Below, piece by piece: positions 1-56,778 of a stretch of 56,778 bases of DNA. Source of the stretch: a virus. Its lineage: Duplodnaviria > Caudoviricetes. The notes beneath the pieces were generated by a model. It made no database searches. It was not told the origin of the DNA and was given only the letters and a program-made list of their open reading frames with translations. The number at the start of each line of letters is the position of its first letter. Position 1 is the stretch's first letter. Both the position numbers and the translations under genes were made by a program. The DNA lies in the IMG/VR virus record IMGVR_UViG_3300028840_002119, positions 1-56,778 of that record. One strand, written 5' to 3'.

Positions 1-144
1 ATCCTCGTTTAAGATCGCCATCAACCTGCGCCATAAGTACATCTCGAATTTTGGTATCATCTCCATGCACCAGTACATCGCGTTTTCTTCGTTCCCGCGA
101 CGGATGTCCTTTTGCAATGCGGAGATTACATCGAACATTTGATA
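1..144. repeat. Terminal direct repeat (identical to 56635-56778), indicating a circular assembly
   Basis: The first 144 nt match the last 144 nt exactly and lie inside one CDS, so this is probably assembler overlap. Confidence 0.95.
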
Positions 145-174
145 CCCGTGGGCCTCAGTCCATAATCTTGCCAT
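1..174 (-). CDS. 5' part of RarA/MgsA C-terminal-domain-like protein (continues across the junction to 56191)
   Basis: ATG at 174 with upstream GGAGGTG SD gives MARLWTEAHGYQMFDVISALQK, in frame with ORF 56191-56772. Confidence 0.8.
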   Translation of the reverse strand, partial: MARLWTEAHGYQMFDVISALQKDIRRGNEENAMYWCMEMIPKFEMYLWRRLMAILNED

Positions 175-200
175 CTCTATTTTCACCTCCTGTTAAAGTC

Positions 201-272
201 TGACTGCCATCGTCAGTGAGTAGGCATCACCCTACCCAGACTAGGGGATGAAGATCATCCCCTAGTTTCGGC
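201..272 (-). ncRNA. Type II hammerhead ribozyme HHR1
   Basis: Minus strand reads GCC GAAA [CTAGGGGATGA-tct-TCATCCCCTAG] TC [TGGGTAGG-gtgatg-CCTACTCA] CTGACGA T GGC AGTCA. Full hammerhead core, predicted GUC cleavage between 239 and 238. Confidence 0.9.
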
Positions 273-653
273 TTAGACTCTCATTGCGCCATACTGTTCT
301 TCGAGCGCCGCAATTTCCTTGAAAAGATCGAGCGCCCCCTGGAAGACCGTTTCCCGTTGCAGATCGGATTCCAGGGTAGGATAGATCGAAAAGCGCACCA
401 CCTTAGTTTTCGTACCTCTGCGCGTTCCAGCGAAAATGAATTGATGCGCGCCGTTTTTCCAGCGGTATTCAATTTCTTTCTTCCCGACCATCGCCCGCAC
501 CCGCGCCCTGGCTAGGAATTTATCGCGTTGATCGGCCCACACTGCGACCACCTTCACCTGGCGGCGTGTGAATCGAATCGCCATCTCGCTCGCGCCGCAA
601 TCCCTCAAGAATTCTTCTGGCGTCATTTTGCCCGTCAACTTCGGTTCTGACAT
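273..653 (-). CDS. Hypothetical early protein (126 aa)
   Basis: ORF with ACACGGAGG SD; first gene after the repeated promoter; its stop codon abuts HHR1. Confidence 0.75.
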   Translation of the reverse strand: MSEPKLTGKMTPEEFLRDCGASEMAIRFTRRQVKVVAVWADQRDKFLARARVRAMVGKKEIEYRWKNGAHQFIFAGTRRGTKTKVVRFSIYPTLESDLQRETVFQGALDLFKEIAALEEQYGAMRV

Positions 654-686
654 CTCGTATCCTCCGTGTATTTTGATAGATCGGTC

Positions 687-757
687 TCTACTTTAATTAT
701 AGCAGATGCAACCTATTTTGTACATAGTAGAATCGTACTACACATTTAGAATACATT
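687..757 (-). promoter_or_regulatory. Early sigma70-type promoter, copy B of a 71-bp repeat, with LexA-like box
   Basis: TGTACA(719-724)-17 bp-TATAAT(696-701) with extended -10 TGn. Near-palindrome TAGTAG-N4-GTACTA at 725-740. 68/71 identical to 5263-5333. Confidence 0.75.
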
Positions 758-1349
758 GCTCGGCGTTATAGTTGGCCATTCCGAAGCCTTCGCCGTAGTC
801 TTCGGCCTGCGCCTCGATGTACTCGTCATCTTCTTCGCTGTCAGCCAGCTTGCCGAACACACGTTCTACTAGTGAGCGTTCCGGCTCTGGAATGTACGCA
901 CCCTCAACCAACAAATCATAGAGTTTGTCTATGTCCTGCGGATTGCCGTCGAACCATCCTTCTAGCCCGACGTCTGACAAGTCTTTTAGCGCAGCTCGAA
1001 AGTCAGCCTCAGACACAACGTACTGCGAAAAGCCCCATTGCGTGATCTTTCTCTGAAAAACCTCCAGCGCCTTCGATGCCAGCCATATCTGCGCGCGCCA
1101 CTGCTGTACCTCGCCCTCCAATTCCTTCAGCCGTTGCTGCTCGACCATGTTGCGTTCCAGATACGTCCAGTTGATAAGCCCCTCGAATTGCCACGCTACC
1201 CTTACGGCCATCGGAGTTTGAAGAAGCAGCCGACGCGCTTGCGCGTCGGCCTCCTGCTCGCTTGCTACATCAAACCTTCCTGCGATCTCCAATTTCTCCC
1301 AATCGACAAATTCGCCGGCGTGCCTGATCTTGCAGATTATGATAGTCAT
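738..1349 (-). CDS. Hypothetical protein
   Basis: ORF 738-1412; start likely 1349 (MTIIICK), directly after the upstream stop at 1351. Confidence 0.65.
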   Translation of the reverse strand: MTIIICKIRHAGEFVDWEKLEIAGRFDVASEQEADAQARRLLLQTPMAVRVAWQFEGLINWTYLERNMVEQQRLKELEGEVQQWRAQIWLASKALEVFQRKITQWGFSQYVVSEADFRAALKDLSDVGLEGWFDGNPQDIDKLYDLLVEGAYIPEPERSLVERVFGKLADSEEDDEYIEAQAEDYGEGFGMANYNAEQCILNV

Positions 1350-1350
1350 C

Positions 1351-1845
1351 TTAGACCACCTGCTCGTAAAACTCAGGGTAGAATCCCTCAGCACTGCACC
1401 AGACCACATCACTCGTGCTGATGTCCTGCGCCCATCCTACTCGCAACTCAGATTCCGTGAACCATACGGACCGGACTTCATCTTCCTCGTATTGGAGAGC
1501 GACGAAGGTCACAGTCGCCTTCGTGTGCGCCGCGATCGTGGCGCGTGTGACGTCCTGCATCACGCGATCTTTTATCGTGTCGCTGGCGTAGAATCCAGCG
1601 GCCTGCATCAGTGCGGTATGGATGGCATCTTTCGCGCCCTCGCGCGTGAGATAGTTGCCAGATCCACCCTTGTCAAAATCCCACCGAATTTCGTCAACCG
1701 TAGGATTCTCCATGAAGATCGTAATGGCGATCGTGCGAGCACTATACCGCTCGTAGACTTCCAACTGTTGATGTACGCCAATCTTCTCCCAAAGTGTATA
1801 GTCGCCCTTATGCCGCAGCCTGAACTGTAGTACCTTCGCTTCCAT
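1351..1845 (-). CDS. Hypothetical protein (164 aa)
   Basis: ORF with GGAGG SD, tightly packed in the operon. Confidence 0.7.
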   Translation of the reverse strand: MEAKVLQFRLRHKGDYTLWEKIGVHQQLEVYERYSARTIAITIFMENPTVDEIRWDFDKGGSGNYLTREGAKDAIHTALMQAAGFYASDTIKDRVMQDVTRATIAAHTKATVTFVALQYEEDEVRSVWFTESELRVGWAQDISTSDVVWCSAEGFYPEFYEQVV

Positions 1846-1847
1846 CC

Positions 1848-2021
1848 CTATTTGCCTCCGTAGTTTTCTTGACAGTATTCCAGGGAGTACGTTTCACGGC
1901 ACTTCCCGAACTTCGTCGGAATCCCGACGCCCTTGCTATCGCTGTCGCCGCCTCCACAAGCGACAAGCCATATAGCCATGATCACGAACAGCCCCAACTC
2001 TCGAACTCTTACCCGTTTCAT
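1848..2021 (-). CDS. Small putative lipoprotein
   Basis: MKRVRVRELGLFVIMAIWLVAC-GGG: basic N-terminus, hydrophobic stretch and lipobox LVAC; ACACGGAGGT SD. Confidence 0.65.
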   Translation of the reverse strand: MKRVRVRELGLFVIMAIWLVACGGGDSDSKGVGIPTKFGKCRETYSLEYCQENYGGK

Positions 2022-2050
2022 TTGACAAATACCTCCGTGTTTTTGGTTTC

Positions 2051-2120
2051 TGACTGCCATCGTCAGTGAGCAGGCATCACCCTACCCAGACGAGCGCGAT
2101 TACTCGCGACTCGTTTCGGC
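2051..2120 (-). ncRNA. Type II hammerhead ribozyme HHR2
   Basis: GCC GAAA [CGAG-t-CGCGA gtaa TCGCG CTCG] TC [TGGGTAGG gtgatg CCTGCTCA] CTGACGA T GGC AGTCA; predicted cleavage 2089/2088. Confidence 0.9.
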
Positions 2121-2459
2121 CTGTACTTCCGTGAGTATGAATCCAGTTTCACGCGCCATGCCTCGTTCGATCAAAAGCGCCTCTGGCTCGGTGCTGTCAA
2201 AGTAATAGTCTCCACCCTTGCCATACGAACCAAACTTCCACCATTGCGCTCCGTACCTGATGACTGGCTGAGAAACAACCAGCCGCCGCATCTTCCCTGG
2301 ACGTACCGCGTAGAGCGTGAGCGATCGCCCTGTCTCTGGGGCCGTCAAGATCACCTTGACGGCCCTGCCATAAGGTACTGTGCCAGCGGCTTCACTAAGT
2401 ACCTGGCCAAAATTCGTAGTGCGTGTCACATCCTTGCAAATCTCAGTTACGTTTCCCAT
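2100..2459 (-). CDS. Hypothetical protein (119 aa); its last codons encode the 5' half of HHR2
   Basis: ORF coupled to radC; ends GCC GAA ACG AGT CGC GAG TAA. Confidence 0.7.
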   Translation of the reverse strand: MGNVTEICKDVTRTTNFGQVLSEAAGTVPYGRAVKVILTAPETGRSLTLYAVRPGKMRRLVVSQPVIRYGAQWWKFGSYGKGGDYYFDSTEPEALLIERGMARETGFILTEVQAETSRE

Positions 2460-2460
2460 C

Positions 2461-3135
2461 TTACAAATCCTCGAACCCTAGCGCCCGTTCGCGTAGACTC
2501 ACGAAGGTCGCGTGTCCAACTATGACATGATCGAGCACGTCAATTTCCATAGTAATCCCTGCCTGCACTAAGCGCCTGGTCAGTGCGACGTCTTCGGGTG
2601 ATGGATTCGCATCGCCTGAAGGATGGTTATGTCCAACGATGATACTCTTCACGTTTCTGCGCACCGCGCCCCTGAATACCTCTGCGATGCGGACAATCGA
2701 AGTATTGAGCGTGCCCCTATACAAAATCTCACGTTCGACAATTCGATTGCGCGTGTCCAGGTAGAGCACTACAAAACACTCTTGCTCCTCGCGCCCAATG
2801 TATCCCATAAGAAGGTTTGCCGCGTCACCTGGTGAGCGAATATGATACTTCTCGCCCATCTGCGACTCAAGCACCCTGCGCCCCAATTCAAGTGCGGCCT
2901 TAATTCTAGCGGCCTGCGCCTTTCCAACCCCATGCACCGCTGTCAGTTGAGCGACCTCTGCCGTCGCGATCTGCGCCAGCCCGCCGAATTCCTTCATCAA
3001 CGTGATTGCCGTGTCCATCGCGTTACCCGTTCCCAAAATGCTCGCGAGAAGTTCGGTGCCTGATACCGCCATCGCCCCTGCCTCGCATACCCGATTCACT
3101 GGTCTTTCTTCCTTTGGATATTCTCGTACCAACAT
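2461..3135 (-). CDS. radC: RadC-family JAB-domain protein with N-terminal HhH
   Basis: ELLASILGTG, HhH HGVGKAQA, QECFVVLYLDTRN, GTLN, HNHPSGDANPSPED and LDHVIVG motifs. Confidence 0.93.
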   Translation of the reverse strand: MLVREYPKEERPVNRVCEAGAMAVSGTELLASILGTGNAMDTAITLMKEFGGLAQIATAEVAQLTAVHGVGKAQAARIKAALELGRRVLESQMGEKYHIRSPGDAANLLMGYIGREEQECFVVLYLDTRNRIVEREILYRGTLNTSIVRIAEVFRGAVRRNVKSIIVGHNHPSGDANPSPEDVALTRRLVQAGITMEIDVLDHVIVGHATFVSLRERALGFEDL

Positions 3136-3147
3136 TTTAGCAGCCCT

Positions 3148-3468
3148 CTAAAATTTAACGCCTGTGAGATTCAAGAGAAAATCTAGTCCCATTTTTTGCA
3201 CGATCACGGCCAGCGCCGCGTCTGCTGTCTCTGCAACCTTATTCGTGTGGACGACCTGGAATACCGCTTCGCCTATATGCGGGATGGCCCCCTCATACGT
3301 ACCGATCGTGGCAGTGCCATCCTTGCGGACCTCGATATAGTTACCATCCTCGCCACCCTTGTAAAAGAAGTACGTCCCTCGATTGTGCAACTGAATTTCA
3401 TCCAACACCCAATTTGCAATACTGCTTAATGTGACCTGACGCCATGCTTCGTATTCGTTCGCGTTCAT
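3148..3468 (-). CDS. Hypothetical protein
   Basis: ORF 3148-3576; start MNANEYE at 3468 has a GGAGGT SD. Confidence 0.65.
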   Translation of the reverse strand: MNANEYEAWRQVTLSSIANWVLDEIQLHNRGTYFFYKGGEDGNYIEVRKDGTATIGTYEGAIPHIGEAVFQVVHTNKVAETADAALAVIVQKMGLDFLLNLTGVKF

Positions 3469-3559
3469 TGTAACTACCTCCGATTTGTGATATACTGGAG
3501 GTGTCTCTGTAGCACCTCCGTGTTGCAGACCGAAGCGCGAGGACAGCCCGCCTCGCGCT

Positions 3560-4456
3560 TCACTTTGTTTCCCCATAGATCAAAGGACTCGGACCTTTGG
3601 GGAAGTGAATAATGTGATGTTGTAACAGCCCGCGATATACACTCCCGACTACCCGCGCCTCATCTTGCAGTCCAGCGTCAACCAGGTCGCGGATGTACCG
3701 CTCTAACGCCAATGCTACGTTGTTGGCCTTCCTCATTCCTGGGAGATCATCGTTAGTGGGGATGATACGTTCTGGCCGCGCCTCTTCCTCGGCTTTCCTC
3801 GTATCGACCACCGTCGTCATAAATGCGGCCATATCGAACATAGCCTCTTGTGCCTGCTCTTCGAGGAGCTTGCTGCACAGTTGTCGGAATTCCTTGATAC
3901 GCGGCTTCGCCGTGGTCGCGATGTACCGCAGCGCGATTCTCTGACGATTGCTATCCAAGTCCTTGAGCGCGTATGCGTACTTGATGCCCATCTGTCCATC
4001 GCGTACTAGCTTCTGCGCTTCTGGCACCGTTTCGAGAAGGGCGAGGCGCAATCGAATCCGTTGAATTGGCACACTCGCCTCAATCGCCAGCCTGCTGACG
4101 TCCCAACCAAATCGGTCAATCCGTTTCTGGTACGCCTGCGCCTCTTCGATCGGATTCAATTCGGCCCGTTGGATGTTTTCGAGCAACATCACCCCACTTG
4201 CCCGTTCATCGTCCATATCGCGCACCAGCGCCGGAATGGTTTCGGCCTTCAGCAGCTTGTGTGCGCGCCAGCGCCGTTCACCGGCTACGATCTGGAATCC
4301 AGCACCAAAAGGGCGCACCGTGATCGGCTGGGCAAGTCCATGCTTGCGAATACTCTCAGCCAATTCCGCGATGCTGTTTTTGTCGAATCTCTCGCGATCA
4401 TTGTCGCCAGGGATGATCTGCGAGACTGGAACTTCCTGCACCGTTTCTAATGTCAT
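3560..4456 (-). CDS. parB: ParB/Spo0J-family protein 1 (CTPase domain plus HTH)
   Basis: LAESIRKHGLAQPITVR, AGERRWRA arginine patch, ENIQRAELNPIEEA. Confidence 0.92.
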   Translation of the reverse strand: MTLETVQEVPVSQIIPGDNDRERFDKNSIAELAESIRKHGLAQPITVRPFGAGFQIVAGERRWRAHKLLKAETIPALVRDMDDERASGVMLLENIQRAELNPIEEAQAYQKRIDRFGWDVSRLAIEASVPIQRIRLRLALLETVPEAQKLVRDGQMGIKYAYALKDLDSNRQRIALRYIATTAKPRIKEFRQLCSKLLEEQAQEAMFDMAAFMTTVVDTRKAEEEARPERIIPTNDDLPGMRKANNVALALERYIRDLVDAGLQDEARVVGSVYRGLLQHHIIHFPKGPSPLIYGETK

Positions 4457-4485
4457 CGTGTTTTTACCTCCGTGTTTAGATTTAC

Positions 4486-4554
4486 TGACTTGCCATCGTC
4501 AGAGAATAGGTTGTCATCCTATCCTGACTGCGGACTCGCGTCCGCAGTTTCGGC
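4486..4554 (-). ncRNA. Type II hammerhead ribozyme HHR3
   Basis: GCC GAAA [CTGCGGAC gcga GTCCGCAG] TC [AGGATAGG atgacaa CCTATTCT] CTGACGA T GGC AAGTCA; predicted cleavage 4526/4525. Confidence 0.92.
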
Positions 4555-4568
4555 TCTTTGAATTCGCA

Positions 4569-4862
4569 CTAATTCCACCCGAATCGTTCGAGCAATTCTT
4601 GGGCGTCTCGGATATACCCTTCGTCACCGGCCTCGATCGCGTGCATCCAATTATCGAAGGTCGCGTCTGCCATCGTGAGCGCAGATTTTGAATCGTGCCC
4701 AAAATCCTCGATGTCTGATAGCAGCCACTCCCAAGCGACCAGCGGCGTCAAAACCTCGTCGCCAATCCCTTCCGAATCCATCTCCCGCAAAGTCAGCGCC
4801 AGCGCCATCTTCGCGTTCTCAGTGCTAAACATCTCAAAAGCAGTCAAAGTATCTGTCGTCAT
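4569..4862 (-). CDS. Hypothetical acidic protein (97 aa) flanked by HHR4 and HHR3
   Basis: ORF with ACACGGAGGT SD. Confidence 0.75.
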   Translation of the reverse strand: MTTDTLTAFEMFSTENAKMALALTLREMDSEGIGDEVLTPLVAWEWLLSDIEDFGHDSKSALTMADATFDNWMHAIEAGDEGYIRDAQELLERFGWN

Positions 4863-4898
4863 CGTGATAACCTCCGTGTTTTGGTTTTTTTGGATTAC

Positions 4899-4967
4899 TG
4901 ACTAGCCCTCGTCAGAGGATAGGTTGTCATCCTATCCTGACTGCGGGCCTGCGCCCGCAGTTTCGGC
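4899..4967 (-). ncRNA. Type II hammerhead ribozyme HHR4
   Basis: GCC GAAA [CTGCGGGC gcag GCCCGCAG] TC [AGGATAGG atgacaa CCTATCCT] CTGACGA G GGC TAGTCA; predicted cleavage 4939/4938. Confidence 0.92.
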
Positions 4968-5228
4968 TTATAATCCGCGACCAGCGAAAATATCCATCAG
5001 TTTTTTGAATCCAATTTCGCTGCCCCTCATCCACTGGTCAAGTCCCGAGCGTTTTAGCTGCTCTCGAAGAAATTCAATCCGTTCTTCCGTGAGCGGGCCG
5101 TGTGTCGCCTCTACCTTTTCAATGTCATGTCGAAGTAGTTGCAGGATATGAATCGCGCCAGCGATCTCGACTTCCCAATCGCCAAGAACGTCCGATGCCC
5201 GAAAATTGTCTGCGCCTGTGTTTTTCAT
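4968..5228 (-). CDS. Hypothetical early protein (86 aa)
   Basis: First ORF after promoter copy A; GGGGAG SD; its stop codon abuts HHR4. Confidence 0.7.
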   Translation of the reverse strand: MKNTGADNFRASDVLGDWEVEIAGAIHILQLLRHDIEKVEATHGPLTEERIEFLREQLKRSGLDQWMRGSEIGFKKLMDIFAGRGL

Positions 5229-5262
5229 CTCTGTATCTCCCCTTAAATTTAGTATATGAATG

Positions 5263-5333
5263 TCTACTTTAATTATAGCAGATGCAACTTATTTTGTACA
5301 TAGTAGATTGGTACTACACATTTAGAATACATT
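5263..5333 (-). promoter_or_regulatory. Early sigma70-type promoter, copy A of the 71-bp repeat
   Basis: TATAAT at 5272-5277 with TGn; same layout as 687-757. Confidence 0.75.
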
Positions 5334-5381
5334 TTTTGCCCATAATTCAGGCGTCAATGCGCTCGTGTGTGTATATAAAGG

Positions 5382-5421
5382 AAAAACCGGAAAGATAGAT
5401 CATGTCTACCTTTCCGGTTTT
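5382..5421. terminator. Intrinsic terminator, probably bidirectional
   Basis: AAAACCGGAAAG...CTTTCCGGTTTT hairpin downstream of the holin-like operon. Confidence 0.7.
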
Positions 5422-5524
5422 ACGATATCCAATTACATCGGGCATCCGGCCCGAATCCAGGCGACCAGCACCCACAACCAAAACAACCAGCTAAACAACC
5501 CTGCCAGGACGAGGACGGTCCAGC

Positions 5525-5962
5525 CTATGGCAATCCAGCACCGCTTTCCGATAGCGCCCAGATCAGTGCGCCGGCCAGCGCGACGACGAGGGCAGCGCCT
5601 ATTATTCTGACAGTCCACCGTAATCCTTTCAGCCACGGTTCCCACTCGGAGAGGATTGCGGTCCGACCTTCCTTAAACGTGGAAAAATCAGCCCGCAAGT
5701 CCTTGACGTCGCGTGTCGCGTCATGAACATCGGTGCTCAAGATCGACACGGACGCTCCGAACTCTGAGCACTTGAAGCGCAGATCGTCAATAAGCTGCTG
5801 CTGCTCGTCGTCGCGTTTCTGTAGGCGTGACTGTTCTTCGGCCAGCGAATCCAGCCGCGCCAGGATTTGCGGTATCAGTTTGGCCTCTGCGCTTATCTGC
5901 CGCAAGTGGTCAAGGATCACCGTCATAGGGTCAAATGAAGGTGGGACTGGAGCTTGCGTCAC
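5525..5962 (-). CDS. Coiled-coil protein with C-terminal TM helix (lysis-cassette type)
   Basis: Heptad-rich body, hydrophobic IIGAALVVALAGALIWAL; follows the holin-like gene. Confidence 0.65.
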   Translation of the reverse strand: MTQAPVPPSFDPMTVILDHLRQISAEAKLIPQILARLDSLAEEQSRLQKRDDEQQQLIDDLRFKCSEFGASVSILSTDVHDATRDVKDLRADFSTFKEGRTAILSEWEPWLKGLRWTVRIIGAALVVALAGALIWALSESGAGLP

Positions 5963-5963
5963 G

Positions 5964-6428
5964 TTACTCGCCTATGGTGCGTTCCTCGATGACTGGCTCA
6001 GGCAATGCCTCAAGCTCACCCCACTTACGCGGTTTGATGATACCCTTGTAAGCCGCCTGCGATGCAGCCCAGGTGAGGAAGCCTTTGGCCAATGCCTGCC
6101 AGTAGGGTTCAATCCGTAGCCACACATCGGGCGGGACGAGCTGAAGCGCGATCTCTGCCAGCAACGGCAGCCCGATACTACAGCCGAACACGATCCAGGC
6201 CTTCTTTTTCTTCGGCAACTCCGTGAACTTTGGAAATTTCTCAAAGAGGAAGGCGAGGACAAAACCAGTACCCGCGCCACCCGCAAACATCCCCAACACT
6301 TCAACCAGAGAGGGCGTGTCTATTGGAATCGGAGGGATGTCACCGGACTGCGCCAACAACACAGCAGGAAAGATGAACAGCGCGAGGATGACGATCACAC
6401 TTACGAACAAACGGCGAATCATAGTCAA
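5964..6428 (-). CDS. Putative holin (multi-TM)
   Basis: 3-4 hydrophobic segments, charged C-terminus, AAGGAG SD. Confidence 0.6.
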   Translation of the reverse strand: MTMIRRLFVSVIVILALFIFPAVLLAQSGDIPPIPIDTPSLVEVLGMFAGGAGTGFVLAFLFEKFPKFTELPKKKKAWIVFGCSIGLPLLAEIALQLVPPDVWLRIEPYWQALAKGFLTWAASQAAYKGIIKPRKWGELEALPEPVIEERTIGE

Positions 6429-6443
6429 ACTCCTTTCTATGGC

Positions 6444-6475
6444 AAAAAAAAATAGCTGGTCACAGTTGACCAGCC
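6444..6475 (-). terminator. Leader terminator ahead of the holin-like gene
   Basis: GGCTGGTCA-actg-TGACCAGCT followed by A and a T9 tract. Confidence 0.8.
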
Positions 6476-6512
6476 TCGGAAACTAAGTCTCAGTCAGGCG
6501 TTTCATGTTATG

Positions 6513-6692
6513 TCAAGTCTCGCCTGTGGACGGTGGGGGGCTTCTGTAGCGTGTGTCAGTTGTCACGGTCAATTCCTGAAGGTCGCCACCCTTGAGTGAA
6601 ACCCTGAAGGTGACTTCTCCCCAGTGGCCGGACTCGCTCAACTCCGTGAGCTTCTTCAACACAATCTTCACCGCGTCACGTATCGAGATCAT
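6513..6692 (-). CDS. Small 59-aa ORF, probably leaderless (not in the ORF track)
   Basis: Hand translation MISIRDAVKIVLKKLTELSESGHWGEVTFRVSLKGGDLQELTVTTDTRYRSPPPSTGET; ATG lies 7 nt after the -10. Confidence 0.55.
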   Translation of the reverse strand: MISIRDAVKIVLKKLTELSESGHWGEVTFRVSLKGGDLQELTVTTDTRYRSPPPSTGET

Positions 6693-6698
6693 ACTTCA

Positions 6699-6727
6699 AT
6701 TATAGTGAAAACTCTAACCATTCGCAA
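6699..6727 (-). promoter_or_regulatory. sigma70-type promoter
   Basis: TTGCGA-17 bp-TATAAT. Confidence 0.7.
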
Positions 6728-6749
6728 GGGCCAAAAGCACCGCGCCAAG

Positions 6750-6765
6750 TATTTCCTGGGAAATA
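6750..6765. promoter_or_regulatory. Noc/parS-like palindrome 1 (TATTTCCTGGGAAATA)
   Basis: One of 7 exact copies; intergenic. Confidence 0.75.
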
Positions 6766-6791
6766 CCTGGCGCGCGCGGGATCTGCCCCGT

Positions 6792-7271
6792 TTAGCTGTC
6801 ATCTCGTAGATAGACCTCGATTGTACCATCCGCCATCATAACGTAGACGCCTGGGTCCGAAAACGGGCAGTGCATACTCTCGACCTCTGCATCATTGCGG
6901 ACGACCATCAGAGGGACAAGGTGCGGATCGTACCTTTGGTAAGGCGTAGGCAAAGACTCCAGCCAGTCGACGACGTTGGGCATTTTGACCACCCACATCA
7001 TTGTGGGGGCCGGTCCGAACTCCGCGATCTTCGCCTTCGCTGCTTTGATGGCCGCGAGGATGTCATCGCCATCGGTGGCCACGTCAGTCGTTCCAGTAGA
7101 CGGCCGTACCGTCATTACATCCTCAAAAGTCTCAAGCTGAAACCCGATGTCAATCTTCGGCCAGTGCCAAGTCATGCACTTATGCACCTCACAGAAGCGA
7201 TACTGACACCATTCCGGCCTGAGTACCACAAACTTCGACGGCTCGCACCATTCACACGTCCACTTAATCAC
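6792..7271 (-). CDS. Hypothetical protein with N-terminal Cys/His motifs
   Basis: CEWC...CEVH; overlaps the end of the ThiF gene. Confidence 0.6.
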   Translation of the reverse strand: MIKWTCEWCEPSKFVVLRPEWCQYRFCEVHKCMTWHWPKIDIGFQLETFEDVMTVRPSTGTTDVATDGDDILAAIKAAKAKIAEFGPAPTMMWVVKMPNVVDWLESLPTPYQRYDPHLVPLMVVRNDAEVESMHCPFSDPGVYVMMADGTIEVYLRDDS

Positions 7272-8064
7272 GATTTTCCTCCTGTTCTTCGGTCAAGATC
7301 GGCAAACTACGCGCCGAACCACTAACCAGATCGAAGTACGTTGCATAGATGTCCAAGTCCTGACTCAAAATCAGGCGATACAGGTATTGCGAAGCGAAGG
7401 TAGCCACGGCCTGGTTGACCATTAGGCTCTGGGCATCGCGTAGGGTCAACTCCGCGCAACTTTCGGCCATCTTCTCTACAGGGTCATCGACCAGCAACTC
7501 AGGATGTTGGATGGAAGGCAGTGGTAAACCCGAGCAAAAATCCAGCGTGAGTTCTGGTTTTTCGAGATCATACCGATTGCCAAGCAGCACTTGGCCAGCG
7601 TGTTCCGCGTTTCCGCAATCCAGCCACCAGAACTGATATGCTGGCGCGCGACTCGCGATGCTCCTGCGTGCGGCGGCATTGTCCACGCACCCAACGACGA
7701 TGCACAAATCCTTCCCGTTATTGCGATACATCTGCGTGTAGTTTTCAACGCCATCGACGATAGCCTTGATCTGCAAACCGAATGCGGCGTTGTATCTCCG
7801 CATCAGGGTCCACGCCTTTGCCGCACCTATCTCGACGGGTGAGAAATTCTGACGACCGATGTTCTTGTGCTCTACGATGTCAGGGTCAATAAAGGTCAGG
7901 CTTACAGGCAACTGCCGTTGCTCGTGGGCGTGATATGCGAGACGCGCCAGGTGCAGCGCGACGAATGAACCCGTACCCCCACAGCCGACCAGCACGATCT
8001 TGACCTGCTCGATCTCGCCCACCATAATCCTGCGTAGTCTCTGAGTTGTTAGCTTAATCTCCAC
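7264..8064 (-). CDS. ThiF/E1-like protein (PRTRC system)
   Basis: VLVGCGGTGS, IDPDIVEHKNIGRQNF, GCVDNAAAR, WWLDCGN, ESCAE, QSLMVNQ. Confidence 0.92.
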   Translation of the reverse strand: MEIKLTTQRLRRIMVGEIEQVKIVLVGCGGTGSFVALHLARLAYHAHEQRQLPVSLTFIDPDIVEHKNIGRQNFSPVEIGAAKAWTLMRRYNAAFGLQIKAIVDGVENYTQMYRNNGKDLCIVVGCVDNAAARRSIASRAPAYQFWWLDCGNAEHAGQVLLGNRYDLEKPELTLDFCSGLPLPSIQHPELLVDDPVEKMAESCAELTLRDAQSLMVNQAVATFASQYLYRLILSQDLDIYATYFDLVSGSARSLPILTEEQEENRD

Positions 8065-8620
8065 GAATTGCCTCCCCTGAAAGTTCGAGACGTCCGGCCT
8101 CTCCGACCATCATCGCCTTTCCTGCCTCTGCATACATCTTGACCAGTTGCAGGCTCGCCCGTTGCACCGTGGGCATCCGGTCTTGTGGCGGCGTTGCCAG
8201 CATCACCACGGCCAAACGGCCAATTTCATCCAGCGCCCGATAGACATCCTCAGCGATAGACGTAGGCAGCGTCTTAGGCTTGTCTCCATCACCCTCGACG
8301 AAGAACCAGTCGTCAAGTAGATCGTGAGACTTAACACTGAATCCATAGATGTACTTCCCGTTGCGATACCTGACGACTTCCGCGAAGACGTCGGCCAGCG
8401 TGAACATCCCTGCCCGCAACTGCTTGTACGTCCCTGCCCTCTTCGTTTTCAGGTAGCCATCGCCGTCAATCCGACACAGTGACCGGAGCACTGCTTTCAC
8501 GGCCATGCTGAACGGCCCAACCTTTTCGCCCGCGATGTCTCTGCGCGTGTCGATGTTGTCCAAGTGTATCGCGTCCACCTGGCGCCAGCCTTCCCCAAAG
8601 TATTCTTGCACACCCTTCAT
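8054..8620 (-). CDS. Hypothetical protein inserted between the JAB and E1 genes
   Basis: Overlapping start/stop codons with both neighbours. Confidence 0.7.
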   Translation of the reverse strand: MKGVQEYFGEGWRQVDAIHLDNIDTRRDIAGEKVGPFSMAVKAVLRSLCRIDGDGYLKTKRAGTYKQLRAGMFTLADVFAEVVRYRNGKYIYGFSVKSHDLLDDWFFVEGDGDKPKTLPTSIAEDVYRALDEIGRLAVVMLATPPQDRMPTVQRASLQLVKMYAEAGKAMMVGEAGRLELSGEAIRGD

Positions 8621-9222
8621 CGCCTCTTTACCTCCGCGAGTTTTGTCTTACCGAAAAACAACATTTCAAGGGGTACGGTCCAGAAGTCACCATAAACGCC
8701 TACGCGCAACTGTATCTGTGGTCGGGTGAAGATGGTGCCAATCACTCCATACAAGCGGAACCCTACCTCGTCACGATCGTCTATAGGACTGAAATTCGCC
8801 GCGCCGTCGCAGTGGCTATGGATGTCCATGATCACATCCGCGCCACCATCACCGACGCACACAGCATGGGTTTCTCCAACATTCTGACGCGGCCTTACTA
8901 TTCTCGCGTTCAACCCATCCATGCGGATATGGTAAAGCGCCTCTTTCGGAGATGCTGTCGCCACCGATCGAGCATCGTGCAAGATCGAATCGAGCAAGTA
9001 TGCCGGCAATTCCCCTTTCCTCAGTTGGACCTTTGGCCTCAAGAGCGGCAGTCCCACGATCTTACACGTCGCCAGGGGGACGATCGCCAGCAGATAGGCG
9101 TTACGAGCGACCTTGAAAACCCCGTTACCGGCCATCACGTAGTGGTAAGTATGGCCGTCGCCAAAATCCGGCTCATGTCCAGAATGGATGATGTACCCTG
9201 CCGGATTCCTTATCTTCAACAT
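8617..9222 (-). CDS. JAB/MPN metalloprotease (PRTRC protein A-like)
   Basis: YVMAGNGVF; DIHSHCDGAANFSPIDDRDE (HxH...S..D). Confidence 0.9.
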   Translation of the reverse strand: MLKIRNPAGYIIHSGHEPDFGDGHTYHYVMAGNGVFKVARNAYLLAIVPLATCKIVGLPLLRPKVQLRKGELPAYLLDSILHDARSVATASPKEALYHIRMDGLNARIVRPRQNVGETHAVCVGDGGADVIMDIHSHCDGAANFSPIDDRDEVGFRLYGVIGTIFTRPQIQLRVGVYGDFWTVPLEMLFFGKTKLAEVKRR

Positions 9223-9935
9223 ACCTCACCTACCTTCGCCTTCATCAGAAGATCGTCAACCGGATAGGCTTCAGCTCCAGACAAGGCTTGCCATTGCCGG
9301 AGCACGTTGTCAGGATGCGCTCGTGATTTACCATTTGCAAAATCCAGATTGAAGACGCTCTCGAAGAACAGCGCCAGCGCCGCGTGAATCGTCGTGCGAC
9401 TGCACAAAGGCTGGTCAGTGTTTCCCCAACAGATGCGCCCTGTCTCTGCGACGTTGGGCAAGGGCGCGTGAAACAGATCGTCACCCTCAGTCGTCGGGCG
9501 CTTTGCGACGGCCCACAGCCAATAGTCGTACCCCTTACCTGCAAACACCAAACCAGGAAGGACGATATCAAAAACATCAGGGAATCCCTCTGACTTGACA
9601 TTCATTTTGCGTCTCTGCGGGGGCACGTAGATACCGATGGACTCCTCGCCATCCTCGCGCCTGTAGAACAGGCAATCGGCGGGAAGTAGGCCGCTGGTCA
9701 ACGGCAGACCAGAGAACGCCACGGCCAGCGCTTCGGGACTGATCTCGTAAGCACTCACGGCCTCGCCGCGCTCGAACTTCGTCAGGATGATCGTTTCTTC
9801 GTACAAATCAACGCGGCCCTGGATTTTCTGATAGCTCGCGTCTGATAATGCCGCATCGCCATTCAGCGCAATCTCAAGCGCACTATAGGCATCATAAACG
9901 TTTACGTGTTCTGTGTTCGTGTTTTCGTCTGTCAT
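9216..9935 (-). CDS. Prokaryotic E2-like protein (PRTRC protein B-like)
   Basis: LPGLVF, LFHAPLPNV...GRICWGN (catalytic Cys), FFESVFN. Confidence 0.85.
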   Translation of the reverse strand: MTDENTNTEHVNVYDAYSALEIALNGDAALSDASYQKIQGRVDLYEETIILTKFERGEAVSAYEISPEALAVAFSGLPLTSGLLPADCLFYRREDGEESIGIYVPPQRRKMNVKSEGFPDVFDIVLPGLVFAGKGYDYWLWAVAKRPTTEGDDLFHAPLPNVAETGRICWGNTDQPLCSRTTIHAALALFFESVFNLDFANGKSRAHPDNVLRQWQALSGAEAYPVDDLLMKAKVGEVC

Positions 9936-10819
9936 GTCTCTGCACTCTCCAACTTCACTATGTGGTCAGCCATTGGAGCGAGATGGAAGATCGGCCCGAT
10001 CAGCTCCAAGACCTTCATTGTTGCCTGTACTGCATCCTTGCCCTTGAACCAGTCGATGTATGCCTGCAACTGGGCAAGTTTTGGTTTCGCGGCCCGATAG
10101 TCGAGCGCATACATCTCGACGGCCCAAGCGGTCCAGCCATTGCGTGTTTCCCAATCCTCGTATTCGCCATCCCACATCGCGGGAACGTTGTCGATGAAGG
10201 AATTGCCAGAGGCCCGCGTGAAGCACTGATAAGCAACTGCCATCCCATTGAAAGGGACCGGCAGCGCGTTCAACTGCTCGAAGATGCGGCTCTGGTCAGT
10301 CACTACCTTGTACTGCGTGAATCCCTTACGCGCCAGCCACCCCAGGGCATCGTTGTAGCGTTCGTCTGCGTATGCCTGCATGTGCTCGTATTCAGGCTGT
10401 AGCCCAGAGATCGCCGCTGCACCGATCGGTGCGTAGTGGTCTTCGACATGATGCACCGGACACACTTCCCACGGTATACCATAAGACTCAGGCCAGATCG
10501 GAAGCCACAATGCAAACGTCTCGCCTCCCCACACAACTTCGTCATACGCTTCGAGATCAACCGGAAAAAGCTCGTTATGAATCCGGCCTAACAGTTGCAC
10601 CTCTACGTCATACGGCCCACCTGTTGGCTTGCGACTTTCAGGGAAGATTTGACCATACAACCTGCGCGCGTTTCGATATGCGGATAGATACCCATCATCG
10701 ACCGCACCGATCATCGTACTATAGCTCAACAAGCGGTATCTATCGAGCAGCCGCTTGAAGGTGCGTAGTTTCAGAACCCTGGCGGCAGGCGGCTGGGTTT
10801 GGCTGATAATGCCAAGCAT
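9932..10819 (-). CDS. PRTRC-associated helical protein (protein F-like by position)
   Basis: Position between the Ubl and E2 genes; no clear motif. Confidence 0.6.
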   Translation of the reverse strand: MLGIISQTQPPAARVLKLRTFKRLLDRYRLLSYSTMIGAVDDGYLSAYRNARRLYGQIFPESRKPTGGPYDVEVQLLGRIHNELFPVDLEAYDEVVWGGETFALWLPIWPESYGIPWEVCPVHHVEDHYAPIGAAAISGLQPEYEHMQAYADERYNDALGWLARKGFTQYKVVTDQSRIFEQLNALPVPFNGMAVAYQCFTRASGNSFIDNVPAMWDGEYEDWETRNGWTAWAVEMYALDYRAAKPKLAQLQAYIDWFKGKDAVQATMKVLELIGPIFHLAPMADHIVKLESAET

Positions 10820-11010
10820 CGCTCTACGACCTCCCCTGATTTGATGACGTGTGTCGTCAGTTCATTGCTATGCTGTTCGAGTTGTTGTATCACGGCGGCT
10901 AGTTGTGTAGCGTCGTGCTTGAACTTGACCAGCGCCATAAGTTGACTTACAGCCTCCATGTGTAGAGGCTGTAAGTCTTCAAGACGAGCAACTATATCAG
11001 TGCTGTTCAT
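10771..11010 (-). CDS. Hypothetical protein (79 aa)
   Basis: AAGGGGAG SD; coupled to the Ubl gene. Confidence 0.5.
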   Translation of the reverse strand: MNSTDIVARLEDLQPLHMEAVSQLMALVKFKHDATQLAAVIQQLEQHSNELTTHVIKSGEVVERCLALSAKPSRLPPGF

Positions 11011-11197
11011 CGCTCCCCTTCGTAGTCGCTTTCTTAACGAAGGTCACAACATTCAAATCTCCGTCCTTCGACTTCTTCACCGTGGCCGCAGCAACTTCCG
11101 CGAAGTGTGGCGTCAACTGCCGCCGAACCTCTTCTACGGTCAACTCGTCGTTTTCGTCAACGTACTCATAATCCTGATACTTATACTTCGTCGCCAT
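10997..11197 (-). CDS. Prokaryotic ubiquitin-like protein (PRTRC protein C-like)
   Basis: Pattern D...LTVEEVR..L..HFAEVAAATV...VTFVKKATTKG, plus a 5-aa tail. Confidence 0.8.
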   Translation of the reverse strand: MATKYKYQDYEYVDENDELTVEEVRRQLTPHFAEVAAATVKKSKDGDLNVVTFVKKATTKGSDEQH

Positions 11198-11381
11198 CTG
11201 TCTGCACCTCCACTAGTAGTAGAACGTTCACGGACAAGCGTTGCATCTTGCCGTTATCGACGGGCTTTACAAAAGCCGTCTGATAGTCGGTAGAGAAGAA
11301 GCGCACCTGCCCTACCATTTCACCATACCGCACATAGTCACCCACATCGAAGGGAATCCCCAACTCACTCGGCTTCGTCAT
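11181..11381 (-). CDS. Small SH3-like beta protein
   Basis: FDVGDYVRY..MVGQV pattern; overlaps both neighbours. Confidence 0.55.
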   Translation of the reverse strand: MTKPSELGIPFDVGDYVRYGEMVGQVRFFSTDYQTAFVKPVDNGKMQRLSVNVLLLVEVQTDGDEV

Positions 11382-12852
11382 CGTCTGCCGCCTTCGTTCC
11401 CTGCACCAGTTCAGGGAAGTACCCTTCGAGCAATTCTGTCAGCAGCCACTCGATACGATCGAACTTGCCACTCTTGAACGCTGTGGGGCCAGTCTCGCCA
11501 ATCGAACCCTGGACGTCGCGCTCGCGGAGATCAGTACCAGGCATAATCAGCAAGGTTACGCGCACCGGACCAGGGACGTGAGGCTTTGGTGTCGGCGGCG
11601 GGAGTACGATAGTTGGCTTTGCCCGCGTGTGAGCAGACACCTGGACGGTAGCGGCTGGCGGCGTCGTGTCGCCCGTTTGAGCTAGAACCGTGGGTGCGCC
11701 CGCGATCTCTGCTTCCTCGACGGTCTCTTCGGTCTGGAATTCTGTCGGCTCAAGTCCGCCAGCACGCTCGCGGCAGTCAGGGCAGATCGCCTTCATCATC
11801 CGCTCGCTCTGTAACCAGCCCGTTGCCTCGCTCGACGTTGATACCATGTCACGATAGGCCCGATTGCATCCTGAACATTGCGCCCACGCCTGCGGCTTAT
11901 CGACCAGCAGCCAAGTATCGTTCAGCTTGTCGCGTAGCAGCTCATAAGTCTGCTTCGCCTTCTGCGGACCTTGTATCACGATCTTGTGCTTGCGGATTTT
12001 GGCTTGCCGGCAGCGCAGGTCAGTACAACGCCACTCGCGCCCAATCTTGACGTGATCTTTGCAACCTTCACATATCCGCGTGTCCTTCTCACAGGCGTCC
12101 CACTTCGCATCGAAGCCCACGTCGTCAGGGGTCAGGCTATACGTGTTTTCACGGACGTGCCTTGCGACGGCGGCGCTCAATTCCTTCACCGTTCGATACT
12201 GACCAGGGACGCCAGTGCCCAGGATGCTGAGGAAGACTTGCCACTTCTCGTCCATATCGACCAGGGGCAGCAGCGCCCGACCGTGGCGGCCTGTAATATC
12301 GCCATCGCGGATCAGCCCTTGCACCTTCACCGGAAGACGAAGCAAGCGGATAAGATTTGCGACCGCACTCTGCGACAACCCCCACCGTTCACCGATCTTC
12401 GTTTGACTCAACTTAAAGTCGGTGATTGCGCGATCCAGGGCGACGGCCCGTTCGATGTCACTGATACCGTCGCGCTTCTCGTTTTCGGCCCATGCGATGT
12501 CTGCCATATCGCTATCACTCAACATCCGCAGCTCAACCGGAAAAGTCTCGTAATGCGCGTTGCTCTGCGCTATCTCCATGAAGGCCCGCAGACGACGATG
12601 GCCGACACTGATCTGCACCATTGCCTTTTCGTGCGCCCGCAAAAACTCATTCCAGTCTTCGTCTACCCCTGACACGATGATCACTTCGCCGTCAAGGACG
12701 ATTCGAGCGGGAGGCACCTGGATCAGCCCGCTTGTCTCTGGTAAGACTTCGCGCAATTCGAGTATCGCGTCCCTCAACTCGGTTAGGTCGCCATACACCA
12801 TGCGCGTCTGGTAAGGATTGTCTTCAATCCTTTTCAACGGAATTCTAAACAT
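11365..12852 (-). CDS. ParB-family protein 2 with Noc-like HTH and Cys-rich C-terminus (PRTRC ParB)
   Basis: Start MFRIPLKRIEDNPYQTR at 12852 (GAGGTGA SD); VGHRRLRA; ENEKRDGISDIE; GLSQSAVANLIRLLRLP; DITGRHGRAL. Confidence 0.88.
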   Translation of the reverse strand: MFRIPLKRIEDNPYQTRMVYGDLTELRDAILELREVLPETSGLIQVPPARIVLDGEVIIVSGVDEDWNEFLRAHEKAMVQISVGHRRLRAFMEIAQSNAHYETFPVELRMLSDSDMADIAWAENEKRDGISDIERAVALDRAITDFKLSQTKIGERWGLSQSAVANLIRLLRLPVKVQGLIRDGDITGRHGRALLPLVDMDEKWQVFLSILGTGVPGQYRTVKELSAAVARHVRENTYSLTPDDVGFDAKWDACEKDTRICEGCKDHVKIGREWRCTDLRCRQAKIRKHKIVIQGPQKAKQTYELLRDKLNDTWLLVDKPQAWAQCSGCNRAYRDMVSTSSEATGWLQSERMMKAICPDCRERAGGLEPTEFQTEETVEEAEIAGAPTVLAQTGDTTPPAATVQVSAHTRAKPTIVLPPPTPKPHVPGPVRVTLLIMPGTDLRERDVQGSIGETGPTAFKSGKFDRIEWLLTELLEGYFPELVQGTKAADDDEAE

Positions 12853-12870
12853 AGCCCTTTCACCTCGTGT

Positions 12871-12886
12871 TATTTCCTGGGAAATA
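12871..12886. promoter_or_regulatory. Noc/parS-like palindrome 2, directly upstream of the Noc-like parB SD
   Basis: TATTTCCTGGGAAATA. Confidence 0.75.
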
Positions 12887-12956
12887 TTGAAATGCGGGAA
12901 GGTGGCAAAGCTGCCACCCTCCCCATGAAACCGACCTCGGTAGTCGGCCAACACCT

Positions 12957-14150
12957 CTATCCTCGTATCTGTGTAGACAACGCGGCCAGCGCCTTGCTCC
13001 AATCGCCGGACGCCTTTGCCGCCGTTATCTCTGTAGAGACTGGCGGGTGCTTTTCTACATCTGGCGACACCCGTCCGGCCCCCTTCAACTGCCGTACCCG
13101 CGTCCAAAATTCCGTTGGACCTGGCACCGGCTCTTGAACTTCATCGGCCTGCGGAGTGACGCCTTCCGCATCCTCTCGCGGGAAGTAGTTATCCAGATCA
13201 GAGACGTCTTCGATCACCTCGCTTTCTTCATCTGGCGGCGGGTCGATGATGTCAGGCCGCGCCAGCACATTGTCAATCCAGAGCGCGTGTAACTCTACGC
13301 CCTTCATTCCGCTTTCACGGGCAACTTCCTCGTATGCGTTGCGTGCGTGCTGAATCGCCTTGAACTTACCGCGATCAAAGCCCCACTCGATGGCCTCGGC
13401 GTCGTCATTGAACGAAGTCGGGATAGCCTCTTGAAGTGCATCGCGTTCTTCTTCGGTCAGGCCGTCATAAACGGCGTGCTCGATCTTCTCAGGCATATCC
13501 AGCCACGTACCAGAATCGTCCCACAGGATGGGCACTTCCGGAAACGTGCGCCCACGTCGCGCCCATACGACCTTGATACCGCGCACGTCATCGGCACGCT
13601 TGACGATTTGCAGCTTCAAGTTCAAGCAGCGGAGCAAGCGCACCAACTCAGTCTTACTCACCGTCGCGCGCGTTTCCTTCTCGCCCTGACCATCGCGCCC
13701 ATCGTTGAGATGGTAAATCCAGAGTACATCCGTACCCCACCGCGTAACCACATCCTGCAACTGCGCCATCGCGATAGCCTTTGGTGCAAATGCAGCGGCG
13801 AGATTCTTTTCGCGCCCAGTTTTGTGCGCCTGCATCCCTTCGACTACCAGCGGTTTGATGATGGCCGTCAGGCTGTCCGTGACGATTGTCCGCACCCCAC
13901 TCCCTGGCATATTGGCCATGAGCAGTTGGGCGATGCGATCTGTGTCAACGTGGTCGGCGGGATTGTCGCTCAATTCATAGACAAGCGCATCGGTCACATC
14001 GAGCACTTCACGGAAGCGATGATCTGCATCGATCGGCAGAATCGGACTCCGCATCCGCATCGCAAAGGTGGTTTTCCCTCCACCTGGATACCCGACTAAC
14101 CCCCACAAGCGCGGGGGATAGTCGGTCTTCACCATTTTATTGAACGGCAT
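12957..14150 (-). CDS. P-loop NTPase, Sak4/AAA_24-like recombination protein
   Basis: Walker A GYPGGGKTT; Walker B TIVTDSLT. Confidence 0.7.
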   Translation of the reverse strand: MPFNKMVKTDYPPRLWGLVGYPGGGKTTFAMRMRSPILPIDADHRFREVLDVTDALVYELSDNPADHVDTDRIAQLLMANMPGSGVRTIVTDSLTAIIKPLVVEGMQAHKTGREKNLAAAFAPKAIAMAQLQDVVTRWGTDVLWIYHLNDGRDGQGEKETRATVSKTELVRLLRCLNLKLQIVKRADDVRGIKVVWARRGRTFPEVPILWDDSGTWLDMPEKIEHAVYDGLTEEERDALQEAIPTSFNDDAEAIEWGFDRGKFKAIQHARNAYEEVARESGMKGVELHALWIDNVLARPDIIDPPPDEESEVIEDVSDLDNYFPREDAEGVTPQADEVQEPVPGPTEFWTRVRQLKGAGRVSPDVEKHPPVSTEITAAKASGDWSKALAALSTQIRG

Positions 14151-14168
14151 AACTTTCTCCTTCCTCTC

Positions 14169-14600
14169 CTAGAACGGAATGTCACCCAATGGCTCAGGAC
14201 GATCTTCCAGCGCCATCTCCCACGGCGTAAGCGGCCATTCGCCCGCACGCCCAATCTTGACGACATACTTGCCCTGCCAAGCTCCAGGGCCGTAATACTT
14301 CTTCGCCTTGATGTCCACGATCTTGAGATCGTTTTCCAGCATCCACTCACTGATAGATTCTGGATTTGCTGACGGCAAACTACCAGACCAGCCAGTAGGC
14401 TGTTTGGCCTCAAGTAACGACAACTCTTCTTTCCCTAATCCTGCCCACGGCCTCGCAACAAAATCCTCGAATAGCTTCCAGGGCATATAAGTACGCGCCA
14501 CCAGTTGAAATACCGCAACCGGATACTGGCGTTCCTTGCGCCTCCACATCTTTTCTTCTTCAGTCAGTTTTCTTCCCATCGGCAGCCCCCGATACATCAA
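14169..14600 (-). CDS. Hypothetical protein ending in an SSB-like tail (GDIPF)
   Basis: C-terminus EDRPEPLGDIPF. Confidence 0.6.
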   Translation of the reverse strand: MMYRGLPMGRKLTEEEKMWRRKERQYPVAVFQLVARTYMPWKLFEDFVARPWAGLGKEELSLLEAKQPTGWSGSLPSANPESISEWMLENDLKIVDIKAKKYYGPGAWQGKYVVKIGRAGEWPLTPWEMALEDRPEPLGDIPF

Positions 14601-14970
14601 TATGACCTACAACGATTCCAACGGGCGACCACTCACCACGAGCAGCCGCCACGTCTCCCAACTCCGCTAAAGTGGTCGGCACCGGAGCGCCGTACCGGAT
14701 AGGAACATAGCACGTCCCGCGATCGGCAGTCAGCCTCACGCACCGGACTGTGTTCCGTTGAAACGATGCAACGATTGTCCAGTTTGAGGGACATCGGGCA
14801 TCCGTGTTCACTGCGCCATCGACGGCCTGTGCCTGCTCCCAAGTTTCGGGAACAGGCTTACCAGGGGCTAGATACACCCAATAGCAACGATCGCCATCGC
14901 AGAACTCAACGCACCGCTTACCGATGATGACTGGTGGCGTGCAGTCAGTATCAGCGACCTGGATGTTCAT
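14560..14970 (-). CDS. Hypothetical protein with internal duplication
   Basis: RCVEF..RCYWVYLAPGKPVPET resembles RCVRL..TCYVPIRYGAPVPTT. Confidence 0.6.
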   Translation of the reverse strand: MNIQVADTDCTPPVIIGKRCVEFCDGDRCYWVYLAPGKPVPETWEQAQAVDGAVNTDARCPSNWTIVASFQRNTVRCVRLTADRGTCYVPIRYGAPVPTTLAELGDVAAARGEWSPVGIVVGHIDVSGAADGKKTD

Positions 14971-15768
14971 CTAATCACGTTCCATCGGCTGAGAGTAAAG
15001 GAAGCGACCATCGTCGAAGGGGGAGACACACAAGTTACCAGCTAGCCGCCAGCCCTTTTCCATCAGCACCGAGACGACCTCGACCACAACGCCAGGAGAA
15101 GAAGACTCCACAATCTGATAGAACGGCTCTTCCTCTGCATCGGACTCTGTAGCCTCAACTTCAACCGTCTCGGGCATAGCCGCTTCATTAACCGCGTCGG
15201 ATTCCATAACTGCGGCCAGTCCTTCAAGCTCTCCGTAGAGGTCAATGCGCTCATAGGCCAGTGCCACCATCGAAGCCCACTCCTCGCTGTTCGACTTTCG
15301 AGACGTATACAAGTGGGTGACGCCATCATCCTGAACGTGATACCATCCATCTTCGAGATGTCCTTCCGGCTCGTAGATGTCCACCCGATACTTACCCTCG
15401 AAGTCCGTCGCCAGCGCGATAGCCGCAAGTAGGAGAGACTCGAATCTTACGGCAGTATCTTGACCATCTTTCCAGAATCGGAAGCTGGCCCAAAGCAGGG
15501 GCAAGTCCTCGATCTTGAACTGCACCCAGATCTGCCCTCTCTCATGGTCAATGAGCGGAGTTCGATCATAGGCCAACAAGGGCAACAAAGGGTCAGGAAC
15601 GATCGCCTTCAAAGCATCTTGGAACGCTCGAACGCGATCGGCAGCTTCGTCCACTCGCGCCTGTTCTACTGCGGCCTGACGCGCTTCCTCTTGCTGGCGT
15701 GCGTGAGACAACTGCGCCTCTCCCTTCGCCTGCATATCCTCAAGGCTCGTGTAGACCTTCTTCGTCAT
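14971..15768 (-). CDS. Hypothetical protein with C-terminal DUF1737-like domain
   Basis: YQIV...VSVLMEKGWRLAGN...YSQPM pattern. Confidence 0.6.
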   Translation of the reverse strand: MTKKVYTSLEDMQAKGEAQLSHARQQEEARQAAVEQARVDEAADRVRAFQDALKAIVPDPLLPLLAYDRTPLIDHERGQIWVQFKIEDLPLLWASFRFWKDGQDTAVRFESLLLAAIALATDFEGKYRVDIYEPEGHLEDGWYHVQDDGVTHLYTSRKSNSEEWASMVALAYERIDLYGELEGLAAVMESDAVNEAAMPETVEVEATESDAEEEPFYQIVESSSPGVVVEVVSVLMEKGWRLAGNLCVSPFDDGRFLYSQPMERD

Positions 15769-16049
15769 GCCGCCACCGCCAACCGAATCGGGTCATGCAC
15801 CGCGTCCATTCTGCGGGCAATCGCTGAGGCTCGCCCCAATACTTCGGGCGGACCAAAGCGATAGATAAGCTCGCTGAACAACCAGCAGTTGACATTGAGC
15901 GGGAAGACCGTCGGCGGATTGTCCCGATAGAACAACCGTAACCGATCTTCATACTGAGGCAGTAATGCCTCCACCGTCGCGGCGATCTGCTCTTCCGGCC
16001 CGTGAGCAGTAAGCGCCTCTTGCAACAAGGGAACTTCGTCTCTGAACAT
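15765..16049 (-). CDS. First gene of the leftward operon (94 aa)
   Basis: CGGAGGT SD following the leader terminator. Confidence 0.7.
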   Translation of the reverse strand: MFRDEVPLLQEALTAHGPEEQIAATVEALLPQYEDRLRLFYRDNPPTVFPLNVNCWLFSELIYRFGPPEVLGRASAIARRMDAVHDPIRLAVAA

Positions 16050-16074
16050 ACCTTTACCTCCGTTTTGAATTATG

Positions 16075-16106
16075 AAAAAACCCCCGCCGATGATTTTGCG
16101 AGGGTT
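16075..16106 (-). terminator. Attenuator terminator in the leftward leader
   Basis: AACCCTCGC-loop-GCGGGGGTT followed by TTTT. Confidence 0.7.
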
Positions 16107-16123
16107 GAATAAGATGTTACAAT
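16096..16123 (+). promoter_or_regulatory. Promoter for the small antisense RNA
   Basis: TTGCGA-16 bp-TACAAT with extended -10 TGT. Confidence 0.65.
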
Positions 16124-16129
16124 GATCTT

Positions 16130-16201
16130 ACCTACACCCGCCTATCTCGGTTGTGGGGAAAGTCACGATTAGGTTGCCGGACCTGATCGTGACTGTTTTT
16201 T
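16130..16201 (+). ncRNA. Predicted ~70-nt regulatory small RNA (two hairpins)
   Basis: Hairpin 1 with loop CCUAUCU; terminator AGTCACGATTAGGT-tgccgg-ACCTGATCGTGACT-G-T6; 16138-16150 is the exact reverse complement of 16424-16436. Confidence 0.72.
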
Positions 16202-16234
16202 CTGTTAAAGTTATTACGTAAGGGTACTACCTAT

Positions 16235-16263
16235 ATTATAGCATGGGTCACATTTCGTGTCAA
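16235..16263 (-). promoter_or_regulatory. Leftward promoter PL (perfect consensus)
   Basis: TTGACA-17 bp-TATAAT with TGC extension. Confidence 0.88.
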
Positions 16264-16279
16264 TAGAATGTATGTTCTA
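16264..16279. promoter_or_regulatory. LexA-like operator abutting the PL -35
   Basis: TAGAAT-GTAT-GTTCTA, one mismatch from AGAAC-N4-GTTCT. Confidence 0.55.
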
Positions 16280-16331
16280 TAAAAAGCGCGATCCAGGCAT
16301 GGCCTTTTCGAGATGACTTTTCGCGAAATGC

Positions 16332-16360
16332 TTGACAACGCTTCTGTTTTCCTGTAGAAT
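16332..16360 (+). promoter_or_regulatory. Rightward promoter PR
   Basis: TTGACA-17 bp-TAGAAT. Confidence 0.85.
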
Positions 16361-16455
16361 GAGTACATACCGAATCGTAATACCTCGATGCAGCCGGACA
16401 CTCATCGAAGGTCACAGACTTAGCCGAGATAGGCGGCGTTACCTGAGCACTTTAC

Positions 16456-16482
16456 ACCCTGCCTATTGGAGCAGGGTTTTTT
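16456..16482 (+). terminator. Attenuator terminator in the rightward (replication) leader
   Basis: ACCCTGC-ctattgga-GCAGGGT followed by TTTTT. Confidence 0.78.
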
Positions 16483-16504
16483 CATTCTTATGAAAGGGGT
16501 GCTT

Positions 16505-17275
16505 ATGACCATAGGAGCAATGTCCATGAATCCAGACTCAATTACCGTAAAACTCGCGGCAGAGCTTGCAGGCTACACCACGCACAATATCAGACGCCTA
16601 GCTAGAACGGGCGTTCTAAAAGCGGATAGGTTTGGTACAGCCTGGGCCATCGACCGGACAAGCCTACTCGATCATATCGCTGAAAACAAGCGCTTAGGGC
16701 AAGGCAAGCACGCAGCAAACCGCTACACGAAGGACTTGGGAATGATACAGAAGCTAGACCTCACCGAAGCACTGGTCCTCGACACCGAGACGACCGGACT
16801 AGGCAATATGGACCAGATCGTAGAGATCGCCATCATCGACATGACCGGCAATCTGATCTTACAATCCCTGCTGAACCCCACCATCGCAATGACTCAGCGC
16901 GCCTATGAAGTCCATCGCATCGGCCCATCGGAGCTAGATGCTGCCCCACTCTTCCCCACCATCTGGCCTGAGCTTATCCGCGTCCTGAATGGTAAGAAGG
17001 TCATTGCTTACAACGCCAACTTCGATATGCGGATGATCGCCCAAACCGCGCACGCCTTCGACCTGGACCTCACGCTCTTGGATTGCGACTTCCATTGTGC
17101 GATGCGCGCCTACGCGATGTATCGCGGCGGCAGGCGCAACTACAAGCTGACCACGGCCTGTGCCGCGATGTCTGTCACTGGGCTTCCCGAAGGGATGCAG
17201 CCCCACCGCGCCCAAGCGGACGCTGAACTGACGCGCCAACTCGTGCTGAAGATGTTGGAGACGCCAGCAGACTAG
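16505..17275 (+). CDS. Excisionase-type HTH fused to a DEDDh 3'-5' exonuclease
   Basis: ITVKLAAELAGYTTHNIRRL...FGTAWAID; VLDTETTG, AYNANFD, HRAQADA. Start uncertain (16505, 16520 or 16526). Confidence 0.85.
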   Translation: MTIGAMSMNPDSITVKLAAELAGYTTHNIRRLARTGVLKADRFGTAWAIDRTSLLDHIAENKRLGQGKHAANRYTKDLGMIQKLDLTEALVLDTETTGLGNMDQIVEIAIIDMTGNLILQSLLNPTIAMTQRAYEVHRIGPSELDAAPLFPTIWPELIRVLNGKKVIAYNANFDMRMIAQTAHAFDLDLTLLDCDFHCAMRAYAMYRGGRRNYKLTTACAAMSVTGLPEGMQPHRAQADAELTRQLVLKMLETPAD

Positions 17276-17284
17276 GAACCCGCT

Positions 17285-18259
17285 ATGAATAACGAGATCG
17301 TTTTAGAGGAAAGTCCGCGCACGCACTTCCAGATGCTTCCGCACCTCATTGATGATATGGGCCTGGATGTCTACGAGCATCGCCTGTACTGCCATCTGCG
17401 GCGTGTCGCCGGAGAACACGGCAAGTGCTGGCAGACTACGCGCACCCTCGCCGCAGCCTGTAACATGAGCGTGGGTAAAGTATCTCAGGCAAAGCAAAGC
17501 CTCGAACAGCGCGGGCTGATCGTCATCGCGGAGCAAGCTGCCCCTGGCGGTATCTCGCACCATATCACGATCGCGGACATCTGGCGCGAGAATCACGAAC
17601 GCTATAGCGTTCACCAGGTGAACGCAAGTGATAGCGTTCAGGACGTGAACGCAAAAAATGGCAGGGTTCAGGACGTGAACGCAATGCGTTCACCAGGTGA
17701 ACCAAAGAATATCCCTTCTAAGAATACCACTGAACATGAAGAAGATGGAGAGGGAGAAGGCGCACAAGTGCGCCCCCCTGACTGCCTACCGAATCAATTC
17801 GATCTTTCTGTAAAGGCTATCAAAAAAATGAAGTTCAGGCGGGCAGAGTATTTCGCCATCCTCGAAGCGGAGCAGGGACGCGAGAAGCCGCGCAGCACCC
17901 TAATTGACCATATCGAGAGTAAGCTGTCAGTGAATCAGCATCCGGCCGTAGCGATCTTTCGTGAGCAGACGCATTACTATCCTCGCGGAGAATGGCGTCA
18001 GAAAGTCGCTGATACGGTCGGAGAGCAGCCAGTAGCCCTCGACCTATGGGAAAGGGTCTGCGAAGGTTGGGTCGGCATAGGCTGGAATGTACTCAACACG
18101 AAGGGGATGCTTGACTACTGGGCACGCGGAGAAATACCAGGGGAAGATCGACCGGAGAAACAGCCAACGGGCGATAATGCGTTCGAGGAGTTCGAGCGAC
18201 TGACCGGACTTAGGCAAGTCCAAAGGGTAGAGGAAAATGTCACCTACGTTGACGCATGA
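17285..18259 (+). CDS. Replication initiator (N-terminal winged HTH, lambda O-like organisation)
   Basis: RLYCHL...CWQTTRTLAAACNMSVGKVSQAKQSLEQRGLI; internal iterons. Confidence 0.8.
   Translation: MNNEIVLEESPRTHFQMLPHLIDDMGLDVYEHRLYCHLRRVAGEHGKCWQTTRTLAAACNMSVGKVSQAKQSLEQRGLIVIAEQAAPGGISHHITIADIWRENHERYSVHQVNASDSVQDVNAKNGRVQDVNAMRSPGEPKNIPSKNTTEHEEDGEGEGAQVRPPDCLPNQFDLSVKAIKKMKFRRAEYFAILEAEQGREKPRSTLIDHIESKLSVNQHPAVAIFREQTHYYPRGEWRQKVADTVGEQPVALDLWERVCEGWVGIGWNVLNTKGMLDYWARGEIPGEDRPEKQPTGDNAFEEFERLTGLRQVQRVEENVTYVDA
17607..17704. repeat. Four 19-bp palindromic iterons, putative replication origin
   Basis: GCGTTCA-N5-TGAACGC-like units at 17607, 17634, 17664 and 17686, followed by A-rich sequence. 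Confidence 0.8.
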
Positions 18260-18773
18260 CGAACTACAACGTTATATGGCCATAAAGATGCTGGCCGCAG
18301 GCTTCCCATCGAACGCGCACAAGGTCACAGTTGCCACCATCGCGATGTACATGGCCTTGCTCTCCGATATTCCGATTGAAAGTCTGGAAGCGGCTGTGCT
18401 ATGGTGCGGAGCGCACTACAAGTTCTTCCCTGCCGTCGAAGAAATACGCGAGGCCGCACTAATCAAGGTCAACCCGCCACCGTTGGACATCGAAGCCTGG
18501 GCAGAAGTTCAGGACACGGAACTCATCGGAGGATGGCAGCTTCCAGAGTTTTCGCACCCGCTTATCACGCGCACCGTCGAACTTCTCGAATGGTATCGAA
18601 TTGTCCGCAATAGGCACCAGGACGCGATGCGCGTCGAGTTCATCAAAGCGTACAACCGCGTTGTAGCTCGTGAAGCCGAGCGCGCGATTGCCATCACCGA
18701 CACGGAAGGGGCATGGGAATCGCTATCCACCCTCGTCTCGAAGATGAAGGCTTTACCTGGGGTGGCTGAGTGA
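18237..18773 (+). CDS. Helicase loader/inhibitor-like protein (G39P-like)
   Basis: YMALLSDIP...KFFPAVEEIR pattern; follows the initiator gene. Confidence 0.65.
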   Translation: MSPTLTHDELQRYMAIKMLAAGFPSNAHKVTVATIAMYMALLSDIPIESLEAAVLWCGAHYKFFPAVEEIREAALIKVNPPPLDIEAWAEVQDTELIGGWQLPEFSHPLITRTVELLEWYRIVRNRHQDAMRVEFIKAYNRVVAREAERAIAITDTEGAWESLSTLVSKMKALPGVAE

Positions 18774-18937
18774 TGGACAAGTTCATCATCTTGGGCTCGA
18801 TCTGCATCGCAGCGGCAATACTCGCCTACGTCGCGCAATATATCGACCGCAACGCGCCATACCAATGCCCAGAGTGCGGAGAGATCATCGACGAATGGCA
18901 CACCTGCCCATCCTGCGGGTGGGAATTCAAATTGTAA
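18773..18937 (+). CDS. Small membrane-anchored zinc-ribbon protein (54 aa)
   Basis: Hand translation: TM segment then CPECG...CPSCG; TGATG overlap with the upstream gene. Confidence 0.6.
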   Translation: MDKFIILGSICIAAAILAYVAQYIDRNAPYQCPECGEIIDEWHTCPSCGWEFKL

Positions 18938-18974
18938 GACTGTTATTTTGTAATTAGAAGGGGAGGGATCGACT

Positions 18975-19337
18975 ATGAAGAACGGATTACCTTATATGAT
19001 TTGGTGGTTGTCTCGAAACGCTTGCCAGCAAGTTAACTTTTTGCTCGGTCAAGGGAATGAAGTCGTCGCCAATCTACCACCTTACATCCTGTGTGAAGTT
19101 TGGAAGCGATTCGGGCATCCTGGCCGTGGTCAGCTATCGGTCGCCCCTCACATTCCAGTAAAGGAAGTCACGGAATGGAAAACGGGTGACGGCGTAGACG
19201 TCGAAGCCCTCGACTGCGGCGGCATTGTGATCGAGCAGGAACACGTCAACCAGATAGTGGGGCTACCAGGGTTCATAACTGACCTAAGCCTCAACATCTT
19301 CACCTTAGACGAGGGGGACGGCGATGGAGCTGGCTAG
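18975..19337 (+). CDS. Hypothetical protein (120 aa)
   Basis: GGGAGGG SD; operon context. Confidence 0.65.
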   Translation: MKNGLPYMIWWLSRNACQQVNFLLGQGNEVVANLPPYILCEVWKRFGHPGRGQLSVAPHIPVKEVTEWKTGDGVDVEALDCGGIVIEQEHVNQIVGLPGFITDLSLNIFTLDEGDGDGAG

Positions 19338-19911
19338 GGTCATGAGAATCGCCCAACTGTTGACCGATGCGCTTCGGCCCGCGTGTGAACGTATCGAGAT
19401 CGCCGGCAGCATCCGGAGACTGGAACCCGACGTCGGAGACATCGAGATTGTCTTCCAGTCGAAGATTGGACCTATCGAAAGCGCGGGCACGCTTTTCCCG
19501 TTGGATGGCGCGATGATCGAAGGGGCAGTCAACGATCTGCTTGAAAGTCGCGTCTTGAAGTGGGACACAAAGATCAAAGCTAACGGCCCGCGCCACAAGC
19601 GCTTGATACATCGCGTCAGTGGTATGGCCGTGGACCTCTTCGGAGCGACGAGCAAGAACTGGGGCTACATCATGGCTATCCGCACTGGTCCAGCGGAGTT
19701 TTCGCGCGCGCTCGTGAGTGCGCCGTGGGCTGGCGGCGTCCGGCCTATCGAGATCGGCTTCTCTGAAGGCGTTGTCTACCGGAATGGTGAATCCCTGACA
19801 CTACCAAACGAGACAGACTTCTTTCAAGTTTTGGGCGTGCCCTGGATTCCACCTGAGAAACGGAGCTTGCCGGAACTATTCAGAGATCGTATGCGCGGAA
19901 CCCGCGCCTAA
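19324..19911 (+). CDS. polX: Minimal family X DNA polymerase (palm plus thumb)
   Basis: IAGSIRR...GDIEIV, VDLF, RTGPAEF, PWIPPEKR. Confidence 0.85.
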   Translation: MELARVMRIAQLLTDALRPACERIEIAGSIRRLEPDVGDIEIVFQSKIGPIESAGTLFPLDGAMIEGAVNDLLESRVLKWDTKIKANGPRHKRLIHRVSGMAVDLFGATSKNWGYIMAIRTGPAEFSRALVSAPWAGGVRPIEIGFSEGVVYRNGESLTLPNETDFFQVLGVPWIPPEKRSLPELFRDRMRGTRA

Positions 19912-19912
19912 C

Positions 19913-19928
19913 TATTTCCTGGGAAATA
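19913..19928. promoter_or_regulatory. Noc/parS-like palindrome 3
   Basis: TATTTCCTGGGAAATA between the polX stop and the next SD. Confidence 0.75.
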
Positions 19929-19946
19929 CACAACACGGAGGATACT

Positions 19947-20834
19947 GTGTCAAAACACGAAGCTGCACAGCAGCTAATTGACTTTATCGAGGAAAAGCTG
20001 AGAGACTGGGTGCCGCCTGAATACTGGAAGCCAGAACCGCGCACCCCATTCCGCGATCCCATGATGTGGGCCTTATTCTCACCTGCCTTTGTCTGGATTA
20101 TTGGCGCGGCCATCTATGGCGGCGAGGCTATCAGGGCCAGGGACATCCAGGCCGCTACGGATGGGCTTGGCTCATGGATGATGGTCATCGGCGGCGAGGT
20201 CGGGACGATCTTCGTGGTTATCGAGGTGTTTCGTAAGCTGCTGAACGAGGATCACGGATGGATAGAACGCCTGTTCGACATCGGCGGCCTGGCCATCTCG
20301 ATGATTGCGACGTTGGGCGTTGTTGCTGTGCCCTTCGCCCGCCAAACGTCGATTGTCCATGAATGGGTGAATCTGGTACGGACATACGGCCCGCTGGTCC
20401 TGCTCGTCTGCTCCGTCTTCGACTTCTATGCCAACGGCATGGAAGCCGGATTCTACCTGATGACGTTCGCACAGCGTTGGGAGAAGTGGAACCAGGACAA
20501 GCGCACCTTCCAAGAGAGGGAAAGGAACAAGTATATTGCGTTACTGACGCAGCCAGTCAACTACGTCGCCGCGACACCTGACGCGCCACCCGCAGCAGAT
20601 GAAGCGCCAGTGACGCAGGATGACGCGCCACCCGCAGCAGATGAAGCGCCAGTGCAGTTGAACAAGCCGATGTTCGACAAATGGCTTGCGTCACTCAACG
20701 GACGACGCGACACGCTGACGCGGGATGAAGTCTTGCAGTGGGCAATCGGGCTAGGTGCCGACGTCAGTAGCGCGACGGGACGCGCCACCAGAGACAAGGT
20801 GATGCGTTGGTGCAGACGAGCGGAGATCAACTGA
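19947..20834 (+). CDS. Multi-TM membrane protein with duplicated DAPPAADEAPV linker
   Basis: About 4 hydrophobic helices; 33-nt direct repeat near 20580-20653. Confidence 0.75.
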   Translation: MSKHEAAQQLIDFIEEKLRDWVPPEYWKPEPRTPFRDPMMWALFSPAFVWIIGAAIYGGEAIRARDIQAATDGLGSWMMVIGGEVGTIFVVIEVFRKLLNEDHGWIERLFDIGGLAISMIATLGVVAVPFARQTSIVHEWVNLVRTYGPLVLLVCSVFDFYANGMEAGFYLMTFAQRWEKWNQDKRTFQERERNKYIALLTQPVNYVAATPDAPPAADEAPVTQDDAPPAADEAPVQLNKPMFDKWLASLNGRRDTLTRDEVLQWAIGLGADVSSATGRATRDKVMRWCRRAEIN

Positions 20835-20838
20835 CGCG

Positions 20839-21108
20839 ATGGGCTTCATCGAATTTCTCGCAAAGCTCGACTGGGTTGAACCACTGACCGTCCTGCTGCA
20901 CACCCTCGAAGGCACGCGGCAGCGCAAGATCACCATAGATCGCTTCTGCGGCTTCAGTGGTCAAGAAGTCGAAGATATGCTCAACTCATACGGCGTTACT
21001 CTGTGGGGTCGCGGCTTCACGGAGGACACGCTTACCTTTCACGTCAAAGAAGCGCAAGCAGATTGGGCTATGTACCTGCTTACGCGCAACGGAATCCAAG
21101 CTCGCTAA
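20839..21108 (+). CDS. Hypothetical protein (89 aa)
   Basis: Operon context between the membrane protein and FtsK. Confidence 0.7.
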   Translation: MGFIEFLAKLDWVEPLTVLLHTLEGTRQRKITIDRFCGFSGQEVEDMLNSYGVTLWGRGFTEDTLTFHVKEAQADWAMYLLTRNGIQAR

Positions 21109-21128
21109 GTTTCTATACGGAGGGAATA

Positions 21129-22571
21129 ATGCCACGATCAATGCGCCCATATCTCGAATATCAAGCGGATCGCGTCGAAGCGGTCCTCGCCGCGCACCGC
21201 GCACCTGGCCGCATCACTGGCGGCACTGTCGGCCCGCGCCTTATTCGTTTCTTCTTGAATCCAGCGCCACACATCCGCTATGCCGCGATAAAGCGCCTCT
21301 CGGACGATCTGGCCCTGGCGATGCAAGTACCCACGCTGACCATAGACAAAGGCAAGGAAGGGGTCATCTTGGAGTTTGCACATCCGAACCCGCAAAGCGT
21401 CAGCCTTATGAACCTGTTGGGTGAAGCAGGCCCATTGCCCTTCGCTACGGCCCTCTTGGGCCTAACCGACGATGGCGCTCCGTTGCTGTCACGATTCTCT
21501 GCGCCAGAGGTCGCACACGTCCTTGTCTCGGGCACAACCGGAAGCGGGAAGTCGGCCCTACTGCGGACGATCGCCGCGTCACTCGTGCTGTCATTTCGAC
21601 CGGATTTGACGCAGCTTGTTTGCATCGACATGAAAAACAGGACGTTCAAGCCGCTTGCCTCAGCGCCGCACCTGGTGCGTCCTGCCATCGACGATGCGGG
21701 GGAAGCTATCGAGGCTTTGCACTCATTATTCCGTATGATCGAATGGCGCGACCGAAAGGGAATCCTGCCAGCAAGTACATCGGGAGACGGGGTGCTTGGA
21801 AACTCCTGCCCGCGCACTATCGTCTTCATTGACGAGCTGGCCGATTTGGTCATGGCTGGCGGGAAGGATGCTACAGAAACGATTACCCGTATCGCCCAGC
21901 GAGGTCGCGAGGCCGGCGTACATCTGATTGCGGCGACACAGCACCCTTCCTCTGCGATCTTAGGGAGCGTGATGCGGGCCAACTTCCCATTACGCCTCGT
22001 CGGTCAGGTTGTCTCCGCTGACGATGCCCGCGTAGCCAGCGGAAGGGCAGGGACAAACGCGCACCTACTGAACGGACGCGGCGACTTCCTCGCCGTCGCT
22101 GGCGGAGATCGGCCTATCCGGTTTCAGGTCGCCTACATCGAACCCAAAGATTTGCTTTCCCATGTTAAACGCATCGAATTCGCTGGGAGCGTTTCTAACG
22201 ACCTTCCCGTGTACTCGCTGGATGACCAGGGGGGCATGGTCGAAATAGAGAGAAATGCGGCAACGGAGAGCGGCCAGGGGATCAACCTGCTCGACGTTAA
22301 GCCCGTAAAAATAGAACCTGAACCAAAGGAAGAAGCGCACACGGCCAGTGCCATCACTGCGGCGGCGAAGATGGCAAAGCATTGGCCGAGCGTCCGCGAG
22401 GCATACTTCGATGGAAAGGTGAACAAATCCAAGTTGTGCCGCAGCCTTTGGCCCAGCGCAAAGAGATACGAAGGTCGCTTCGCCACATGGCTCGACGAAG
22501 CAGTTGGTATCCTCGAAGCGGACATCAACAGTGCTACCTCTACCGCTACCGCAGCGCCAGGGGGTGATTAG
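21129..22571 (+). CDS. FtsK/SpoIIIE-family DNA translocase
   Basis: HVLVSGTTGSGKS, IVFIDELADL, AQRGREAGVHLIAATQHP, LLNGRGDFL; start at 21129 after a GGAGG SD. Confidence 0.92.
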   Translation: MPRSMRPYLEYQADRVEAVLAAHRAPGRITGGTVGPRLIRFFLNPAPHIRYAAIKRLSDDLALAMQVPTLTIDKGKEGVILEFAHPNPQSVSLMNLLGEAGPLPFATALLGLTDDGAPLLSRFSAPEVAHVLVSGTTGSGKSALLRTIAASLVLSFRPDLTQLVCIDMKNRTFKPLASAPHLVRPAIDDAGEAIEALHSLFRMIEWRDRKGILPASTSGDGVLGNSCPRTIVFIDELADLVMAGGKDATETITRIAQRGREAGVHLIAATQHPSSAILGSVMRANFPLRLVGQVVSADDARVASGRAGTNAHLLNGRGDFLAVAGGDRPIRFQVAYIEPKDLLSHVKRIEFAGSVSNDLPVYSLDDQGGMVEIERNAATESGQGINLLDVKPVKIEPEPKEEAHTASAITAAAKMAKHWPSVREAYFDGKVNKSKLCRSLWPSAKRYEGRFATWLDEAVGILEADINSATSTATAAPGGD

Positions 22572-23042
22572 ATGTTCGGACGCAGACGAAAACAGGACGC
22601 ATGGGGCGGTAGAGGTAGCGGTAGCGGTAGCGTCACTCATGGAGGGCCAATGAACTACAGAGAACCGATCGGCAAGCGCATAGGGCGTTTTCTTCTTCTG
22701 ATGACGACGATCGCCGTCATAGTCGGCGTCGTGGTCATCACGCAACGCTTCTCGACCGAAACGCTCGCCTTCGTAGTCGGCGGGCTTTTCGCCATCGCCA
22801 TCATTGCGGTAATCCTGTTACCGATCTGCTTATTGGGCTACGCGCTTCTCCGCGCCAGGATGGAGCGCCCACAACAGCAGACGCAGCAAACCGTTCCTAT
22901 GGTCTTCCAGGTGCAGCCGCAACAGCCGATGCTGGGGCAACAAAATGGATACGGGCCAGGGTACGGAACACCGCCAATGATGGAGAGCATGGGACGAGGG
23001 GCTATCAGGGAATGGGAAGTGCTAGGGGGTGAGGCAGAATGA
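22572..23042 (+). CDS. Two-TM membrane protein
   Basis: Two long hydrophobic segments; coupled to the FtsK gene. Confidence 0.7.
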   Translation: MFGRRRKQDAWGGRGSGSGSVTHGGPMNYREPIGKRIGRFLLLMTTIAVIVGVVVITQRFSTETLAFVVGGLFAIAIIAVILLPICLLGYALLRARMERPQQQTQQTVPMVFQVQPQQPMLGQQNGYGPGYGTPPMMESMGRGAIREWEVLGGEAE

Positions 23043-23275
23043 TAAAGATCGGATTGCTTTGGCACGATTCGAGCAAGCGCAGTATCGAGGAAAAACTTGG
23101 GCCAGCGATCGAGCGTTACGAGGCACGCTTCGGCGTCCGGCCAAACGTCTGCTATCTGCATCCAGAAACCCGTCTTGATGTTGAAGAAGTCGCGGGCCTT
23201 GCCCTGTTTTCTTCCTGCCGCTTACTACTCAATCACTTCTGGCTGGCGTTCGATTCTGAAGCTGAAGCTGCTTAA
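23039..23275 (+). CDS. Hypothetical protein (78 aa)
   Basis: ATGA overlap with the upstream gene. Confidence 0.65.
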   Translation: MIKIGLLWHDSSKRSIEEKLGPAIERYEARFGVRPNVCYLHPETRLDVEEVAGLALFSSCRLLLNHFWLAFDSEAEAA

Positions 23276-23422
23276 CGGGAGAACCAGATATGGTTAGGCG
23301 TAGAGACTGAGTTCGAGGGTGATAAGGAATTCACGCCCAACACACAACCTTAAAGGAGGAAGAAGAGAGATGGAGCTACGCGAAAGGATTCCAATGCCGG
23401 AACCACGCGACCGCACCTAACC

Positions 23423-23438
23423 TATTTCCCAGGAAATA
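23423..23438. promoter_or_regulatory. Noc/parS-like palindrome 4 (reverse orientation)
   Basis: TATTTCCCAGGAAATA. Confidence 0.75.
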
Positions 23439-23439
23439 C

Positions 23440-23473
23440 AAAACGCGCCAGCGGGATCCACCGGCGCGTTTTT
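23440..23473. terminator. Bidirectional terminator between convergent operons
   Basis: AAAACGCGCC...GGCGCGTTTTT. Confidence 0.8.
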
Positions 23474-23490
23474 CATTTTGGGATAAATGA

Positions 23491-23958
23491 TTAGAGCTGC
23501 ACCCGCGACCACCAACTTATAGCCAGCCCAACCCGTAGCGCGATCTGTATCACGTCCCCTGGTTGTGCATCGATCGTGGTCAGGGCTAAATAGCGATTGT
23601 CGCTCAAGTCGCGTTCTTCCTCGTGGCGCAATTCTCCGTTCACGTACCACCGGACGTCATACAGGCCCGTATCTGGAGCATCGAACCAGACGCCAGAAGT
23701 ATCAGCCGCAATCCCCTCGACCGATGCGGGACGAGCGGACGCGGGCTTTAGTGTGCCTCCTGTGACGGTCAGGCCAAGACCTCCACGCTCCGCGATGTAG
23801 TGTGCGAGATCGGCGGGGGTCAGATTGAGAGATGCCGAAACATTCACGGCGTCTACGAGATCAACCAGGTCAATCGAATGACTGAAGGACGTCAAGATCG
23901 TGTCATCCAGTCCTGCATCGTGCAGCATAGGAACAAAATCAGGTTTCAGGTATTTCAT
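23491..23958 (-). CDS. Hypothetical protein following the tail fibre
   Basis: Start MKYLKPDF overlaps the fibre stop (ATGA); AGGAGG SD. Confidence 0.7.
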   Translation of the reverse strand: MKYLKPDFVPMLHDAGLDDTILTSFSHSIDLVDLVDAVNVSASLNLTPADLAHYIAERGGLGLTVTGGTLKPASARPASVEGIAADTSGVWFDAPDTGLYDVRWYVNGELRHEEERDLSDNRYLALTTIDAQPGDVIQIALRVGLAISWWSRVQL

Positions 23959-26900
23959 AGCTCTGCTAGACCTCCTGGGGTACAAATGAGGGCCGCACGA
24001 TAGCAATAGACCATGCTGCCCGTGTCGCTCATAAGCGAAAGGCGATACATTCGTTCGTCAGGTGGCAGCGAAAATACTGCCGACCTCGCGAGGGATTCAG
24101 TTGTGCCAGTGACGGAAATCTCACTCTGACTGACCTCGCGCCATGTTCCGCTGTCGTCCCATTCCAGAATTGCATAGGCTGTGGTCGATGGCGTCGTGCC
24201 CTTCATGAGAGCTTCGAGCTGAAGCTTCCCCGATACGGGGCCACCCCATCCAAATTCCGTGTGATCGACGGCTGTGTAGGAGATAGCTGTCTCCGAAGCA
24301 CTCCCGTAAAAGATATGCCACGATCCGTGATTGGGGCCGATGTTTTCGGCGGGTGGTAATGCCGGATGGAGATCAACCAGCGGTAGCCCAAACTCATACA
24401 ACTGGCGCACTTTCTCGTAGGATAGCACGCCCTCGATGATTGCAAATTCGGCAAACGCGCCACCGAAGCGCGATCCCCCGCTATAACCAACACCGAGGTT
24501 AAATTGATCTAGGTTTGTGGGTGCGGAGTACGAAGCAGTGCTGCGCACATGCAACTCCCCATTCACATACACACGGAAGTCGTTAGCTGTATAGTCAAAA
24601 GTGGTCACAACGTGCAGCCAGTCACCAGCACGCCACGAGATAGGCCATGCATCGACAGAAAGACCGACGCCGTCGAAGTACAGATAAAATCTGTCAACTA
24701 GCCCGTTATAGTAGACCGCTCTCCGCTCGCTGGCTGAGTAATATGCTTCAAAAAGCCTGCCGTAATCGTTTTCTAGCGTAGCGTCGTGATCGTATGGTGT
24801 TTGCACCCACATGGCTATAGATACTTGCTCTTTGTCATTGAGTAGATGGGCATGGTCGTCAAGATTGACATCTGTTGCAGTGCGAACGGTATTACTGGCG
24901 TGAGGCGTGCTGGACCACGCATAACCCTCACCGGCATCGCCCCAAGCTACAGAAGTCGGCGCGGATGTCTTTTCGATCTGTATCCAATCGACGTCGATTA
25001 TTTGACCGTTAGAGACTGCATCGGGATTTATGATGAGACGCAGCACGTATGAACCTGTAGCGTTCACCGTTCCAGACAATGAGAAGGTCTGCCATTCAGG
25101 AGTAAGCACTACGCTTAGTGTGCCGCCGATGTTCTGTGCCCATTCACGATAAAAGGCGATGTCTGTTGTTAGCTCCTGGTCGGCGCGCACGCGCACCGAT
25201 GCAGACCACGCATCGCCGGACGTAAGTGAGATTGATGCTGTTGTGTAGTACAAAAACGAATCGTTACCACTTGTGTCCGCAGTAGAGCGCACAACGGTTT
25301 GATTTAGGGCCTCCTCTACGGCCCGTACCGTGACTGTGCCATACGGATCGGCCCATCCAGTGGTAGCGTTCCCGACCGGATTTGTGGCATAGTTAGTCGT
25401 GGTGCTCTCAATCAGGAGTGCCAGCGTCTTAGGCCATCGGCCCTGTACTTGATGGAAAGCCCCCGTTATGGTGGCCTTTTGCCCACGCTGCGATACCCAT
25501 CCAGAAGGATATTGACGTGACCCAGGTCCAAGCAGCAGCAGACCGTCATCCCCGAAGAACTCCACCGGCTCCTCGAATACCGCGTCCACCTCGTCCACTG
25601 GCAGTATAAAAGCTCCGGTATCTACCATCGGCAATCCGCTGTTGTATAGATAGGCGACTTCTTCAGCGTCCAGCTCCGCACCTATAACCGCATATTCAGC
25701 AATCGGGCCACCCCATGACCAAAAGTTGGGACTAGACCCAATAAACCAGCTACCAGTCGATGACGAAGGCGCAGAAACCGACCACGTCTCTTCGAGAAGC
25801 AGCTCGCCGTTCAAATACAGCCGGTAGACATTCGCTGAGAAGTCGTAAGTAGTGACGACGTGCAGCCAATCTCCGGCTGAAAATTCCACCGATGCGCCTG
25901 TGGAATTGCCGCCAACGTAAAGCACCAAAGTACCAGGACTACCCCTTGTGAAATACACGATACATCTAGTCGATGCTACGTTATAGTCCCATATTCGCGG
26001 ATTGTTGTTGTCAGGCCAATCAGAATCATTGTCATAGGGTGCTTGTATCCACATCGAAACCGAGAAGGCATCTTGCCCATACAGCAGCGGAACATAGTCG
26101 TTGATGTCTATGTAAGTGGCTACGCGAGAACTCGTACTATCGTGTGGCTCGCCGTTCCACGCGCACCACGCGAGATCACCATAACACAGGGTGGTGTGCG
26201 CGTCGTTGTCTTCTACTTGCACCCCGTCGAGGTGGGCATAAGCACTGCCAGTGATAGAAAGATTGTTAAAGTATAGCGTCGGGCGAATCAGCGTGTTTGT
26301 TCCAGAGTTGAATGGAACCACGATGCGCGCCCATTTATCGAAGGTCGTGATGGTGGTCTGCCCCAGGTTTGCCCAACTATCTCCAAACACCACAGCCAGT
26401 ATCGCAGTGCCGCCAGTCACGAACTCCGAAGGGATACGCACCCACATACTCGCGATATAATCGGTGCTGGCAGCGAAGCCGGTCAGATCGTAATAAACAC
26501 CGCCGCCAGATACCCCGTCCCACGTCCATTTGATCGACTGTTCCCCAAAACGCTTCTCAGCAGTGTCCAGCGAAATCGTGTCACCCCACGCGCTGGCATA
26601 GCCAGTCGTGCCGTTACCAGCTACAGGATTTTTCACTAAGTTTGTTGTAGCCGCCTCTGGATGTATAGCTAGGGTGTCGGGCCATTTACCTTGCACTTGT
26701 TGGAAGGCTCCCGTAATAGTCGCCACCTGATTGCGCTGCGATACCCAACGGTCTAGGGACTGCCTGCACCCTGGTCCAAACAAGAGCATCCCGTCTTCTG
26801 TTGTGAACGGCATGAAGTTGGCTTGTTCGAGTAGCGCATAGCGCAAGCCGGAAGGTACAATCGCCCTCTCAGTATCCGCACCCAGAGCGGTTTCTTCATT

Positions 26901-29276
26901 TGTGGCCAGTTCAATCACGCCTTGCGTTTCCGTGGTCGCCTGGCCATAGATCACGCCCCCACTGACAACCTGCGAGGCGCGTGAACCTGTGATGTAAGAA
27001 ATAGCCTCGATGCGACAACGGCCAGTTGCGCCAGTGTACGAGGAATTCGTTCGATAGGTGATTTTCACATAAGCGACATACTCAGGCGCGATCGCGGCGA
27101 AGTCGCCCAAATAGTACCCACGGAAGTCTTCAAGCTGCGCCCCTACCAATGTCGAGTGAACATCCTGCGGCTGAAGCATCAACACGCGGTATTTCTGGGA
27201 TTCCGTATCACTAGCCGCAGGAGCAAGGATCTGCCAAACGTTGAAGTAGTCGTTATTCGATGCCTCGACCTCTGAAAAAGCACCGCCTGTGTAAACGTTG
27301 ATCAACGGGAAGGTTGTACCTACACGATAGGGTACTGTGGCGGCTGTGTCGAAGGACGTGGCGCCAGAACCAGTGAAGTGCAGTGTCGTGTACGTGCCTT
27401 GAAGCCATGCCGGAATGACTGTGTGTAAATCCTCGTCATCGACCGTGGCCGCGTCGAACCCTGGCGTGTTGTCGGCTGTGGTCGGTGAGGATGGCTGTAT
27501 AGCATAAGTGCCACCAGTAGGAGCGCCACCGGATTCGCGATAAGTACCAATGACCTCGTGAAGCTCGTAATGAGACTGCCATTGCATCAGCCCGTGGCAC
27601 TCACGGAAACAGAAGTAGACACTATTCGCAGAATCATACTCGACATAGGCAAACTGCGCGTGCGAGAACGCCCATATCGTAGTGCTCCAAGTCGGGCCTG
27701 AACCTGAATCGGCCAAAAACCATTCATCGTCGGTGGCCGTGTGCGGGTCCGACGTCCAGGGCGATGCAAGTTCGTATTTGACGCCATCCACGTAATAGAC
27801 AATCGTGCCCGAGACGTGGGTCAAAGTCACTTCGCGTGTGGTGTAGTCGTAGCTAACAACGATATTGTCAGGGTCAGCAAAGCCACCAGGCTCTTGAGTG
27901 ATCGCGCCGATAGCTTCTGGTATCGTCGTCATCTCAAAGCGAGAATTGGCCGCAACCCAGGCAGGCACATCGCCATCTATCACAGTTGGCGCATAGACAT
28001 CGTGTAAGCAAGTCAGTCTAGACCGATACTGTATGTAAATGTAGATGATGCCTTCAGTAGCGTGCGAGTAGACCACAAACCCAAGTGGAACCCTGAAGTT
28101 AGGAGCATCTGGCTCCACGTTTGTCATCGCGCCCGCAGTCGTCGCGGAGAGGAACAAGGTATCGCCATCACTCCACGCGCTCGTATCGACGTCGCGCAAC
28201 ATCCCCAAAAGATTTACGTAGCCACTTTGATTGTTTGCCACATCCTCAGTAAGAACGCCAAGACGGAACGCAGTCGTTTCGCTATCTGCCTGCGCCAGCT
28301 TAAATTCAGGACGTTGACCTGACGCCCCTGAGTTGTAGACTACCTGCCCGTTGTAGCAGTCTGCGCCTTGATCGTTCTTCGCTCTGACGAGAATCTCCTG
28401 GCCGATTTGCAAGGCAACGTTGCCACCAGGCATACCCACTTCCAACGTGCCATCATCCGCGTTCCACTGCACGCGGCCTTCTTCAATAGCTCCAGTGTAG
28501 GATAGCGAAAATTGGATGAAGTCATAGATGTACCCAGGGTTTTGCAACATAAACCGTAAGTCTACGATGTCTTCCATCCACGAGATTCCGGCCCCAAAAG
28601 TCAGCTTCGCCGCGCCGATCGCGTATGTGCCAGATGGCGGCTCGTTCAAAGCTGTGAACGTGGTCGCGCCGTCATCGACGACGCCAGCGGCCCCATCACC
28701 ATCCAGATAGATCAGCACCCACTTATGGCCACTGGTGGGGTAGTAAGTGGAAAGATCGAGGTCAATCGACGATACTAGCCAACGATATGCACCTTCAGCG
28801 TAGTACGCGCCAGCCTGGATGATGACGTGCTGCGCCGTCTCGCTGGGTTGCATCCGCAAGGGGAAGATTTGAAAGGTATGCAGCCATTGAAGCTGATCGT
28901 CGGCTTGCTCAGACCATGAGTGCGTCAAGGCGTGTGTTTCGAGTGCGCCAGAAGTCGGCGGCGGCGTGTTGCCTGCGGCGTTCCCGTAGTCCAGCGCCAT
29001 CGCGTCCACATCGACGACAAAGCGTTCGCGGGTGAGCGGGTCTTCCTCTATGATGACCGGAAGGTTGTAGTAAAGCCGCAAGCCACCCTTGACCGGAAAA
29101 GAACCCACGGCGTAGCTGCCACTGCCGGCTTGCCGCATCCGCACGTAGACTTCTCCATCACGCACGCTCTCGATGTTGCCGCTATGGTCGCCTAACAGTC
29201 CATCCCAACGGTTTCCCTTTGGTCGCAACTCACCGATGATCGAACTCAGCAGCCTCGCGTTCTTTTGGTTTGTCAT
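23955..29276 (-). CDS. Tail fibre / receptor-binding protein with two CBM-like plus LamG modules
   Basis: Fibre repeat ATTETQGVIELATNEE; GDWLHVVTT.D...YLNGEL LamG motif twice; TTN...NP CBM-like starts. Confidence 0.8.
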   Translation of the reverse strand: MTNQKNARLLSSIIGELRPKGNRWDGLLGDHSGNIESVRDGEVYVRMRQAGSGSYAVGSFPVKGGLRLYYNLPVIIEEDPLTRERFVVDVDAMALDYGNAAGNTPPPTSGALETHALTHSWSEQADDQLQWLHTFQIFPLRMQPSETAQHVIIQAGAYYAEGAYRWLVSSIDLDLSTYYPTSGHKWVLIYLDGDGAAGVVDDGATTFTALNEPPSGTYAIGAAKLTFGAGISWMEDIVDLRFMLQNPGYIYDFIQFSLSYTGAIEEGRVQWNADDGTLEVGMPGGNVALQIGQEILVRAKNDQGADCYNGQVVYNSGASGQRPEFKLAQADSETTAFRLGVLTEDVANNQSGYVNLLGMLRDVDTSAWSDGDTLFLSATTAGAMTNVEPDAPNFRVPLGFVVYSHATEGIIYIYIQYRSRLTCLHDVYAPTVIDGDVPAWVAANSRFEMTTIPEAIGAITQEPGGFADPDNIVVSYDYTTREVTLTHVSGTIVYYVDGVKYELASPWTSDPHTATDDEWFLADSGSGPTWSTTIWAFSHAQFAYVEYDSANSVYFCFRECHGLMQWQSHYELHEVIGTYRESGGAPTGGTYAIQPSSPTTADNTPGFDAATVDDEDLHTVIPAWLQGTYTTLHFTGSGATSFDTAATVPYRVGTTFPLINVYTGGAFSEVEASNNDYFNVWQILAPAASDTESQKYRVLMLQPQDVHSTLVGAQLEDFRGYYLGDFAAIAPEYVAYVKITYRTNSSYTGATGRCRIEAISYITGSRASQVVSGGVIYGQATTETQGVIELATNEETALGADTERAIVPSGLRYALLEQANFMPFTTEDGMLLFGPGCRQSLDRWVSQRNQVATITGAFQQVQGKWPDTLAIHPEAATTNLVKNPVAGNGTTGYASAWGDTISLDTAEKRFGEQSIKWTWDGVSGGGVYYDLTGFAASTDYIASMWVRIPSEFVTGGTAILAVVFGDSWANLGQTTITTFDKWARIVVPFNSGTNTLIRPTLYFNNLSITGSAYAHLDGVQVEDNDAHTTLCYGDLAWCAWNGEPHDSTSSRVATYIDINDYVPLLYGQDAFSVSMWIQAPYDNDSDWPDNNNPRIWDYNVASTRCIVYFTRGSPGTLVLYVGGNSTGASVEFSAGDWLHVVTTYDFSANVYRLYLNGELLLEETWSVSAPSSSTGSWFIGSSPNFWSWGGPIAEYAVIGAELDAEEVAYLYNSGLPMVDTGAFILPVDEVDAVFEEPVEFFGDDGLLLLGPGSRQYPSGWVSQRGQKATITGAFHQVQGRWPKTLALLIESTTTNYATNPVGNATTGWADPYGTVTVRAVEEALNQTVVRSTADTSGNDSFLYYTTASISLTSGDAWSASVRVRADQELTTDIAFYREWAQNIGGTLSVVLTPEWQTFSLSGTVNATGSYVLRLIINPDAVSNGQIIDVDWIQIEKTSAPTSVAWGDAGEGYAWSSTPHASNTVRTATDVNLDDHAHLLNDKEQVSIAMWVQTPYDHDATLENDYGRLFEAYYSASERRAVYYNGLVDRFYLYFDGVGLSVDAWPISWRAGDWLHVVTTFDYTANDFRVYVNGELHVRSTASYSAPTNLDQFNLGVGYSGGSRFGGAFAEFAIIEGVLSYEKVRQLYEFGLPLVDLHPALPPAENIGPNHGSWHIFYGSASETAISYTAVDHTEFGWGGPVSGKLQLEALMKGTTPSTTAYAILEWDDSGTWREVSQSEISVTGTTESLARSAVFSLPPDERMYRLSLMSDTGSMVYCYRAALICTPGGLAEL

Positions 29277-32101
29277 TAGAACCTCACAGCCAACCCGCGC
29301 ATTTCTCCGCAGGTGTTAGGGATGCTGTCAGTGTACGGCGATGTGCCAGGGTTTGGCCCTGCGCGTGGGTACATCGTTCCATACTCGCCATCCATGATGT
29401 ACACGACGTGTGGGTATGTAGTGTTAGGATTGTACTGGCCGAGGAAGATCATATCGAACTGACCAGCTACGGGCGTGTGAATCTTCCGTATCGTTGGAGC
29501 AATCGTCGCGGGACTTGAGTTTACCAGGGTCGCCCACTCGTCTTCGGTGCTGTAGATTTTGGAGTTATCGAGCAGCCTTTGACGTTGTGGGTCTACGGTA
29601 TCCTCAACGAAGATATGAAAGTTCCCAATCCCCAAGTTCAGCGAATCGAACAAGATTGTCCAGCTCAAGTCGGCCTTGCTGATCTGGGCGAGGTCTGGTC
29701 CGCCGATACCACCAGGCATAGTTGAACCACCAGAGTACAGATAGTTTGTTCTGATATGCACGTAAGGCATCCAAGATGAACCACCCATGCTATCAGTGCG
29801 GTCAAACGACGCCCATCCATCCGTAGAGTAGTAGACACGGCCAGCAGCACCATAAGCCTTACCGAAGGCGACTTCGTTGCCGCGCTGACGTCCTGACCAT
29901 ACAAGCCCGTAGGTCCAGGCTAGTGTGTCAATCGTCGCCGCAACGTTCCACGTCGCGCCTTGATCGTCAGTGTAGCAAGGATAGACGTTATCGCCCAGCG
30001 TCAAGGTAGGCGAAACCAGCGCCCACAGCCTGCCGTTTGACACGTCATAGGTGATGTCCCAGATACGACAGGCTACTCCCTCACCGACCAACGTCGCGGC
30101 AGTCAGGTTTGTGAGTACCAGATTCCACTCGTTGTCCGCAACAGCGTCGGCTCGCGTGTAGACGTCATACGTATCAGGGTTAGGCACTGTGTCCACAATC
30201 AAGATTGCCTGCCGCACCGATGACGCGGGATCTGCCTCGAAGCGTTTGACTGTAGTGCCAGATGTTGGGAAAGTCGGCAATCCAACATTGTCCGCGATCC
30301 AAGTCGGCTGAGTGACCTGCAACGGGTCTGTGAAGTCATCGGACCGATAGACGCCTAAATCCTCAGTCGCTACCCATACGCCTGTAGGCCATCCGAGATC
30401 GGGCAACGGCGGCCACGGCGGGACGATCGGCGGAGTAACTGGCGGCGGGATGACGATCTCAGGTGGCGGCGGCTCGTCAACAGTCGTTACATCTACCCCG
30501 TATCTGCGTCCGGACACATCCACGGTCCAGCGCAGGGCTTCAGCATCGTGAGACAACCGTACTGATTCTGGCGCAATGTCGTAGGAGTTGGGGAGAACAA
30601 TGCGCCGCACCGTCCACGGATCGACATCGACGAAGGTCTTTACATCGTAAGTCCGCACTTGCGACAAAGCCAGATGCCGCGCTGCCCAACCGCGTAGTTC
30701 TGTAGAGTTCAACGGTGCCAGTCCGCTGACTTCACCAGGTCGGCCCAAGTCTTCGGGATGACTTGGCGCACGCACGATCAGCGGCTCATAGCCCCCACCT
30801 GCTGGATAAAGGCCCATCACCCGCGCCTCACTTATCCAGTTCATGGGGTCTGACCATGAGATTTTCCCGCGCACATCCGTAGCGGCAAGGGTCAGGGTAG
30901 TCATAGAACCAAACAACCCGCTATACAGCGGTTGCGTGATGATATTGACGCCACCGGAGCGTGAAGGACGTGGCTCCCAGAAAGCATCGTCACACGCGGT
31001 TTTCAACTGCTGCGCCAGTGTACCAGCAGTGAATTCGATATTTTGGATAGTCCGCGCCGTAGGCTCAAGCAGCACGTTCGCCAATTCGTGAATATTGCTA
31101 TGCCACCTCATTAGATGCCACACGGCCCGCTGCAAGGTGAGATCATAGACCTCTTGCCATTCGTCGGCCACACCTACGCCCACACTGTTCAGCAGGAAGG
31201 CATACGAATAGACGTTCGCGATGTAGGAGAGTAGGGAAAGTGCGGTCATACTGACGCGCTCGCCGTCGATGTCGTATTCTACGCTGAGAGGGTGCAGCCA
31301 TCCGTAGAAATACACCTCGTCGGTTTCGAGATCGACCAGCGCCAGCGGCGTCCTGGCGATGAAGTTTATGTCAGCAGCCGCGCCACCCATCGAAAGGGAG
31401 ATGTTAGCCGTCCACCCATCTCCGGCCCGCCAGGATAGACTTGCCTCCGCAACCGGCTCTGCCGTCGCCCCTATCCAGCATGGGACGTAGCGCGTACTAC
31501 TGCCGCCATAGTTGTCGGTCACAGTGATGGATAGATACCGGAAACCAGAAGTCGAGTAGGATACCGAGACGCTTGCGCCACTTCCGGTGATGACGCCTCC
31601 TGTGCCTGCGTCCCAAGTGTATGTTGAGAGTGAAGCGCCTACCGCCATTTCCTCAGAAGACACCGCCGAGATCGGAACGCTCTCGCCAACAGCCGCGATA
31701 ATGATGTCAGGATAGACGACTGCGCGCGGGGGCATTGATAGGTACTGCCCTGGCCATGCTATGTCGTAATCCATGTAAACCACGCCCGTCGTGGTCGCTC
31801 TCTGGTAGTAGGGGAAAGGAAGACGCGCCGCGAAGACTTGAACAGGGTCGCCTATTGAAATTTCCTGCGGATTCTCAGATAGCTGAAACGTGCTTGTACC
31901 CACCGTGATCGTCTTGATGCGGATGTACTTGTCTGAGTCCACCATGTTGACGGCGTGCCCTGGCTCAAGATCGTTCAACGTGCCAGTGACAGTTGACACA
32001 ACCATCTCGAAGGTTGTGTCATTGTAGCTCGATACCGTTCCCGTCCAGATAGCCGTTGTCGGTGCCAGCAGTAGCCCGATGCGTGATTGCAGGATGGCCA
32101 T
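29276..32101 (-). CDS. Minor tail/baseplate protein (PKD-like and beta-propeller-like segments)
   Basis: TYTWDAG...VTDNYG PKD-like motif; Asp-box-like YTDDQGATW and STDGWASF. Confidence 0.7.
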   Translation of the reverse strand: MAILQSRIGLLLAPTTAIWTGTVSSYNDTTFEMVVSTVTGTLNDLEPGHAVNMVDSDKYIRIKTITVGTSTFQLSENPQEISIGDPVQVFAARLPFPYYQRATTTGVVYMDYDIAWPGQYLSMPPRAVVYPDIIIAAVGESVPISAVSSEEMAVGASLSTYTWDAGTGGVITGSGASVSVSYSTSGFRYLSITVTDNYGGSSTRYVPCWIGATAEPVAEASLSWRAGDGWTANISLSMGGAAADINFIARTPLALVDLETDEVYFYGWLHPLSVEYDIDGERVSMTALSLLSYIANVYSYAFLLNSVGVGVADEWQEVYDLTLQRAVWHLMRWHSNIHELANVLLEPTARTIQNIEFTAGTLAQQLKTACDDAFWEPRPSRSGGVNIITQPLYSGLFGSMTTLTLAATDVRGKISWSDPMNWISEARVMGLYPAGGGYEPLIVRAPSHPEDLGRPGEVSGLAPLNSTELRGWAARHLALSQVRTYDVKTFVDVDPWTVRRIVLPNSYDIAPESVRLSHDAEALRWTVDVSGRRYGVDVTTVDEPPPPEIVIPPPVTPPIVPPWPPLPDLGWPTGVWVATEDLGVYRSDDFTDPLQVTQPTWIADNVGLPTFPTSGTTVKRFEADPASSVRQAILIVDTVPNPDTYDVYTRADAVADNEWNLVLTNLTAATLVGEGVACRIWDITYDVSNGRLWALVSPTLTLGDNVYPCYTDDQGATWNVAATIDTLAWTYGLVWSGRQRGNEVAFGKAYGAAGRVYYSTDGWASFDRTDSMGGSSWMPYVHIRTNYLYSGGSTMPGGIGGPDLAQISKADLSWTILFDSLNLGIGNFHIFVEDTVDPQRQRLLDNSKIYSTEDEWATLVNSSPATIAPTIRKIHTPVAGQFDMIFLGQYNPNTTYPHVVYIMDGEYGTMYPRAGPNPGTSPYTDSIPNTCGEMRGLAVRF

Positions 32102-32104
32102 GCC

Positions 32105-32419
32105 TTACCCTTTACCGGAGCTCGTGTCGATGGTCGGCGTTACGGTCGGCGTTGTCGATGGCGTCAACGTGGGCGTATCCGTTGGGTGCGGCGTTGGCGT
32201 TGTCGATGGCGTCACGGTTAGGGTACTGGTCGGCGTTGGGCTACTGGTCGGCGTTGGGCTACTGGTCGCGGTCGGCGTCAGTGTGAACGTGGGAGTTGGC
32301 GGCGATACTGTCACCGTGGGATCTGCATCGCCGGACCTGGTACATAGGCCGATTGCTGTCAGCATTGCCAGCAACAGAATGACAAGTATTACCCTGGAAA
32401 TAATTTTAGATCGTAGCAT
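32105..32419 (-). CDS. Exported Thr/Pro-rich protein
   Basis: Signal/lipobox-like IGLC followed by PTPT repeats. Confidence 0.65.
   Translation of the reverse strand: MLRSKIISRVILVILLLAMLTAIGLCTRSGDADPTVTVSPPTPTFTLTPTATSSPTPTSSPTPTSTLTVTPSTTPTPHPTDTPTLTPSTTPTVTPTIDTSSGKG
32387..32402. promoter_or_regulatory. Degenerate Noc/parS-like site
   Basis: TATTACCCTGGAAATA, within a CDS. Confidence 0.4.
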
Positions 32420-33174
32420 TAAACACCGCCTATGGTTCGCATCGCCGCAGACACAGCCTGGATTTGCGCATTAGTGATGTTGTTGTTTCCCCAAAAGAAC
32501 GAGTGCATCTTGCTACCAGAAGGAAGATGCACACTGGCGACACCGCTATTGATAGCCATCAACATCATGGTTTGAGATGGACTGTCAGAACCATTCGTGA
32601 TGGATGTTTGCAGGATTGCATTGAACCAAAAGTCTCCGTAGGCCCATCCAATCACGCCCTCAGCACCATAGACCACCTCATCTGACGGCGGCAAAAAGTC
32701 ACTATTGCAAATTGCATTTAGAGAGAAGTCTGAATCTAACTCACAAACACTAATGCCACCGACCGTACCAGCACCGAAGACCGTACCCGCGCCTGTTGCT
32801 GAGTAAGAAGCCAACAACACATCTCGCGGGTCAGTGTGTCGCAAGCCTGTATCAACGTATGCTGATCCATTCGTCACCCAACCCTCAGCATCTACGGTCA
32901 GACCAGCGCCAGCCGTTCCATCATTCGTGCCTGGGTCATTGAGATTGACCAGAGACGCAGACAGATCGGCAATAGCGCGTTCCCAATCCGTACCTTCTGC
33001 AGAACCAGGCTGATAAGCAATCCGCACATCTGCTGGGTCAATAGGATCGACAGAATCATAGGGCGCAGGCCACGGACCTAGCCACCAGTCAACATCCGCT
33101 GCCAAACCAGCGCGATACTGATACCAACGCCTTACCACCTGCGGCCATAGTCGAATAGGGAGTATCTTCCTCAC
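32419..33174 (-). CDS. Minor tail protein (concanavalin-like pattern)
   Basis: NGSAYVDTG...NITNAQIQAV; position in the tail module. Confidence 0.6.
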   Translation of the reverse strand: MRKILPIRLWPQVVRRWYQYRAGLAADVDWWLGPWPAPYDSVDPIDPADVRIAYQPGSAEGTDWERAIADLSASLVNLNDPGTNDGTAGAGLTVDAEGWVTNGSAYVDTGLRHTDPRDVLLASYSATGAGTVFGAGTVGGISVCELDSDFSLNAICNSDFLPPSDEVVYGAEGVIGWAYGDFWFNAILQTSITNGSDSPSQTMMLMAINSGVASVHLPSGSKMHSFFWGNNNITNAQIQAVSAAMRTIGGV

Positions 33175-33560
33175 GGTATCACCTCCAACAGAGTGAAGTT
33201 AAGCACGACGTCCTTGTACGTCTCGCCCCACCGATCTAGGGTTTCTGGGTCGGGCAAGCGCATCATGGCCCTGTACGTCTGGTAGTTATCCCACTCGTCG
33301 CGTGTTTCGATGTAGACTTCGTGAGAATACTCGCCAGTTGTCAGCGTGAGAAGGGTCTGCACCAGCGCCTTGTACTGATCGAGGGTCAGTGCCGCGAAAA
33401 TCCACGCACTACGCGGATACCCCACCGGACGCCTACCTCCGGCGTGATCGTCTTCAAGCTCCTGTACGTAGGAAGATCGAGGGTAGTACCCGAGACGTTC
33501 TTTCGCGTCTTCCATCGTCCCAGACGTTGGGCCTATTTGATAGGGCATAGGAACCTCCAT
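33171..33560 (-). CDS. Distal tail-like protein
   Basis: Size and position after the tape measure gene. Confidence 0.55.
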   Translation of the reverse strand: MEVPMPYQIGPTSGTMEDAKERLGYYPRSSYVQELEDDHAGGRRPVGYPRSAWIFAALTLDQYKALVQTLLTLTTGEYSHEVYIETRDEWDNYQTYRAMMRLPDPETLDRWGETYKDVVLNFTLLEVIP

Positions 33561-33639
33561 GTAGAAGACGCGGCTGGCAAGGTCACGCCACCCGCCAGCC
33601 TCGCGCCTTCTACGCTAAGAAGGAAGAGACAAACGGCCA

Positions 33640-33933
33640 TCAACGCGAGAACTGATAGTTGATCGTGCCGCCTGCCGCAACACCGATGATGGACAACTGC
33701 ACGCCTTCAGCGACGTCGATGATCTTCGTTTCGTCAGCCGCAGGGAAAACAAGTCCCTTCGTAGTTGTGGCGGCTGTGCCGTCGAAGGTGATACGAACGT
33801 TCTGGGCAGCTACGGACATAAACAGCCGCTTTGCTTTGGCTGGCACTGTGACGGAGTGTGCTGTATCTACTCCCTGCGGACCTACGTGCGCCCCAACGGG
33901 CGAGATCGGCAAATCTTGGGTTACGTTGAACAT
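33640..33933 (-). CDS. Small beta-rich virion protein
   Basis: AGGAGG SD; VRITFDGTAATTTKG. Confidence 0.65.
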   Translation of the reverse strand: MFNVTQDLPISPVGAHVGPQGVDTAHSVTVPAKAKRLFMSVAAQNVRITFDGTAATTTKGLVFPAADETKIIDVAEGVQLSIIGVAAGGTINYQFSR

Positions 33934-34005
33934 TCTCGAAGCCTCCTAACCTAAGTGAGTAATTCGTGCATCTAAATGATACACCAAAAACGATATCCAA
34001 ATACC

Positions 34006-37000
34006 TCAACCCGCGACTTGGGTCAGGGTATCGTAGAGTTGCGCTGCGACCTGCTCGCCCGCGATTCTCGCGACGGCCCGCGCATCCAACCCCATGCCAT
34101 CGACCTGCACCGCAACGGGAATGTTCACCCCGCCGCCGCGTGATAGCTTTCCTTGATTGAGTGTGCCCATCACCCCCTCGACCTGGCGCGTTGTCTGCGC
34201 CGACATCACGAATTCACCTTTATGCACCAGGGCCATTCCAGTCTTCGGAATGTAGCCACCGGACTGATAGCTACCGGAGTAGTAAGCGTACTGGTCAAAC
34301 CGCTCTGAACCACTGCCGCCATAGCCGCCATAGCCGCCATAGCCTGAAGGTGTAGGCAGCGAGGCAACGTGTTGTTGCCAGATTGACCGATTCTGCTGAA
34401 GGAAGGCTGTCAAGTCGCCCAACATAGCCGCCTGATAGACGGCCTGCGTGTGTTGCGATTGTGTATAGTAGTTAAGCTCCGCGTTCAGCTTATCGAAATA
34501 CTCAGCCCGCAACCTTTCCATTTCGGCCTCGTGGTCGGCCTTCGCCTGTGCGACGGCGGCGGCGTGCTCCGCGATGCGCTGTTCACGTTCGAGCGCGTAT
34601 TGCTGTGCAAGCTCCGCCATCTTCATGGCGTGTTGCTGTTGGCGTTGCGCCTGTTCGATGGCGAAGTCTTGGCTGGCCTGGTTTTGCTGCGTGGCAAAGT
34701 CTTCCTCTGCCCTGCGCTGCTCCACCGCGAAACGCTGATTTTCCTTGTAGATGCCTGCGGCGTCTCTGGACAAGGACAAATCCCACAAGGTCATGTAGTG
34801 ATCTTCCTCAGCGCGTGCCATCCGCGTGAGATGTTCGTCTGTGGCCCGCTGCTGCTGGCGTTGGAAGTCGGCGGTCATCTGCGCGGTTTCCTCATGGAAT
34901 GACCGCTCTGCCGCGATACGATCTTGCTGATAGTCCGTGGCCATCGACGCGAGATCGGCGGCGAGGTCGCGATTCAAATCGCTGATACGAGTATTGAATT
35001 CTGTCAGTGCCTCTTCCTGACGCATGAGCATATCGGCGTAGATATTGACGGCCCGCTCGATTTGTTCGGGTGAGTAGTTGCGGCCCAAGTCCTGCACTGC
35101 CTGATTGTGATTGTAAATTTCGGACGTGGCGCCAGCCGTGGCTTTCTCCAAGTCCTCAAGCTGCTGCGCTTGAGCGGCTTCAGCATAGACGTTCCGTGTC
35201 AACTGTGCGACAAGGCCCGCCTCAATCGTTTCAAGCTCCGCAACTTTATCGGCTAGTGCTGTTCCTGAGAGACTTCTGAAGCGTCCGGTAACGCCACCGC
35301 CGAATAATTCGCTGAGGCGTGAATCATCGGACTCGATGCCGGCAGTCCCATACCCAAAGATTTGCTTCCAGTAATCGCGGTCAAATAGCAGCGCGCCCTC
35401 TTTTCCTCTTTCCGTGGTTGTGAGTGAGCGAAGCATCTGCAAGTCTGACCGTAATTGCGATAGCTCGTCTTGAAGCTCAGGTGCTTCCAGGTCTGCAAGC
35501 TCTAACAGTCGCGTCTCGCCAGCCTGTACGCCTTCCTTCTCCGTGAACCATCCGGCGAGTCCTTGACCAGTCAAAGTCCGGCTTAAAGTCTCGCCAACGG
35601 CCAGCGCCGTCAGTGCAGTGCCCAGGATGCTCGACACGTTCAACGCGCTTTTCTTCTCGATAGCGGCCTCGTCGGTGGCGCTTTGCTTCTCAATGGTCGC
35701 TTCCTGCCCTGCGGCCTCAAGGACGATGCGCTTAAACTGCTCCGCCGACGACACAACCGTACTCTGGAAACGCTGCTCCGCCGTGGCCCGTTTCGTGAAC
35801 GTGGTCTGTATGCCCTGGAAGACGGTCTGAATTGTCAGGGCCGTCTTCGAGAGTGTGCCAACGGCAGTGATGACAGTGCCGATGACGATGCCACCCGTAG
35901 CCACTCCCAGAACAACCTCAGTCAGCCAGGGGTTAGCTTTCACGGTTGAGACAAGCCCCTCGACAAACTTCGACGCCTTCTCCAAGTAGGGGAGTGCGGC
36001 GTCAAGCCCCTGCTGGCCAACGGTCAACCAGAAGGCTTGCCAGCGCATTTGCGCCTGCTGCACCCGATACACGTCAGACTCTTCCCAATCCTCTACCTGC
36101 GTGCGCCATACTTCGAGCGCGTCACCGGCCAGCCCCGCAGATTCACGTTCGAGAAGATTGACACCCTCAACCCGCGCTTCAGTCTGTTTACGGATAAGGA
36201 CTGTCGCGGCCCGCCTCGCGTTCGTGTCGAAGATGGCGGCTAATGCGGCCTCGCGCTCCTGGTCGTTCATCTTCTCCGTAGCGGCCGCAAGCATGTCGAC
36301 GGCCCGCGCCGTACCGATGTATTGACCTTGTGCGTCGAAGAATGGAGACGACGAACCAAACAAGCGTTGGAAGACGTCTTCGGCTTCCTTGCTATTGGGT
36401 ACGAGAAGGTTTTCCAGCATCCGGCCATAGCTTGTACCCGCCTGTGTGCCTCGAATCCCGTTGTCACCCAGGATGGCAAAGGCCGTTGCCGTCTGCTCGA
36501 TGGATTCACCTGCGCGATCGGCAGTTGGACCTACGTACTTGAAGGCTTCCGCTACGTCGCTGACTTCGGCCAGGGTATCATCACTCACCTTGTTGAAGAT
36601 CGCAACTACCTTCGTCGTATCTTCGAGTTCAAGGCCGTACTGATTGAGTGCGCCCGCTGCCGCGTCTGAAAGTGTAGCGATGTCAGTTTGAGAAAGTGCT
36701 GCGGCCTGTTGGATAGGGACGGTCTGCGCGAGAAGGTCATTAAGCTGTTGTTGGTTTTCGATCTGCTGACCAGTTGCCTGCGCCCACACCGTGATACCAC
36801 GCGCCGTTGTCTCTGGGTCAAGGACGGCCAGCGCCGTCGATTGCTCCACAGTCAACTGCCGCAATTCCTGAGTGAGATCAGCGTTCAACGCGAGAGATCG
36901 GGCGGCGACGTCGGACTGCTTTGCAAACTGAAGGTAGTCTCGGCCTGCAACTGTTACCGCGCCGGTGACGATACCAGCGTTCATCCTGATGCTGTTACCG

Positions 37001-39543
37001 ATGTCCTGCATATCGCGCGAAATCTCGAAAAGCCCTTGACGTGCGCGCCGTGAGTTTTCCAGTTCTTCATTGAAAAGCCGCACCGCGCCAGGTAAACCGC
37101 GATATTCTTCTGAGATGCGCCGCGCATCATCCCAGAGTTGTTGCTGTTGGCCTTCGGCTCGTCGTAGCTGCCTAACGACATCGCCCATCTCTGCGCCTGT
37201 GTCGTTCATCGCGTCTTCGACGACGCGCCACGATACGCCTATGGCCTGAGCACTCGCCTTCGCCTGGTCTTCGAGCTTTGCCCTGGCACGCGCCTGACGG
37301 GTGATGTCGGCCTGTTCAGCCTTCAGCCGTTTGAGTTCACCGACAACGACTTCCAGGCTCGTGCCGCTTTCCTCCATCCCTGCCGCAACGTCGGCCCACT
37401 CAACGCCCAATTCTCCGGCCAGCTTCCTCGCGTCAGCGAGTAGCTTGTTCTGGCGGTCAAGCTCTTTGAGTTCGACGCGGCCTTCGGCAACTTCGAGGGT
37501 AGTCTTGCCGCGCTGCCTGACGTTGGCCCGCGTGACTGCACCCTTCTTCTGCGCCAGCCGGATACGGTTCTGAGTAGACGCCTCATTTGTGACACGCTTT
37601 TCGGCTTCGATCTTCGCCTTCGCCTCAGTCTCCGCGAGGTCTATGAGGATGCGCGCCTTTTCTTCGGCGGCCTGGATTTGCTCTCTGTTCTGGACGTCCG
37701 CATCCTGCCCAACCAAATCCAGCCAGTCATTGATTGCATTAACCATATCAGGAATGACAGAGTTTCCGACCAGCTTATCACTGATCCACTCCCAGAGACG
37801 GAGCAACCCCTTCGCCTCTTGCTCCTGCCCTTCCGTGATGTCTTCTGATAAAGACGCGCGCATCATATTGACGAAAATTTCAGTCTGCTGCGCCATCTCT
37901 GTGAGTTGGGCCTTATGTGCTTCGTTGGCGGCACGCAACGGTTCGATTGTAATCGCGGAAAGACCGGCAATCTCGCGTTGTAGACGGCCGTACACTTCCT
38001 TGTCAATTTCTGCGGCCTCTTCCAGTCCAACTCGGGCAGGTGTACGCTTACGAATCTCTCGCTGTGCCGACTTCTCCAACCTCGCTGCCGCGTAGCGTTG
38101 GGCTTCGTCCAGCCCCCGCGCCGCGTAGGTGGCGATGTCGATCTGCTTCACCCACTTTTGCAGTCCCAGACGTTGATCGTCGAAGGCTTTCGTCGCAATG
38201 TCGGCCTGTTCACCCAGCGCCTTCTCTACCGTGACGAAATCGACCAGCGTGCCCTTCGCCCCTTTGGGCAATTCCGTAGTCGTGCCTTCCTGTAGCTTCT
38301 TGACCAGTGTGGCCCTGCGCCGTTCTTCTTCCGCGATGCCATCGTTCACCGCTTGCAGGTCTTTGATGGCCTTCGCTGCGGCTTCCTGCCCATCCTGTTC
38401 AAGTCGAGTGATAAGCTCGTCGCGGTCCATAGTGAACTCGCGATAGAACGTCAACTCTTCGGCTTTTCCTGCCTCTAGTGCGCGGATACGAAGATCGAGT
38501 TGTGCCTTCAGCTCGTCAACGTCTCCCGTTTCCAGATTGCGCTTCGCTTCCCTGAAACGCCTCTCCGTCTCGAAGACTTCGGCCCGCGCCGTTTCGACGC
38601 GCCCAACCCACTCGCGGACGTCCTCAGTCGGCTCGTAAAGTTGCAACTCCGAAATCTCGCCATACACACGCGCCATAGACTGTTCGATCTTTGGCGCAGT
38701 TTCCGCAGTCGCGTCAACCAGTTGCGCCTCTAACTTCTGGTACTCAGCTACCAGCGTGTCGGCGGCTCTGTCCCATTCTCCGATAGCCTGAGAAGTGGAT
38801 GGTACGAGGGACGACATCTGCGGCTGATCTGCAAGCGCCGCGTCCATACGCTCCCTAGCTTGAAGGGCCGCTTGTTCGAGATCGGGCAAAACTGCCGCAG
38901 CTTCCTTCTTCGCAATGGCCTCGCGCCGCTTTATCTCCGCGATAAGATTGACCTGGCGGCCCTCTACCTCTATCTCTGTGGCGCGTATTTCCTGGTCGAT
39001 CTGTTTGCGGACGCGGGTGATGTACCCTTTGTACCCTGACTCCCAACCTTTCGCGAGACGCTGAAGCGGAACACCAATACCGCCAGCCAGTGGCGTGACT
39101 TTCGTTTGAAGGATGCGCGCCCGCGTGTTCTGTAGCTCGTTTAGGGAGGCTGTTACCTTCTCAATTTCGCTGATAGCCTTCAGCGCCTTGCTGCCCTTTG
39201 CTGATAGCAACTTCTCGACGTCTTCGGACAAGGGCATGTCCAGGTCCGTGAGATCATCGGACGCCCTCACGATGCCGCCAATCTCCGAGCGGAGATTCGA
39301 CATCAAATCCGTGGCGCGTTGGAATTGATCGCTCAACCCTTTCGCCATCGCCCTGCCGAGGCTTCCAGCATCGCTGCGTAGCTTCGCCATCATCGCGGAT
39401 GTCTGTTCGAGGCCCGCGATGTCTATCTCACCCCTGATAGTGATGGCAGACAACTGATCTTCGATTGCAACGCGGACTTTACCGGCGTCCTTCTCCGCGT
39501 CTTTACCGTCTACTCTGATTACGATCTTGAATTCATTTGCCAT
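34006..39543 (-). CDS. Tail tape measure protein (TP901-like core)
   Basis: 1845-aa helical protein; AEAFKYVGP...AILGDNGIRGTQAGTS motif; C-terminal YQSGGYIPKTGMALVHKGEFV. Confidence 0.93.
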   Translation of the reverse strand: MANEFKIVIRVDGKDAEKDAGKVRVAIEDQLSAITIRGEIDIAGLEQTSAMMAKLRSDAGSLGRAMAKGLSDQFQRATDLMSNLRSEIGGIVRASDDLTDLDMPLSEDVEKLLSAKGSKALKAISEIEKVTASLNELQNTRARILQTKVTPLAGGIGVPLQRLAKGWESGYKGYITRVRKQIDQEIRATEIEVEGRQVNLIAEIKRREAIAKKEAAAVLPDLEQAALQARERMDAALADQPQMSSLVPSTSQAIGEWDRAADTLVAEYQKLEAQLVDATAETAPKIEQSMARVYGEISELQLYEPTEDVREWVGRVETARAEVFETERRFREAKRNLETGDVDELKAQLDLRIRALEAGKAEELTFYREFTMDRDELITRLEQDGQEAAAKAIKDLQAVNDGIAEEERRRATLVKKLQEGTTTELPKGAKGTLVDFVTVEKALGEQADIATKAFDDQRLGLQKWVKQIDIATYAARGLDEAQRYAAARLEKSAQREIRKRTPARVGLEEAAEIDKEVYGRLQREIAGLSAITIEPLRAANEAHKAQLTEMAQQTEIFVNMMRASLSEDITEGQEQEAKGLLRLWEWISDKLVGNSVIPDMVNAINDWLDLVGQDADVQNREQIQAAEEKARILIDLAETEAKAKIEAEKRVTNEASTQNRIRLAQKKGAVTRANVRQRGKTTLEVAEGRVELKELDRQNKLLADARKLAGELGVEWADVAAGMEESGTSLEVVVGELKRLKAEQADITRQARARAKLEDQAKASAQAIGVSWRVVEDAMNDTGAEMGDVVRQLRRAEGQQQQLWDDARRISEEYRGLPGAVRLFNEELENSRRARQGLFEISRDMQDIGNSIRMNAGIVTGAVTVAGRDYLQFAKQSDVAARSLALNADLTQELRQLTVEQSTALAVLDPETTARGITVWAQATGQQIENQQQLNDLLAQTVPIQQAAALSQTDIATLSDAAAGALNQYGLELEDTTKVVAIFNKVSDDTLAEVSDVAEAFKYVGPTADRAGESIEQTATAFAILGDNGIRGTQAGTSYGRMLENLLVPNSKEAEDVFQRLFGSSSPFFDAQGQYIGTARAVDMLAAATEKMNDQEREAALAAIFDTNARRAATVLIRKQTEARVEGVNLLERESAGLAGDALEVWRTQVEDWEESDVYRVQQAQMRWQAFWLTVGQQGLDAALPYLEKASKFVEGLVSTVKANPWLTEVVLGVATGGIVIGTVITAVGTLSKTALTIQTVFQGIQTTFTKRATAEQRFQSTVVSSAEQFKRIVLEAAGQEATIEKQSATDEAAIEKKSALNVSSILGTALTALAVGETLSRTLTGQGLAGWFTEKEGVQAGETRLLELADLEAPELQDELSQLRSDLQMLRSLTTTERGKEGALLFDRDYWKQIFGYGTAGIESDDSRLSELFGGGVTGRFRSLSGTALADKVAELETIEAGLVAQLTRNVYAEAAQAQQLEDLEKATAGATSEIYNHNQAVQDLGRNYSPEQIERAVNIYADMLMRQEEALTEFNTRISDLNRDLAADLASMATDYQQDRIAAERSFHEETAQMTADFQRQQQRATDEHLTRMARAEEDHYMTLWDLSLSRDAAGIYKENQRFAVEQRRAEEDFATQQNQASQDFAIEQAQRQQQHAMKMAELAQQYALEREQRIAEHAAAVAQAKADHEAEMERLRAEYFDKLNAELNYYTQSQHTQAVYQAAMLGDLTAFLQQNRSIWQQHVASLPTPSGYGGYGGYGGSGSERFDQYAYYSGSYQSGGYIPKTGMALVHKGEFVMSAQTTRQVEGVMGTLNQGKLSRGGGVNIPVAVQVDGMGLDARAVARIAGEQVAAQLYDTLTQVAG

Positions 39544-39560
39544 TTGTGTTAGCCTGTAGT

Positions 39561-39576
39561 TATTACCCAGGAAATA
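39561..39576. promoter_or_regulatory. Noc/parS-like site (one mismatch)
   Basis: TATTACCCAGGAAATA between divergent start codons. Confidence 0.6.
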
Positions 39577-39593
39577 CTTCGAGGGAGAGGACT

Positions 39594-39800
39594 ATGCCAA
39601 AGAAACAACCTTTGAAACCTGTCATCGTTGGGATCTGCATCGGCTTCGCGATCGGCCTGATTGCATCGATCATCCTGGGCGGTCAGTATGACGTCTTCGG
39701 GACAGTCTGTTGGTCAGCCGTCCTTGTGCCACTGTGTTCTTTCGGTGGCGGCTTTGTCGGTGAGTACATCCGCTACAAGAGGCGCGTGAGACGGTCCTAG
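39594..39800 (+). CDS. Small two-TM protein on the opposite strand within the tail operon (moron-like)
   Basis: GGAGAGG SD; MPKKQP start followed by two hydrophobic helices. Confidence 0.7.
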   Translation: MPKKQPLKPVIVGICIGFAIGLIASIILGGQYDVFGTVCWSAVLVPLCSFGGGFVGEYIRYKRRVRRS

Positions 39801-40348
39801 TCTTCAAGCGCCTCTAGCCGCTTCATAAAGATACCCTCAGTTTGTCGCTGAAGCTGCCGCATTGCCGCGCCGCTTAGTCCGATAAATGGCCGCGCCGGAA
39901 TTTCGCGCCCTTCGTCAGTGCGCCCGCCAGCGTGCAGGTTGGCTATCCGGCCTGGAGTTTTGGGGTCATCGACTGCACCAAGCTCAATGACGGTCAGGCT
40001 TTCGTCTGTGGTGATGTCAGTCACGTTGCGCGGGTGCGTGGGGTCAGTGAAGGAATCGCGAAGATCGTCGGTGCGTCTCAAGATAGGATGCTCTGCACCC
40101 ACATTGAAGGGGATACCACGACTGTCGATACCGGACTCGCGTTCGCGTTGGGTCATCGGTGCCAGAGGATGCCAGGGCACACCAGCGGGGCTTTGCTCGC
40201 GTCGAAAGTTGTCGAAGATGCCGGCCCGCGCCGTCTTTGCGAGGCTGGCGATCTGTCTGCCACTGAGATGCGCAATCGCGGCGAGGTCGGCCCATAGCTC
40301 TTTCCAGGCCCGACTTCTCCGCAACCGTCCACGAATCAAAAGCTCCAA
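39797..40348 (-). CDS. Virion morphogenesis / tail completion protein (Mu gpG-like)
   Basis: NFRREQSPAGVPWHPLAP.T, ILRRTDDLRDS, IPARPFIGLS. Confidence 0.85.
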   Translation of the reverse strand: MELLIRGRLRRSRAWKELWADLAAIAHLSGRQIASLAKTARAGIFDNFRREQSPAGVPWHPLAPMTQRERESGIDSRGIPFNVGAEHPILRRTDDLRDSFTDPTHPRNVTDITTDESLTVIELGAVDDPKTPGRIANLHAGGRTDEGREIPARPFIGLSGAAMRQLQRQTEGIFMKRLEALED

Positions 40349-40401
40349 AGCGATTTACTCCTATACGAAAACAGCGAAGGGCATATCACGGCCCTTCGCC
40401 G

Positions 40402-40677
40402 TCAATCGAGGTCAAGCGCGTGACGCACCAGCCGATTTTGCCACTCTATGATGCGGAAGTCATGTATTACCCATTCCGGCCAATCCACTAACCCCCCTTC
40501 AAAAAGTGGGACGCGATCACCGAGGGAGCGCCATAGCTTCCAAAGCTCCAGCGATAACTCAGGTTTTATCAGCTCCCATTCGCCATCGTCTTCAAGATTG
40601 CTCGCGTCCTTGCTCTCTTCAAGCGCCTGGTTGTAGGCGATTAGTCGCTGCCTTAGTTGTCGCTGTCTGCTTTTTTT
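40402..40677 (-). CDS. -1 frameshift extension of the tail assembly chaperone (gpGT-like)
   Basis: After GGA AAA AAA the -1 frame is open for about 90 codons (…PLFEGGLVDWPEW…) to TGA at 40402, with no start of its own. Confidence 0.75.
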   Translation of the reverse strand, partial: KKSRQRQLRQRLIAYNQALEESKDASNLEDDGEWELIKPELSLELWKLWRSLGDRVPLFEGGLVDWPEWVIHDFRIIEWQNRLVRHALDLD

Positions 40678-41123
40678 CCTTTGGCGTCATCCTCCGGCTT
40701 TGGCTCTTCTGGGCGCACGAACGGATACCAGTGCGGATTGAGTTCGTAGACAACGTTCTGCCATACGTCCGTCAACTGCTCAGGCAAGAGCATGAACGTC
40801 TCGACGTCCATCTCTGTATCAATGCCTTCGGCCTCGACTACGACGGCGAGAAGATCGGAGTATAAGAACCGCGCCATCATCCGCGCCGCGACGATGCGGA
40901 CCGAGACGGGCGCTACCTCTGCGGGAGCGTCGTCTGTAGCTTCATCGTCTGCGCCTTCGATGCGTGGAACCCCGTCAAGTGTGGTCAGCGATTGGATGTA
41001 CTCTTCGGCCCGATTTTGCAACAAGGCCCGCACCATACCATCCATCGCCGTGGCAGTCCGTACAACTATCCGCACGTCCAGCCCGTTTTCCTCATCCCTG
41101 TATGTCACCTCGCGTGTTGGCAT
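40653..41123 (-). CDS. Tail assembly chaperone (gpG-like)
   Basis: Follows the tail tube gene; A7 slippery run at 40671-40677. Confidence 0.8.
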   Translation of the reverse strand: MPTREVTYRDEENGLDVRIVVRTATAMDGMVRALLQNRAEEYIQSLTTLDGVPRIEGADDEATDDAPAEVAPVSVRIVAARMMARFLYSDLLAVVVEAEGIDTEMDVETFMLLPEQLTDVWQNVVYELNPHWYPFVRPEEPKPEDDAKGKKADSDN

Positions 41124-41969
41124 TTAGCACCCCTCAGCCGTTGGGTAGAAGCAGTACACGAGATCGTCAGAAGCAGGAGCAGCCGCAAACGTTACGGTTG
41201 TGGTTGTGATCGTCACCGTCGCCGTGACGTCAGTCACTACGCCAGTTGCATCGACCTTGTGATAGACCTTTACCTTCGTGTCGTCGGTGGCGGCAGGGGA
41301 GAGATTGAAGACAGTCTCCACTCCATCACCGAGATAGCCGGTCAGCATCGGAGCGCCATCGAGGAAACCTTCGAGGGTAGTCGCTTCCTCGAAGCCCTCA
41401 GTGCCAGCCGCAAACGCGATACCCCACGGATACTTGGACACCTTCTGTGGGGTCGCCGTGTAGCGTGCCTCGCCAGCGTTACCTTCTTCCATCGGCCCGG
41501 AATACGGACGTACCTGCGCTACCGGAATGAGGAAGAAGTGCCACACAGTGCCGCCGTAGCTCGCGCTTGTGGGGTCTTTGTCGATGGCTTGCTGATACCC
41601 CATCAGTAGCACATCGGCCAAACAGCCATCCTTGTCAGTCTCGCGGCCCATGATCGTGCCGCCAGCGATGCTTACCACGTTGATGCCCTGTAAGATCGCG
41701 TCGATGTCCATATTGGCAGCGCCGGTGCGAATCTCGACACTTGACAATTCTGTAGGCGGCAAGTTCAACTGCCCTTGCGAGACGTCATCGCCTGTGAACT
41801 GAATCACCTGGCCGTCTGGGAAGTTCGGCGTGAACGCCTTTGCCAACCGCATCCGCGTAAGCGTCGTGGGGTCTTGGCTGGCCGCCGAAACCAGCGGGAA
41901 GTTTTCGTCATCGAGCGGGAAGACACCTACATACCGTAGGCCGCCACCCGCACCCTGTCCTGAAGCCAT
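41124..41969 (-). CDS. Major tail tube protein
   Basis: Size, position and beta-rich acidic composition. Confidence 0.75.
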   Translation of the reverse strand: MASGQGAGGGLRYVGVFPLDDENFPLVSAASQDPTTLTRMRLAKAFTPNFPDGQVIQFTGDDVSQGQLNLPPTELSSVEIRTGAANMDIDAILQGINVVSIAGGTIMGRETDKDGCLADVLLMGYQQAIDKDPTSASYGGTVWHFFLIPVAQVRPYSGPMEEGNAGEARYTATPQKVSKYPWGIAFAAGTEGFEEATTLEGFLDGAPMLTGYLGDGVETVFNLSPAATDDTKVKVYHKVDATGVVTDVTATVTITTTTVTFAAAPASDDLVYCFYPTAEGC

Positions 41970-41980
41970 AATCGAACCTC

Positions 41981-42442
41981 CTAAGAGTAGTAGTCGTTTT
42001 CAGTGACCAGCGGACCGTCGAAGTCCACCCGTTCAAAGTCAACATCAAATTGCGTAGAGACGATGTGACCAGTGCGGCCTCCATAATGCACCGCGATGAT
42101 CTGAGCATCCCTTGCAAGCATCACGGGGCAATTCACCAGCGCCAGGATGACGGCCTCGCGTACCTCGCGGATATTGACATACCCGTAGCGATCATACACG
42201 AACACGCCACACGAAGCCTCAAGCCCTTGCTCTCCAAAGTCCTGCACGATGATAGCCAGCACCTTTTGAGTGTCGCCCGCTTCCCTGCGAGTTTCCTGCG
42301 CCTCAGAGATCAGCGTAGCGATACTAACCGGCTCACGCGCTTCGAGTATCATCGCCGCGCCATCGACGACGAGATCAGTCACCGCCGTCGTGTTGCGCAG
42401 CTTGTCCAGCGCCCATGCGCCAAGATCGGCAAAGACCGCCAT
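41981..42442 (-). CDS. Tail terminator-like protein
   Basis: Position before the tube gene. Confidence 0.6.
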   Translation of the reverse strand: MAVFADLGAWALDKLRNTTAVTDLVVDGAAMILEAREPVSIATLISEAQETRREAGDTQKVLAIIVQDFGEQGLEASCGVFVYDRYGYVNIREVREAVILALVNCPVMLARDAQIIAVHYGGRTGHIVSTQFDVDFERVDFDGPLVTENDYYS

Positions 42443-42921
42443 TACGCCTCAGTCGTCCGCAATTTGTAAAGCGCCGCCTTGATCGTCTCCAGACGTTTCA
42501 CCCCAATACCGTCGATGGCTAGGAGATCATCGTCTGACATCGCCTCAACTTCCTCAACCGTCTCTGCCTCAGCCGCTAGAACCTGGAACGCGCTATAGGG
42601 CAAGAAGTCTTCGAGCGCCGTGATCGGCGTTGCGTCCGGAACTTCGACGGCGGCGGTCGCCTCGACGTCCGGTATTTCCTGGGAAATACTGTCGGCTTTT
42701 GGAAGTGGAAGACAGACAATCGCGTAGCGGTTGAAAGGACGTCGCTGCACACACTTGACCGTTCCGATAAGTTCGCCATCTTCGAGGATGTTAGCCCCTA
42801 TCGGTGCAGCCGGTGGACGCGGCATCCTGATAGTCACGAAGGCGTCTAGCTCCACGGAATGAGGCTGAAAACGCATCTGTACGTGACCGTTCTGAACTAT
42901 AGCAATTTCGCCCATATTCAC
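42442..42921 (-). CDS. Protein with C-terminal helix-hairpin-helix
   Basis: SDDDLLAIDGIGVKRLETI; contains exact palindrome copy at 42673-42688. Confidence 0.7.
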   Translation of the reverse strand: MNMGEIAIVQNGHVQMRFQPHSVELDAFVTIRMPRPPAAPIGANILEDGELIGTVKCVQRRPFNRYAIVCLPLPKADSISQEIPDVEATAAVEVPDATPITALEDFLPYSAFQVLAAEAETVEEVEAMSDDDLLAIDGIGVKRLETIKAALYKLRTTEA

Positions 42922-42922
42922 C

Positions 42923-43282
42923 TCACACTATTTTCTGAAGGATGGCCTGCGTACCACTTGCTAGATGATCGACGGCAAAGACGCGCCAGCGATCACTATC
43001 GGCCCACACTTCATCCTGGCTGACAACATCAGCGCCGCGAGGGACTTGCATCACGAAGACTTGTGCCGCGCTATCTCCTAGCGCCGTCCGGCGTTCGCGT
43101 CCCAGAGAAGACGCGCTTACCGGAGCAATGCGCGTAGAGAATGACGCGACCGGCGTCTCGCTTCCACGGCGACCACGGAAGACGCGGACATGCATGAACG
43201 TGTCCTCGCGGATCGTGGTTTGTGGCCGCCTGAAGGTACGCGCCGTCAGTCTGCCATTACTGCGATGCGTCATGCCACACAA
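42923..43282 (-). CDS. Head closure-like protein
   Basis: Position; ADVVSQDEV...WRVFAV pattern. Confidence 0.6.
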   Translation of the reverse strand: MCGMTHRSNGRLTARTFRRPQTTIREDTFMHVRVFRGRRGSETPVASFSTRIAPVSASSLGRERRTALGDSAAQVFVMQVPRGADVVSQDEVWADSDRWRVFAVDHLASGTQAILQKIV

Positions 43283-43830
43283 TCCTCATCGCGTTCGAGG
43301 AAGGGTGCCATCAACGCTTTGCGGCAATCCGTGTCGGCCTTGACCAGCGAAACCACACCACCGGCGTTGCGCTGCACAAGATCGTCAAGTAGTTTTTGGA
43401 GCGCATCGCGAGATGCGGACCTGTCAACACTCTCCTGACCGAAGGTGTATTTGATGAATCTGTCAGTGTCGGCCAGCAGCCAGCGGATGGCCTGTATCGC
43501 GGCCTGCGTCAAGGTCAAGCCTTGATCTACCAGCAAATCGTTTAGCTCGTCATCGCTGAAGACCGTCCACGAATAGGATGCGCCGATTGGCGCGTCCAGT
43601 GCTGGCGCGGCGTTGAAGGTCAAAAGGCCCGTTGCGTCGTCTAGGGTGTAATCCGTGTTGGGCACAACAACACCCGACACAGTGACTACCTCAGACGATG
43701 CGACGATTGGCACCATCTCCAGCACGAAGACCGTCTGCACCGCGTCACCGACACCGATGCGCTCGTCATAAACGAGCTTCGGCCTGTCGGCAATCAGCAG
43801 GCGCAAACGCTCCAAGTCCGTCAGTGCCAT
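43270..43830 (-). CDS. Head-tail adaptor
   Basis: LERLRLLIAD...FSDDEL motif with an inserted beta domain. Confidence 0.7.
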   Translation of the reverse strand: MALTDLERLRLLIADRPKLVYDERIGVGDAVQTVFVLEMVPIVASSEVVTVSGVVVPNTDYTLDDATGLLTFNAAPALDAPIGASYSWTVFSDDELNDLLVDQGLTLTQAAIQAIRWLLADTDRFIKYTFGQESVDRSASRDALQKLLDDLVQRNAGGVVSLVKADTDCRKALMAPFLERDEDCVA

Positions 43831-43835
43831 CGCCT

Positions 43836-44210
43836 CTACCTGGCGGTTGTCGGTGTACCGATGCCCGTGGGCAACCTGCGCCGCATCATAATCCGGCCCG
43901 CGCGCGAGTTGGGATCAACTGGCACTTGCGTTCTCTCCGGCAGACGTTCGGTAAGCGACTCTTCCTCTGTTAGTTCGTGGGATCTGCCGCACCGTTCACG
44001 TTGCCACACCTCGGAGAACCTCGCGCCGCACTCGCCACATCGCGGGAACTTCTTCAGCGCCTCGCTGTCAGGTTGTGGGTCAATCGCCGCAACGATACCA
44101 TGCTTTAGCAGCAAGCCATCGTTCATCAGTCCGCGCAACTGGAAGACCTGACCATCCTTTACCTTCAAGTCCTCGGTGTAGGTGAAGTCTCTTGTAGCCC
44201 TGACGTACAT
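43836..44210 (-). CDS. Small protein with Zn-finger-like motif after the capsid gene
   Basis: CGECG...CGRSH. Confidence 0.6.
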   Translation of the reverse strand: MYVRATRDFTYTEDLKVKDGQVFQLRGLMNDGLLLKHGIVAAIDPQPDSEALKKFPRCGECGARFSEVWQRERCGRSHELTEEESLTERLPERTQVPVDPNSRAGRIMMRRRLPTGIGTPTTAR

Positions 44211-44212
44211 CG

Positions 44213-45184
44213 CTAATCCACCGCGTCACTGATGAACAGACCTGCGTCTGTCGCCAGCCCTTTGATGTCGTAGTGCGCGAAGCCTTCGATCAACCAGCCC
44301 TTCTCACTCAGCGGCTCGCGGCGTTTGCGAATGTACCGCATCCCGCCATACAGCGTGCGCCAGTAGAAGGTATAGAGGGCCGATGGCATCCGCAGACCTG
44401 GGCGCGGAGCGACGTAAGCGAGGAAGGCGTCATCGTCATAGGCCGCTGTATAGGTCACGCTAGCTTCAGCAGTGCCTTCAGGGTCGGACGTGTAGACCAC
44501 GCTACCGACGATGACCTTATCCAGTTCGAGCAACTGCGCTAGGAGATTTGGCGTCACCTTTGCCGGACGGTCATTCGACGCGCCGTACTGGATGCGTTCG
44601 AGCAGCTTCGGGTGATCTGCTAAAACGTCCCACGTCAAATCACCCAAGACCAGGGTGTTAGGACTGCGGCCCAGGATTGCGCGGCGGATGATGCGCTTCC
44701 ATTCGCGGATGTTGGCAATCGGCTCTGACGTGGCCAGGGTGGACCATTTCGTGAAGTCGGTTGTGCCAACCTTGTCCGTACCCCAGACGCCAGTCTTCCA
44801 ATAGTCGGTGATGAACGACAACTCGTGCTCCAACTGCAACTGGTCAGTAACCCATTCCGTTGAATCGTTCAAGCCATTGAACGGAGTGTCCTCGTTGGCG
44901 ATCTGCGCGTCTGGAACGATGTCGCCAACGCTGCGCTCGTAGCAGAAGTAGTTGTCAGTGCCCACTTCGTACCCACCGATCGGGGCAGGCTGAAGCGGAG
45001 CGGTCCGCTGGGCAACACTGCGCGCCCAGAAGGATTTAGTATAAACGGGAATTAGATCGCTTTGCTTGTTCACCCCAACAGGCGGCGAAATTTGATCTGC
45101 GATATAAATCTCGTTTTTGTAGCGTACAGAGACGTTCGTGAGAATCCGGTCTACATGAACGTCCCCAACTCCTGGTTGTGACAT
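44213..45184 (-). CDS. Major capsid protein (gpE-like family)
   Basis: VDRILTNVSVRYKN..YIAD.I.P, PNTLVLG..W..L..HP, GLFISDAV. Confidence 0.85.
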   Translation of the reverse strand: MSQPGVGDVHVDRILTNVSVRYKNEIYIADQISPPVGVNKQSDLIPVYTKSFWARSVAQRTAPLQPAPIGGYEVGTDNYFCYERSVGDIVPDAQIANEDTPFNGLNDSTEWVTDQLQLEHELSFITDYWKTGVWGTDKVGTTDFTKWSTLATSEPIANIREWKRIIRRAILGRSPNTLVLGDLTWDVLADHPKLLERIQYGASNDRPAKVTPNLLAQLLELDKVIVGSVVYTSDPEGTAEASVTYTAAYDDDAFLAYVAPRPGLRMPSALYTFYWRTLYGGMRYIRKRREPLSEKGWLIEGFAHYDIKGLATDAGLFISDAVD

Positions 45185-45202
45185 TATTCGCCTCCCTTAT
45201 CC

Positions 45203-45601
45203 TTACGTCGCCAACTCAGGCGAGATGCAGTCGATAAACGCGGGAATGATGTCACCCGCAGCCGCAGCCGCAGCCAAAGCGCGACCACAAGCATAGTTCG
45301 TGCCAGCGCCAGCAGGGGTCTTTGCTTCCGTTTGGCCATCTGCACTCGTCCCAATAAAAGCGCCGTCAGTGATGGCGGCGTCAGCGTTGACCTTCGATGG
45401 ACCGAAGCCAACAACCTCACACGGTTCCCCCAGGGCTGGCTTGTTCTGCAAGACACCATCAGGGATGTCGGTCGCGGCATTACATAGCACGTATGTACCG
45501 GACGACTTCTTCACCCAATAGAACTGCTTGTCGCTCAAGTCCGCACCTGCGGGAAGCGTGGAATTGAAGAACTGTGGATAGCTGAGTAAGCTCGGCATCA
45601 T
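45203..45601 (-). CDS. Capsid decoration/cement protein (DUF2190-like)
   Basis: GVLQNKP...AITDGAFIGTSADG...GRALAAAAAAGDII. Confidence 0.75.
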   Translation of the reverse strand: MMPSLLSYPQFFNSTLPAGADLSDKQFYWVKKSSGTYVLCNAATDIPDGVLQNKPALGEPCEVVGFGPSKVNADAAITDGAFIGTSADGQTEAKTPAGAGTNYACGRALAAAAAAGDIIPAFIDCISPELAT

Positions 45602-46764
45602 GCACCCCCTCGACTACGTGCTTCCTGTTCGGCGGTATACGCCCGCGCCAATTCCGGTTGAGCAGCCGCGACTGCATCGAGCGCGTCACGATACTCAGTC
45701 TTGGGATGATCTGCCATGTACTGATCGACAGCGCGTTCGAGCTGTGCCGCTGCGCTTCCGGCTGGCGTGCGTTCTGCGCCAAATTCCGTGAAGTAGACTG
45801 AGAACTGCCGATCTGCCTCACGAAGCAAGGTCATAAAGAAGTCGCGATGCGTGCCGTCCACGTCAGCCTCGTGCAGCCAGCGGAGACTCGCGGCCAGCGT
45901 GTTCGTTTGCGCCGGAAGATGCGCGAAGCCTTCGGCCAGCACTGCGTACCGTTCCGTTGCGCGTGCGTCCTGTACTGCCGCCAGTTCCGTTTCGAGCGTA
46001 GTGATCTGGGCAGCGTAGGCGTCACGTTCATCGGTAACGGTCTGCAACGTGGTTGAGAATTGCCCCACCTGCGCCTGCAATGCCTCGAACTGTGCCGCGA
46101 AGTCTTCGGGCAAACCAGCGGGTGGCACTACGGGTGGGGTATCGCCTTGTGGTGCGGAATGAGGGACAATCCGCGCGAACAGATCGCGCCAGAACCTCCG
46201 CTCTTCCTGCACCTGCTCATTTACTTCAGTCATAGGATTACCTCCCTGTAAACGAAAAGCGGGACGCGACATGAGCGAAGTCGCCTCCCCAAAGAAAGGA
46301 TAGTTTGTGAGTGCCCCGCCGCTGATCTGGTTTTTCACAACAGCGCCGGTCTCACGGTCAACCTGTTCGTCGTAAATCTCCACCGAAAAATAACTGAACT
46401 CACCTCCTTCGAGGGCTTCGCGCCCCTTTCTATTCCAGTTGAATGTTGCGCCCACACCTTCAGGCATCGCCATCACCTGGTCGTACCAGCCCAACGCCCG
46501 ACTACCCCAGTGGTCTTCATTTACCGGAAGACGCGCTTGACGCAAGCCGCGTTCTTCCCTGTGTGCGTAGTTGTCCACCATCTGGGCAACCGTGGCGTCG
46601 TCTACAGTCCATACTCGCGTTTTGCCTGAGAACGGATTGCGGCGATGATGCTTACCTTTTGGGTAGATAAGAACAGGCTCGCCCGCGAGTGCCTTACGTG
46701 CTAAAGCGCCGTCATCTGACTGCGCGAAAAGATCAACCGAAAAGATGTAAGGTACGTCTTTCAT
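45598..46764 (-). CDS. Mu-like prohead protease/scaffold
   Basis: PVNEDH..ALGW, WN.KG.EAL.GGEFSYFS.E, GALTNYPF; coiled-coil C-terminus; start at 46764 after AGGAG. Confidence 0.85.
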   Translation of the reverse strand: MKDVPYIFSVDLFAQSDDGALARKALAGEPVLIYPKGKHHRRNPFSGKTRVWTVDDATVAQMVDNYAHREERGLRQARLPVNEDHWGSRALGWYDQVMAMPEGVGATFNWNRKGREALEGGEFSYFSVEIYDEQVDRETGAVVKNQISGGALTNYPFFGEATSLMSRPAFRLQGGNPMTEVNEQVQEERRFWRDLFARIVPHSAPQGDTPPVVPPAGLPEDFAAQFEALQAQVGQFSTTLQTVTDERDAYAAQITTLETELAAVQDARATERYAVLAEGFAHLPAQTNTLAASLRWLHEADVDGTHRDFFMTLLREADRQFSVYFTEFGAERTPAGSAAAQLERAVDQYMADHPKTEYRDALDAVAAAQPELARAYTAEQEARSRGGA

Positions 46765-46774
46765 ACTCTCTCCT

Positions 46775-46821
46775 AAAAAAACCATGCCGGAGCTTTCCCC
46801 AAATCGGAAAAGCCCCGGCAT
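46775..46821 (-). terminator. Leader terminator ahead of the protease/capsid genes
   Basis: ATGCCGGGGCTTTTCC...GGGAAAGCTCCGGCAT followed by GG and T7. Confidence 0.8.
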
Positions 46822-46891
46822 CTTTGTCTCAGTCAGGCTTTACGCTCTAACACGAGCGTCAACAACTAAACAGCGTCAGCCATCTGCTGTT

Positions 46892-46920
46892 AGTATAGCA
46901 CACTTAATTGAGCACTTCAA
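46892..46920 (-). promoter_or_regulatory. Internal late promoter
   Basis: TTGAAG-17 bp-TATACT with TGC extension. Confidence 0.65.
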
Positions 46921-47107
46921 GATTCTCTTGTTTTGCTCCACACAATCAGGTAGCAGGCTTCCTCGCGCCAACCCCCGAGATCGACCTTCCTGAAGGGCGT
47001 CGTGCGGATCAGCGCGTCGATACGCCCGCCATCGAGGATAACGTCTTCTGTTCTCCGCGCCAACTCCGCAGCCGTCAGCCAGCTTGCGTTGATGATGAAT
47101 TGATTTT

Positions 47108-49321
47108 TCACATCCACCCCCATGAACCATCAGGCATCTGCTTTTCCAGGTGACACCTGCAACTACCGTCGCACTCAGTGCCATAGCCTGGAAGCGTGCC
47201 GCGTGTCAGTGATAAGAGCGCGTCCATCGAAGCGTACTGTCGGCCAGGTGGATGATCGCCATAGATCGGACACTCTGTGCAATGCTCTGCCAGGATGTCC
47301 ATCACCCAACGCACCGGACCATCTTCGCCGTCCTGTCGGCGGCGTTGATCTGCGCCTACCCAGATGCTACGCCATACGTGGCCCGCGTACAAAGCGCCGC
47401 GTGAGTAGCCTCGCGTAGCAGCCTTCACCGCATCGGCCACCAGTCCGGCCACGTCGCCGCGCCGTCCTTGCTTCAGCAGCAGCAGAATCGCGGCGATTTG
47501 CCCTTCCAACTCGCCCGCGATGTCTCCGAATAAGGTCGGCTTACCCTGCGGGTTTGTCCGCGCCACCGTCCCACCTGGTCCAAACCCTATCCACTGGTCG
47601 GCCAGTGCAATTTCGTCGGCCAATGCGTTCAGCGCATCCGGCTCAGTCGATTGGCCACCAAACCCCAACCAGAAGGCCGCAACGATGTCCAGCATCGAGC
47701 GTTCGCGGAACAGCAGCAGTCCAGCCAGAATGTAGTCGTCAAGTTTCTGCCCCAACTCCGCGTTGCTGATGTCGCCTTCGAGCTGCGACACTTCCGCGCC
47801 CGTTGAGTTTGTCCACGATTCGAGATTCTCACGCTGCTTCATAGCGTTACGGTCTGCCATCAGCCGATACGTTGTCGGGCGGTTATCTGGAGCTGGCTTC
47901 GTAGCGTAGAAGTGCGCTCGCACATAAGATTCATAATCGCGTTCGGTCAATCCGCGCGCGAAACCCTTGCCAAGATCGAGATCGTGCAGCAGGCGACTGG
48001 CTGACCTTACAGCCTCTTCGTCGGGGACTTCTGGCACGTCGCCTTGATCTTCTTCGTCTTCGACAACCTCTTGACGTTCTGCTACCTCAGTAGGCATACC
48101 TGGCACCAGCGACCGCAAGAATCCTTCCGTTGCGGAATCTGGCGTCAGCAGGTTACGGCCTGTCAAGATACCGAGATACCGCGCTACCGCGCCAAGATCG
48201 AGGGTGCGCGGCGTGGTATGCTCCATCGTGGGCGGCCCGGTCATACCAGGGAAGGAATTCCAACGTAGCAGCGCCGGAATCGCGTAGCGATTGAACTCCT
48301 GGCGGATGTCTGCCAGGTATGCCTCAAGCGCGAGGATAAAGGCATCGAAGAGTGTCCCTGCCAATGATTGCGTTCCCACTCTGCGAAGCCCCTGGAGCAT
48401 GAACTGTGCCAGGATCGCGCGCGCCATTTCGATGTCTTTGCGCATGATCGTGTCACCCATCGTGTTGTCAACGTTCCCTTGCGGTCCGCCAAAGTCCAGC
48501 CCCCAACCATCGGGCAAGGAAGCGCCCATCATACGATCTTCATAGATGGCCTGGATAAGTTGTTCTGCCCGCGCTTCGTCGGAGATCACCCCAGGCTCTA
48601 CATCCTGATTAGACGTTGCGCCAACTGGAAGATGCGCAATAGGGAATCCGGCCCAACGCAGATATAGCCCGCGTCCTTCAATCTGCTCGAACCTGTGCTT
48701 GTACTTGTACGAGCGCACTGCGGCCCGATAGATGCTGACGCCTTCGGGTGCATCGCCTTCGTGCCAGGTACGGAAGTACAAGGAACCTTTCAGCGGGACT
48801 AAAACCTGACGATTGTCCGAAGTGGTCACAAGCGGCCCTTTAATGTCGCCATTCGGCCAATACTCCCAATCGACTAGGGATCGCGGATTGACCATCTCCA
48901 TTTTCTTCCAGCCAACGCGCCCATCGTCGAACTGCGACGTTGCGGCAGTCCTGCGCTTCATCACCATCCAGAACTGTGCCCACCCATAGGGGAACATCAG
49001 GCAAATATCTGAGATGAAGTCGGACAACGAAAGGCTCATATCGTTGAAGCACGACCATACGAAGTCGGCGGCGTCGATGTCCGCCTGCGTCTTTTCTCCA
49101 CCAGGCTCACAGCGCCATTGCACGCTACGAATAGGAAGGGAGAGCACGAGTTGCATCGCCATGCCCGTTGGGTCTGTGCGCCGCATATTGTCATAGGTCT
49201 GGATTGCCATCGGCCCTGAAAGTGTGGCGTCGGTTTCTATGACATGCGCCTCGCCAAACTGTGACCGTCCTGTGACGCCTAACTCCTTGAACGGAGAAGG
49301 TTTTTTCTGATTTTCAGCCAT
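47108..49321 (-). CDS. Portal protein (DUF935/Mu gp29-like) fused to a MuF-like C-terminal domain
   Basis: MFPYGWAQF, PEGVSIYR, EMARAILAQF; C-terminal HCTECP...ECDGSCRCHL. Confidence 0.85.
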   Translation of the reverse strand: MAENQKKPSPFKELGVTGRSQFGEAHVIETDATLSGPMAIQTYDNMRRTDPTGMAMQLVLSLPIRSVQWRCEPGGEKTQADIDAADFVWSCFNDMSLSLSDFISDICLMFPYGWAQFWMVMKRRTAATSQFDDGRVGWKKMEMVNPRSLVDWEYWPNGDIKGPLVTTSDNRQVLVPLKGSLYFRTWHEGDAPEGVSIYRAAVRSYKYKHRFEQIEGRGLYLRWAGFPIAHLPVGATSNQDVEPGVISDEARAEQLIQAIYEDRMMGASLPDGWGLDFGGPQGNVDNTMGDTIMRKDIEMARAILAQFMLQGLRRVGTQSLAGTLFDAFILALEAYLADIRQEFNRYAIPALLRWNSFPGMTGPPTMEHTTPRTLDLGAVARYLGILTGRNLLTPDSATEGFLRSLVPGMPTEVAERQEVVEDEEDQGDVPEVPDEEAVRSASRLLHDLDLGKGFARGLTERDYESYVRAHFYATKPAPDNRPTTYRLMADRNAMKQRENLESWTNSTGAEVSQLEGDISNAELGQKLDDYILAGLLLFRERSMLDIVAAFWLGFGGQSTEPDALNALADEIALADQWIGFGPGGTVARTNPQGKPTLFGDIAGELEGQIAAILLLLKQGRRGDVAGLVADAVKAATRGYSRGALYAGHVWRSIWVGADQRRRQDGEDGPVRWVMDILAEHCTECPIYGDHPPGRQYASMDALLSLTRGTLPGYGTECDGSCRCHLEKQMPDGSWGWM

Positions 49322-49334
49322 GCTTACCTCCTGC

Positions 49335-49350
49335 TATTTCCTGGGAAATA
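49335..49350. promoter_or_regulatory. Noc/parS-like palindrome between the terL stop and the portal SD
   Basis: TATTTCCTGGGAAATA. Confidence 0.75.
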
Positions 49351-49351
49351 C

Positions 49352-51163
49352 TTACGACCATCCAGCACCGAGCTTCTGCAATGCGTCCTGGTTTGGCAGT
49401 GGCGCGGGACGCGGCAATCCATGCGCCGCCATACAGTACAATTCAGCTAGGCTATAGTGGTCTGGACCTAGTTCACGATAGACGGCGACTTGGCCACCGT
49501 CCGGCGTGTCTTCCAATACGCGCACCTGGTTGACCATGTGTGCGTAGTAGTCGCGCACATTGCGAATATGTGCTGGAAGGGTCAGCCCCCCTTCTCCCTC
49601 ACTGGCAGAAATGACGCCTGCCATCAGTGCGTCAAAGCAGCGCGTCCTATCGAGATCGACAACATACTCTTTTTCGTTCAACCTCATTATAGACTCAGTT
49701 TTCAATCCTGCCCTACCGCCAACGAAGTAGGCCAGCCATACGACGCCAGGACGGAATGACGCCTGCAACGATCTGGCCATGCGTGTCTCTGGAAGCGCAT
49801 CGACGACACACGAGCGCACCTTGTACTTCCTCAATAGTTGGGCAACCTCGTCGAAGGTTTCGACTGCACCCGCAAACGCCTGAAGCTGCTCGCCGGTTGT
49901 GCGGTCTACCTGGAGCGATCGGATAACGACGTGCAACATCGCGCCGACGTCTACTCCGGCCACAGTCGCCCCACCAGCAAGAGACGGCCCATGCGCGTAG
50001 TTACGGCGACACCGATCGAGGATAGTTTCGGTCAAGCGCCCGCCGCTGGGTGTGAACGGCTCGCCCAAATCCTGATTGACACACTCGCGGCGTTTCGTCT
50101 CATCAACCGTGTCCAGCGCCCGCACTATTTCGAGTAAGCGCGTCTCATGGCTGAACAGCTTCGTTGGATGATAGCCGACTATCTCACGGCCAGGATGACG
50201 CGCAACCCACTCGCCTTCTCCGAGATGGTTCAATTCGCCGCCGCACTTCACGCACGCGGCCCAAGCTCTACCAGTGCCCTTGCCATGCCACTGAATAGGA
50301 CGACCCAAACCGTCCCAGTCTTCCACGATCATATTTATCTCAAGCGGCTGGCGATGCCCGCAGTGGTCGCAGCGTATGAACCACTCACGCTGATCGGTTT
50401 CCAGCCACTTTGCGTGAATCCCGATACCTGGATAGGTGGGCGTGGAGATCCACCGGACTTCCTTCAAGAATGAGTGCCCCAGACGTTTCACGGCGATGGA
50501 TGGCGCACGCTTGTCCATTTCGTCAACCTCATCCAGTATCAACACGTCTGCATCGATTGACTTCAACTGTGGGGCCATGCCGTCTGTCTTCACGCTTGCG
50601 CCGCGTAGGTACAAATACCTGTCACGCACCCGCTTCAAAGTCACGCGGTCAGTTTTACGGCGACGTTTGCCAGGTTCTAGTTGCGCTTCGCTGATGATGC
50701 GTTCGAGGTAAGGACTCGCGTCGATTGCCGGACCGATGCGCGCCGTAGAGAAGTCGGAGACGTGCGTATCTGTGGGGAAGACATAGAGGACGGTCGCTCT
50801 GCGTTCGTCGGCGGCGTGAATGGCATAGGAGATACCATACTCGCTCGCGCCCCGCTGACTCGCCTTGTAGACCACGACTTCCCGCGCCGTTTCTGCGTAG
50901 ATGTCCAGCAGATAAGGATGATGATCGAGATCGAAGGGCGCGCCTTCTTTCAGGTTTGCCCTTCGCACGATCGTCCACGTCAGCAGGTCGAGCGCGCCGT
51001 TATTCGCCTCCCTCGCTTCGGCCATCATCGCTTGCGCCATCAGCGTTTCCTCTTGCACTGGCGGCAGCGCGTGCGCTTCTGGCACGAATGAGGTTGTCAA
51101 TAAGTCCGCGCCTTGCATCGACATCCAACCCCTCCAACGGATCGGCCTGCGGCCTATCCACAC
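49352..51163 (-). CDS. terL: Terminase large subunit (lambda GpA-like); start uncertain
   Basis: KASQRGASE, LILDEVDEM, ISTPT, CDHCG/CVKCG, GVDVG, DHYSLAELY. Confidence 0.9.
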   Translation of the reverse strand: MWIGRRPIRWRGWMSMQGADLLTTSFVPEAHALPPVQEETLMAQAMMAEAREANNGALDLLTWTIVRRANLKEGAPFDLDHHPYLLDIYAETAREVVVYKASQRGASEYGISYAIHAADERRATVLYVFPTDTHVSDFSTARIGPAIDASPYLERIISEAQLEPGKRRRKTDRVTLKRVRDRYLYLRGASVKTDGMAPQLKSIDADVLILDEVDEMDKRAPSIAVKRLGHSFLKEVRWISTPTYPGIGIHAKWLETDQREWFIRCDHCGHRQPLEINMIVEDWDGLGRPIQWHGKGTGRAWAACVKCGGELNHLGEGEWVARHPGREIVGYHPTKLFSHETRLLEIVRALDTVDETKRRECVNQDLGEPFTPSGGRLTETILDRCRRNYAHGPSLAGGATVAGVDVGAMLHVVIRSLQVDRTTGEQLQAFAGAVETFDEVAQLLRKYKVRSCVVDALPETRMARSLQASFRPGVVWLAYFVGGRAGLKTESIMRLNEKEYVVDLDRTRCFDALMAGVISASEGEGGLTLPAHIRNVRDYYAHMVNQVRVLEDTPDGGQVAVYRELGPDHYSLAELYCMAAHGLPRPAPLPNQDALQKLGAGWS

Positions 51164-51512
51164 TGCCGGAGTGTTGTACCTTCTCCGGCTGATCTAACCC
51201 GAGCAATTTCGAGCGCCGTTCCTCGATTTTGATCATGGTGGCTATCGCCTTCAAGTCACCATCGAGCACCTTGCCCCAAATTGCGTTCAACGCGATGTCC
51301 AGCCGCCGTACCTGCACCTGGATATGTTGGGCGGCGTCTTGTATTGTGTTTTTGCGTAAACGGCCCAGAACAATCGCTACATCGTTTTTGATCGTTCCGA
51401 TTGACACACCGAGAGCTTCGGCCATCTGCCTGTAGCTCAGTCCAGCGGACAAATTTGCGATGACCTTTGCCCTACGTAGCTCCCGTTTTGCCTCGTCCGT
51501 TTTCCTGGTCAT
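51000..51512 (-). CDS. terS: Terminase small subunit-like HTH protein
   Basis: GLSYRQMAEALGVS...ERRSKLLGLDQP; upstream of terL. Confidence 0.75.
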   Translation of the reverse strand: MTRKTDEAKRELRRAKVIANLSAGLSYRQMAEALGVSIGTIKNDVAIVLGRLRKNTIQDAAQHIQVQVRRLDIALNAIWGKVLDGDLKAIATMIKIEERRSKLLGLDQPEKVQHSGSVDRPQADPLEGLDVDARRGLIDNLIRARSARAAASARGNADGASDDGRSEGGE

Positions 51513-51569
51513 TTACGCCTAAAAATTATGGGCCTGTTCAAGTGCGATATGTTCAGACTACTAACCAAA

Positions 51570-51965
51570 CTATAACAATGGGTCTTTTTCGTCTTTTGCC
51601 ACCTGCTTGAAGCGATCATCCGGCCCTGGAAGATCGTCAGGCAGATGCAGCCCAAGCAGTTCAGTCTCCTGCTTGAGCGCCCGTAGAATGTTGTCTGTGT
51701 CACCCTGTGCCCATGCCTGACGACGCGCGGCCCGCAACTCCGCCAGGACGCGCCCCCGTTGGGCGTCTTTGTCGAAAACTTGCGCCCACTCAGCTTCGAG
51801 CGCGGCGATGTCGGCCTCGATGACATCCAGCGGGTAGGGTTCGCCTGTGGACGGGTTTAACATCGTCCGCGAGAATTGCAGCGTAATCTCCGCTGCTTCC
51901 ATACCACGTAAGTATAAGGACCCCACTCGCTGCCGCCGCACTAGGTCTTGAATGGATTCACTCAT
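51570..51965 (-). CDS. Second TerS-like protein
   Basis: RRQRVGSLYLRG...QETELLGL, similar layout to its neighbour. Confidence 0.6.
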   Translation of the reverse strand: MSESIQDLVRRQRVGSLYLRGMEAAEITLQFSRTMLNPSTGEPYPLDVIEADIAALEAEWAQVFDKDAQRGRVLAELRAARRQAWAQGDTDNILRALKQETELLGLHLPDDLPGPDDRFKQVAKDEKDPLL

Positions 51966-52620
51966 CGTCAGGCTCGCGTATCAAGTCAAGTGCTCGCGGA
52001 ATGTTGGCGTGCGGAATATCGAGGAAGGTACACAACAGTTCGAGGGTGCGATGCGGATGCTTGAGCAGGTCAGGGTACGTGATGCCCAAATGTGGAGGAC
52101 ACACTTCGGCAAGGAACTCGTCAACGACAGTGCTATACCGCAGACACAAGTCCCACCATTCGCCCCGCGTGATGTCCGTGTTGCGTTGCTTCACAACTTC
52201 ACGGTGCATCAAGGAAGATATGATGTCACCCCTGGGCCTGCGGACTATGATGTAGGTCGGCTCATGCCCCATTGCGGAGAAGACGGCGTGATACTGCCGG
52301 ACAACCAGGCAAGTCCGTGGGTCTTTGAAGCCCCAATGCGAAAAGCCTGCACGTTTCTGGCAGGCTATTTCGATGGTTTCAATATGGGCCGCGAGTGAGG
52401 TCAGCAGGCGCGGCATAGACGGCGGCCTATACCACGTATGGCCTTCGATCTGCATCAGCGCCTTGTTCACCCGCTTGAAGTCTTCATCCTCGAAATAGCC
52501 TGTCGGATTGAAGGCATCTGGCGGACGCGACTCACCCATATACACGCCCAAACGCGAGAGCAGCCCTGCCGTCAGGCTGGTGCCGCTTCTGTGCATCCCT
52601 AGAATTATGATAGGACTCAT
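51958..52620 (-). CDS. Sulfotransferase-family protein
   Basis: PIIILGMHRSGTS (PAPS-binding loop), NPTGYFED, WGFKDPR, RRP..IISS; ATGA-coupled start. Confidence 0.85.
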   Translation of the reverse strand: MSPIIILGMHRSGTSLTAGLLSRLGVYMGESRPPDAFNPTGYFEDEDFKRVNKALMQIEGHTWYRPPSMPRLLTSLAAHIETIEIACQKRAGFSHWGFKDPRTCLVVRQYHAVFSAMGHEPTYIIVRRPRGDIISSLMHREVVKQRNTDITRGEWWDLCLRYSTVVDEFLAEVCPPHLGITYPDLLKHPHRTLELLCTFLDIPHANIPRALDLIREPDDE

Positions 52621-53363
52621 AGCTTTATGTTTTGCCTCCGTACTACGCTGCGGATCAGCAGCCTCAAAACTTCCTTGCCCTGGGAGTATTTCAGCCAGTG
52701 CCCCCATTTGCGCTTGAGGTATTCAAGCTCCTGGCGATTACGCTCCCCTGTACGCATGTGCGAGTTTCCCCCTGCGTTGTTGAATCTGGCGTGGACGAAG
52801 GCGAAGCGATTGTCCATGAAGATGACGCGATGCTTCAGTAGTACCTGGAGACAAAAGTCAATATCAGCACGCAGCAGCAGGGTAGTATCATAGCGATACT
52901 CGCGCCCAATAATCCCCATCACGCCACCTACCCACGTAGGAAGCACGAAGGGGTCAAATGGCCTAAACTTGCGGACGTCGCCACCGTTCTGCGAGAAGCC
53001 AAAGATAGGCGTACCCAATCCACGCGCGCAAATCTCAGCGTTTTGGAGTATCTGCATCACGGACTCAGTATCGCGCAACATTGCTGAGTGTGATGTCCGT
53101 CCGGCCAGCAGCCTGACTTCGTGAACATCGTCGGCGGCGATCACAACAACTTCATCCTCGAAGTTATCGAGTATCCACTGCTTGAGCGGTCCAATACCGG
53201 CGACACTGGAAGGGTGCGTGACGATCGGTGCGCCTACCTTCTCACACATTGGCGCGTAGTCGTCTTGTTCGGCCTCGTCGATGCACACCGTGGCGCTAGG
53301 GAAGATGCGAAGCGCGTGCCGGCATGACTTTACGCGCTTACGACTTGGGATTACGATTTGCAT
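52617..53363 (-). CDS. GREB1/TAGT-like glycosyltransferase
   Basis: IVIPSRKR, QWILDN, AADDV, ADIDFCLQVL, NAGGNS...LKRKWG. Confidence 0.72.
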   Translation of the reverse strand: MQIVIPSRKRVKSCRHALRIFPSATVCIDEAEQDDYAPMCEKVGAPIVTHPSSVAGIGPLKQWILDNFEDEVVVIAADDVHEVRLLAGRTSHSAMLRDTESVMQILQNAEICARGLGTPIFGFSQNGGDVRKFRPFDPFVLPTWVGGVMGIIGREYRYDTTLLLRADIDFCLQVLLKHRVIFMDNRFAFVHARFNNAGGNSHMRTGERNRQELEYLKRKWGHWLKYSQGKEVLRLLIRSVVRRQNIKL

Positions 53364-54069
53364 TTAGCAGCTCCATCAACTTCGCGCCATCCAGCGCCCG
53401 ACACAAGCCGATCTTCCTGCGGAGCTTCCCCTTACCGCCAGTAATCGAAAACCCTTGTTTTTCCAGTCCAAGCGCGTCGATGACCATCGCCCAATCCCAC
53501 GTATTGCGGAAGAAGAAGACAACATAATCCCAGTGCTCGAATGGCTGTATCGCCATCTCTGGCACTGGGTCAAACGTGAGATCGTCAGCGGGCAAATCTG
53601 CACCATCGTCTTCGAGGTCTTCCATAAGTTGACGGCCAGCAAGCTGCTCTAGCTCGCGATCATAGAAGAAGGCGCTAATATCGACACCTTCATCAACTTG
53701 CGCGATTATCTCGTTGGCGTCATAGGCTAGGTTCAGTTCTGCAACACGATTGTCCGCAATCGCCAACCCCCGCGCCTGCCCGCCATCCGCCTCATGGTCA
53801 AGGTCTTCACGCTGCACGATGACAAGTTCATCCCCTGACGTCTTGACGACACGGATCGGAATCCCCAACTCCTTCTCCGTCCGTATCGTCTTCTCACCGG
53901 CGATGATCTTGCCAGCTCTGTCAATAAGCGCCGAGCGGCCAGGACCAAACCGCACCATACTCTCACGCAGCGCAAACCCACCGCGTTCTGTGCCTTTGTT
54001 TGTGTTGCGTTCATCTTCTGTGATGTCGTCAATCGTTTCGATGTCCACAACTTCAGCGTTTTCTGTCAC
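53338..54069 (-). CDS. ParB-like (nuclease-type) domain protein
   Basis: SMVRFG.GRS..IDR.GKIIAG, LAIADNR.AEL; GTG start with GGAGG SD. Confidence 0.78.
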   Translation of the reverse strand: MTENAEVVDIETIDDITEDERNTNKGTERGGFALRESMVRFGPGRSALIDRAGKIIAGEKTIRTEKELGIPIRVVKTSGDELVIVQREDLDHEADGGQARGLAIADNRVAELNLAYDANEIIAQVDEGVDISAFFYDRELEQLAGRQLMEDLEDDGADLPADDLTFDPVPEMAIQPFEHWDYVVFFFRNTWDWAMVIDALGLEKQGFSITGGKGKLRRKIGLCRALDGAKLMELLNANRNPKS

Positions 54070-54089
54070 CCTTCCACCTCCGCATTATG

Positions 54090-54119
54090 AAAAAACGCTG
54101 AGGGTTTTAGCCTCAGCGT
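54090..54119 (-). terminator. Leader terminator ahead of the modification/packaging operon
   Basis: ACGCTGAGG-ctaaaac-CCTCAGCGT followed by TTTTT. Confidence 0.8.
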
Positions 54120-54141
54120 CTTGTAGCACTAGGCTACACTT

Positions 54142-54170
54142 ATGGTATCAGGTACGGAGATGCCTGTCAA
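54142..54170 (-). promoter_or_regulatory. Late promoter
   Basis: TTGACA-17 bp-TACCAT. Confidence 0.7.
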
Positions 54171-54175
54171 CCTTT

Positions 54176-54964
54176 TTAGTACACCTCTACCTGCACCTCA
54201 GCCCTGAAAAGTTCTTCGGCCAGTTTGTGGCCATTGCCCTTGAGTGCCTGATTGAAGTCCGCGATCCACCGGACTTCGTACTCGTCAAGATCGGGCAGGC
54301 GATGCTTGCTAGGCTGTTGCCACCGCGCCAGCTTACAGTCTTCCAGTCTCAGCGGCTCTTCATCGAAGCACTTCTTGTAGGCGTCAAGGCCGAAACAGTG
54401 CGCAAATGCCCGTTTGTACTCCTCGTATCCGGCCCGACTCAGCGGACCTTCAAGGGAAGTCTCCATCATCGCCATGCACGTCTCCCAGTTCGTGAGCGTC
54501 AGTGCGGGCTTCTTCCAGTCGTGCCCCAACTCGCGATAGGCGTCCTCGAAGTCCGCATCGCCGCCGCCATCCATCTGTAGAGCGTCAAGTCTGTCACGAT
54601 GCCGATTGCTGATCTTCATCAACCTTAGCAAGCGTTCGAGTATGATGTCCACCTTACGCCCTGCAGGACTATGATGGAGATCGCGACTGAACGGCCCGAA
54701 GATACGCACCGGCTGAGTAAGCGCCGCAACCATCGCGTCTACCCAATGTTCTGTGTACCATTGCTCCCAGCGCCCGCGAGGGTGCTCAACGTTGAAATTC
54801 GCGGACTTCGTTTCGGATTCGCTGACGTCGCCATCGTGACCAAGCGCGAAGAGACTATACTGCGCCTTCGGCGGCTTCGCCTTGCGTTCGCTTCGTACCT
54901 GCGGCTGTTCTTCCTCCGCTTCCTCAAATGTGGCACCAAGATCGAAAAGGCTATCCTGTCCCAT
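54176..54964 (-). CDS. Hypothetical protein
   Basis: Start MGQDSLFD at 54964 with GAGGT SD. Confidence 0.65.
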   Translation of the reverse strand: MGQDSLFDLGATFEEAEEEQPQVRSERKAKPPKAQYSLFALGHDGDVSESETKSANFNVEHPRGRWEQWYTEHWVDAMVAALTQPVRIFGPFSRDLHHSPAGRKVDIILERLLRLMKISNRHRDRLDALQMDGGGDADFEDAYRELGHDWKKPALTLTNWETCMAMMETSLEGPLSRAGYEEYKRAFAHCFGLDAYKKCFDEEPLRLEDCKLARWQQPSKHRLPDLDEYEVRWIADFNQALKGNGHKLAEELFRAEVQVEVY

Positions 54965-55520
54965 CGCGCACCTCTGCCATCTGGAACGCCTGAGCAAATA
55001 GAGATGGAACGGCGTCCGGCTCGGGACGTCCAGCACCGGCTATCTCCGCGACCTCGCGTGTCAACCGGAATGCTCGCCGCAGCCCAGGATGATCGACCTC
55101 GACGGCCTCAACCATTTCTTTCCACAACTCGTGCTTGCGATCGCGTTCAGCAGCTTTACCGATCATCGTCTCGAAATACCCTATGACGTGGGCCGTCGTC
55201 CTGCACTTGCATAGCACATCATAGTCAATCGTTAGAGTAAATCCACCGCGTGGCGCGCGCGTGATCGTGGACTGGCAGAACCCTAGCCGTATCCACACTT
55301 CTTCCTCTGCATCGCCCAGATCTGCATCGTCGATGCCCTTCATCGCCGCGACCATCCGGAACATCCGTGAGGATTCCGTCATGTCGCGCAACTCGACGGC
55401 GATCAGGTGTTGATTGCGATATCCCATCACGCAACCCAACGACGTGCCGCCGTACTTCTTTGAAATTTCGTTGCACGCTTCGAGAAGTTCGAGACGTGTC
55501 AACATTAGCCCGTTTTTCAT
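54951..55520 (-). CDS. Hypothetical protein
   Basis: Start MKNGLML at 55520 with GGAGGT SD. Confidence 0.65.
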   Translation of the reverse strand: MKNGLMLTRLELLEACNEISKKYGGTSLGCVMGYRNQHLIAVELRDMTESSRMFRMVAAMKGIDDADLGDAEEEVWIRLGFCQSTITRAPRGGFTLTIDYDVLCKCRTTAHVIGYFETMIGKAAERDRKHELWKEMVEAVEVDHPGLRRAFRLTREVAEIAGAGRPEPDAVPSLFAQAFQMAEVRDGTG

Positions 55521-55553
55521 CTCTGTATGACCTCCAAGAATGGACGGCGGCAA

Positions 55554-56117
55554 TCAGCCGCCGTCCTTGAACACCTTTGCTATCCCCTTCGCTATGGCCG
55601 GCGTGACGCTGTAGATATGCGCCAGTCGAATATATGGAGCATCGCGTCCTGCGCACACCTCGAAGGTCGCCTGAGAGCAGCCTACCTTGTAGCGATCTTG
55701 TTCCTGCCGGACCTCTGTTCCAAGAATCGCCGCTAGCTCGTCTGCGAAGTCTGCGGCCTGCTGTTGGCGCAGCGCCGCGATGTACTGCTGCTCGACGACC
55801 TTCAGATACCGCTCTACGTATTGACCGATGAAGCGCCGTTCGATGTCCTTCGCCACAGACTGTGCATCGCGATCGCGACTGACCGTGATGGATGGACGAT
55901 TCTCAACGATCATCTTTGGCGGGAACTCGCCGGAGATTTGCATCCGGTCTTTTTTGTTCCAGACGATGCCAAAGTGAATCCCTGCACCATCAAGCTCTGG
56001 GGTTATCAACTGCACCCGCTTCTCACGTTCTGCATAGCTCGCGCTATCGAACTCCCAACCATCCAAATACTGCGCCACCTCTATCGCGAAGGCGGCCGTC
56101 TCTGTTGCCTGACTCAT
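55554..56117 (-). CDS. Hypothetical protein
   Basis: Start MSQATET at 56117 with CGGAGGT SD. Confidence 0.7.
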   Translation of the reverse strand: MSQATETAAFAIEVAQYLDGWEFDSASYAEREKRVQLITPELDGAGIHFGIVWNKKDRMQISGEFPPKMIVENRPSITVSRDRDAQSVAKDIERRFIGQYVERYLKVVEQQYIAALRQQQAADFADELAAILGTEVRQEQDRYKVGCSQATFEVCAGRDAPYIRLAHIYSVTPAIAKGIAKVFKDGG

Positions 56118-56133
56118 AGCCCGTTTACCTCCG

Positions 56134-56149
56134 TATTTCCTGGGAAATA
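56134..56149. promoter_or_regulatory. Noc/parS-like palindrome beside a 13-bp hairpin
   Basis: TATTTCCTGGGAAATA adjoining the SD; hairpin GATAGTGGGACGT-cag-ACGTCCCACTATC at 56153-56181. Confidence 0.75.
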
Positions 56150-56190
56150 GAAGATAGTGGGACGTCAGACGTCCCACTATCACCGCCAGA

Positions 56191-56778
56191 TTAGAACAAC
56201 GTCAGTTGTTCATCTTCCGGCCAATCTTTCTGATTTTTCGACCTGCGTTTCGGCCAATCAGGGAAGACCTTTGTATCAGGATTCCACAACTCCGCTGCGT
56301 GTTGCTCGTAAGGGTTGGGAATGTCGGCCTTTGGAATCAGCAGACACCCTTCCTTCAACCAGAATTCGAGGGTGCGCCCCATCCGCTTGCCTTTGCCCGT
56401 GTGATGATCGAACGCATAGTCCGGTATCTCCCACGCTTCTTCGGTCATCCAGCGTTGTGTGATGTAACGCTGGAAGTGATCTGCCAATCTCGTTTTTGGA
56501 GATCGACACATCAGAAGAATGGCGTTTGCCAGCGCGAGACGCGCCGGACCGTCCTTACCGATCTCACGCATCTCGAAGTACATACGGCGTTGTTCTGGAA
56601 TGATGGATAACAACATCGGATTGGCTATGCCAATATCCTCGTTTAAGATCGCCATCAACCTGCGCCATAAGTACATCTCGAATTTTGGTATCATCTCCAT
56701 GCACCAGTACATCGCGTTTTCTTCGTTCCCGCGACGGATGTCCTTTTGCAATGCGGAGATTACATCGAACATTTGATA
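56191..56778 (-). CDS. RarA/MgsA C-terminal-domain-like protein (3' part; starts at 174)
   Basis: DVISALQKDIRRG..ENAMYW, YLWRRL.AI.NEDIGIANP, IPDYAFD.HT..GK.MGR; no ATPase domain. Confidence 0.82.
   Translation of the reverse strand, partial: YQMFDVISALQKDIRRGNEENAMYWCMEMIPKFEMYLWRRLMAILNEDIGIANPMLLSIIPEQRRMYFEMREIGKDGPARLALANAILLMCRSPKTRLADHFQRYITQRWMTEEAWEIPDYAFDHHTGKGKRMGRTLEFWLKEGCLLIPKADIPNPYEQHAAELWNPDTKVFPDWPKRRSKNQKDWPEDEQLTLF
56635..56778. repeat. Terminal direct repeat (identical to 1-144)
   Basis: Exact match to the window start. Confidence 0.95.

Follow-up and report, generated by a model that had tools for sequence, protein, structure and literature searches.

Four elements on the minus strand of a 56.8-kb genome from an uncultured tailed phage are very probably functional type II hammerhead self-cleaving ribozymes, carried by two leftward non-structural operons, which would cut polycistronic mRNA into products that separate (Table 1). 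By searching the window, that is, the whole stretch of 56,778 nt analysed here, we found that all four copies follow the pattern GCC-GAAAC-(hairpin)-GUC-(hairpin)-CUGACGA-N-GGC at the places where the original prediction had put them, with 4 matches in the window and none in any of 100 shuffles. A less strict type II descriptor, requiring only GAAA, UH, CUGANGA and minimum lengths of stems I, II and III, recovered on both strands the same four elements and none besides, and gave 4 matches in total in 30 shuffled windows. The descriptors and the covariance model R1 described below revealed no further hammerhead candidate in the 56.8-kb genome. The contigs of three DNA sequencing runs carried the identical sequence, with no variants.

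Table 1. Hammerhead elements, neighbouring genes and promoter-like sites, in window coordinates; scores are in bits.
Feature	Coordinates	Strand	Remarks
Promoter-like site	5263..5306	-	consensus match only; TGTACA, 17 nt, TATAAT, TG before -10
HH4, type II hammerhead	4898..4967	-	stem II GCC/GGC; R1 37.4; no Rfam match
HH3, type II hammerhead	4485..4554	-	directly upstream of parB; R1 42.1; no Rfam match
parB (ParB_N, HTH_ParB domains)	3560..4456	-	first gene after HH3
radC-like gene (RadC JAB domain)	2461..3135	-	within HH3-HH2 segment
HH2, type II hammerhead	2050..2120	-	Rfam RF02276 36.7; R1 40.0
Small lipoprotein-like gene	2021-1848	-	next after HH2
Second promoter-like block	687..730	-	consensus match only
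HH1, type II hammerhead	200..272	-	Rfam RF02276 36.4; R1 41.4
Gene for MgsA/RarA C-terminal domain protein	runs across window start		next after HH1

The sequences agree with the hammerhead core in several respects. First, the core strand C3-U4-G5-A6-N7-G8-A9 reads CUGACGA in 4/4 copies. Second, G12-A13-A14 and H17 are found as GAAA ... GU-C in every copy, and the pair A15.1-U16.1 closes stem III. Third, the topology is that of type II, with loops closing stems I and III, an open stem II, and the order II-III-I-II. The predicted cuts at 239/238, 2089/2088, 4526/4525 and 4939/4938 are all the bonds 3' of C in GUC, as had been proposed. The pair 10.1-11.1 is G-C and is set off from A9 by one extra nucleotide, which is U in three copies and G in one. 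One-nucleotide insertions at the A9/stem II boundary are tolerated in viroid hammerheads. Rfam treats this nucleotide as an insertion, and it is also present in 11 seed elements that pass the Rfam cut-off.

The stems likewise bore out what had been read from the sequence, namely a stem III that varies yet pairs and a stem I that exists in two families with G-U variants. Stem III differs in sequence in every copy and is paired in each of them, over 12 bp in HH1, 5+5 bp with a bulge in HH2, and 9 bp in both HH3 and HH4, with a compensatory change from A-U to G-C between the latter two. Stem I, with a length of 8 bp, falls into the families HH1/HH2 and HH3/HH4, each with one G-U/Watson-Crick change; stem II comprises 3 bp. 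HH4, for instance, combines its 9-bp stem III with an 8-bp stem I, the loop AUGACAA, the core CUGACGA followed by the inserted G, and the tail UAGUCAG; the tail of HH3 is AAGUCAG.

We then scored the elements with covariance models. At the gathering threshold, Rfam gave no match in the whole window. Against Hammerhead_II (RF02276), the check that the original prediction had put forward, HH2 and HH1 came close (E about 7e-5 on 5.4 kb), but neither reached the cut-off of 37 bits, which is a curated model threshold and not a property of ribozymes, and HH3 and HH4 gave no hammerhead match at E<=10 on positions 4460-4990 (531 nt). For comparison, the same cut-off is passed by 3/11 copies parsed by pattern and stems in L027 and by 11/13 of the R1 seeds. 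Thirteen other phage hammerheads served as seeds for model R1, and alignment A5 was fitted to the model's structure. R1 matched all four elements with the scores of Table 1, the next best hit in the window reaching 12.9 bits, although this model is not fully independent because its seeds were gathered with a pattern derived from the window's elements. Together with covariation across related phages and that of the pseudoknot over the family, these matches support the assignment to type II hammerheads.

All four elements are sense to the flanking ORFs: a minus-strand ORF stop is followed by the hammerhead and then by a Shine-Dalgarno sequence (SD) and a start codon that lies 31-42 nt from stem II. 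The first G of HH4 adjoins the TAA stop of ORF 4968-5228, and HH1 adjoins that of ORF 273-653. The claim that every element sits between the end of one gene and the next SD held for the three that are intergenic; the sole departure is HH2 (the 2120 copy), which overlaps the 3' end of ORF 2100-2459, its 5' half coding the last seven codons and the stop, with the TAA within the stem III loop. The two promoter-like sites are copies of one 44-nt block with one mismatch between them. The orientation of the ORFs and these two sites point to minus-strand transcription. On consensus grounds, the site at 5263 is likely the start of the transcript carrying HH4, HH3 and HH2, and the site at 687 likely that of the transcript carrying ORF 273-653 and HH1; these transcripts are presumably early. 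We rejected stem III as an intrinsic terminator, since no U-run follows it, and found no terminator-like sites on the minus strand from 5270 to 1. The stem III palindromes were also rejected as ParB binding sites, their sequence being different in every copy.

The original prediction had further held that loop I (UGAY) pairs with a GUCA 3' of stem II. In agreement with this, UGAU or UGAC in loop I can pair with the GUCA that directly follows stem II, giving 4 Watson-Crick pairs in HH3/HH4 (UGAC/GUCA) and 3 Watson-Crick pairs plus a G-U in HH1/HH2 (UGAU/GUCA). These pseudoknots are short in all four copies. The loop GUGAUG occurs together with the tail AGUCA in 9/11 parsed elements, the window contributing 2 of them. 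Counting over 120 unique phage elements, the window's four included, we observed that the loop I/tail pseudoknot has at least 4 Watson-Crick pairs in 85, compared to a mean of 23.3 and a maximum of 34 when tails were swapped, and that the family contains 44 distinct loop I/tail pairings, so that the pseudoknot covaries family-wide. In the same set, 114/120 ribozymes lie at the end of a sense ORF of 50 codons or more (33 for the antisense analogue), and an SD with a start codon lies at most 80 nt away in 95/120, against 17. The extra nucleotide before stem II is U in 113/120, a count in which the collecting pattern itself required a nucleotide at that position.

By looking for relatives of this phage, we found no blastn match of positions 1-5400 among INPHARED phages, and a ParB search of genome contigs returned only distant relatives (identity at most 46%), from which no host could be named. 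Closer relatives are uncultured phages represented by IMG/VR contigs. L114/L115 (ParB 70% identical) have 5 hammerheads, all above the Rfam cut-off, and L113 (ParB 69%) has 4, whose core shows the known U3-A8 covariation. The operon is alike in these phages and in the window, with parB and radC, and in the window, L113 and L114 alike a hammerhead immediately precedes parB. Stem II (GCC/GGC) and the placement from stop codon to SD are also shared, whereas the stems, the pseudoknot sequences (GGCC in L114, GAUC or GACC in L113) and the number and positions of the remaining copies differ; unlike the window's copies, those of L113 have the U3-A8 core variant and no extra nucleotide. Over 12 elements from three phages, 99.4% of the cells are paired compared to 30-44% with a slid partner, and both sides have changed in 10/15 pairs; stem II offers no covariation because it is invariant in this set. 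Four further relatives, with ParB 54-65% identical, have no hammerhead, and the elements are therefore dispensable for this gene set. A promoter before parB that would replace the hammerheads in relatives was too weak a proposal to keep: of the three relatives scanned, L119 has one promoter-like site, and L116 and L118 have none.

In the mechanism that we favour, stems III and I of each element would form closed hairpins while the 3-bp stem II (GCC/GGC) stays open, and the active fold would be braced by the 4-bp pseudoknot in which UGAU/UGAC of loop I pairs with the GUCA directly after stem II. Two products would then arise by cleavage at the bond that follows the C in GUC. The upstream one would have the stem III hairpin at its end, just past the stop codon, and carry a 2',3'-cyclic phosphate; the downstream one would start with a 5'-OH on the stem I hairpin. 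Because they would be held by the three base pairs of stem II only, the products should separate at once. Polycistronic transcripts would thus be cut into pieces of 413, 2437 and 1850 nt whose ends are capped by hairpins; cleavage would take place in vivo, with a possible effect on stability or translation. As the original prediction had it, the pieces may be insulated units whose stability and stoichiometry are set independently of host RNases. RiboJ is an engineered insulator based on a satellite-RNA hammerhead, in which the ribozyme and a hairpin upstream of the SD remove the upstream RNA context. The phage elements resemble it in placing a self-cleaving ribozyme and then a hairpin upstream of an SD, and they may act as insulators in a similar manner.

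Both the minimum-free-energy and the centroid folds of all four copies pair the tail GUCAG with the core CUGAC, in a hairpin that would be the inactive form. We regard it as unlikely that the ribozymes are conditional, with the tail GUCAG forming either the loop I pseudoknot, in the active state, or a 5-bp hairpin with C3-C7, in the inactive one. Cleavage would in that case be partial, or gated by an occupant of the tail, e.g. a 30S subunit loading at the SD, which lies 10-20 nt downstream. In 4/4 copies, N7 is C and the tail-final base is G; agreement among the four copies is not independent because they are paralogues. Moreover, in a sister class of short-loop type II hammerheads from other phages, a 6-bp helix joins the 3' tail to the catalytic core, N7:N' being Watson-Crick in 46/46 cases compared to 17/56 for the same pattern outside hammerheads. 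At the sequence level this core/tail helix is proven by covariation in the sister class, and therefore phage hammerheads do use such a lock. However, among nine other hammerheads with the window's tail GGC-AGUCA, the partner base for C3 is G in only 3, so that conservation of the core/tail hairpin is not supported for the class to which the window's elements belong. In addition, the L113 and L114 tails mismatch the core, and UGAY/GUCA pseudoknots resemble the core UGAN by construction. We thus find it improbable that the hammerheads are gated switches, in which the tail closes the pseudoknot or locks the core and cleavage is coupled to translation, and doubtful that a ribosome terminating at the upstream stop codon, which adjoins stem II, or an initiating ribosome at the downstream SD decides whether and when the RNA is cut.

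It is very unlikely that the elements have a DNA-level role or are decaying relics, for example as module-boundary repeats that promote inter-phage recombination and need no RNA cleavage. Long near-identical stretches within HH1/HH2 and within HH3/HH4 would suit such repeats, as would the different genes found between hammerheads in the window, L113 and L114 and the lack of hammerheads in some relatives. Yet every catalytic-core position is intact in 4/4 copies, the variation lies mostly in stems and is compensatory, which is not required of DNA repeats, and strand and placement are strictly sense and intergenic. Finally, two hammerheads together could release the RNA between them, such as the 413-nt HH4-HH3 piece and its 97-codon ORF, for ligation into circular or spliced RNA, a possibility raised in PMC3088659; the piece would bear a 5'-OH and a 2',3'-cyclic phosphate and its ends could rebuild a hybrid hammerhead via the identical GCC/GGC stem II, but this is highly improbable, as a stem II of 3 bp makes dissociation more likely, the sequence has no feature that specifically points to ligation, and PMC3088659 reports that neither circular nor spliced products were detected.

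According to Perreault et al. 2011 (PMC3088659), multiple hammerheads flank prophage genes and may process long transcripts to operon- or gene-length mRNAs; the idea of cutting phage transcripts into units is hence not new, having already been proposed there. The same paper reports that most type II hammerheads have a loop I pseudoknot of four or more pairs with nucleotides 3' of stem II, and that a tandem set of three hammerheads from A. tumefaciens undergoes self-cleavage in vivo on expression in E. coli. In D. vulgaris, in vivo cleavage has been described for type II hammerheads with phage-like surroundings (PMC8782182), and a review (PMC6765202) calls the biological role of bacterial and phage hammerheads largely elusive. 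For later functional work on phage type II hammerheads, the literature gave only these three papers, and the short-loop class, the extra nucleotide or the stop-codon placement may be found already in alignments and figures of the PMC3088659 supplements. The window's elements resemble the type II hammerheads of RF02276 and PMC3088659 in the core CUGANGA/GAAA/UH, the closed stems I and III with a short open stem II, the pairing of loop I with the 3' tail in a pseudoknot, and the presence of several copies flanking phage genes in sense. They differ from RF02276 in their scores below the cut-off, with two unreported, in the extra nucleotide between A9 and stem II, and in the pseudoknot UGAY/GUCA.

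Together, these data make the elements genuine new members of an already described class, and knowledge of that class is unchanged by them. The phage offers a compact example in which four intact ribozymes fill the stop-to-SD gaps of one gene module. Its close relatives, with different copies, a core variant or none, form a comparative set in which punctuation can be set against mRNA stability and protein ratios.

Four minus-strand elements of the window (HH1-HH4) follow the layout GCC-GAAAC-[hairpin]-GUC-[hairpin]-CUGACGA-N-GGC-(N)-AGUCAG, in keeping with the original prediction, and this exact pattern had four matches in the window compared to none in 100 shuffles. By using a looser type II descriptor (GAAA, U-H and CUGANGA, with minimum lengths of 3 bp for stem III, 4 bp for stem I and 2 bp for stem II) on both strands, we found only HH1-HH4, and 30 shuffled windows gave 4 matches in total. 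Single-sequence folding formed stems III and I in all four copies (z-scores -3.5 to -5.2). The sequence of stem III is distinct in each copy, and the stem pairs every time. Between HH3 and HH4, a compensatory change converts A-U to G-C in stem III and a one-sided change converts G-U to G-C in stem I; stem I of HH1 and HH2 differs by U-A to U-G. The bonds predicted to be cut (239/238, 2089/2088, 4526/4525 and 4939/4938) are those 3' of the C of GUC. The identification of HH1-HH4 as type II hammerheads is supported, and they are new examples of an already described kind of element.

Rfam gave no match anywhere in the window at the gathering threshold. With E-value reporting, the Hammerhead_II model (RF02276), proposed earlier as a check, gave a divided outcome: HH2 (36.7 bits) and HH1 (36.4 bits) fell just below the cut-off of 37, with E ~7e-5 when 5.4 kb was searched and 7-9e-4 for the whole window, and HH3 and HH4 were not reported even at E<=10 in the 531-nt stretch searched. 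Phage elements were also gathered from IMG/VR with a window-derived pattern (more than 111 stretches), and 13 of equal length were aligned, with the hammerhead structure imposed, as seeds of a covariance model (R1); 11 of these seeds score above the Rfam cut-off and two below. With filters off, R1 scored HH3 at 42.1, HH1 at 41.4, HH2 at 40.0 and HH4 at 37.4 bits, with 12.9 bits for the best of the remaining window matches; since the seeds were picked with a window-derived pattern, the core share of these scores is not independent, whereas the stem share is. The collecting pattern required two stem pairs at most, and proper stems I and III accompanied the core in 99 of 111 loci among the matches listed.

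Hammerheads and associated features in the window and in other IMG/VR contigs
Feature	Contig	Position	Strand	Details
HH1	window	200..272	-	
HH2	window	2050..2120	-	
HH3	window	4485..4554	-	
HH4	window	4898..4967	-	
Promoter-like site	window	5306-5263	-	TGTACA, 17 nt, TATAAT; 10/12 matches, TG before -10
Promoter-like site	window	730-687	-	TGTACA, 17 nt, TATAAT; 10/12 matches, TG before -10
Two hairpins	window	3469-3561	-	between parB and next gene
5 hammerheads	L114		as parB	ParB 70% identical
5 hammerheads	L115		as parB	ParB 70% identical
4 hammerheads	L113	5649-5723, 5904-5976, 7077-7150, 7883-7959	+	ParB 69% identical; core UUGAUAA (U3, A8), without extra nucleotide between A9 and stem II
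0 hammerheads	L116-L119			ParB 54-65% identical; Rfam or R1
22 hammerheads	L027/G006	1152-13936	+	by R1
Twister-P5	L076	2365-2419	-	69.0 bits
Twister-P5	L008	1434-1487	-	64.9 bits

All four elements are sense to the adjoining minus-strand ORFs. The first G of HH4 adjoins the TAA of ORF 4968-5228, and that of HH1 the TAA of ORF 273-653; HH3 begins 14 nt downstream of a TAG stop codon, and ORF 2100-2459 runs into HH2 with its last seven codons, its TAA falling within the loop of stem III, 11 nt ahead of the cut. Stem II is followed after 31-42 nt by the next start codon, with GGAGG as Shine-Dalgarno sequence (SD). Besides ParB and a RadC-like protein, the associated genes encode a protein that has an MgsA/RarA C-terminal domain, a small one bearing a lipoprotein-type signal (LVAC) and several further products without family match. 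Two strong promoter-like sites are found inside a 44-nt block repeated with one mismatch (687-730, 5263-5306), and no terminator-like site was found on the minus strand between and after them. Similarity continues upstream of this block (TGTATTCTAAATGTGTAGTAC), which may therefore include an operator. The SD is part of a longer word, (A)CACGGAGG(T), conserved in the window (starts 4862, 4456, 2021 and 653), L113 and L114 beyond the need of SD pairing alone. Downstream of parB, an 11-bp GC-rich hairpin, without U-run on the minus strand, stands at the stop codon; in a second hairpin, upstream of the real SD, an SD-like GGAGGUG is paired with CACCUCC (the anti-SD sequence), possibly as a means of translational control.

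The IMG/VR virus record covered in full by the window is 56,778 bp long, and the same 144 bp stand at both of its ends. A large terminase, portal, head protease, major head protein and tape measure among its products identify it as a tailed phage. The INPHARED phage collection had no blastn match to window 1-5400. ParB has only distant relatives in prokaryote genomes (46% identity at most). Three DNA runs from sediment and seawater metagenomes, two of them possibly the source, have contigs with sequence identical to window DNA.

Closer relatives of ParB (54-70% identical) are encoded on seven IMG/VR contigs (L113-L119). All five hammerheads of L114 exceed the Rfam cut-off (37.3-51.5 bits) and the five of L115 match R1 at 38.3-58.4 bits, while none was found in L116-L119 with either model. 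In L113, the entire set changed core type together (U3-A8 in 4/4; core numbered C3 to A9), a covariation whose natural occurrence is already published (PMC3088659). The position immediately upstream of parB is occupied by a hammerhead in the window as well as in L113 and L114. The homologue of the gene following HH4 is between two hammerheads in L114, and radC is hammerhead-flanked in L113 but not in the window. When 12 elements of three phages (four from the window, five from L114, three from L113) were aligned by fitting to R1, which favours the structure, standard pairs occupied 99.4% of cells compared to 30-44% with the 3' partner slid; both sides vary in 10 of 15 pairs, and the three stem II pairs are invariant.

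We then considered a family set of 120 unique elements, including those of the window, L114 and L115. First, 114 of them have a sense ORF (50 codons or longer) that ends between -40 and the cut site, compared to 33 for the antisense analogue. In 45 of these 114 the stop codon is adjacent to the first G of stem II or includes it, and in 68 it falls within -2 to +1, so that a terminating ribosome would occupy the ribozyme's 5' half. Second, an SD and start codon follow within 80 nt in 95/120 (17 for the antisense analogue), and the base preceding the GCC of stem II is A in 93/120. Third, loop I and the nucleotides 3' of stem II (the tail) can form a pseudoknot of at least 4 Watson-Crick pairs in 85/120, with 44 distinct pairings, compared to a mean of 23.3 and a maximum of 34 in 200 trials with tails dealt to other elements. 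HH3 and HH4 have 4 such pairs and HH1 and HH2 have 3 plus a G-U, the loop and tail combination of the latter two being found again in other phages. Elsewhere, record G006 (111,982 bp; locus L027) carries its 22 hammerheads on one strand in 12.8 kb (~1 per 580 nt), far denser than the four of the window; 3 of 11 copies at locus L027 pass the Rfam cut-off. Two unrelated viral contigs each have a Twister-P5 ribozyme ~1 kb or less from type II hammerheads, which fits the known co-occurrence of both classes.

MFE folding paired the tail GUCAG with the core CUGAC in all four window copies, a pairing incompatible with both pseudoknot and catalysis. Among nine other hammerheads with the tail GGC-AGUCA, the partner of C3 is G in only three, and the complementarity is absent from L113 and L114; the window's pairing is thus probably incidental, reflecting the resemblance of the pseudoknot sequence to the core. 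In a sister class, found in other phages (L010, L025, L029, L030, L068, L074, L079, L083 and a set of loci numbered from L200 upward), stem I is 7 bp long and its 3-nt loop leaves no room for a pseudoknot; the tail, CNUCAG immediately 3' of GGC, pairs with core C3-G8. The free core position N7 and tail N' were Watson-Crick in 46/46 unique elements (C:G 35, U:A 10, A:U 1) compared to 17/56 for the same pattern outside hammerheads, indicating that a conserved helix sequestering C3-G8 is real in this short-loop class. As this helix excludes the active core, it may, judging from sequence, act as a lock or switch. Two L029 short-loop copies were not called at the Rfam cut-off. In the main texts covered by our literature search, we found no description of this helix.

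In vivo cleavage by type II hammerheads beside phage-like genes is reported in D. vulgaris (PMC8782182), and a 2019 review calls their biological role still "largely elusive" (PMC6765202). Perreault et al. 2011 (PMC3088659) describe natural type II hammerheads with a short stem II and a loop I/3'-tail pseudoknot, and prophage genes or short gene blocks flanked by multiple hammerheads; splicing and circularisation, also considered there, are reported as not detected. Given this precedent, our finding correctly rediscovers a known arrangement in a new phage, and the function proposed for HH1-HH4, cleavage of long phage messages into gene-sized units, is plausible here and already in print. Most likely, from established hammerhead chemistry and the anatomy of the elements, cleavage would be co-transcriptional, each ribozyme folding as its intergenic spacer is transcribed and cutting 3' of GUC. 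The upstream product would retain its stop codon and have the stem III hairpin, terminated by a cyclic phosphate, at its 3' end; the downstream product would begin with the stem I hairpin, bearing a 5'-OH, not far ahead of the SD. Since only the 3-bp stem II would join the halves, the cut should be effectively irreversible.

What the first reader, a model, noticed from the sequence alone, without database searches (positions are those of the whole stretch)
6750..56149. Genome-wide Noc-binding-site-like palindromes paired with a Noc-like ParB
Seen: TATTTCCTGGGAAATA (or its reverse complement) occurs exactly at 6750, 12871, 19913, 23423, 42673, 49335 and 56134, with variants at 32387 and 39561. 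Most copies are intergenic, often beside an SD, including one just upstream of the ParB at 11365-12852. Known: the Bacillus Noc site is TATTTCCCGGGAAATA (one base different), and Noc versus ParB specificity depends on HTH residues Q-K-K-R versus R-T-A-G. This protein reads GLS-Q-SAVAN-L-IRLL-R-LP...DITG-R-HGRAL, so Q-L-R-R, which is Noc-like. Inference: a CTP clamp coats the whole phage genome for segregation without ParA, for roadblock repression, for division blocking, or to recruit the linked ubiquitin-like enzymes to phage DNA.
Basis: partly seen in the sequence, partly recalled or inferred. Interest (0 to 1): 0.82.

Follow-up and report, generated by a model that had tools for sequence, protein, structure and literature searches.

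The report
Evenly spaced ParB sites on phage
A 57-kb phage carries nine evenly spread copies of a 16-base palindrome that is almost certainly the landing site of the phage's own ParB-type DNA clamp, which reads DNA with the same two key residues as the bacterial protein Noc and heads a ubiquitin-like enzyme cassette of unknown function.

Summary
TATTTCCTGGGAAATA occurs exactly 7 times, plus a 1-mismatch and a 2-mismatch copy, in a complete 56.8-kb siphovirus genome; shuffles gave none. It differs by one central base from the Noc-binding site used for the Noc crystal.

The protein at 11365-12852(-) is a ParB-family member with intact nucleotide-binding motifs and Noc-type specificity residues Q161 and R189. 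It is not a Noc orthologue (100.7 bits against a cut-off of 315).

Nine related phage genomes that I held in full tie protein to site. The eight with Q carry only TATTTCC-type sites. The one with R carries only TGTTTCC-type sites. This is the change that the published ParB/Noc code predicts.

Sites are spaced more evenly than chance in 4 of 6 genomes tested. Seven of the nine window sites keep their place in a relative.

ParB heads a diverged PRTRC cassette (Ubl-like, E2, JAB, ThiF). The genome has no ParA and no tyrosine integrase.

Best reading: genome-wide loading sites for a phage ParB clamp. Its biological purpose is unresolved. This is a new variant of a known kind.

The parts
6750..6765 (.). 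Site 1, exact. It is the apex of a 15-pair terminator-like hairpin (6741-6774, - strand) at the 3' end of the ParB-ThiF cassette. A sigma70-like promoter (6727-6699, -) follows.
   Evidence: RNA fold -30 kcal/mol, z -6.2
12871..12886 (.). Site 2, exact. It lies 18 nt upstream of the ParB start and follows a GC-rich hairpin.
   Evidence: Same position in G018, G005 and G035
19913..19928 (.). Site 3, exact. It lies 18 nt upstream of gene 19947-20834(+).
   Evidence: Positional counterpart is G018 3110
23423..23438 (.). Site 4, exact (reads on the - strand). It directly follows the terminator-like hairpin 23440-23472 at the junction of the two converging gene blocks.
32387..32402 (.). Site 5, a 2-mismatch variant inside ORF 32105-32419(-).
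39561..39576 (.). Site 6, a 1-mismatch variant 17 nt upstream of the tape-measure ATG (39543).
   Evidence: Counterpart is G018 48156
42673..42688 (.). Site 7, exact. It is intragenic, in a variable linker of ORF 42442-42915(-), and encodes SISQEI.
   Evidence: Same frame and same peptide in the G018 orthologue, with unconserved flanks
49335..49350 (.). Site 8, exact. It fills the 30-nt gap between the large terminase and the portal gene, 13 nt before the portal ATG.
   Evidence: Counterpart is G018 38204
56134..56149 (.). Site 9, exact. It follows hairpin 56153-56181 and lies 16 nt before gene 55554-56117(-).
   Evidence: Counterpart is G018 32562
11365..12852 (-). ParB-family protein P0001 (495 aa). 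It has an N-terminal nucleotide-binding fold (NPYQTR 12-17, GHRRLRA 84-90, ENEKR 123-127). Its HTH carries Q161, L167, R172 and R189. It has two four-cysteine clusters that I read as zinc ribbons (C261/264/276/281 and C326/329/357/360), a disordered linker, and a C-terminal dimerisation domain (about 426-482).
10997..11197 (-). A 66-aa ORF resembling PRTRC protein C. It is the putative ubiquitin-like modifier; the profile match ends at ...TKG, followed by 5 further residues.
   Evidence: E 2e-4, 21.4 bits, below the cut-off of 45.95
9932..10819 (-). A conserved 295-aa protein of no known family, present in every cassette.
9216..9935 (-). E2-like protein (Prok-E2_D; resembles PRTRC protein B).
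   Evidence: 2e-23; 63.4 bits, below the cut-off of 131.45
8617..9222 (-). JAB-like protein (resembles PRTRC protein A).
   Evidence: 21.9 bits, below the Pfam cut-off of 25; 50.2 bits, below the cut-off of 101.8
7264..8064 (-). E1-like adenylyltransferase, a PRTRC ThiF-family protein.
   Evidence: 159.2 bits, above the cut-off of 144.75
3560..4456 (-). Second ParB-like protein P0121 (298 aa). It has canonical GERRWRA and ENIQR motifs, but its HTH region is diverged and lacks the Q/R pair, so it is the less likely binder.

Best explanation
The nine palindromes are the specific binding and loading sites of the phage-encoded ParB-family protein P0001 (11365-12852, - strand).

P0001 recognises each half-site TATTTCC with a Noc-type recognition helix. 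By the published code, Q161 reads the A at position 2 of the 16-mer and R189 reads the C at position 7. The protein is held as a dimer by its C-terminal domain. I infer that, like ParB, Noc and KorB, it closes into a nucleotide-dependent clamp that slides away from each site.

The sites are spread evenly, about every 6-7 kb here. Together the clamps would therefore cover the whole phage chromosome rather than one centromere.

The site just upstream of parB probably also gives autoregulation. The central T, where NBS has C, is probably tolerated because the centre is not read. It is probably selected because the perfect palindrome would create CCCGGG and CCSGG, which this genome avoids.

I think the most likely purpose is to give the phage DNA a genome-wide protein platform. 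That platform would either silence or time transcription, as KorB does, or bring the linked PRTRC ubiquitin-like enzymes to phage DNA.

Shown here: the sites, the protein family, the residues, the co-occurrence, the covariation and the spacing. Inferred: binding, the nucleotide switch, sliding and the purpose.
For: 1. The sites are non-random: 7 exact copies against 0 in 100 shuffles.

2. The window motif differs only at the central C (T here) from the 16 central bases, TATTTCCCGGGAAATA, of the 22-bp NBS duplex used for the Noc crystal.

3. P0001 passes the ParB domain models: PF17762 at 7.6e-20 and TIGR00180 at 73.5 bits against a cut-off of 58.45. Its best solved relatives are Noc (7ol9, 6e-17). 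In the fold search, 7ol9_B scored 1.5e-12 and the Noc DNA-binding domain bound to NBS (6y93_B) gave TM 0.82.

4. Q161 and R189 align with Noc Q173 and R201. Jalal 2020 assigns these residues to A1 and C6.

5. The three phosphate-binding motifs are invariant in 6 of 6 aligned homologues, and nearly so in 22 of 22.

6. Co-occurrence in IMG/VR. Of the 49 motif-bearing records searched, 7 of the 10 with 2 or more exact copies hold a ParB-family match, against 2 of 39 single-copy records. The 5 strong homologues (best-segment identity 35-50%; 34-46% across the alignment) carry 4-12 sites each.

7. Covariation. The eight Q-type genomes (G000, G018, G035, G012, G005, G006, G050, G051) have only A-type sites, with no G-type and no parS-type sites. 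G053 has a full-length homologue (31% identity) with R at position 173, plus the same cassette, and has 5 exact and 1 near TGTTTCCCGGGAAACA sites and no A-type sites. G054 has an R-K-D-R ParB and 2 TGTTTCCTGGGAAACA sites.

8. Spacing is more even than random. P values: G000 0.0006, G018 0.007, G053 0.0006, G050 0.002. Even against a random choice among intergenic gaps, G000 gave 0 of 20000 and G018 gave 0.0067.

9. Seven of the nine window sites have a counterpart at the same gene junction in G018, although the flanking DNA is not conserved.

10. Dimer model of residues 215-495: score 0.56, best of 3 controls 0.01. The mark was reached by 20 of 30 solved homodimers and 1 of 23 proteins solved as single chains. 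The runs agree in at least 52% of contacts and the partner pLDDT is at least 62. My own alignment was used, so the counts hold only roughly. ParB C-terminal dimers have been solved, so the pass may reflect likeness.

11. Orientation relative to the downstream gene is mixed (13 CA to 7 TG), as expected for a symmetric dimer site.

12. The genome has 0 CCCGGG (about 14 expected) and 3 CCSGG (about 120 expected).
Against: No binding, nucleotide or sliding experiment exists.

The fold can bind ATP or GTP instead of CTP in some members (passages of PMC12704722). This family has GHRR where canonical ParB has GERR.

Jalal 2020 found that Q173 and R201 need a K or R at position 179 or 184. Four of the ten ParBs here have neither (G005 L/A, G012 L/T, G006 L/E, G053 L/N).

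Spacing is not significantly even in G035 (P 0.21-0.34) or G051 (P 0.11).

The position just upstream of a start codon is not general. In G053, 4 of 6 sites lie inside ORFs by my rough gene calls.

G051 is a complete genome with sites and a ParB but no E1, E2 or JAB, so the PRTRC link is not obligatory.

A second ParB-like protein and an FtsK-like ATPase are also conserved and could contribute.

Three multi-copy records showed no ParB, but they are at most 36% complete.

My gene calls come from a simple script, not a trained gene finder.
Confidence: 0.75

Rival explanations
1. The sites are mainly operators of a KorB-like global repressor. ParB bound or stalled next to gene starts and operon borders times expression of the phage modules. 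Even coverage would be a by-product. This overlaps with the best explanation and differs only in the purpose.
For: In 6 genomes, 31 of 39 sites are intergenic (13.8% expected) and 17 of 39 end 5-40 nt before a start codon (3.8% expected). There is a site directly upstream of parB in G000, G018, G005 and G035. Sites sit at terminator-like hairpins and module borders. [quoted passage not shown] KorB structures match the model (8qa8_C, 2.6e-6).
Against: A sigma70-like promoter was found next to only one site, 6750. The strongest consensus promoters (16235-16360) have no site. An AT-rich motif in a 56% GC genome is biased towards intergenic DNA anyway. In G053, 4 of 6 sites are inside ORFs, yet they are very evenly spaced. 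No KorA-like partner was identified.
Confidence: 0.3
2. The sites are dispersed centromeres for partition of an extrachromosomal prophage, like the four IR sites of phage-plasmid N15 bound by SopB.
For: N15 has four separate natural IR centromere sites (passages of PMC7205306). ParB-family proteins classically act in partition. No tyrosine integrase was found, which would fit a plasmid prophage.
Against: The complete genome has no ParA (AAA_31 and CbiA both absent, while all 14 control genomes gave matches). P0001 starts directly at the first conserved box. It therefore has no N-terminal ParA-binding peptide, whereas the candidate host ParB has LGRGL. No replication-initiator or plasmid-maintenance module was recognised.
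Confidence: 0.07
3. The motif is bound by a host protein, either a host ParB or a Noc-like protein, and the phage merely borrows it.
For: The site is nearly identical to the Bacillus NBS.
Against: noc is confined to Firmicutes (passages). These phages are tied to Chloroflexota: a near-identical contig sits in a Chloroflexota MAG, and one homologue is named from an Anaerolineae MAG. That 4.9-Mb MAG has only 5 copies of the motif, 3 of them on the phage contig. Its chromosomal ParB is R..G type. The site changes together with the phage's own ParB residue. Binning of a phage contig into a MAG is weak evidence of the host.
Confidence: 0.03
4. The motif acts in RNA as a hairpin for termination, processing or translational control just upstream of ribosome-binding sites.
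For: Site 6750 is the tip of a strong terminator-like hairpin (-30 kcal/mol). At 56134 the extended hairpin pairs with the Shine-Dalgarno sequence (-11.1 kcal/mol, 0 of 200 shuffles as good). At 12871 the fold is -6.5 kcal/mol, with 10 of 200 shuffles as good.
Against: The motif alone folds weakly: -2.2 and -4.2 kcal/mol at 19913 and 49335, no better than shuffles. Both orientations are used relative to the gene. Some copies lie inside ORFs or on the non-coding strand. No Rfam family matches. An RNA role would not explain the covariation with a DNA-binding helix.
Confidence: 0.05
5. Another phage protein is the reader of the sites: the second ParB-like protein P0121 or the FtsK/SpoIIIE-like ATPase.
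For: P0121 homologues exist in G018 and G035. A ParB lineage closer to P0121 occurs in G025, G040 and G003, which also carry TATTTCC..GGAAATA sites. The FtsK-like gene is present in G018, G035, G012, G050, G051 and G053.
Against: P0121 lacks the Q/R pair and has a diverged HTH. tblastn with P0121 hit G050, G051 and G053 only where it overlaps the P0001-like parB gene. No FtsK gamma domain was found in the FtsK-like protein. The residue-to-base covariation is with the P0001 family.
Confidence: 0.07

Closest known systems
Noc and its NBS sites (Bacillus subtilis nucleoid occlusion)
   Same: The 16-bp palindrome is the same apart from the centre. The same two specificity residues (Q and R) sit in the same helices. 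Many sites are scattered over one replicon. Noc nucleates on 16-bp NBS sites scattered around the chromosome and spreads to neighbouring DNA as a CTP-dependent clamp (passages of PMC8429893). Noc structures are the best sequence and fold matches.
   Different: P0001 scores 100.7 bits against the Noc cut-off of 315. It has no N-terminal amphipathic membrane helix. It is 495 aa, with two four-cysteine clusters (read as zinc ribbons) and a different C-terminal domain. It is encoded by phages linked to Chloroflexota, not by a Firmicutes chromosome. In the tree the phage family is a separate clade.
KorB and its OB operators on plasmid RK2
   Same: A ParB-family clamp has several palindromic sites spread over a roughly 60-kb mobile replicon. 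It acts at a distance by sliding. I recall from memory, not from a call, that RK2 has 12 OB sites.
   Different: KorB has a ParA partner (IncC) and a locking partner (KorA); none was found here. The site sequence and HTH residues differ. Fold similarity is weaker (2.6e-6). Even spacing has not, to my knowledge, been described as a feature of OB sites.
SopB and the IR1-4 centromere sites of phage-plasmid N15
   Same: It is a phage genome with several separate ParB-family binding sites rather than one array.
   Different: N15 has SopA (a ParA) and is a plasmid prophage. The window has no ParA. N15 has four sites against nine here. The ParB subfamily differs; SopB structures score only E 0.04-0.15 in the fold search.
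PRTRC (ParB-Related, ThiF-Related Cassette; NCBIfam/TIGRFAM models TIGR03734-03738)
   Same: It shows the same kind of gene set in one operon: a ParB-family protein, a small C-like protein, a B-like E2, an A-like JAB and a ThiF E1. The ThiF passes the PRTRC cut-off.
   Different: The ParB scores only 32 bits against a cut-off of 278.6, and the A, B and C proteins are all below their cut-offs. So this is a diverged, phage-borne version. Homologues of the ThiF are on plasmids (170 plasmid records matched it). I found no published function for PRTRC (45 papers hold the word; the 15 listed use it as an annotation label, judged from titles and abstract starts).

Membership tests
Noc (nucleoid occlusion protein, TIGR04285) | Scores above the curated family cut-off (315 bits) | tested here: not met
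   100.7 bits. A true Noc-like control, P0080, scores 315.5.
Noc (nucleoid occlusion protein, TIGR04285) | Specificity residues Q173 and R201 (Caulobacter ParB numbering) that read A1 and C6 of NBS | tested here: met
   Q161 and R189 align with them. The code is taken from passages of PMC7383237.
Noc (nucleoid occlusion protein, TIGR04285) | Permissive K or R at position 179 or 184 | tested here: met
   R172 (=184) in P0001. It is absent at both positions in 4 of 10 related ParBs.
Noc (nucleoid occlusion protein, TIGR04285) | N-terminal amphipathic membrane-targeting helix | tested here: not met
   The conserved core begins within the first few residues, so there is no room for an N-terminal extension. 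The requirement is described in passages of PMC8429893.
Noc (nucleoid occlusion protein, TIGR04285) | Chromosomal gene of Firmicutes | tested here: not met
   It is a phage gene. Relatives are tied to Chloroflexota MAGs. noc is confined to Firmicutes.
ParB/RepB/Spo0J family (TIGR00180, PF17762) | Domain models above cut-off | tested here: met
   TIGR00180 at 73.5 bits against 58.45. PF17762 at 71.4 bits against 22.6.
ParB/RepB/Spo0J family (TIGR00180, PF17762) | Nucleotide-binding motifs (Box I NPxQxR, Box II GxRRxxA, Box III ENxxR) | tested here: met
   N12, P13, Q15, R17, G84, H85, R86, R87, A90, E123, N124 and R127 are invariant in 6 of 6 sequences. Which nucleotide binds is not testable here.
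ParB/RepB/Spo0J family (TIGR00180, PF17762) | C-terminal dimerisation | tested here: inconclusive
   Model only: score 0.56 against a best control of 0.01, with the interface at 426-482. The Pfam ParB C-terminal model was not detected.
ParB/RepB/Spo0J family (TIGR00180, PF17762) | ParA partner and N-terminal ParA-binding peptide (for a partition ParB) | tested here: not met
   The genome has no AAA_31 or CbiA match. There is no LG(R/K)GL peptide.
ParB/RepB/Spo0J family (TIGR00180, PF17762) | Specific binding to a palindromic site, then nucleotide-dependent spreading | not testable with these tools
   Supported indirectly by covariation and co-occurrence.
PRTRC cassette | ThiF-family E1 of the PRTRC type | tested here: met
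   TIGR03736 at 159.2 bits against 144.75.
PRTRC cassette | PRTRC proteins A, B and C above cut-off | tested here: not met
   A 50.2 against 101.8; B 63.4 against 131.45; C 21.4 against 45.95. They are homologous but diverged.
PRTRC cassette | PRTRC-type ParB (TIGR03734) | tested here: not met
   32.1 bits against 278.6.
KorB-type global repressor | Several operators spread over the replicon | tested here: met
   9 sites in 56.8 kb.
KorB-type global repressor | Operators placed at or near promoters, plus a locking partner (KorA) | tested here: inconclusive
   One of 9 sites lies next to a sigma70-like promoter. No partner was identified.

The most novel reading that the evidence does not exclude
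PRTRC cassettes are DNA-templated ubiquitin-like conjugation systems. A ParB clamp loaded at evenly spaced sites covers the element's own DNA (here a whole phage chromosome). It brings the E1, E2, JAB and small Ubl-like proteins to that DNA, so that proteins sitting on phage DNA are tagged or untagged. Those proteins could be host nucleoid or defence factors, or the phage's own. This would give a long-unexplained cassette of plasmids and phages its first mechanism. It would also show that the Noc-type DNA code arose or spread outside Firmicutes on mobile elements.
Probability: 0.2. Interest if true: 0.9.

Novelty: new variant of a known kind. Interest (0 to 1): 0.72.

Why it matters
ParB-type CTP switches are known from chromosomes and plasmids, in partition, Noc and KorB. 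Here a family of uncultured phages appears to use one over its entire genome, with three features of interest.

1. Natural relatives confirm the two-residue ParB/Noc recognition code: Q goes with A and R goes with G at the same position. This code was worked out by mutagenesis in the laboratory.

2. The sites are spaced evenly. This points to coverage of the whole DNA rather than a single centromere or a few operators.

3. The clamp gene heads a PRTRC ubiquitin-like cassette. I found no published function for that cassette, so this offers a concrete and testable handle on it.

The system is small and self-contained: one protein and one 16-mer. The key predictions can be tested with standard biochemistry.

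Tried and rejected
- Megablast of 15 kb of the window against cultured phages found no match. tblastn of P0001 against cultured phages found nothing above about 35% identity, and only over the N-terminal part. Against plasmids the best hits were annotated noc genes at about 30% identity.
- The search for related loci with single proteins found nothing for P0001, P0024 or P0052. I wanted the last two as R-type members.
- I tried to extend the idea to plasmid-borne PRTRC cassettes. The Chlorohelix plasmid cassette is cut by an IS21 element and shows no ParB. The Planktothrix plasmid shows no annotated ParB in PLSDB's incomplete gene table. I gave this up and make no claim about it.
- PHROGs gave hits for only 3 of 20 early proteins.
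- The ESM Atlas gave nothing usable for the 295-aa cassette protein.
- Rfam gave no family.
- The RNA-hairpin reading was rejected as a general explanation.
- Orientation of the central TG relative to genes or strand showed no clear rule.
- A Dcm-like reading of the CCWGG core was not pursued. CCWGG is enriched genome-wide (180 against about 100 expected), so it is not special to the sites.
- Supplementary files were not opened. The datasets of the 2025 survey of ParB-CTPase folds (PMC12704722) may already list this family or its domain fusions.

Full report
**What the window is.** The window is a complete virus record of 56,778 bp with 144-bp direct terminal repeats. It is a siphovirus-like phage. 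It has a gpA-type large terminase, a Mu-type portal, a 1,845-aa tape-measure protein and very large tail proteins. Most genes lie on the minus strand. A block at 16.5-23.3 kb runs on the plus strand. Two near-consensus sigma70-type promoters face apart at 16235-16360. No DNA match exists among cultured phages. The genome has no ParA and no tyrosine integrase.

**The observation.** The 16-mer occurs exactly at the seven coordinates given. A 1-mismatch copy lies at 39561 and a 2-mismatch copy at 32387. None of 100 shuffles had an exact copy, and the shuffle mean at up to 2 mismatches was 0.02.
- Four copies end 13-18 nt before a start codon with a Shine-Dalgarno sequence. One of them is 18 nt before the ParB start.
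- One copy lies 17 nt before the tape-measure start.
- Two copies are inside ORFs.
- Two copies sit at terminator-like hairpins. The site at 6750 forms the tip of one, and 23423 directly follows another.

**The protein.** ORF 11365-12852(-) encodes P0001 (495 aa).
- It passes the ParB HTH Pfam model and the NCBIfam ParB domain model.
- Its best solved relatives by sequence and by predicted fold are Noc structures, closely followed by Spo0J/ParB and more distantly KorB.
- The three phosphate-binding boxes are present and invariant in the family: NPYQTR, GHRRLRA and ENEKR.
- In the recognition region, Q161, L167, R172 and R189 align with positions 173, 179, 184 and 201 of the ParB/Noc code.
- From passages of Jalal et al. 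2020: Noc has Q, K, K, R and ParB has R, T, A, G at these positions. Q173 reads adenine 1 and R201 reads cytosine 6. A K or R at 179 or 184 is permissive. The NBS duplex used for the crystal holds TATTTCCCGGGAAATA.
- The window motif differs from that only at the central C.

**P0001 is not Noc.** It scores 100.7 bits against a Noc cut-off of 315. Its conserved core starts within the first few residues, so it has neither Noc's membrane helix nor a ParA-binding peptide. Its C-terminal half is new. It holds two four-cysteine clusters that I read as zinc ribbons, a disordered linker, and a small C-terminal domain that a complex model places as a symmetric dimer. That model scored 0.56 against a best control of 0.01. 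The mark was reached by 20 of 30 solved homodimers and 1 of 23 single chains. The runs agree in at least 52% of contacts, and the partner pLDDT is at least 62. My own alignment was used, and solved ParB C-terminal dimers may be remembered by the model.

**Relatives link protein and site.**
- A scan of IMG/VR for the exact 16-mer found 91 stretches, on 61 contigs by my count of the list.
- I searched 49 of those contigs for P0001. Eleven single-copy contigs were dropped to fit a limit, and one was not held. Nine of the 49 had a match.
- Seven of the 10 contigs with two or more copies had a match, against 2 of 39 single-copy contigs.
- The three multi-copy contigs without a match are at most 36% complete.
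- The five strong homologues (34-46% identity in the alignment) carry 4-12 sites each, all with the same central TG.
- An alignment-based scan added G050 and G051. These have the perfect NBS or close variants, 5 and 4 copies.
- Across 54 family members from the large protein database, my pattern could read the HTH in 44. Of these, 38 have Q at position 173, and 42 have R at 201 (the other 2 have K).

**Covariation.** If the published code holds, members with R at 173 should use G instead of A at the second base of the site.
- I scanned IMG/VR for TGTTTCCNNGGAAACA.
- Among the 80 loci returned, four encode a ParB-like protein. Two of the four could be read by my pattern, and both are R...R.
- One of them, G053, is a complete 59.8-kb genome. 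Its ParB is a full-length homologue of P0001 (31% identity) followed by the same cassette. It has 5 exact and 1 near copy of TGTTTCCCGGGAAACA.
- In the nine genomes I held in full, the eight Q-type genomes have only A-type sites. G053 has only G-type sites. None has a parS-type site.
- The other, G054, has an R-K-D-R ParB and two TGTTTCCTGGGAAACA sites.

**A caveat on the code.** Four of the ten ParBs lack a K or R at both permissive positions. The laboratory rule is therefore not kept strictly.

**Not a host site.** A contig encoding a ParB identical to G018's lies in a Chloroflexota MAG. One homologue is named from an Anaerolineae MAG. In that 4.9-Mb MAG the motif occurs five times, three of them on the phage contig. 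The MAG's chromosomal ParB is R...G type and has a ParA-binding peptide. Binning a phage contig into a MAG is weak evidence of the host, but nothing points to a host reader.

**Arrangement of the sites.** The sites are spaced more evenly than chance.
| Genome | Sites tested | P |
|---|---|---|
| G000 (window) | 9 | 0.0006 |
| G000 without the 2-mismatch copy | 8 | 0.057 |
| G018 | 10 exact | 0.007 |
| G053 | 6 | 0.0006 |
| G050 (about half complete) | 5 | 0.002 |
| G035 | 8-9 | 0.21-0.34 |
| G051 | 4 | 0.11 |

- Against a random choice among intergenic gaps, the window gave 0 of 20,000 draws as even, and G018 gave 0.0067.
- In six genomes, 31 of 39 sites are intergenic and 17 of 39 lie just upstream of a start codon. 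Both are far above expectation. An AT-rich motif in GC-rich DNA has some such bias anyway.
- In G053, 4 of 6 sites are inside ORFs.
- Seven of the nine window sites have a counterpart at the same gene junction in G018: before parB, after the E1 gene, between terminase and portal, before the tape-measure gene, before gene 19947, after the MgsA-like gene, and inside the linker of ORF 42442-42915. At the last one, both genomes encode SISQEI in the same frame amid unconserved sequence.
- Even coverage seems the more general rule. Placement next to gene starts is a feature of the window's own clade.

**Why T in the centre.** The central two bases vary among relatives: CG, TG/CA, TA and CC/GG. They are probably not read. 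The window genome has no CCCGGG (about 14 expected) and only 3 CCSGG (about 120 expected). CCCGGG is also strongly avoided in G018, G012 and G005, and less so in G035. It is not avoided in G006 or in the sampled parts of G050 and G051, the two genomes where the perfect palindrome occurs. Avoidance of restriction sites is a simple explanation for the one-base difference from NBS. G006 does not fit it, because it uses T without avoiding CCCGGG.

**The neighbourhood.**
- parB is followed by three small ORFs, a conserved 295-aa protein, an E2-like protein, a JAB-like protein, a 188-aa protein and a ThiF-type E1. One small ORF is a 66-aa protein resembling PRTRC protein C, ending ...TKG plus five residues.
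- The E1 passes the NCBIfam model for the PRTRC system. The A-, B- and C-like proteins match below their cut-offs, and the ParB hardly matches the PRTRC ParB model.
- The core of the cassette (the 295-aa protein, E2, JAB and E1 after parB) is found in 8 of the 9 genomes held in full, and in the MAG contig. It is absent from the complete G051.
- I found no paper giving PRTRC a function, and none linking ParB with JAB, ThiF and E2-like proteins in phages. The main text of the 2025 survey of ParB-CTPase folds does not contain the words ubiquitin, JAB or ThiF. I could not see its supplements.

**Phylogeny.** A quick tree of the N-terminal and HTH parts of 120 proteins puts the phage family in its own clade. 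True Noc-like proteins sit at the base of the canonical ParB side. One origin of the Q/R pair shared by Noc and the phage family is not excluded (branch support 87). It is also not shown, and long branches meet in that region.

**Verdict.** The pairing of site and protein is strongly supported by comparative evidence. How it works, as a nucleotide-switched sliding clamp covering the whole genome, is a well-founded inference. What it is for remains open. The options are silencing, a platform for the ubiquitin-like cassette, or something else. Partition and division blocking are disfavoured.

Noticed in passing
whole window: There is strong avoidance of CCSGG (3 found, about 120 expected) and of CCCGGG (0 found, about 14 expected), while CCWGG is enriched (180 against about 100). 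This suggests pressure from a host restriction system with one of these sites. CTAG and GGATCC are also low.
   Followed up: partly
window 51958-55553 (-): There is a TET-associated glycosyltransferase-like protein (52617-53363) next to a sulfotransferase-family protein (51958-52707) and several unknown proteins. The glycosyltransferase-like protein and some of the unknowns are conserved in G018 and G035; the sulfotransferase-family ORF had no match in G018 or G035 (its only tblastn match was in G053). This may be a DNA base hypermodification module. No TET/JBP or methyltransferase was identified.
   Followed up: no
window 21003-22571 (+): An FtsK/SpoIIIE-like ATPase with an FtsK alpha domain but no gamma domain. 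It is conserved in G018, G035, G012, G050, G051 and G053, including the genome that lacks the PRTRC cassette. It may work with the ParB sites.
   Followed up: partly
G025, G040, G003 (loci L106, L107, L105): A different ParB lineage, closer to the window's second ParB-like protein. Its HTH is of the type TSQ..I(A/S)N..RLL.LP...PPTF(A/G)R in G025 and G040 (G003 reads KTQ...SSTAAR). It occurs in records that also carry TATTTCCNNGGAAATA: 5, 3 and 1 copies (the last by the exact motif). One of the records is classed as a provirus.
   Followed up: partly
window 16235-16360: Two back-to-back near-consensus sigma70 promoters (12 of 12 and 11 of 12 matches) lie in the 400-bp gap between the two early gene blocks. 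This is the likely early control region, and it has no ParB site.
   Followed up: no
window 12957-14150 (-): A 397-aa AAA_24-family ATPase lies directly upstream of parB. It is conserved at that place in G018, G012 and G005 and in the MAG contig, but was not found in G035 or G006.
   Followed up: no
G055 and G056 (loci L185, L193): These are further phage or provirus records with ParB-like proteins and 2-3 copies of TGTTTCC..GGAAACA-type sites, but with other residues at the specificity positions. Dispersed ParB-type palindromes may be common in phage genomes.
   Followed up: no
window 56124-56159 and 12861-12896 (-): At these two sites the flanks extend the palindrome so that the transcript could pair with the Shine-Dalgarno sequence of the next gene (-11.1 and -6.5 kcal/mol). 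This is not seen at the sites at 49335 and 19913.
   Followed up: partly

Follow-up and report, generated by a model that had tools for sequence, protein, structure and literature searches.

A predicted 72-base RNA of an uncultured sediment phage could stop both divergent early operons by premature termination, in the style of plasmid copy-number control

Attenuation driven by a counter-transcript is known from the rep genes of the plasmids pT181 and pAMbeta1. Among phages, the CI RNA of P4 (seqA/seqC) and the CA RNA of N15 cause premature termination without a classical repressor, and both, like the c4 RNA of P1/P7, are processed from the same-strand leader transcript which they control. A different arrangement is the hallmark of nutL/nutR in lambda and putL/putR in HK022, namely identical short hairpins in the divergent early leaders, each upstream of a terminator. 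The c4 RNA of P1/P7 is described in the available text of PMC12197685. For pIP501, the available text of PMC4981023 documents antisense-induced attenuation together with interference between the convergent promoters of mRNA and antisense RNA, and this plasmid pairs its antisense RNA with the repressor CopR (PMC4981023). In Shigella flexneri, according to the available text of PMC2879508, the cis-encoded antisense RNA RnaG is transcribed from a convergent promoter and drives premature termination of the icsA sense mRNA.

The window, i.e., the whole stretch of DNA analyzed here (56,778 nucleotides), is the genome of an uncultured sediment phage, a 56.8-kb virus record with terminal repeats. By sequence and folding predictions, it seems to code for an RNA of 72 bases which could stop both divergent early operons by premature termination, much as some plasmids control their copy number. 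The reading we consider best, with about even confidence, is antisense-RNA-driven transcription attenuation of the pT181/pIP501 type, which would act on the left operon in cis and, probably, on the right one in trans. What the analysis itself shows are the sequence elements and the alternative folds predicted from them.

In the region between the operons, the earlier note had placed two consensus promoters back to back. Both are present and near-consensus. The leftward early promoter PL (16235–16263, minus strand) reads TTGACA-17-TATAAT (12/12) with TG upstream and has a predicted start at ~16228, and the rightward early promoter PR (16332–16360, plus strand) reads TTGACA-17-TAGAAT (11/12) with a predicted start at ~16367. 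The third promoter and the terminator unit claimed for the plus strand were found as well. This candidate promoter of the small RNA, P3 (16096–16123; TTGCGA-16-TACAAT, 9/12, extended −10 TG), sits within the DNA encoding the left-leader terminator and is convergent with PL. Four promoter-like sites occur in 15500–17000, compared to 0.9 ± 0.9 in shuffled sequences. Since 9/12 matches are no more common genome-wide than in shuffles (32 found vs. ~31 expected), P3 alone is not significant and its support is positional; it is the least secure element of the predicted module. The −10 element of P3 ends 7 nt ahead of the first hairpin of the small RNA.

The predicted antisense RNA of ~72 nt (16130–16201, plus strand) has two hairpins, a promoter and a terminator, and no plus-strand gene lies upstream of the unit. 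Hairpin 1 (16131–16157) exposes the 7-nt loop CCUAUCU at 16141–16147, and the terminator hairpin (16161–16194) comprises 15 pairs followed by GTTTTTTCTG, with the U-run at 16196–16201. Folding of 16130–16203 returned these two hairpins at −35.5 kcal/mol (z = −6.2), a value reached by none of 200 shuffles. The plus-strand fold is favored over that of the complement by 10.8 kcal/mol (−35.5 vs. −24.7 kcal/mol), and all three G-U pairs of the fold are on the plus strand.

The loop CCUAUCU plus its stem is the complement of a 13-nt box, CCGAGAUAGGCGG, which is present once in each leader. The left copy (16138–16150, minus strand) is the core of the predicted left antiterminator, and the right copy (16424–16436, plus strand) forms a stem GCCG/CGGC with the 7-nt loop AGAUAGG, complementary to the apex of hairpin 1. 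The match between the leaders, reported earlier to lie upstream of both terminators, is indeed perfect and represents the sole 13-nt inverted repeat with no mismatch in the window; we estimate the chance expectation of a 13-nt inverted repeat within ~460 bp at ~0.002. In folding, CCUAUCU came to lie in the 7-nt apical loop, which mirrors the box, in keeping with the proposed confrontation with the target loop AGAUAGG. A second perfect inverted repeat of 12 nt (16072–16083 / 16474–16485) links both terminator tails. Further, a 5′ leader block (TACC-N4-CGTAATA; 16209–16226 on the minus strand and 16368–16385 on the plus strand) is shared at +3 to +17 of both transcripts and may serve in the DNA as an operator or in the RNA as one strand of a helix. 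Three blocks, i.e., 5′ block, box and terminator tail, are thus common to both leaders, and the 13-mer was kept perfectly while the sequence around it diverged between them. The small RNA is complementary to the right box because the left and right boxes are identical, and this complementarity alone does not decide whether the shared factor is an RNA or a protein.

Both intrinsic terminators which the earlier note had located before the first genes (16075–16106 and 16456–16482) exist. The left one (16075–16106, minus strand; AACCCUCGC / GCGGGGGUU) is a 9-pair hairpin with a 10-nt loop and a U-run and precedes the GGAGG ribosome-binding site of the gene at 15765–16049 by 13 nt. Our terminator scan took loops of up to 8 nt and, therefore, did not list it. 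Over 16130–16201, the left leader RNA (16050–16228, minus strand) is the full complement of the small RNA. Left free, this leader adopts an antiterminated minimum-energy fold of −48.3 kcal/mol (z = −4.26), compared to −40.3 kcal/mol when the terminator is forced. Blocking only the 13-mer raised the probability of the terminator pair C16103-G16082 from 0.012 to 0.999, and the 9-pair hairpin followed by the U-run became visible. When a 13-nt block was slid along the leader, the fold flipped only over 16126–16156, which is the complement of hairpin 1. In the folding model, the box region is the antiterminator of the left leader, and the likeness to pT181/pIP501 attenuation, put forward earlier, holds well on this side.

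The right leader RNA (16367–16504, plus strand) behaved differently in folding. Its intrinsic terminator (16456–16483, plus strand) consists of 7 pairs, ACCCUGC / GCAGGGU (hairpin 16456–16477), followed by ~U6 (TTTTTC), and the 5′ arm plus loop of this hairpin (16459–16469) is the antiterminator partner of the box. The antiterminator pairing suggested before, 16429–16436 with 16459–16466, was recovered as the minimum-energy fold of nascent transcripts, though only for those ending at 16466–16474. At equilibrium and without the small RNA, the terminator pair has a probability of 0.992 (−31.0 vs. −27.1 kcal/mol). Since the terminator wins at equilibrium in this way, an effect in trans on the right leader would rest on a transient, co-transcriptional antiterminator. 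The added effect of the small RNA could be small here, or the model could lack a positive factor. The box of either leader pairs with the terminator of that leader better than most shuffles do: −15.0 vs. −9.5 ± 2.1 on the right (reached by 44 of 2000 shuffles) and −22.7 vs. −14.5 ± 3.5 on the left (56 of 2000). As pairing between the box and the 5′ arm of the terminator is possible in both leaders, covering the box favors termination in the folding calculations. The earlier claim that one small RNA attenuates both operons stands in part: the folding switch on the left, the shared box and the direction of the effect of covering it speak for the claim, but the free right leader is already predicted to terminate at equilibrium.

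Binding of the small RNA was judged by opening-energy calculations, as a plain genome-wide duplex scan ignores intramolecular structure. The duplex of hairpin 1 with the right box region amounts to −31.8 kcal/mol, which none of 2000 shuffles matched. Opening the two 7-nt loops costs 0.06 and 0.56 kcal/mol, respectively, the latter being the right box loop. For the 13-mer, a duplex energy of −25.4 kcal/mol stands against an opening cost of ~12.6 kcal/mol, leaving a net predicted binding of about −12 kcal/mol. Cofolding the small RNA with the right leader gave −78.6 kcal/mol vs. −66.5 kcal/mol for the monomers, and the right terminator was formed in the cofold. The mimicry of the antiterminator arm by the small RNA (TACACCCGCCTAT vs. 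TACACCCTGCCTAT) is a real resemblance, and the flank of the right terminator is a near copy of hairpin 1.

These results bear on whether the right operon is a target at all. The small RNA could be real and act only in cis on the left leader, while the right leader would be a self-contained attenuator, or a paralogous inverted copy, controlled by other means, for example the speed of the polymerase, a host factor or first-gene translation. The clean predicted switch on the left and termination at equilibrium on the right, whatever the RNA does (P = 0.992), are in line with this explanation, and the three blocks common to both leaders as well as the near copy of hairpin 1 beside the right terminator would fit an inverted duplication. 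However, a 13-mer that is perfect amid diverged surroundings argues for selection on the exact sequence in both leaders, the right box loop is open (0.56 kcal/mol) with favorable net binding (~−12 kcal/mol), and the pairing of the right box with the arm of its terminator surpasses that of shuffles (44/2000 as good). We consider action in cis only rather unlikely.

Two other leader-terminator modules of the genome share another 13-nt box, and no complementary copy of it was found in the genome at up to 2 mismatches. Because this other box is shared without an antisense copy, the phage uses box-plus-terminator leaders independently of an antisense RNA. This finding counts against the antisense reading and favors an explanation in which the box hairpin is a nut/boxB-like or RAT-like site, read by a phage or host RNA-binding protein or by RNA polymerase in the style of HK022 put. 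The site would set read-through, and the plus-strand unit would be incidental or serve fine-tuning. Identical short hairpins in divergent early leaders upstream of terminators recall nutL/nutR and putL/putR, and read-through of the right leader appears to depend on a positive factor. On the other hand, a screen by pI and N-terminal sequence yielded no convincing candidate for an N-like protein, although many small ORFs are without a family. The first PL gene (15765–16049, minus strand) encodes an acidic protein (94 aa, pI 5.0) of no family and without an arginine-rich motif, and scans against Pfam, PHROGs and NCBIfam detected no antiterminator family, again with many small ORFs lacking a family. 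Neither did Rfam give a nut- or put-like match. Finally, the promoter on the opposite strand, the anti-box presented in a loop, the strong terminator and the G-U bias towards the plus strand are left unexplained by such a site, which we likewise regard as improbable.

The genes of both operons and the DNA around the promoters were inspected for protein control. The left operon runs on from the 94-aa gene to AAA_24, ParB and PRTRC-like E2/JAB/ThiF genes. The first gene of the right operon (16505–17275, plus strand; start at 16505 or 16526) combines an HTH_17-like N-terminus (E = 0.0015, below the Pfam cut-off) with an RNase_T 3′-5′ exonuclease, and is followed by a DnaD/O-like replication initiator (Rep-like; 17285–18259). 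A 16-bp palindrome, TAGAA-N6-TTCTA (16264–16279), abuts the −35 element of PL and is unique in the window; a 10-bp perfect palindrome, TTTCGCGAAA (16319–16328), lies 3 nt upstream of the −35 element of PR and is unique in the genome. Both are candidate protein operators. Given the unique palindromes at both −35 elements, the shared 5′ leader block and the HTH domain on the first PR gene, the description of the switch as “protein-free” and as “replacing CI” in the earlier note is not supported. Its designation as a lysogeny or copy-number switch has no backing either, as no integrase, CI-like repressor or ParA was found in the ORFs scanned outside the structural block and there is no sign that the phage is temperate.

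Control might even take place mainly at the DNA level, with a dimeric repressor (LexA-like from the host, or from the phage) binding the −35 palindromes and/or the block at +3 to +17, and with the 13-nt repeat being a downstream operator pair for looping or a roadblock. The position of the palindromes, the block common to both transcripts and the HTH_17-like domain can be cited for it, as can the combination of an antisense RNA with the CopR repressor in pIP501, according to the available text of PMC4981023. However, the two palindromes differ in sequence, and neither recurs elsewhere in the genome. A LexA-box reading of the PL palindrome was rejected, as sites of the GAAC-N4-GTTC type are not enriched (18 found vs. 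24 expected). The 13-mer has no dyad beyond CCG...CGG and lies 70–90 nt downstream of the start sites, and the antiterminator/terminator logic of the RNA, found twice, would be left unexplained. Hence, we give this explanation little credence.

Relatives and natural variants of the locus were searched for in several ways. Blastn analysis of 15700–16900 against phage and plasmid collections gave no match, and a search of viral_contigs for related loci using the 265-aa left gene, the exonuclease, the terminase and Rep found no relative. The 265-aa left gene had no relative among 1.84 billion representatives. The best homologs of the exonuclease are 43–45% identical, over the exonuclease domain only, and Rep has four homologs besides itself. 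One Rep relative, 50% identical, is encoded on 14 Logan contigs of up to 16.7 kb. A set of 64 loci (59 metagenomic and 5 viral) was taken from the Rep alignment; against these, blastn and nhmmer with 16050–16510 gave chance-level hits only (E ≥ 1.4). A second shared gene is present in one of the 64 loci, and no divergent control region was found in the 1.7 kb upstream there. None of the 11 divergent gaps of at least 200 nt in the 64 loci is of comparable design; the sole gap with a terminator on one strand only (plus) was looked at and dismissed. Long-range inverted repeats of at least 12 nt amounted to 14 matches in these loci. Exact-pattern scans for paired boxes in viral_contigs and genome_contigs returned nothing. 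Contigs of three DNA runs covering 14000–19000 are identical to the window and, consequently, offer no natural variants. Among the runs listed as containing this DNA, none is an RNA run.

Taking the preferred reading, attenuation by an antisense RNA, we propose the following mechanism. P3 would yield the ~72-nt plus-strand RNA (16130–16201), which runs antisense to the leader transcribed from PL. In each leader, the box CCGAGAUAGGCGG would normally pair with the 5′ arm of the intrinsic terminator before the first gene and so act as antiterminator, in a stable manner on the left and transiently, co-transcriptionally on the right. The 7-nt apical loop of the small RNA would kiss the box loop, after which pairing would grow to 13–16 bp and, on the left leader, could reach about 72 bp. 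With the box withdrawn by the RNA, the terminator hairpin would form and RNA polymerase would halt ahead of the gene. As the box would be withdrawn in both leaders, a single RNA would attenuate two operons: in cis the left one (recombination/ParB/PRTRC-like) and in trans the right one (exonuclease, replication initiator). Since P3 faces the much stronger PL at a distance of ~100 bp, PL activity should depress P3, as in pIP501, and early transcription and the small RNA would inhibit each other. From the sequence elements and folds, we infer production of the RNA, its binding and the ensuing termination, as well as a role in early shut-off, dosage control or maintenance.

A far-reaching version of this scheme would do without any repressor protein. 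The RNA and the face-to-face promoters PL and P3 would constitute a switch of two states that sustains itself: with PL on, P3 would be occluded and both early operons would be transcribed past their leader terminators; with P3 on, both early leaders would be terminated. Such a switch would hold the genome silent by itself, e.g., as a ParB-carrying plasmid prophage, and would confer immunity in trans against incoming copies. We think this quite unlikely, but if true, RNA immunity of the P4 type would be extended to both arms of a complete tailed phage via one duplicated 13-nt key.

If the RNA is made and works, the module would be a compact, completely defined example of one small RNA terminating two divergent operons, in cis and in trans, by means of a duplicated 13-nt key. 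It would bridge plasmid copy-number control (pT181/pIP501) and control of phage early genes (P4 CI, P1 c4), and an early shut-off or maintenance decision could then be built largely from RNA folds. With a size of ~450 bp, the module could serve as a small orthogonal termination switch. A keyword search of the literature met no phage small RNA attenuating two divergent operons, which does not by itself show that none is in print.

Several known systems share parts of this design. RnaG/icsA differs from it in belonging to the chromosome or a virulence plasmid and in having one target, in cis, with no duplicated target for action in trans, as far as the available text of PMC2879508 describes it. 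Like nutL-nutR of lambda and putL-putR of HK022, the phage has matching RNA elements in the PL and PR leaders upstream of gating terminators. However, nut and put elements act by a modification of RNA polymerase (with N or without it) that favors read-through, whereas here a local alternative fold and an antisense RNA would promote termination, and no N-like protein was found.

P4 CI, P1 c4 and N15 CA are phage small RNAs whose loop bases are complementary to two target copies in a leader and which block early or antirepressor genes downstream, and the RNA predicted here resembles them in this respect. In contrast to them, it would be transcribed from the opposite strand, between a promoter-like site and a terminator of its own, and its two targets are split between divergent operons instead of sharing one. 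The P4 CI / P1 C4 analogy drawn earlier does not extend to family membership: a search of the whole window with Rfam found no family at gathering score and no C4 or isrK match. At E ≤ 10, the region 15900–16600 gave sub-threshold hits only, to RF02837 (19 and 12.8 bits) and RF01393 (16.4 bits).

Under the preferred reading, the design corresponds to that of pIP501 and pT181. As with RNAIII/RNAII of pIP501, the antisense RNA would start within the leader, from a promoter of its own that faces the mRNA promoter; promoter and terminator are predictions in our case. The antisense promoter, again as in pIP501, should be weakened by convergent transcription. In contrast to pIP501, no CopR-like protein was identified here, and no relationship exists by sequence or Rfam. 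The setting is a tailed phage genome instead of a Gram-positive plasmid, and the operon under cis control (94-aa ORF, AAA_24/ParB/PRTRC-like) is not the rep operon. Instead, the Rep-like gene (17285–18259) is in the divergent operon, which would be reached only in trans by the duplicated 13-nt box, so that one RNA would serve two divergent operons. Nevertheless, as in pIP501 and pT181, the leader can form either an antiterminator or a terminator, but not both, directly ahead of the first gene; binding of the antisense RNA is predicted to favor the terminator, and a replication initiator is within one of the operons under the proposed control.

The virus record is complete (56,778 bp with direct terminal repeats), and its DNA is present in three DNA metagenome runs, from sediment or seawater, and in no run recorded as RNA. 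Apart from a rightward block at 16.5–23 kb, almost every gene is on the − strand. The region studied is the early control region between two divergent operons. The leftward one (−) comprises a 94-aa acidic ORF, three more ORFs without a family, an AAA_24 ATPase, a 580-aa ParB/Noc-like protein and PRTRC-like E2, JAB and ThiF; the rightward one (+) begins with an HTH-plus-RNase_T exonuclease, followed by a DnaD/O-like replication initiator and, at some distance, an FtsK-like ATPase. Neither an integrase nor a CI/Cro-like repressor nor a ParA turned up in the ORFs scanned outside the structural block; some small ORFs matched no family. Searches of viral, phage and plasmid collections found no close relatives of the phage as a whole, and 1.84 billion representative proteins included none related at E ≤ 0.001 to the product of the second gene of the left operon (14971–15768, −; 265 aa). 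The Rep-like initiator (17285–18259, +) and its relatives, loci L002–L065 fetched by its alignment, carry a variable run of short SVHxVNA-type repeats after a conserved N-terminal HTH_36 domain; in L029 and L063, DNA repeats within the Rep-like gene match these repeats.

All elements named in the earlier note were present at the region. The promoter scan returned the leftward early promoter PL (16263..16235, −; 12/12 plus TG), the rightward early promoter PR (16332–16360, +; 11/12) and P3, the candidate small-RNA promoter (16096–16123, +; 9/12 plus TG). Terminators were scanned at 16161–16194 (+) and, in the right leader, at 16456–16477 (+); the left-leader terminator (16106..16075, −), a 9-pair hairpin plus U-run on folding with the box blocked, is missing from the scanner output because its loop is 10 nt. 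The 13-nt box common to both leaders (16138–16150, −; 16424–16436, +) forms a perfect inverted repeat, the sole pair with 0 mismatches in the genome, and a second one of 12 nt connects the tails of the two terminators. A further element common to both leaders is a 5′ block, TACC-N4-CGTAATA, a possible closing helix in the RNA or, in the DNA, a possible operator at +3..+17. This block (16209–16226, −; 16368–16385, +) occupies the first ~20 nt of each early transcript, with 15 invariant positions in alignment columns 1–23, and in predicted nascent folds one strand of it pairs with the segment directly 3′ of the box (CUUAC:GUAAG left; GUAAU:GUUAC right).

In the predicted fold of the free left leader the terminator is not formed. 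Instead, a box-centred segment (16157..16135) pairs with the terminator region (16106..16082) and an upstream A-run with the U-run, giving an MFE of −48.3 kcal/mol versus −40.3 with the terminator forced. The terminator pair C16103–G16082 has a probability of 0.012 in the free leader, rising to 0.999 with a block on the 13-mer alone and to 1.0 with the entire RNA-complementary stretch blocked; when a 13-nt block is slid along the leader, the fold flips over 16126–16156 only. As modelled, this behaviour is the logic of counter-transcript-driven attenuation.

For nascent right-leader ends 16466–16474, the MFE fold is a helix of 16429–16436 with 16459–16466, extended by 16424–16426 with 16467–16469, which takes up the 5′ arm of the right terminator. 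With the 3′ arm transcribed, the terminator is favoured (−31.0 versus −27.1 kcal/mol; P = 0.992), and since it wins at equilibrium, read-through hangs on kinetics or on some helper. The small RNA would take away the terminator's only competitor. In the full-length fold (16443–16504, +), GAGCACUUU pairs with the AAAGGGGUGCUU segment carrying what is probably the ribosome-binding site of the 16505 start, and therefore read-through transcripts may be controlled at the level of translation too; the protein-collection gene call points to 16526 as an alternative start, AGGAG lying at 16513–16517. The 5′ flank of the right terminator (16453–16469, +) also pairs with the left box region (16132–16160, −) at −22.8 kcal/mol, a value reached in 2 of 2000 shuffles, versus −15.0 with its own box. 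This match may be left over from duplication; alternatively, left-leader RNA could in principle act as a trans antiterminator of the right leader.

The RNA predicted from 16130 (~72 nt, to 16201, +) folds into two hairpins at −35.5 kcal/mol (z −6.2) and presents CCUAUCU in a 7-nt loop. Its complement folds more weakly by 10.8 kcal/mol and the three G-U pairs are all found on the + strand, which fits selection on a + strand RNA. P3 alone is statistically unremarkable (32 promoter-like sites genome-wide, about 31 in shuffles); its weight as a candidate is positional, the −10 ending 7 nt ahead of hairpin 1. Moreover, the strong terminator on the + strand is preceded by no gene on that strand and needs some transcript to end. 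Neither relatives carrying the control region, in the collections and loci searched, nor sequence variants of it, across the DNA runs, were found.

In each leader, the box is more complementary to its own terminator than expected from shuffles (44/2000 and 56/2000 as good), and pairing of the small RNA to the right box beats 2000 of 2000. Both loops are open (opening costs 0.06 and 0.56 kcal/mol), and the 13-mer duplex yields −25.4 kcal/mol versus an opening cost of ~12.6. Cofolding gains about 12 kcal/mol with the right terminator still formed. We give roughly even odds to an antisense RNA that attenuates both operons, the left one in cis and the right one in trans; that it acts in cis only is unlikely. 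The complementarity to the right box exists because the two boxes are identical, and this identity would be explained equally well by a shared protein factor. Reading of the box by a protein or polymerase, similarly unlikely, draws on two further leader-terminator modules that lack an antisense copy, but no N-like protein was found. These modules share a different 13-nt box, GCCUGACUGAGAC (6487–6499 and 46826–46838, −), directly upstream of strong terminators and ahead of genes whose starts lie near 6428 and 46763; as the genome contains no complementary copy at up to 2 mismatches, they cannot be under an antisense RNA of this phage.

Each −35 hexamer has a palindrome beside it, at 16264–16279 for PL (TAGAA-N6-TTCTA) and at 16319–16328 for PR (TTTCGCGAAA); both are unique and are candidate protein operators. 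They favour control mainly at the DNA level, which we nevertheless regard as improbable. A LexA-type reading of the PL palindrome is not supported, its consensus not being enriched in the genome. The earlier note had proposed a protein-free lysogeny or copy-number switch. Its interpretation gains partial support from the predicted antiterminator and terminator folds in both leaders; “protein-free” is unproven, given these palindromes and the HTH domain in the first PR gene product, and nothing in the analysis shows lysogeny.

Among known systems, the loops of P4 CI, P1 c4 and N15 CA RNAs pair with two target copies, and the small RNA resembles them in this respect. The earlier note had listed the first two as analogues; since an Rfam search gave no match to the small RNA, which lies on the opposite strand and has its own promoter, it does not belong to their family. 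The c4 RNA is described in PMC12197685. Both leader segments with box hairpin plus terminator (16072–16159, −; 16412–16485, +) match one small-RNA model of Rfam, RF02837, below threshold (19 and 12.8 bits; gathering score 49.5), probably reflecting just the common hairpin-plus-terminator shape. As with nut and put, matching elements are placed in both early leaders; unlike in N/nut, no N-like protein was found in this phage. The mechanism class, here predicted from sequence and folds only, is that of pIP501 RNAIII, to which pT181 and pAMbeta1 also belong. PMC4981023 describes how RNAIII brings about attenuation in the repR leader and how convergent transcription starting at the mRNA promoter depresses the RNAIII promoter.
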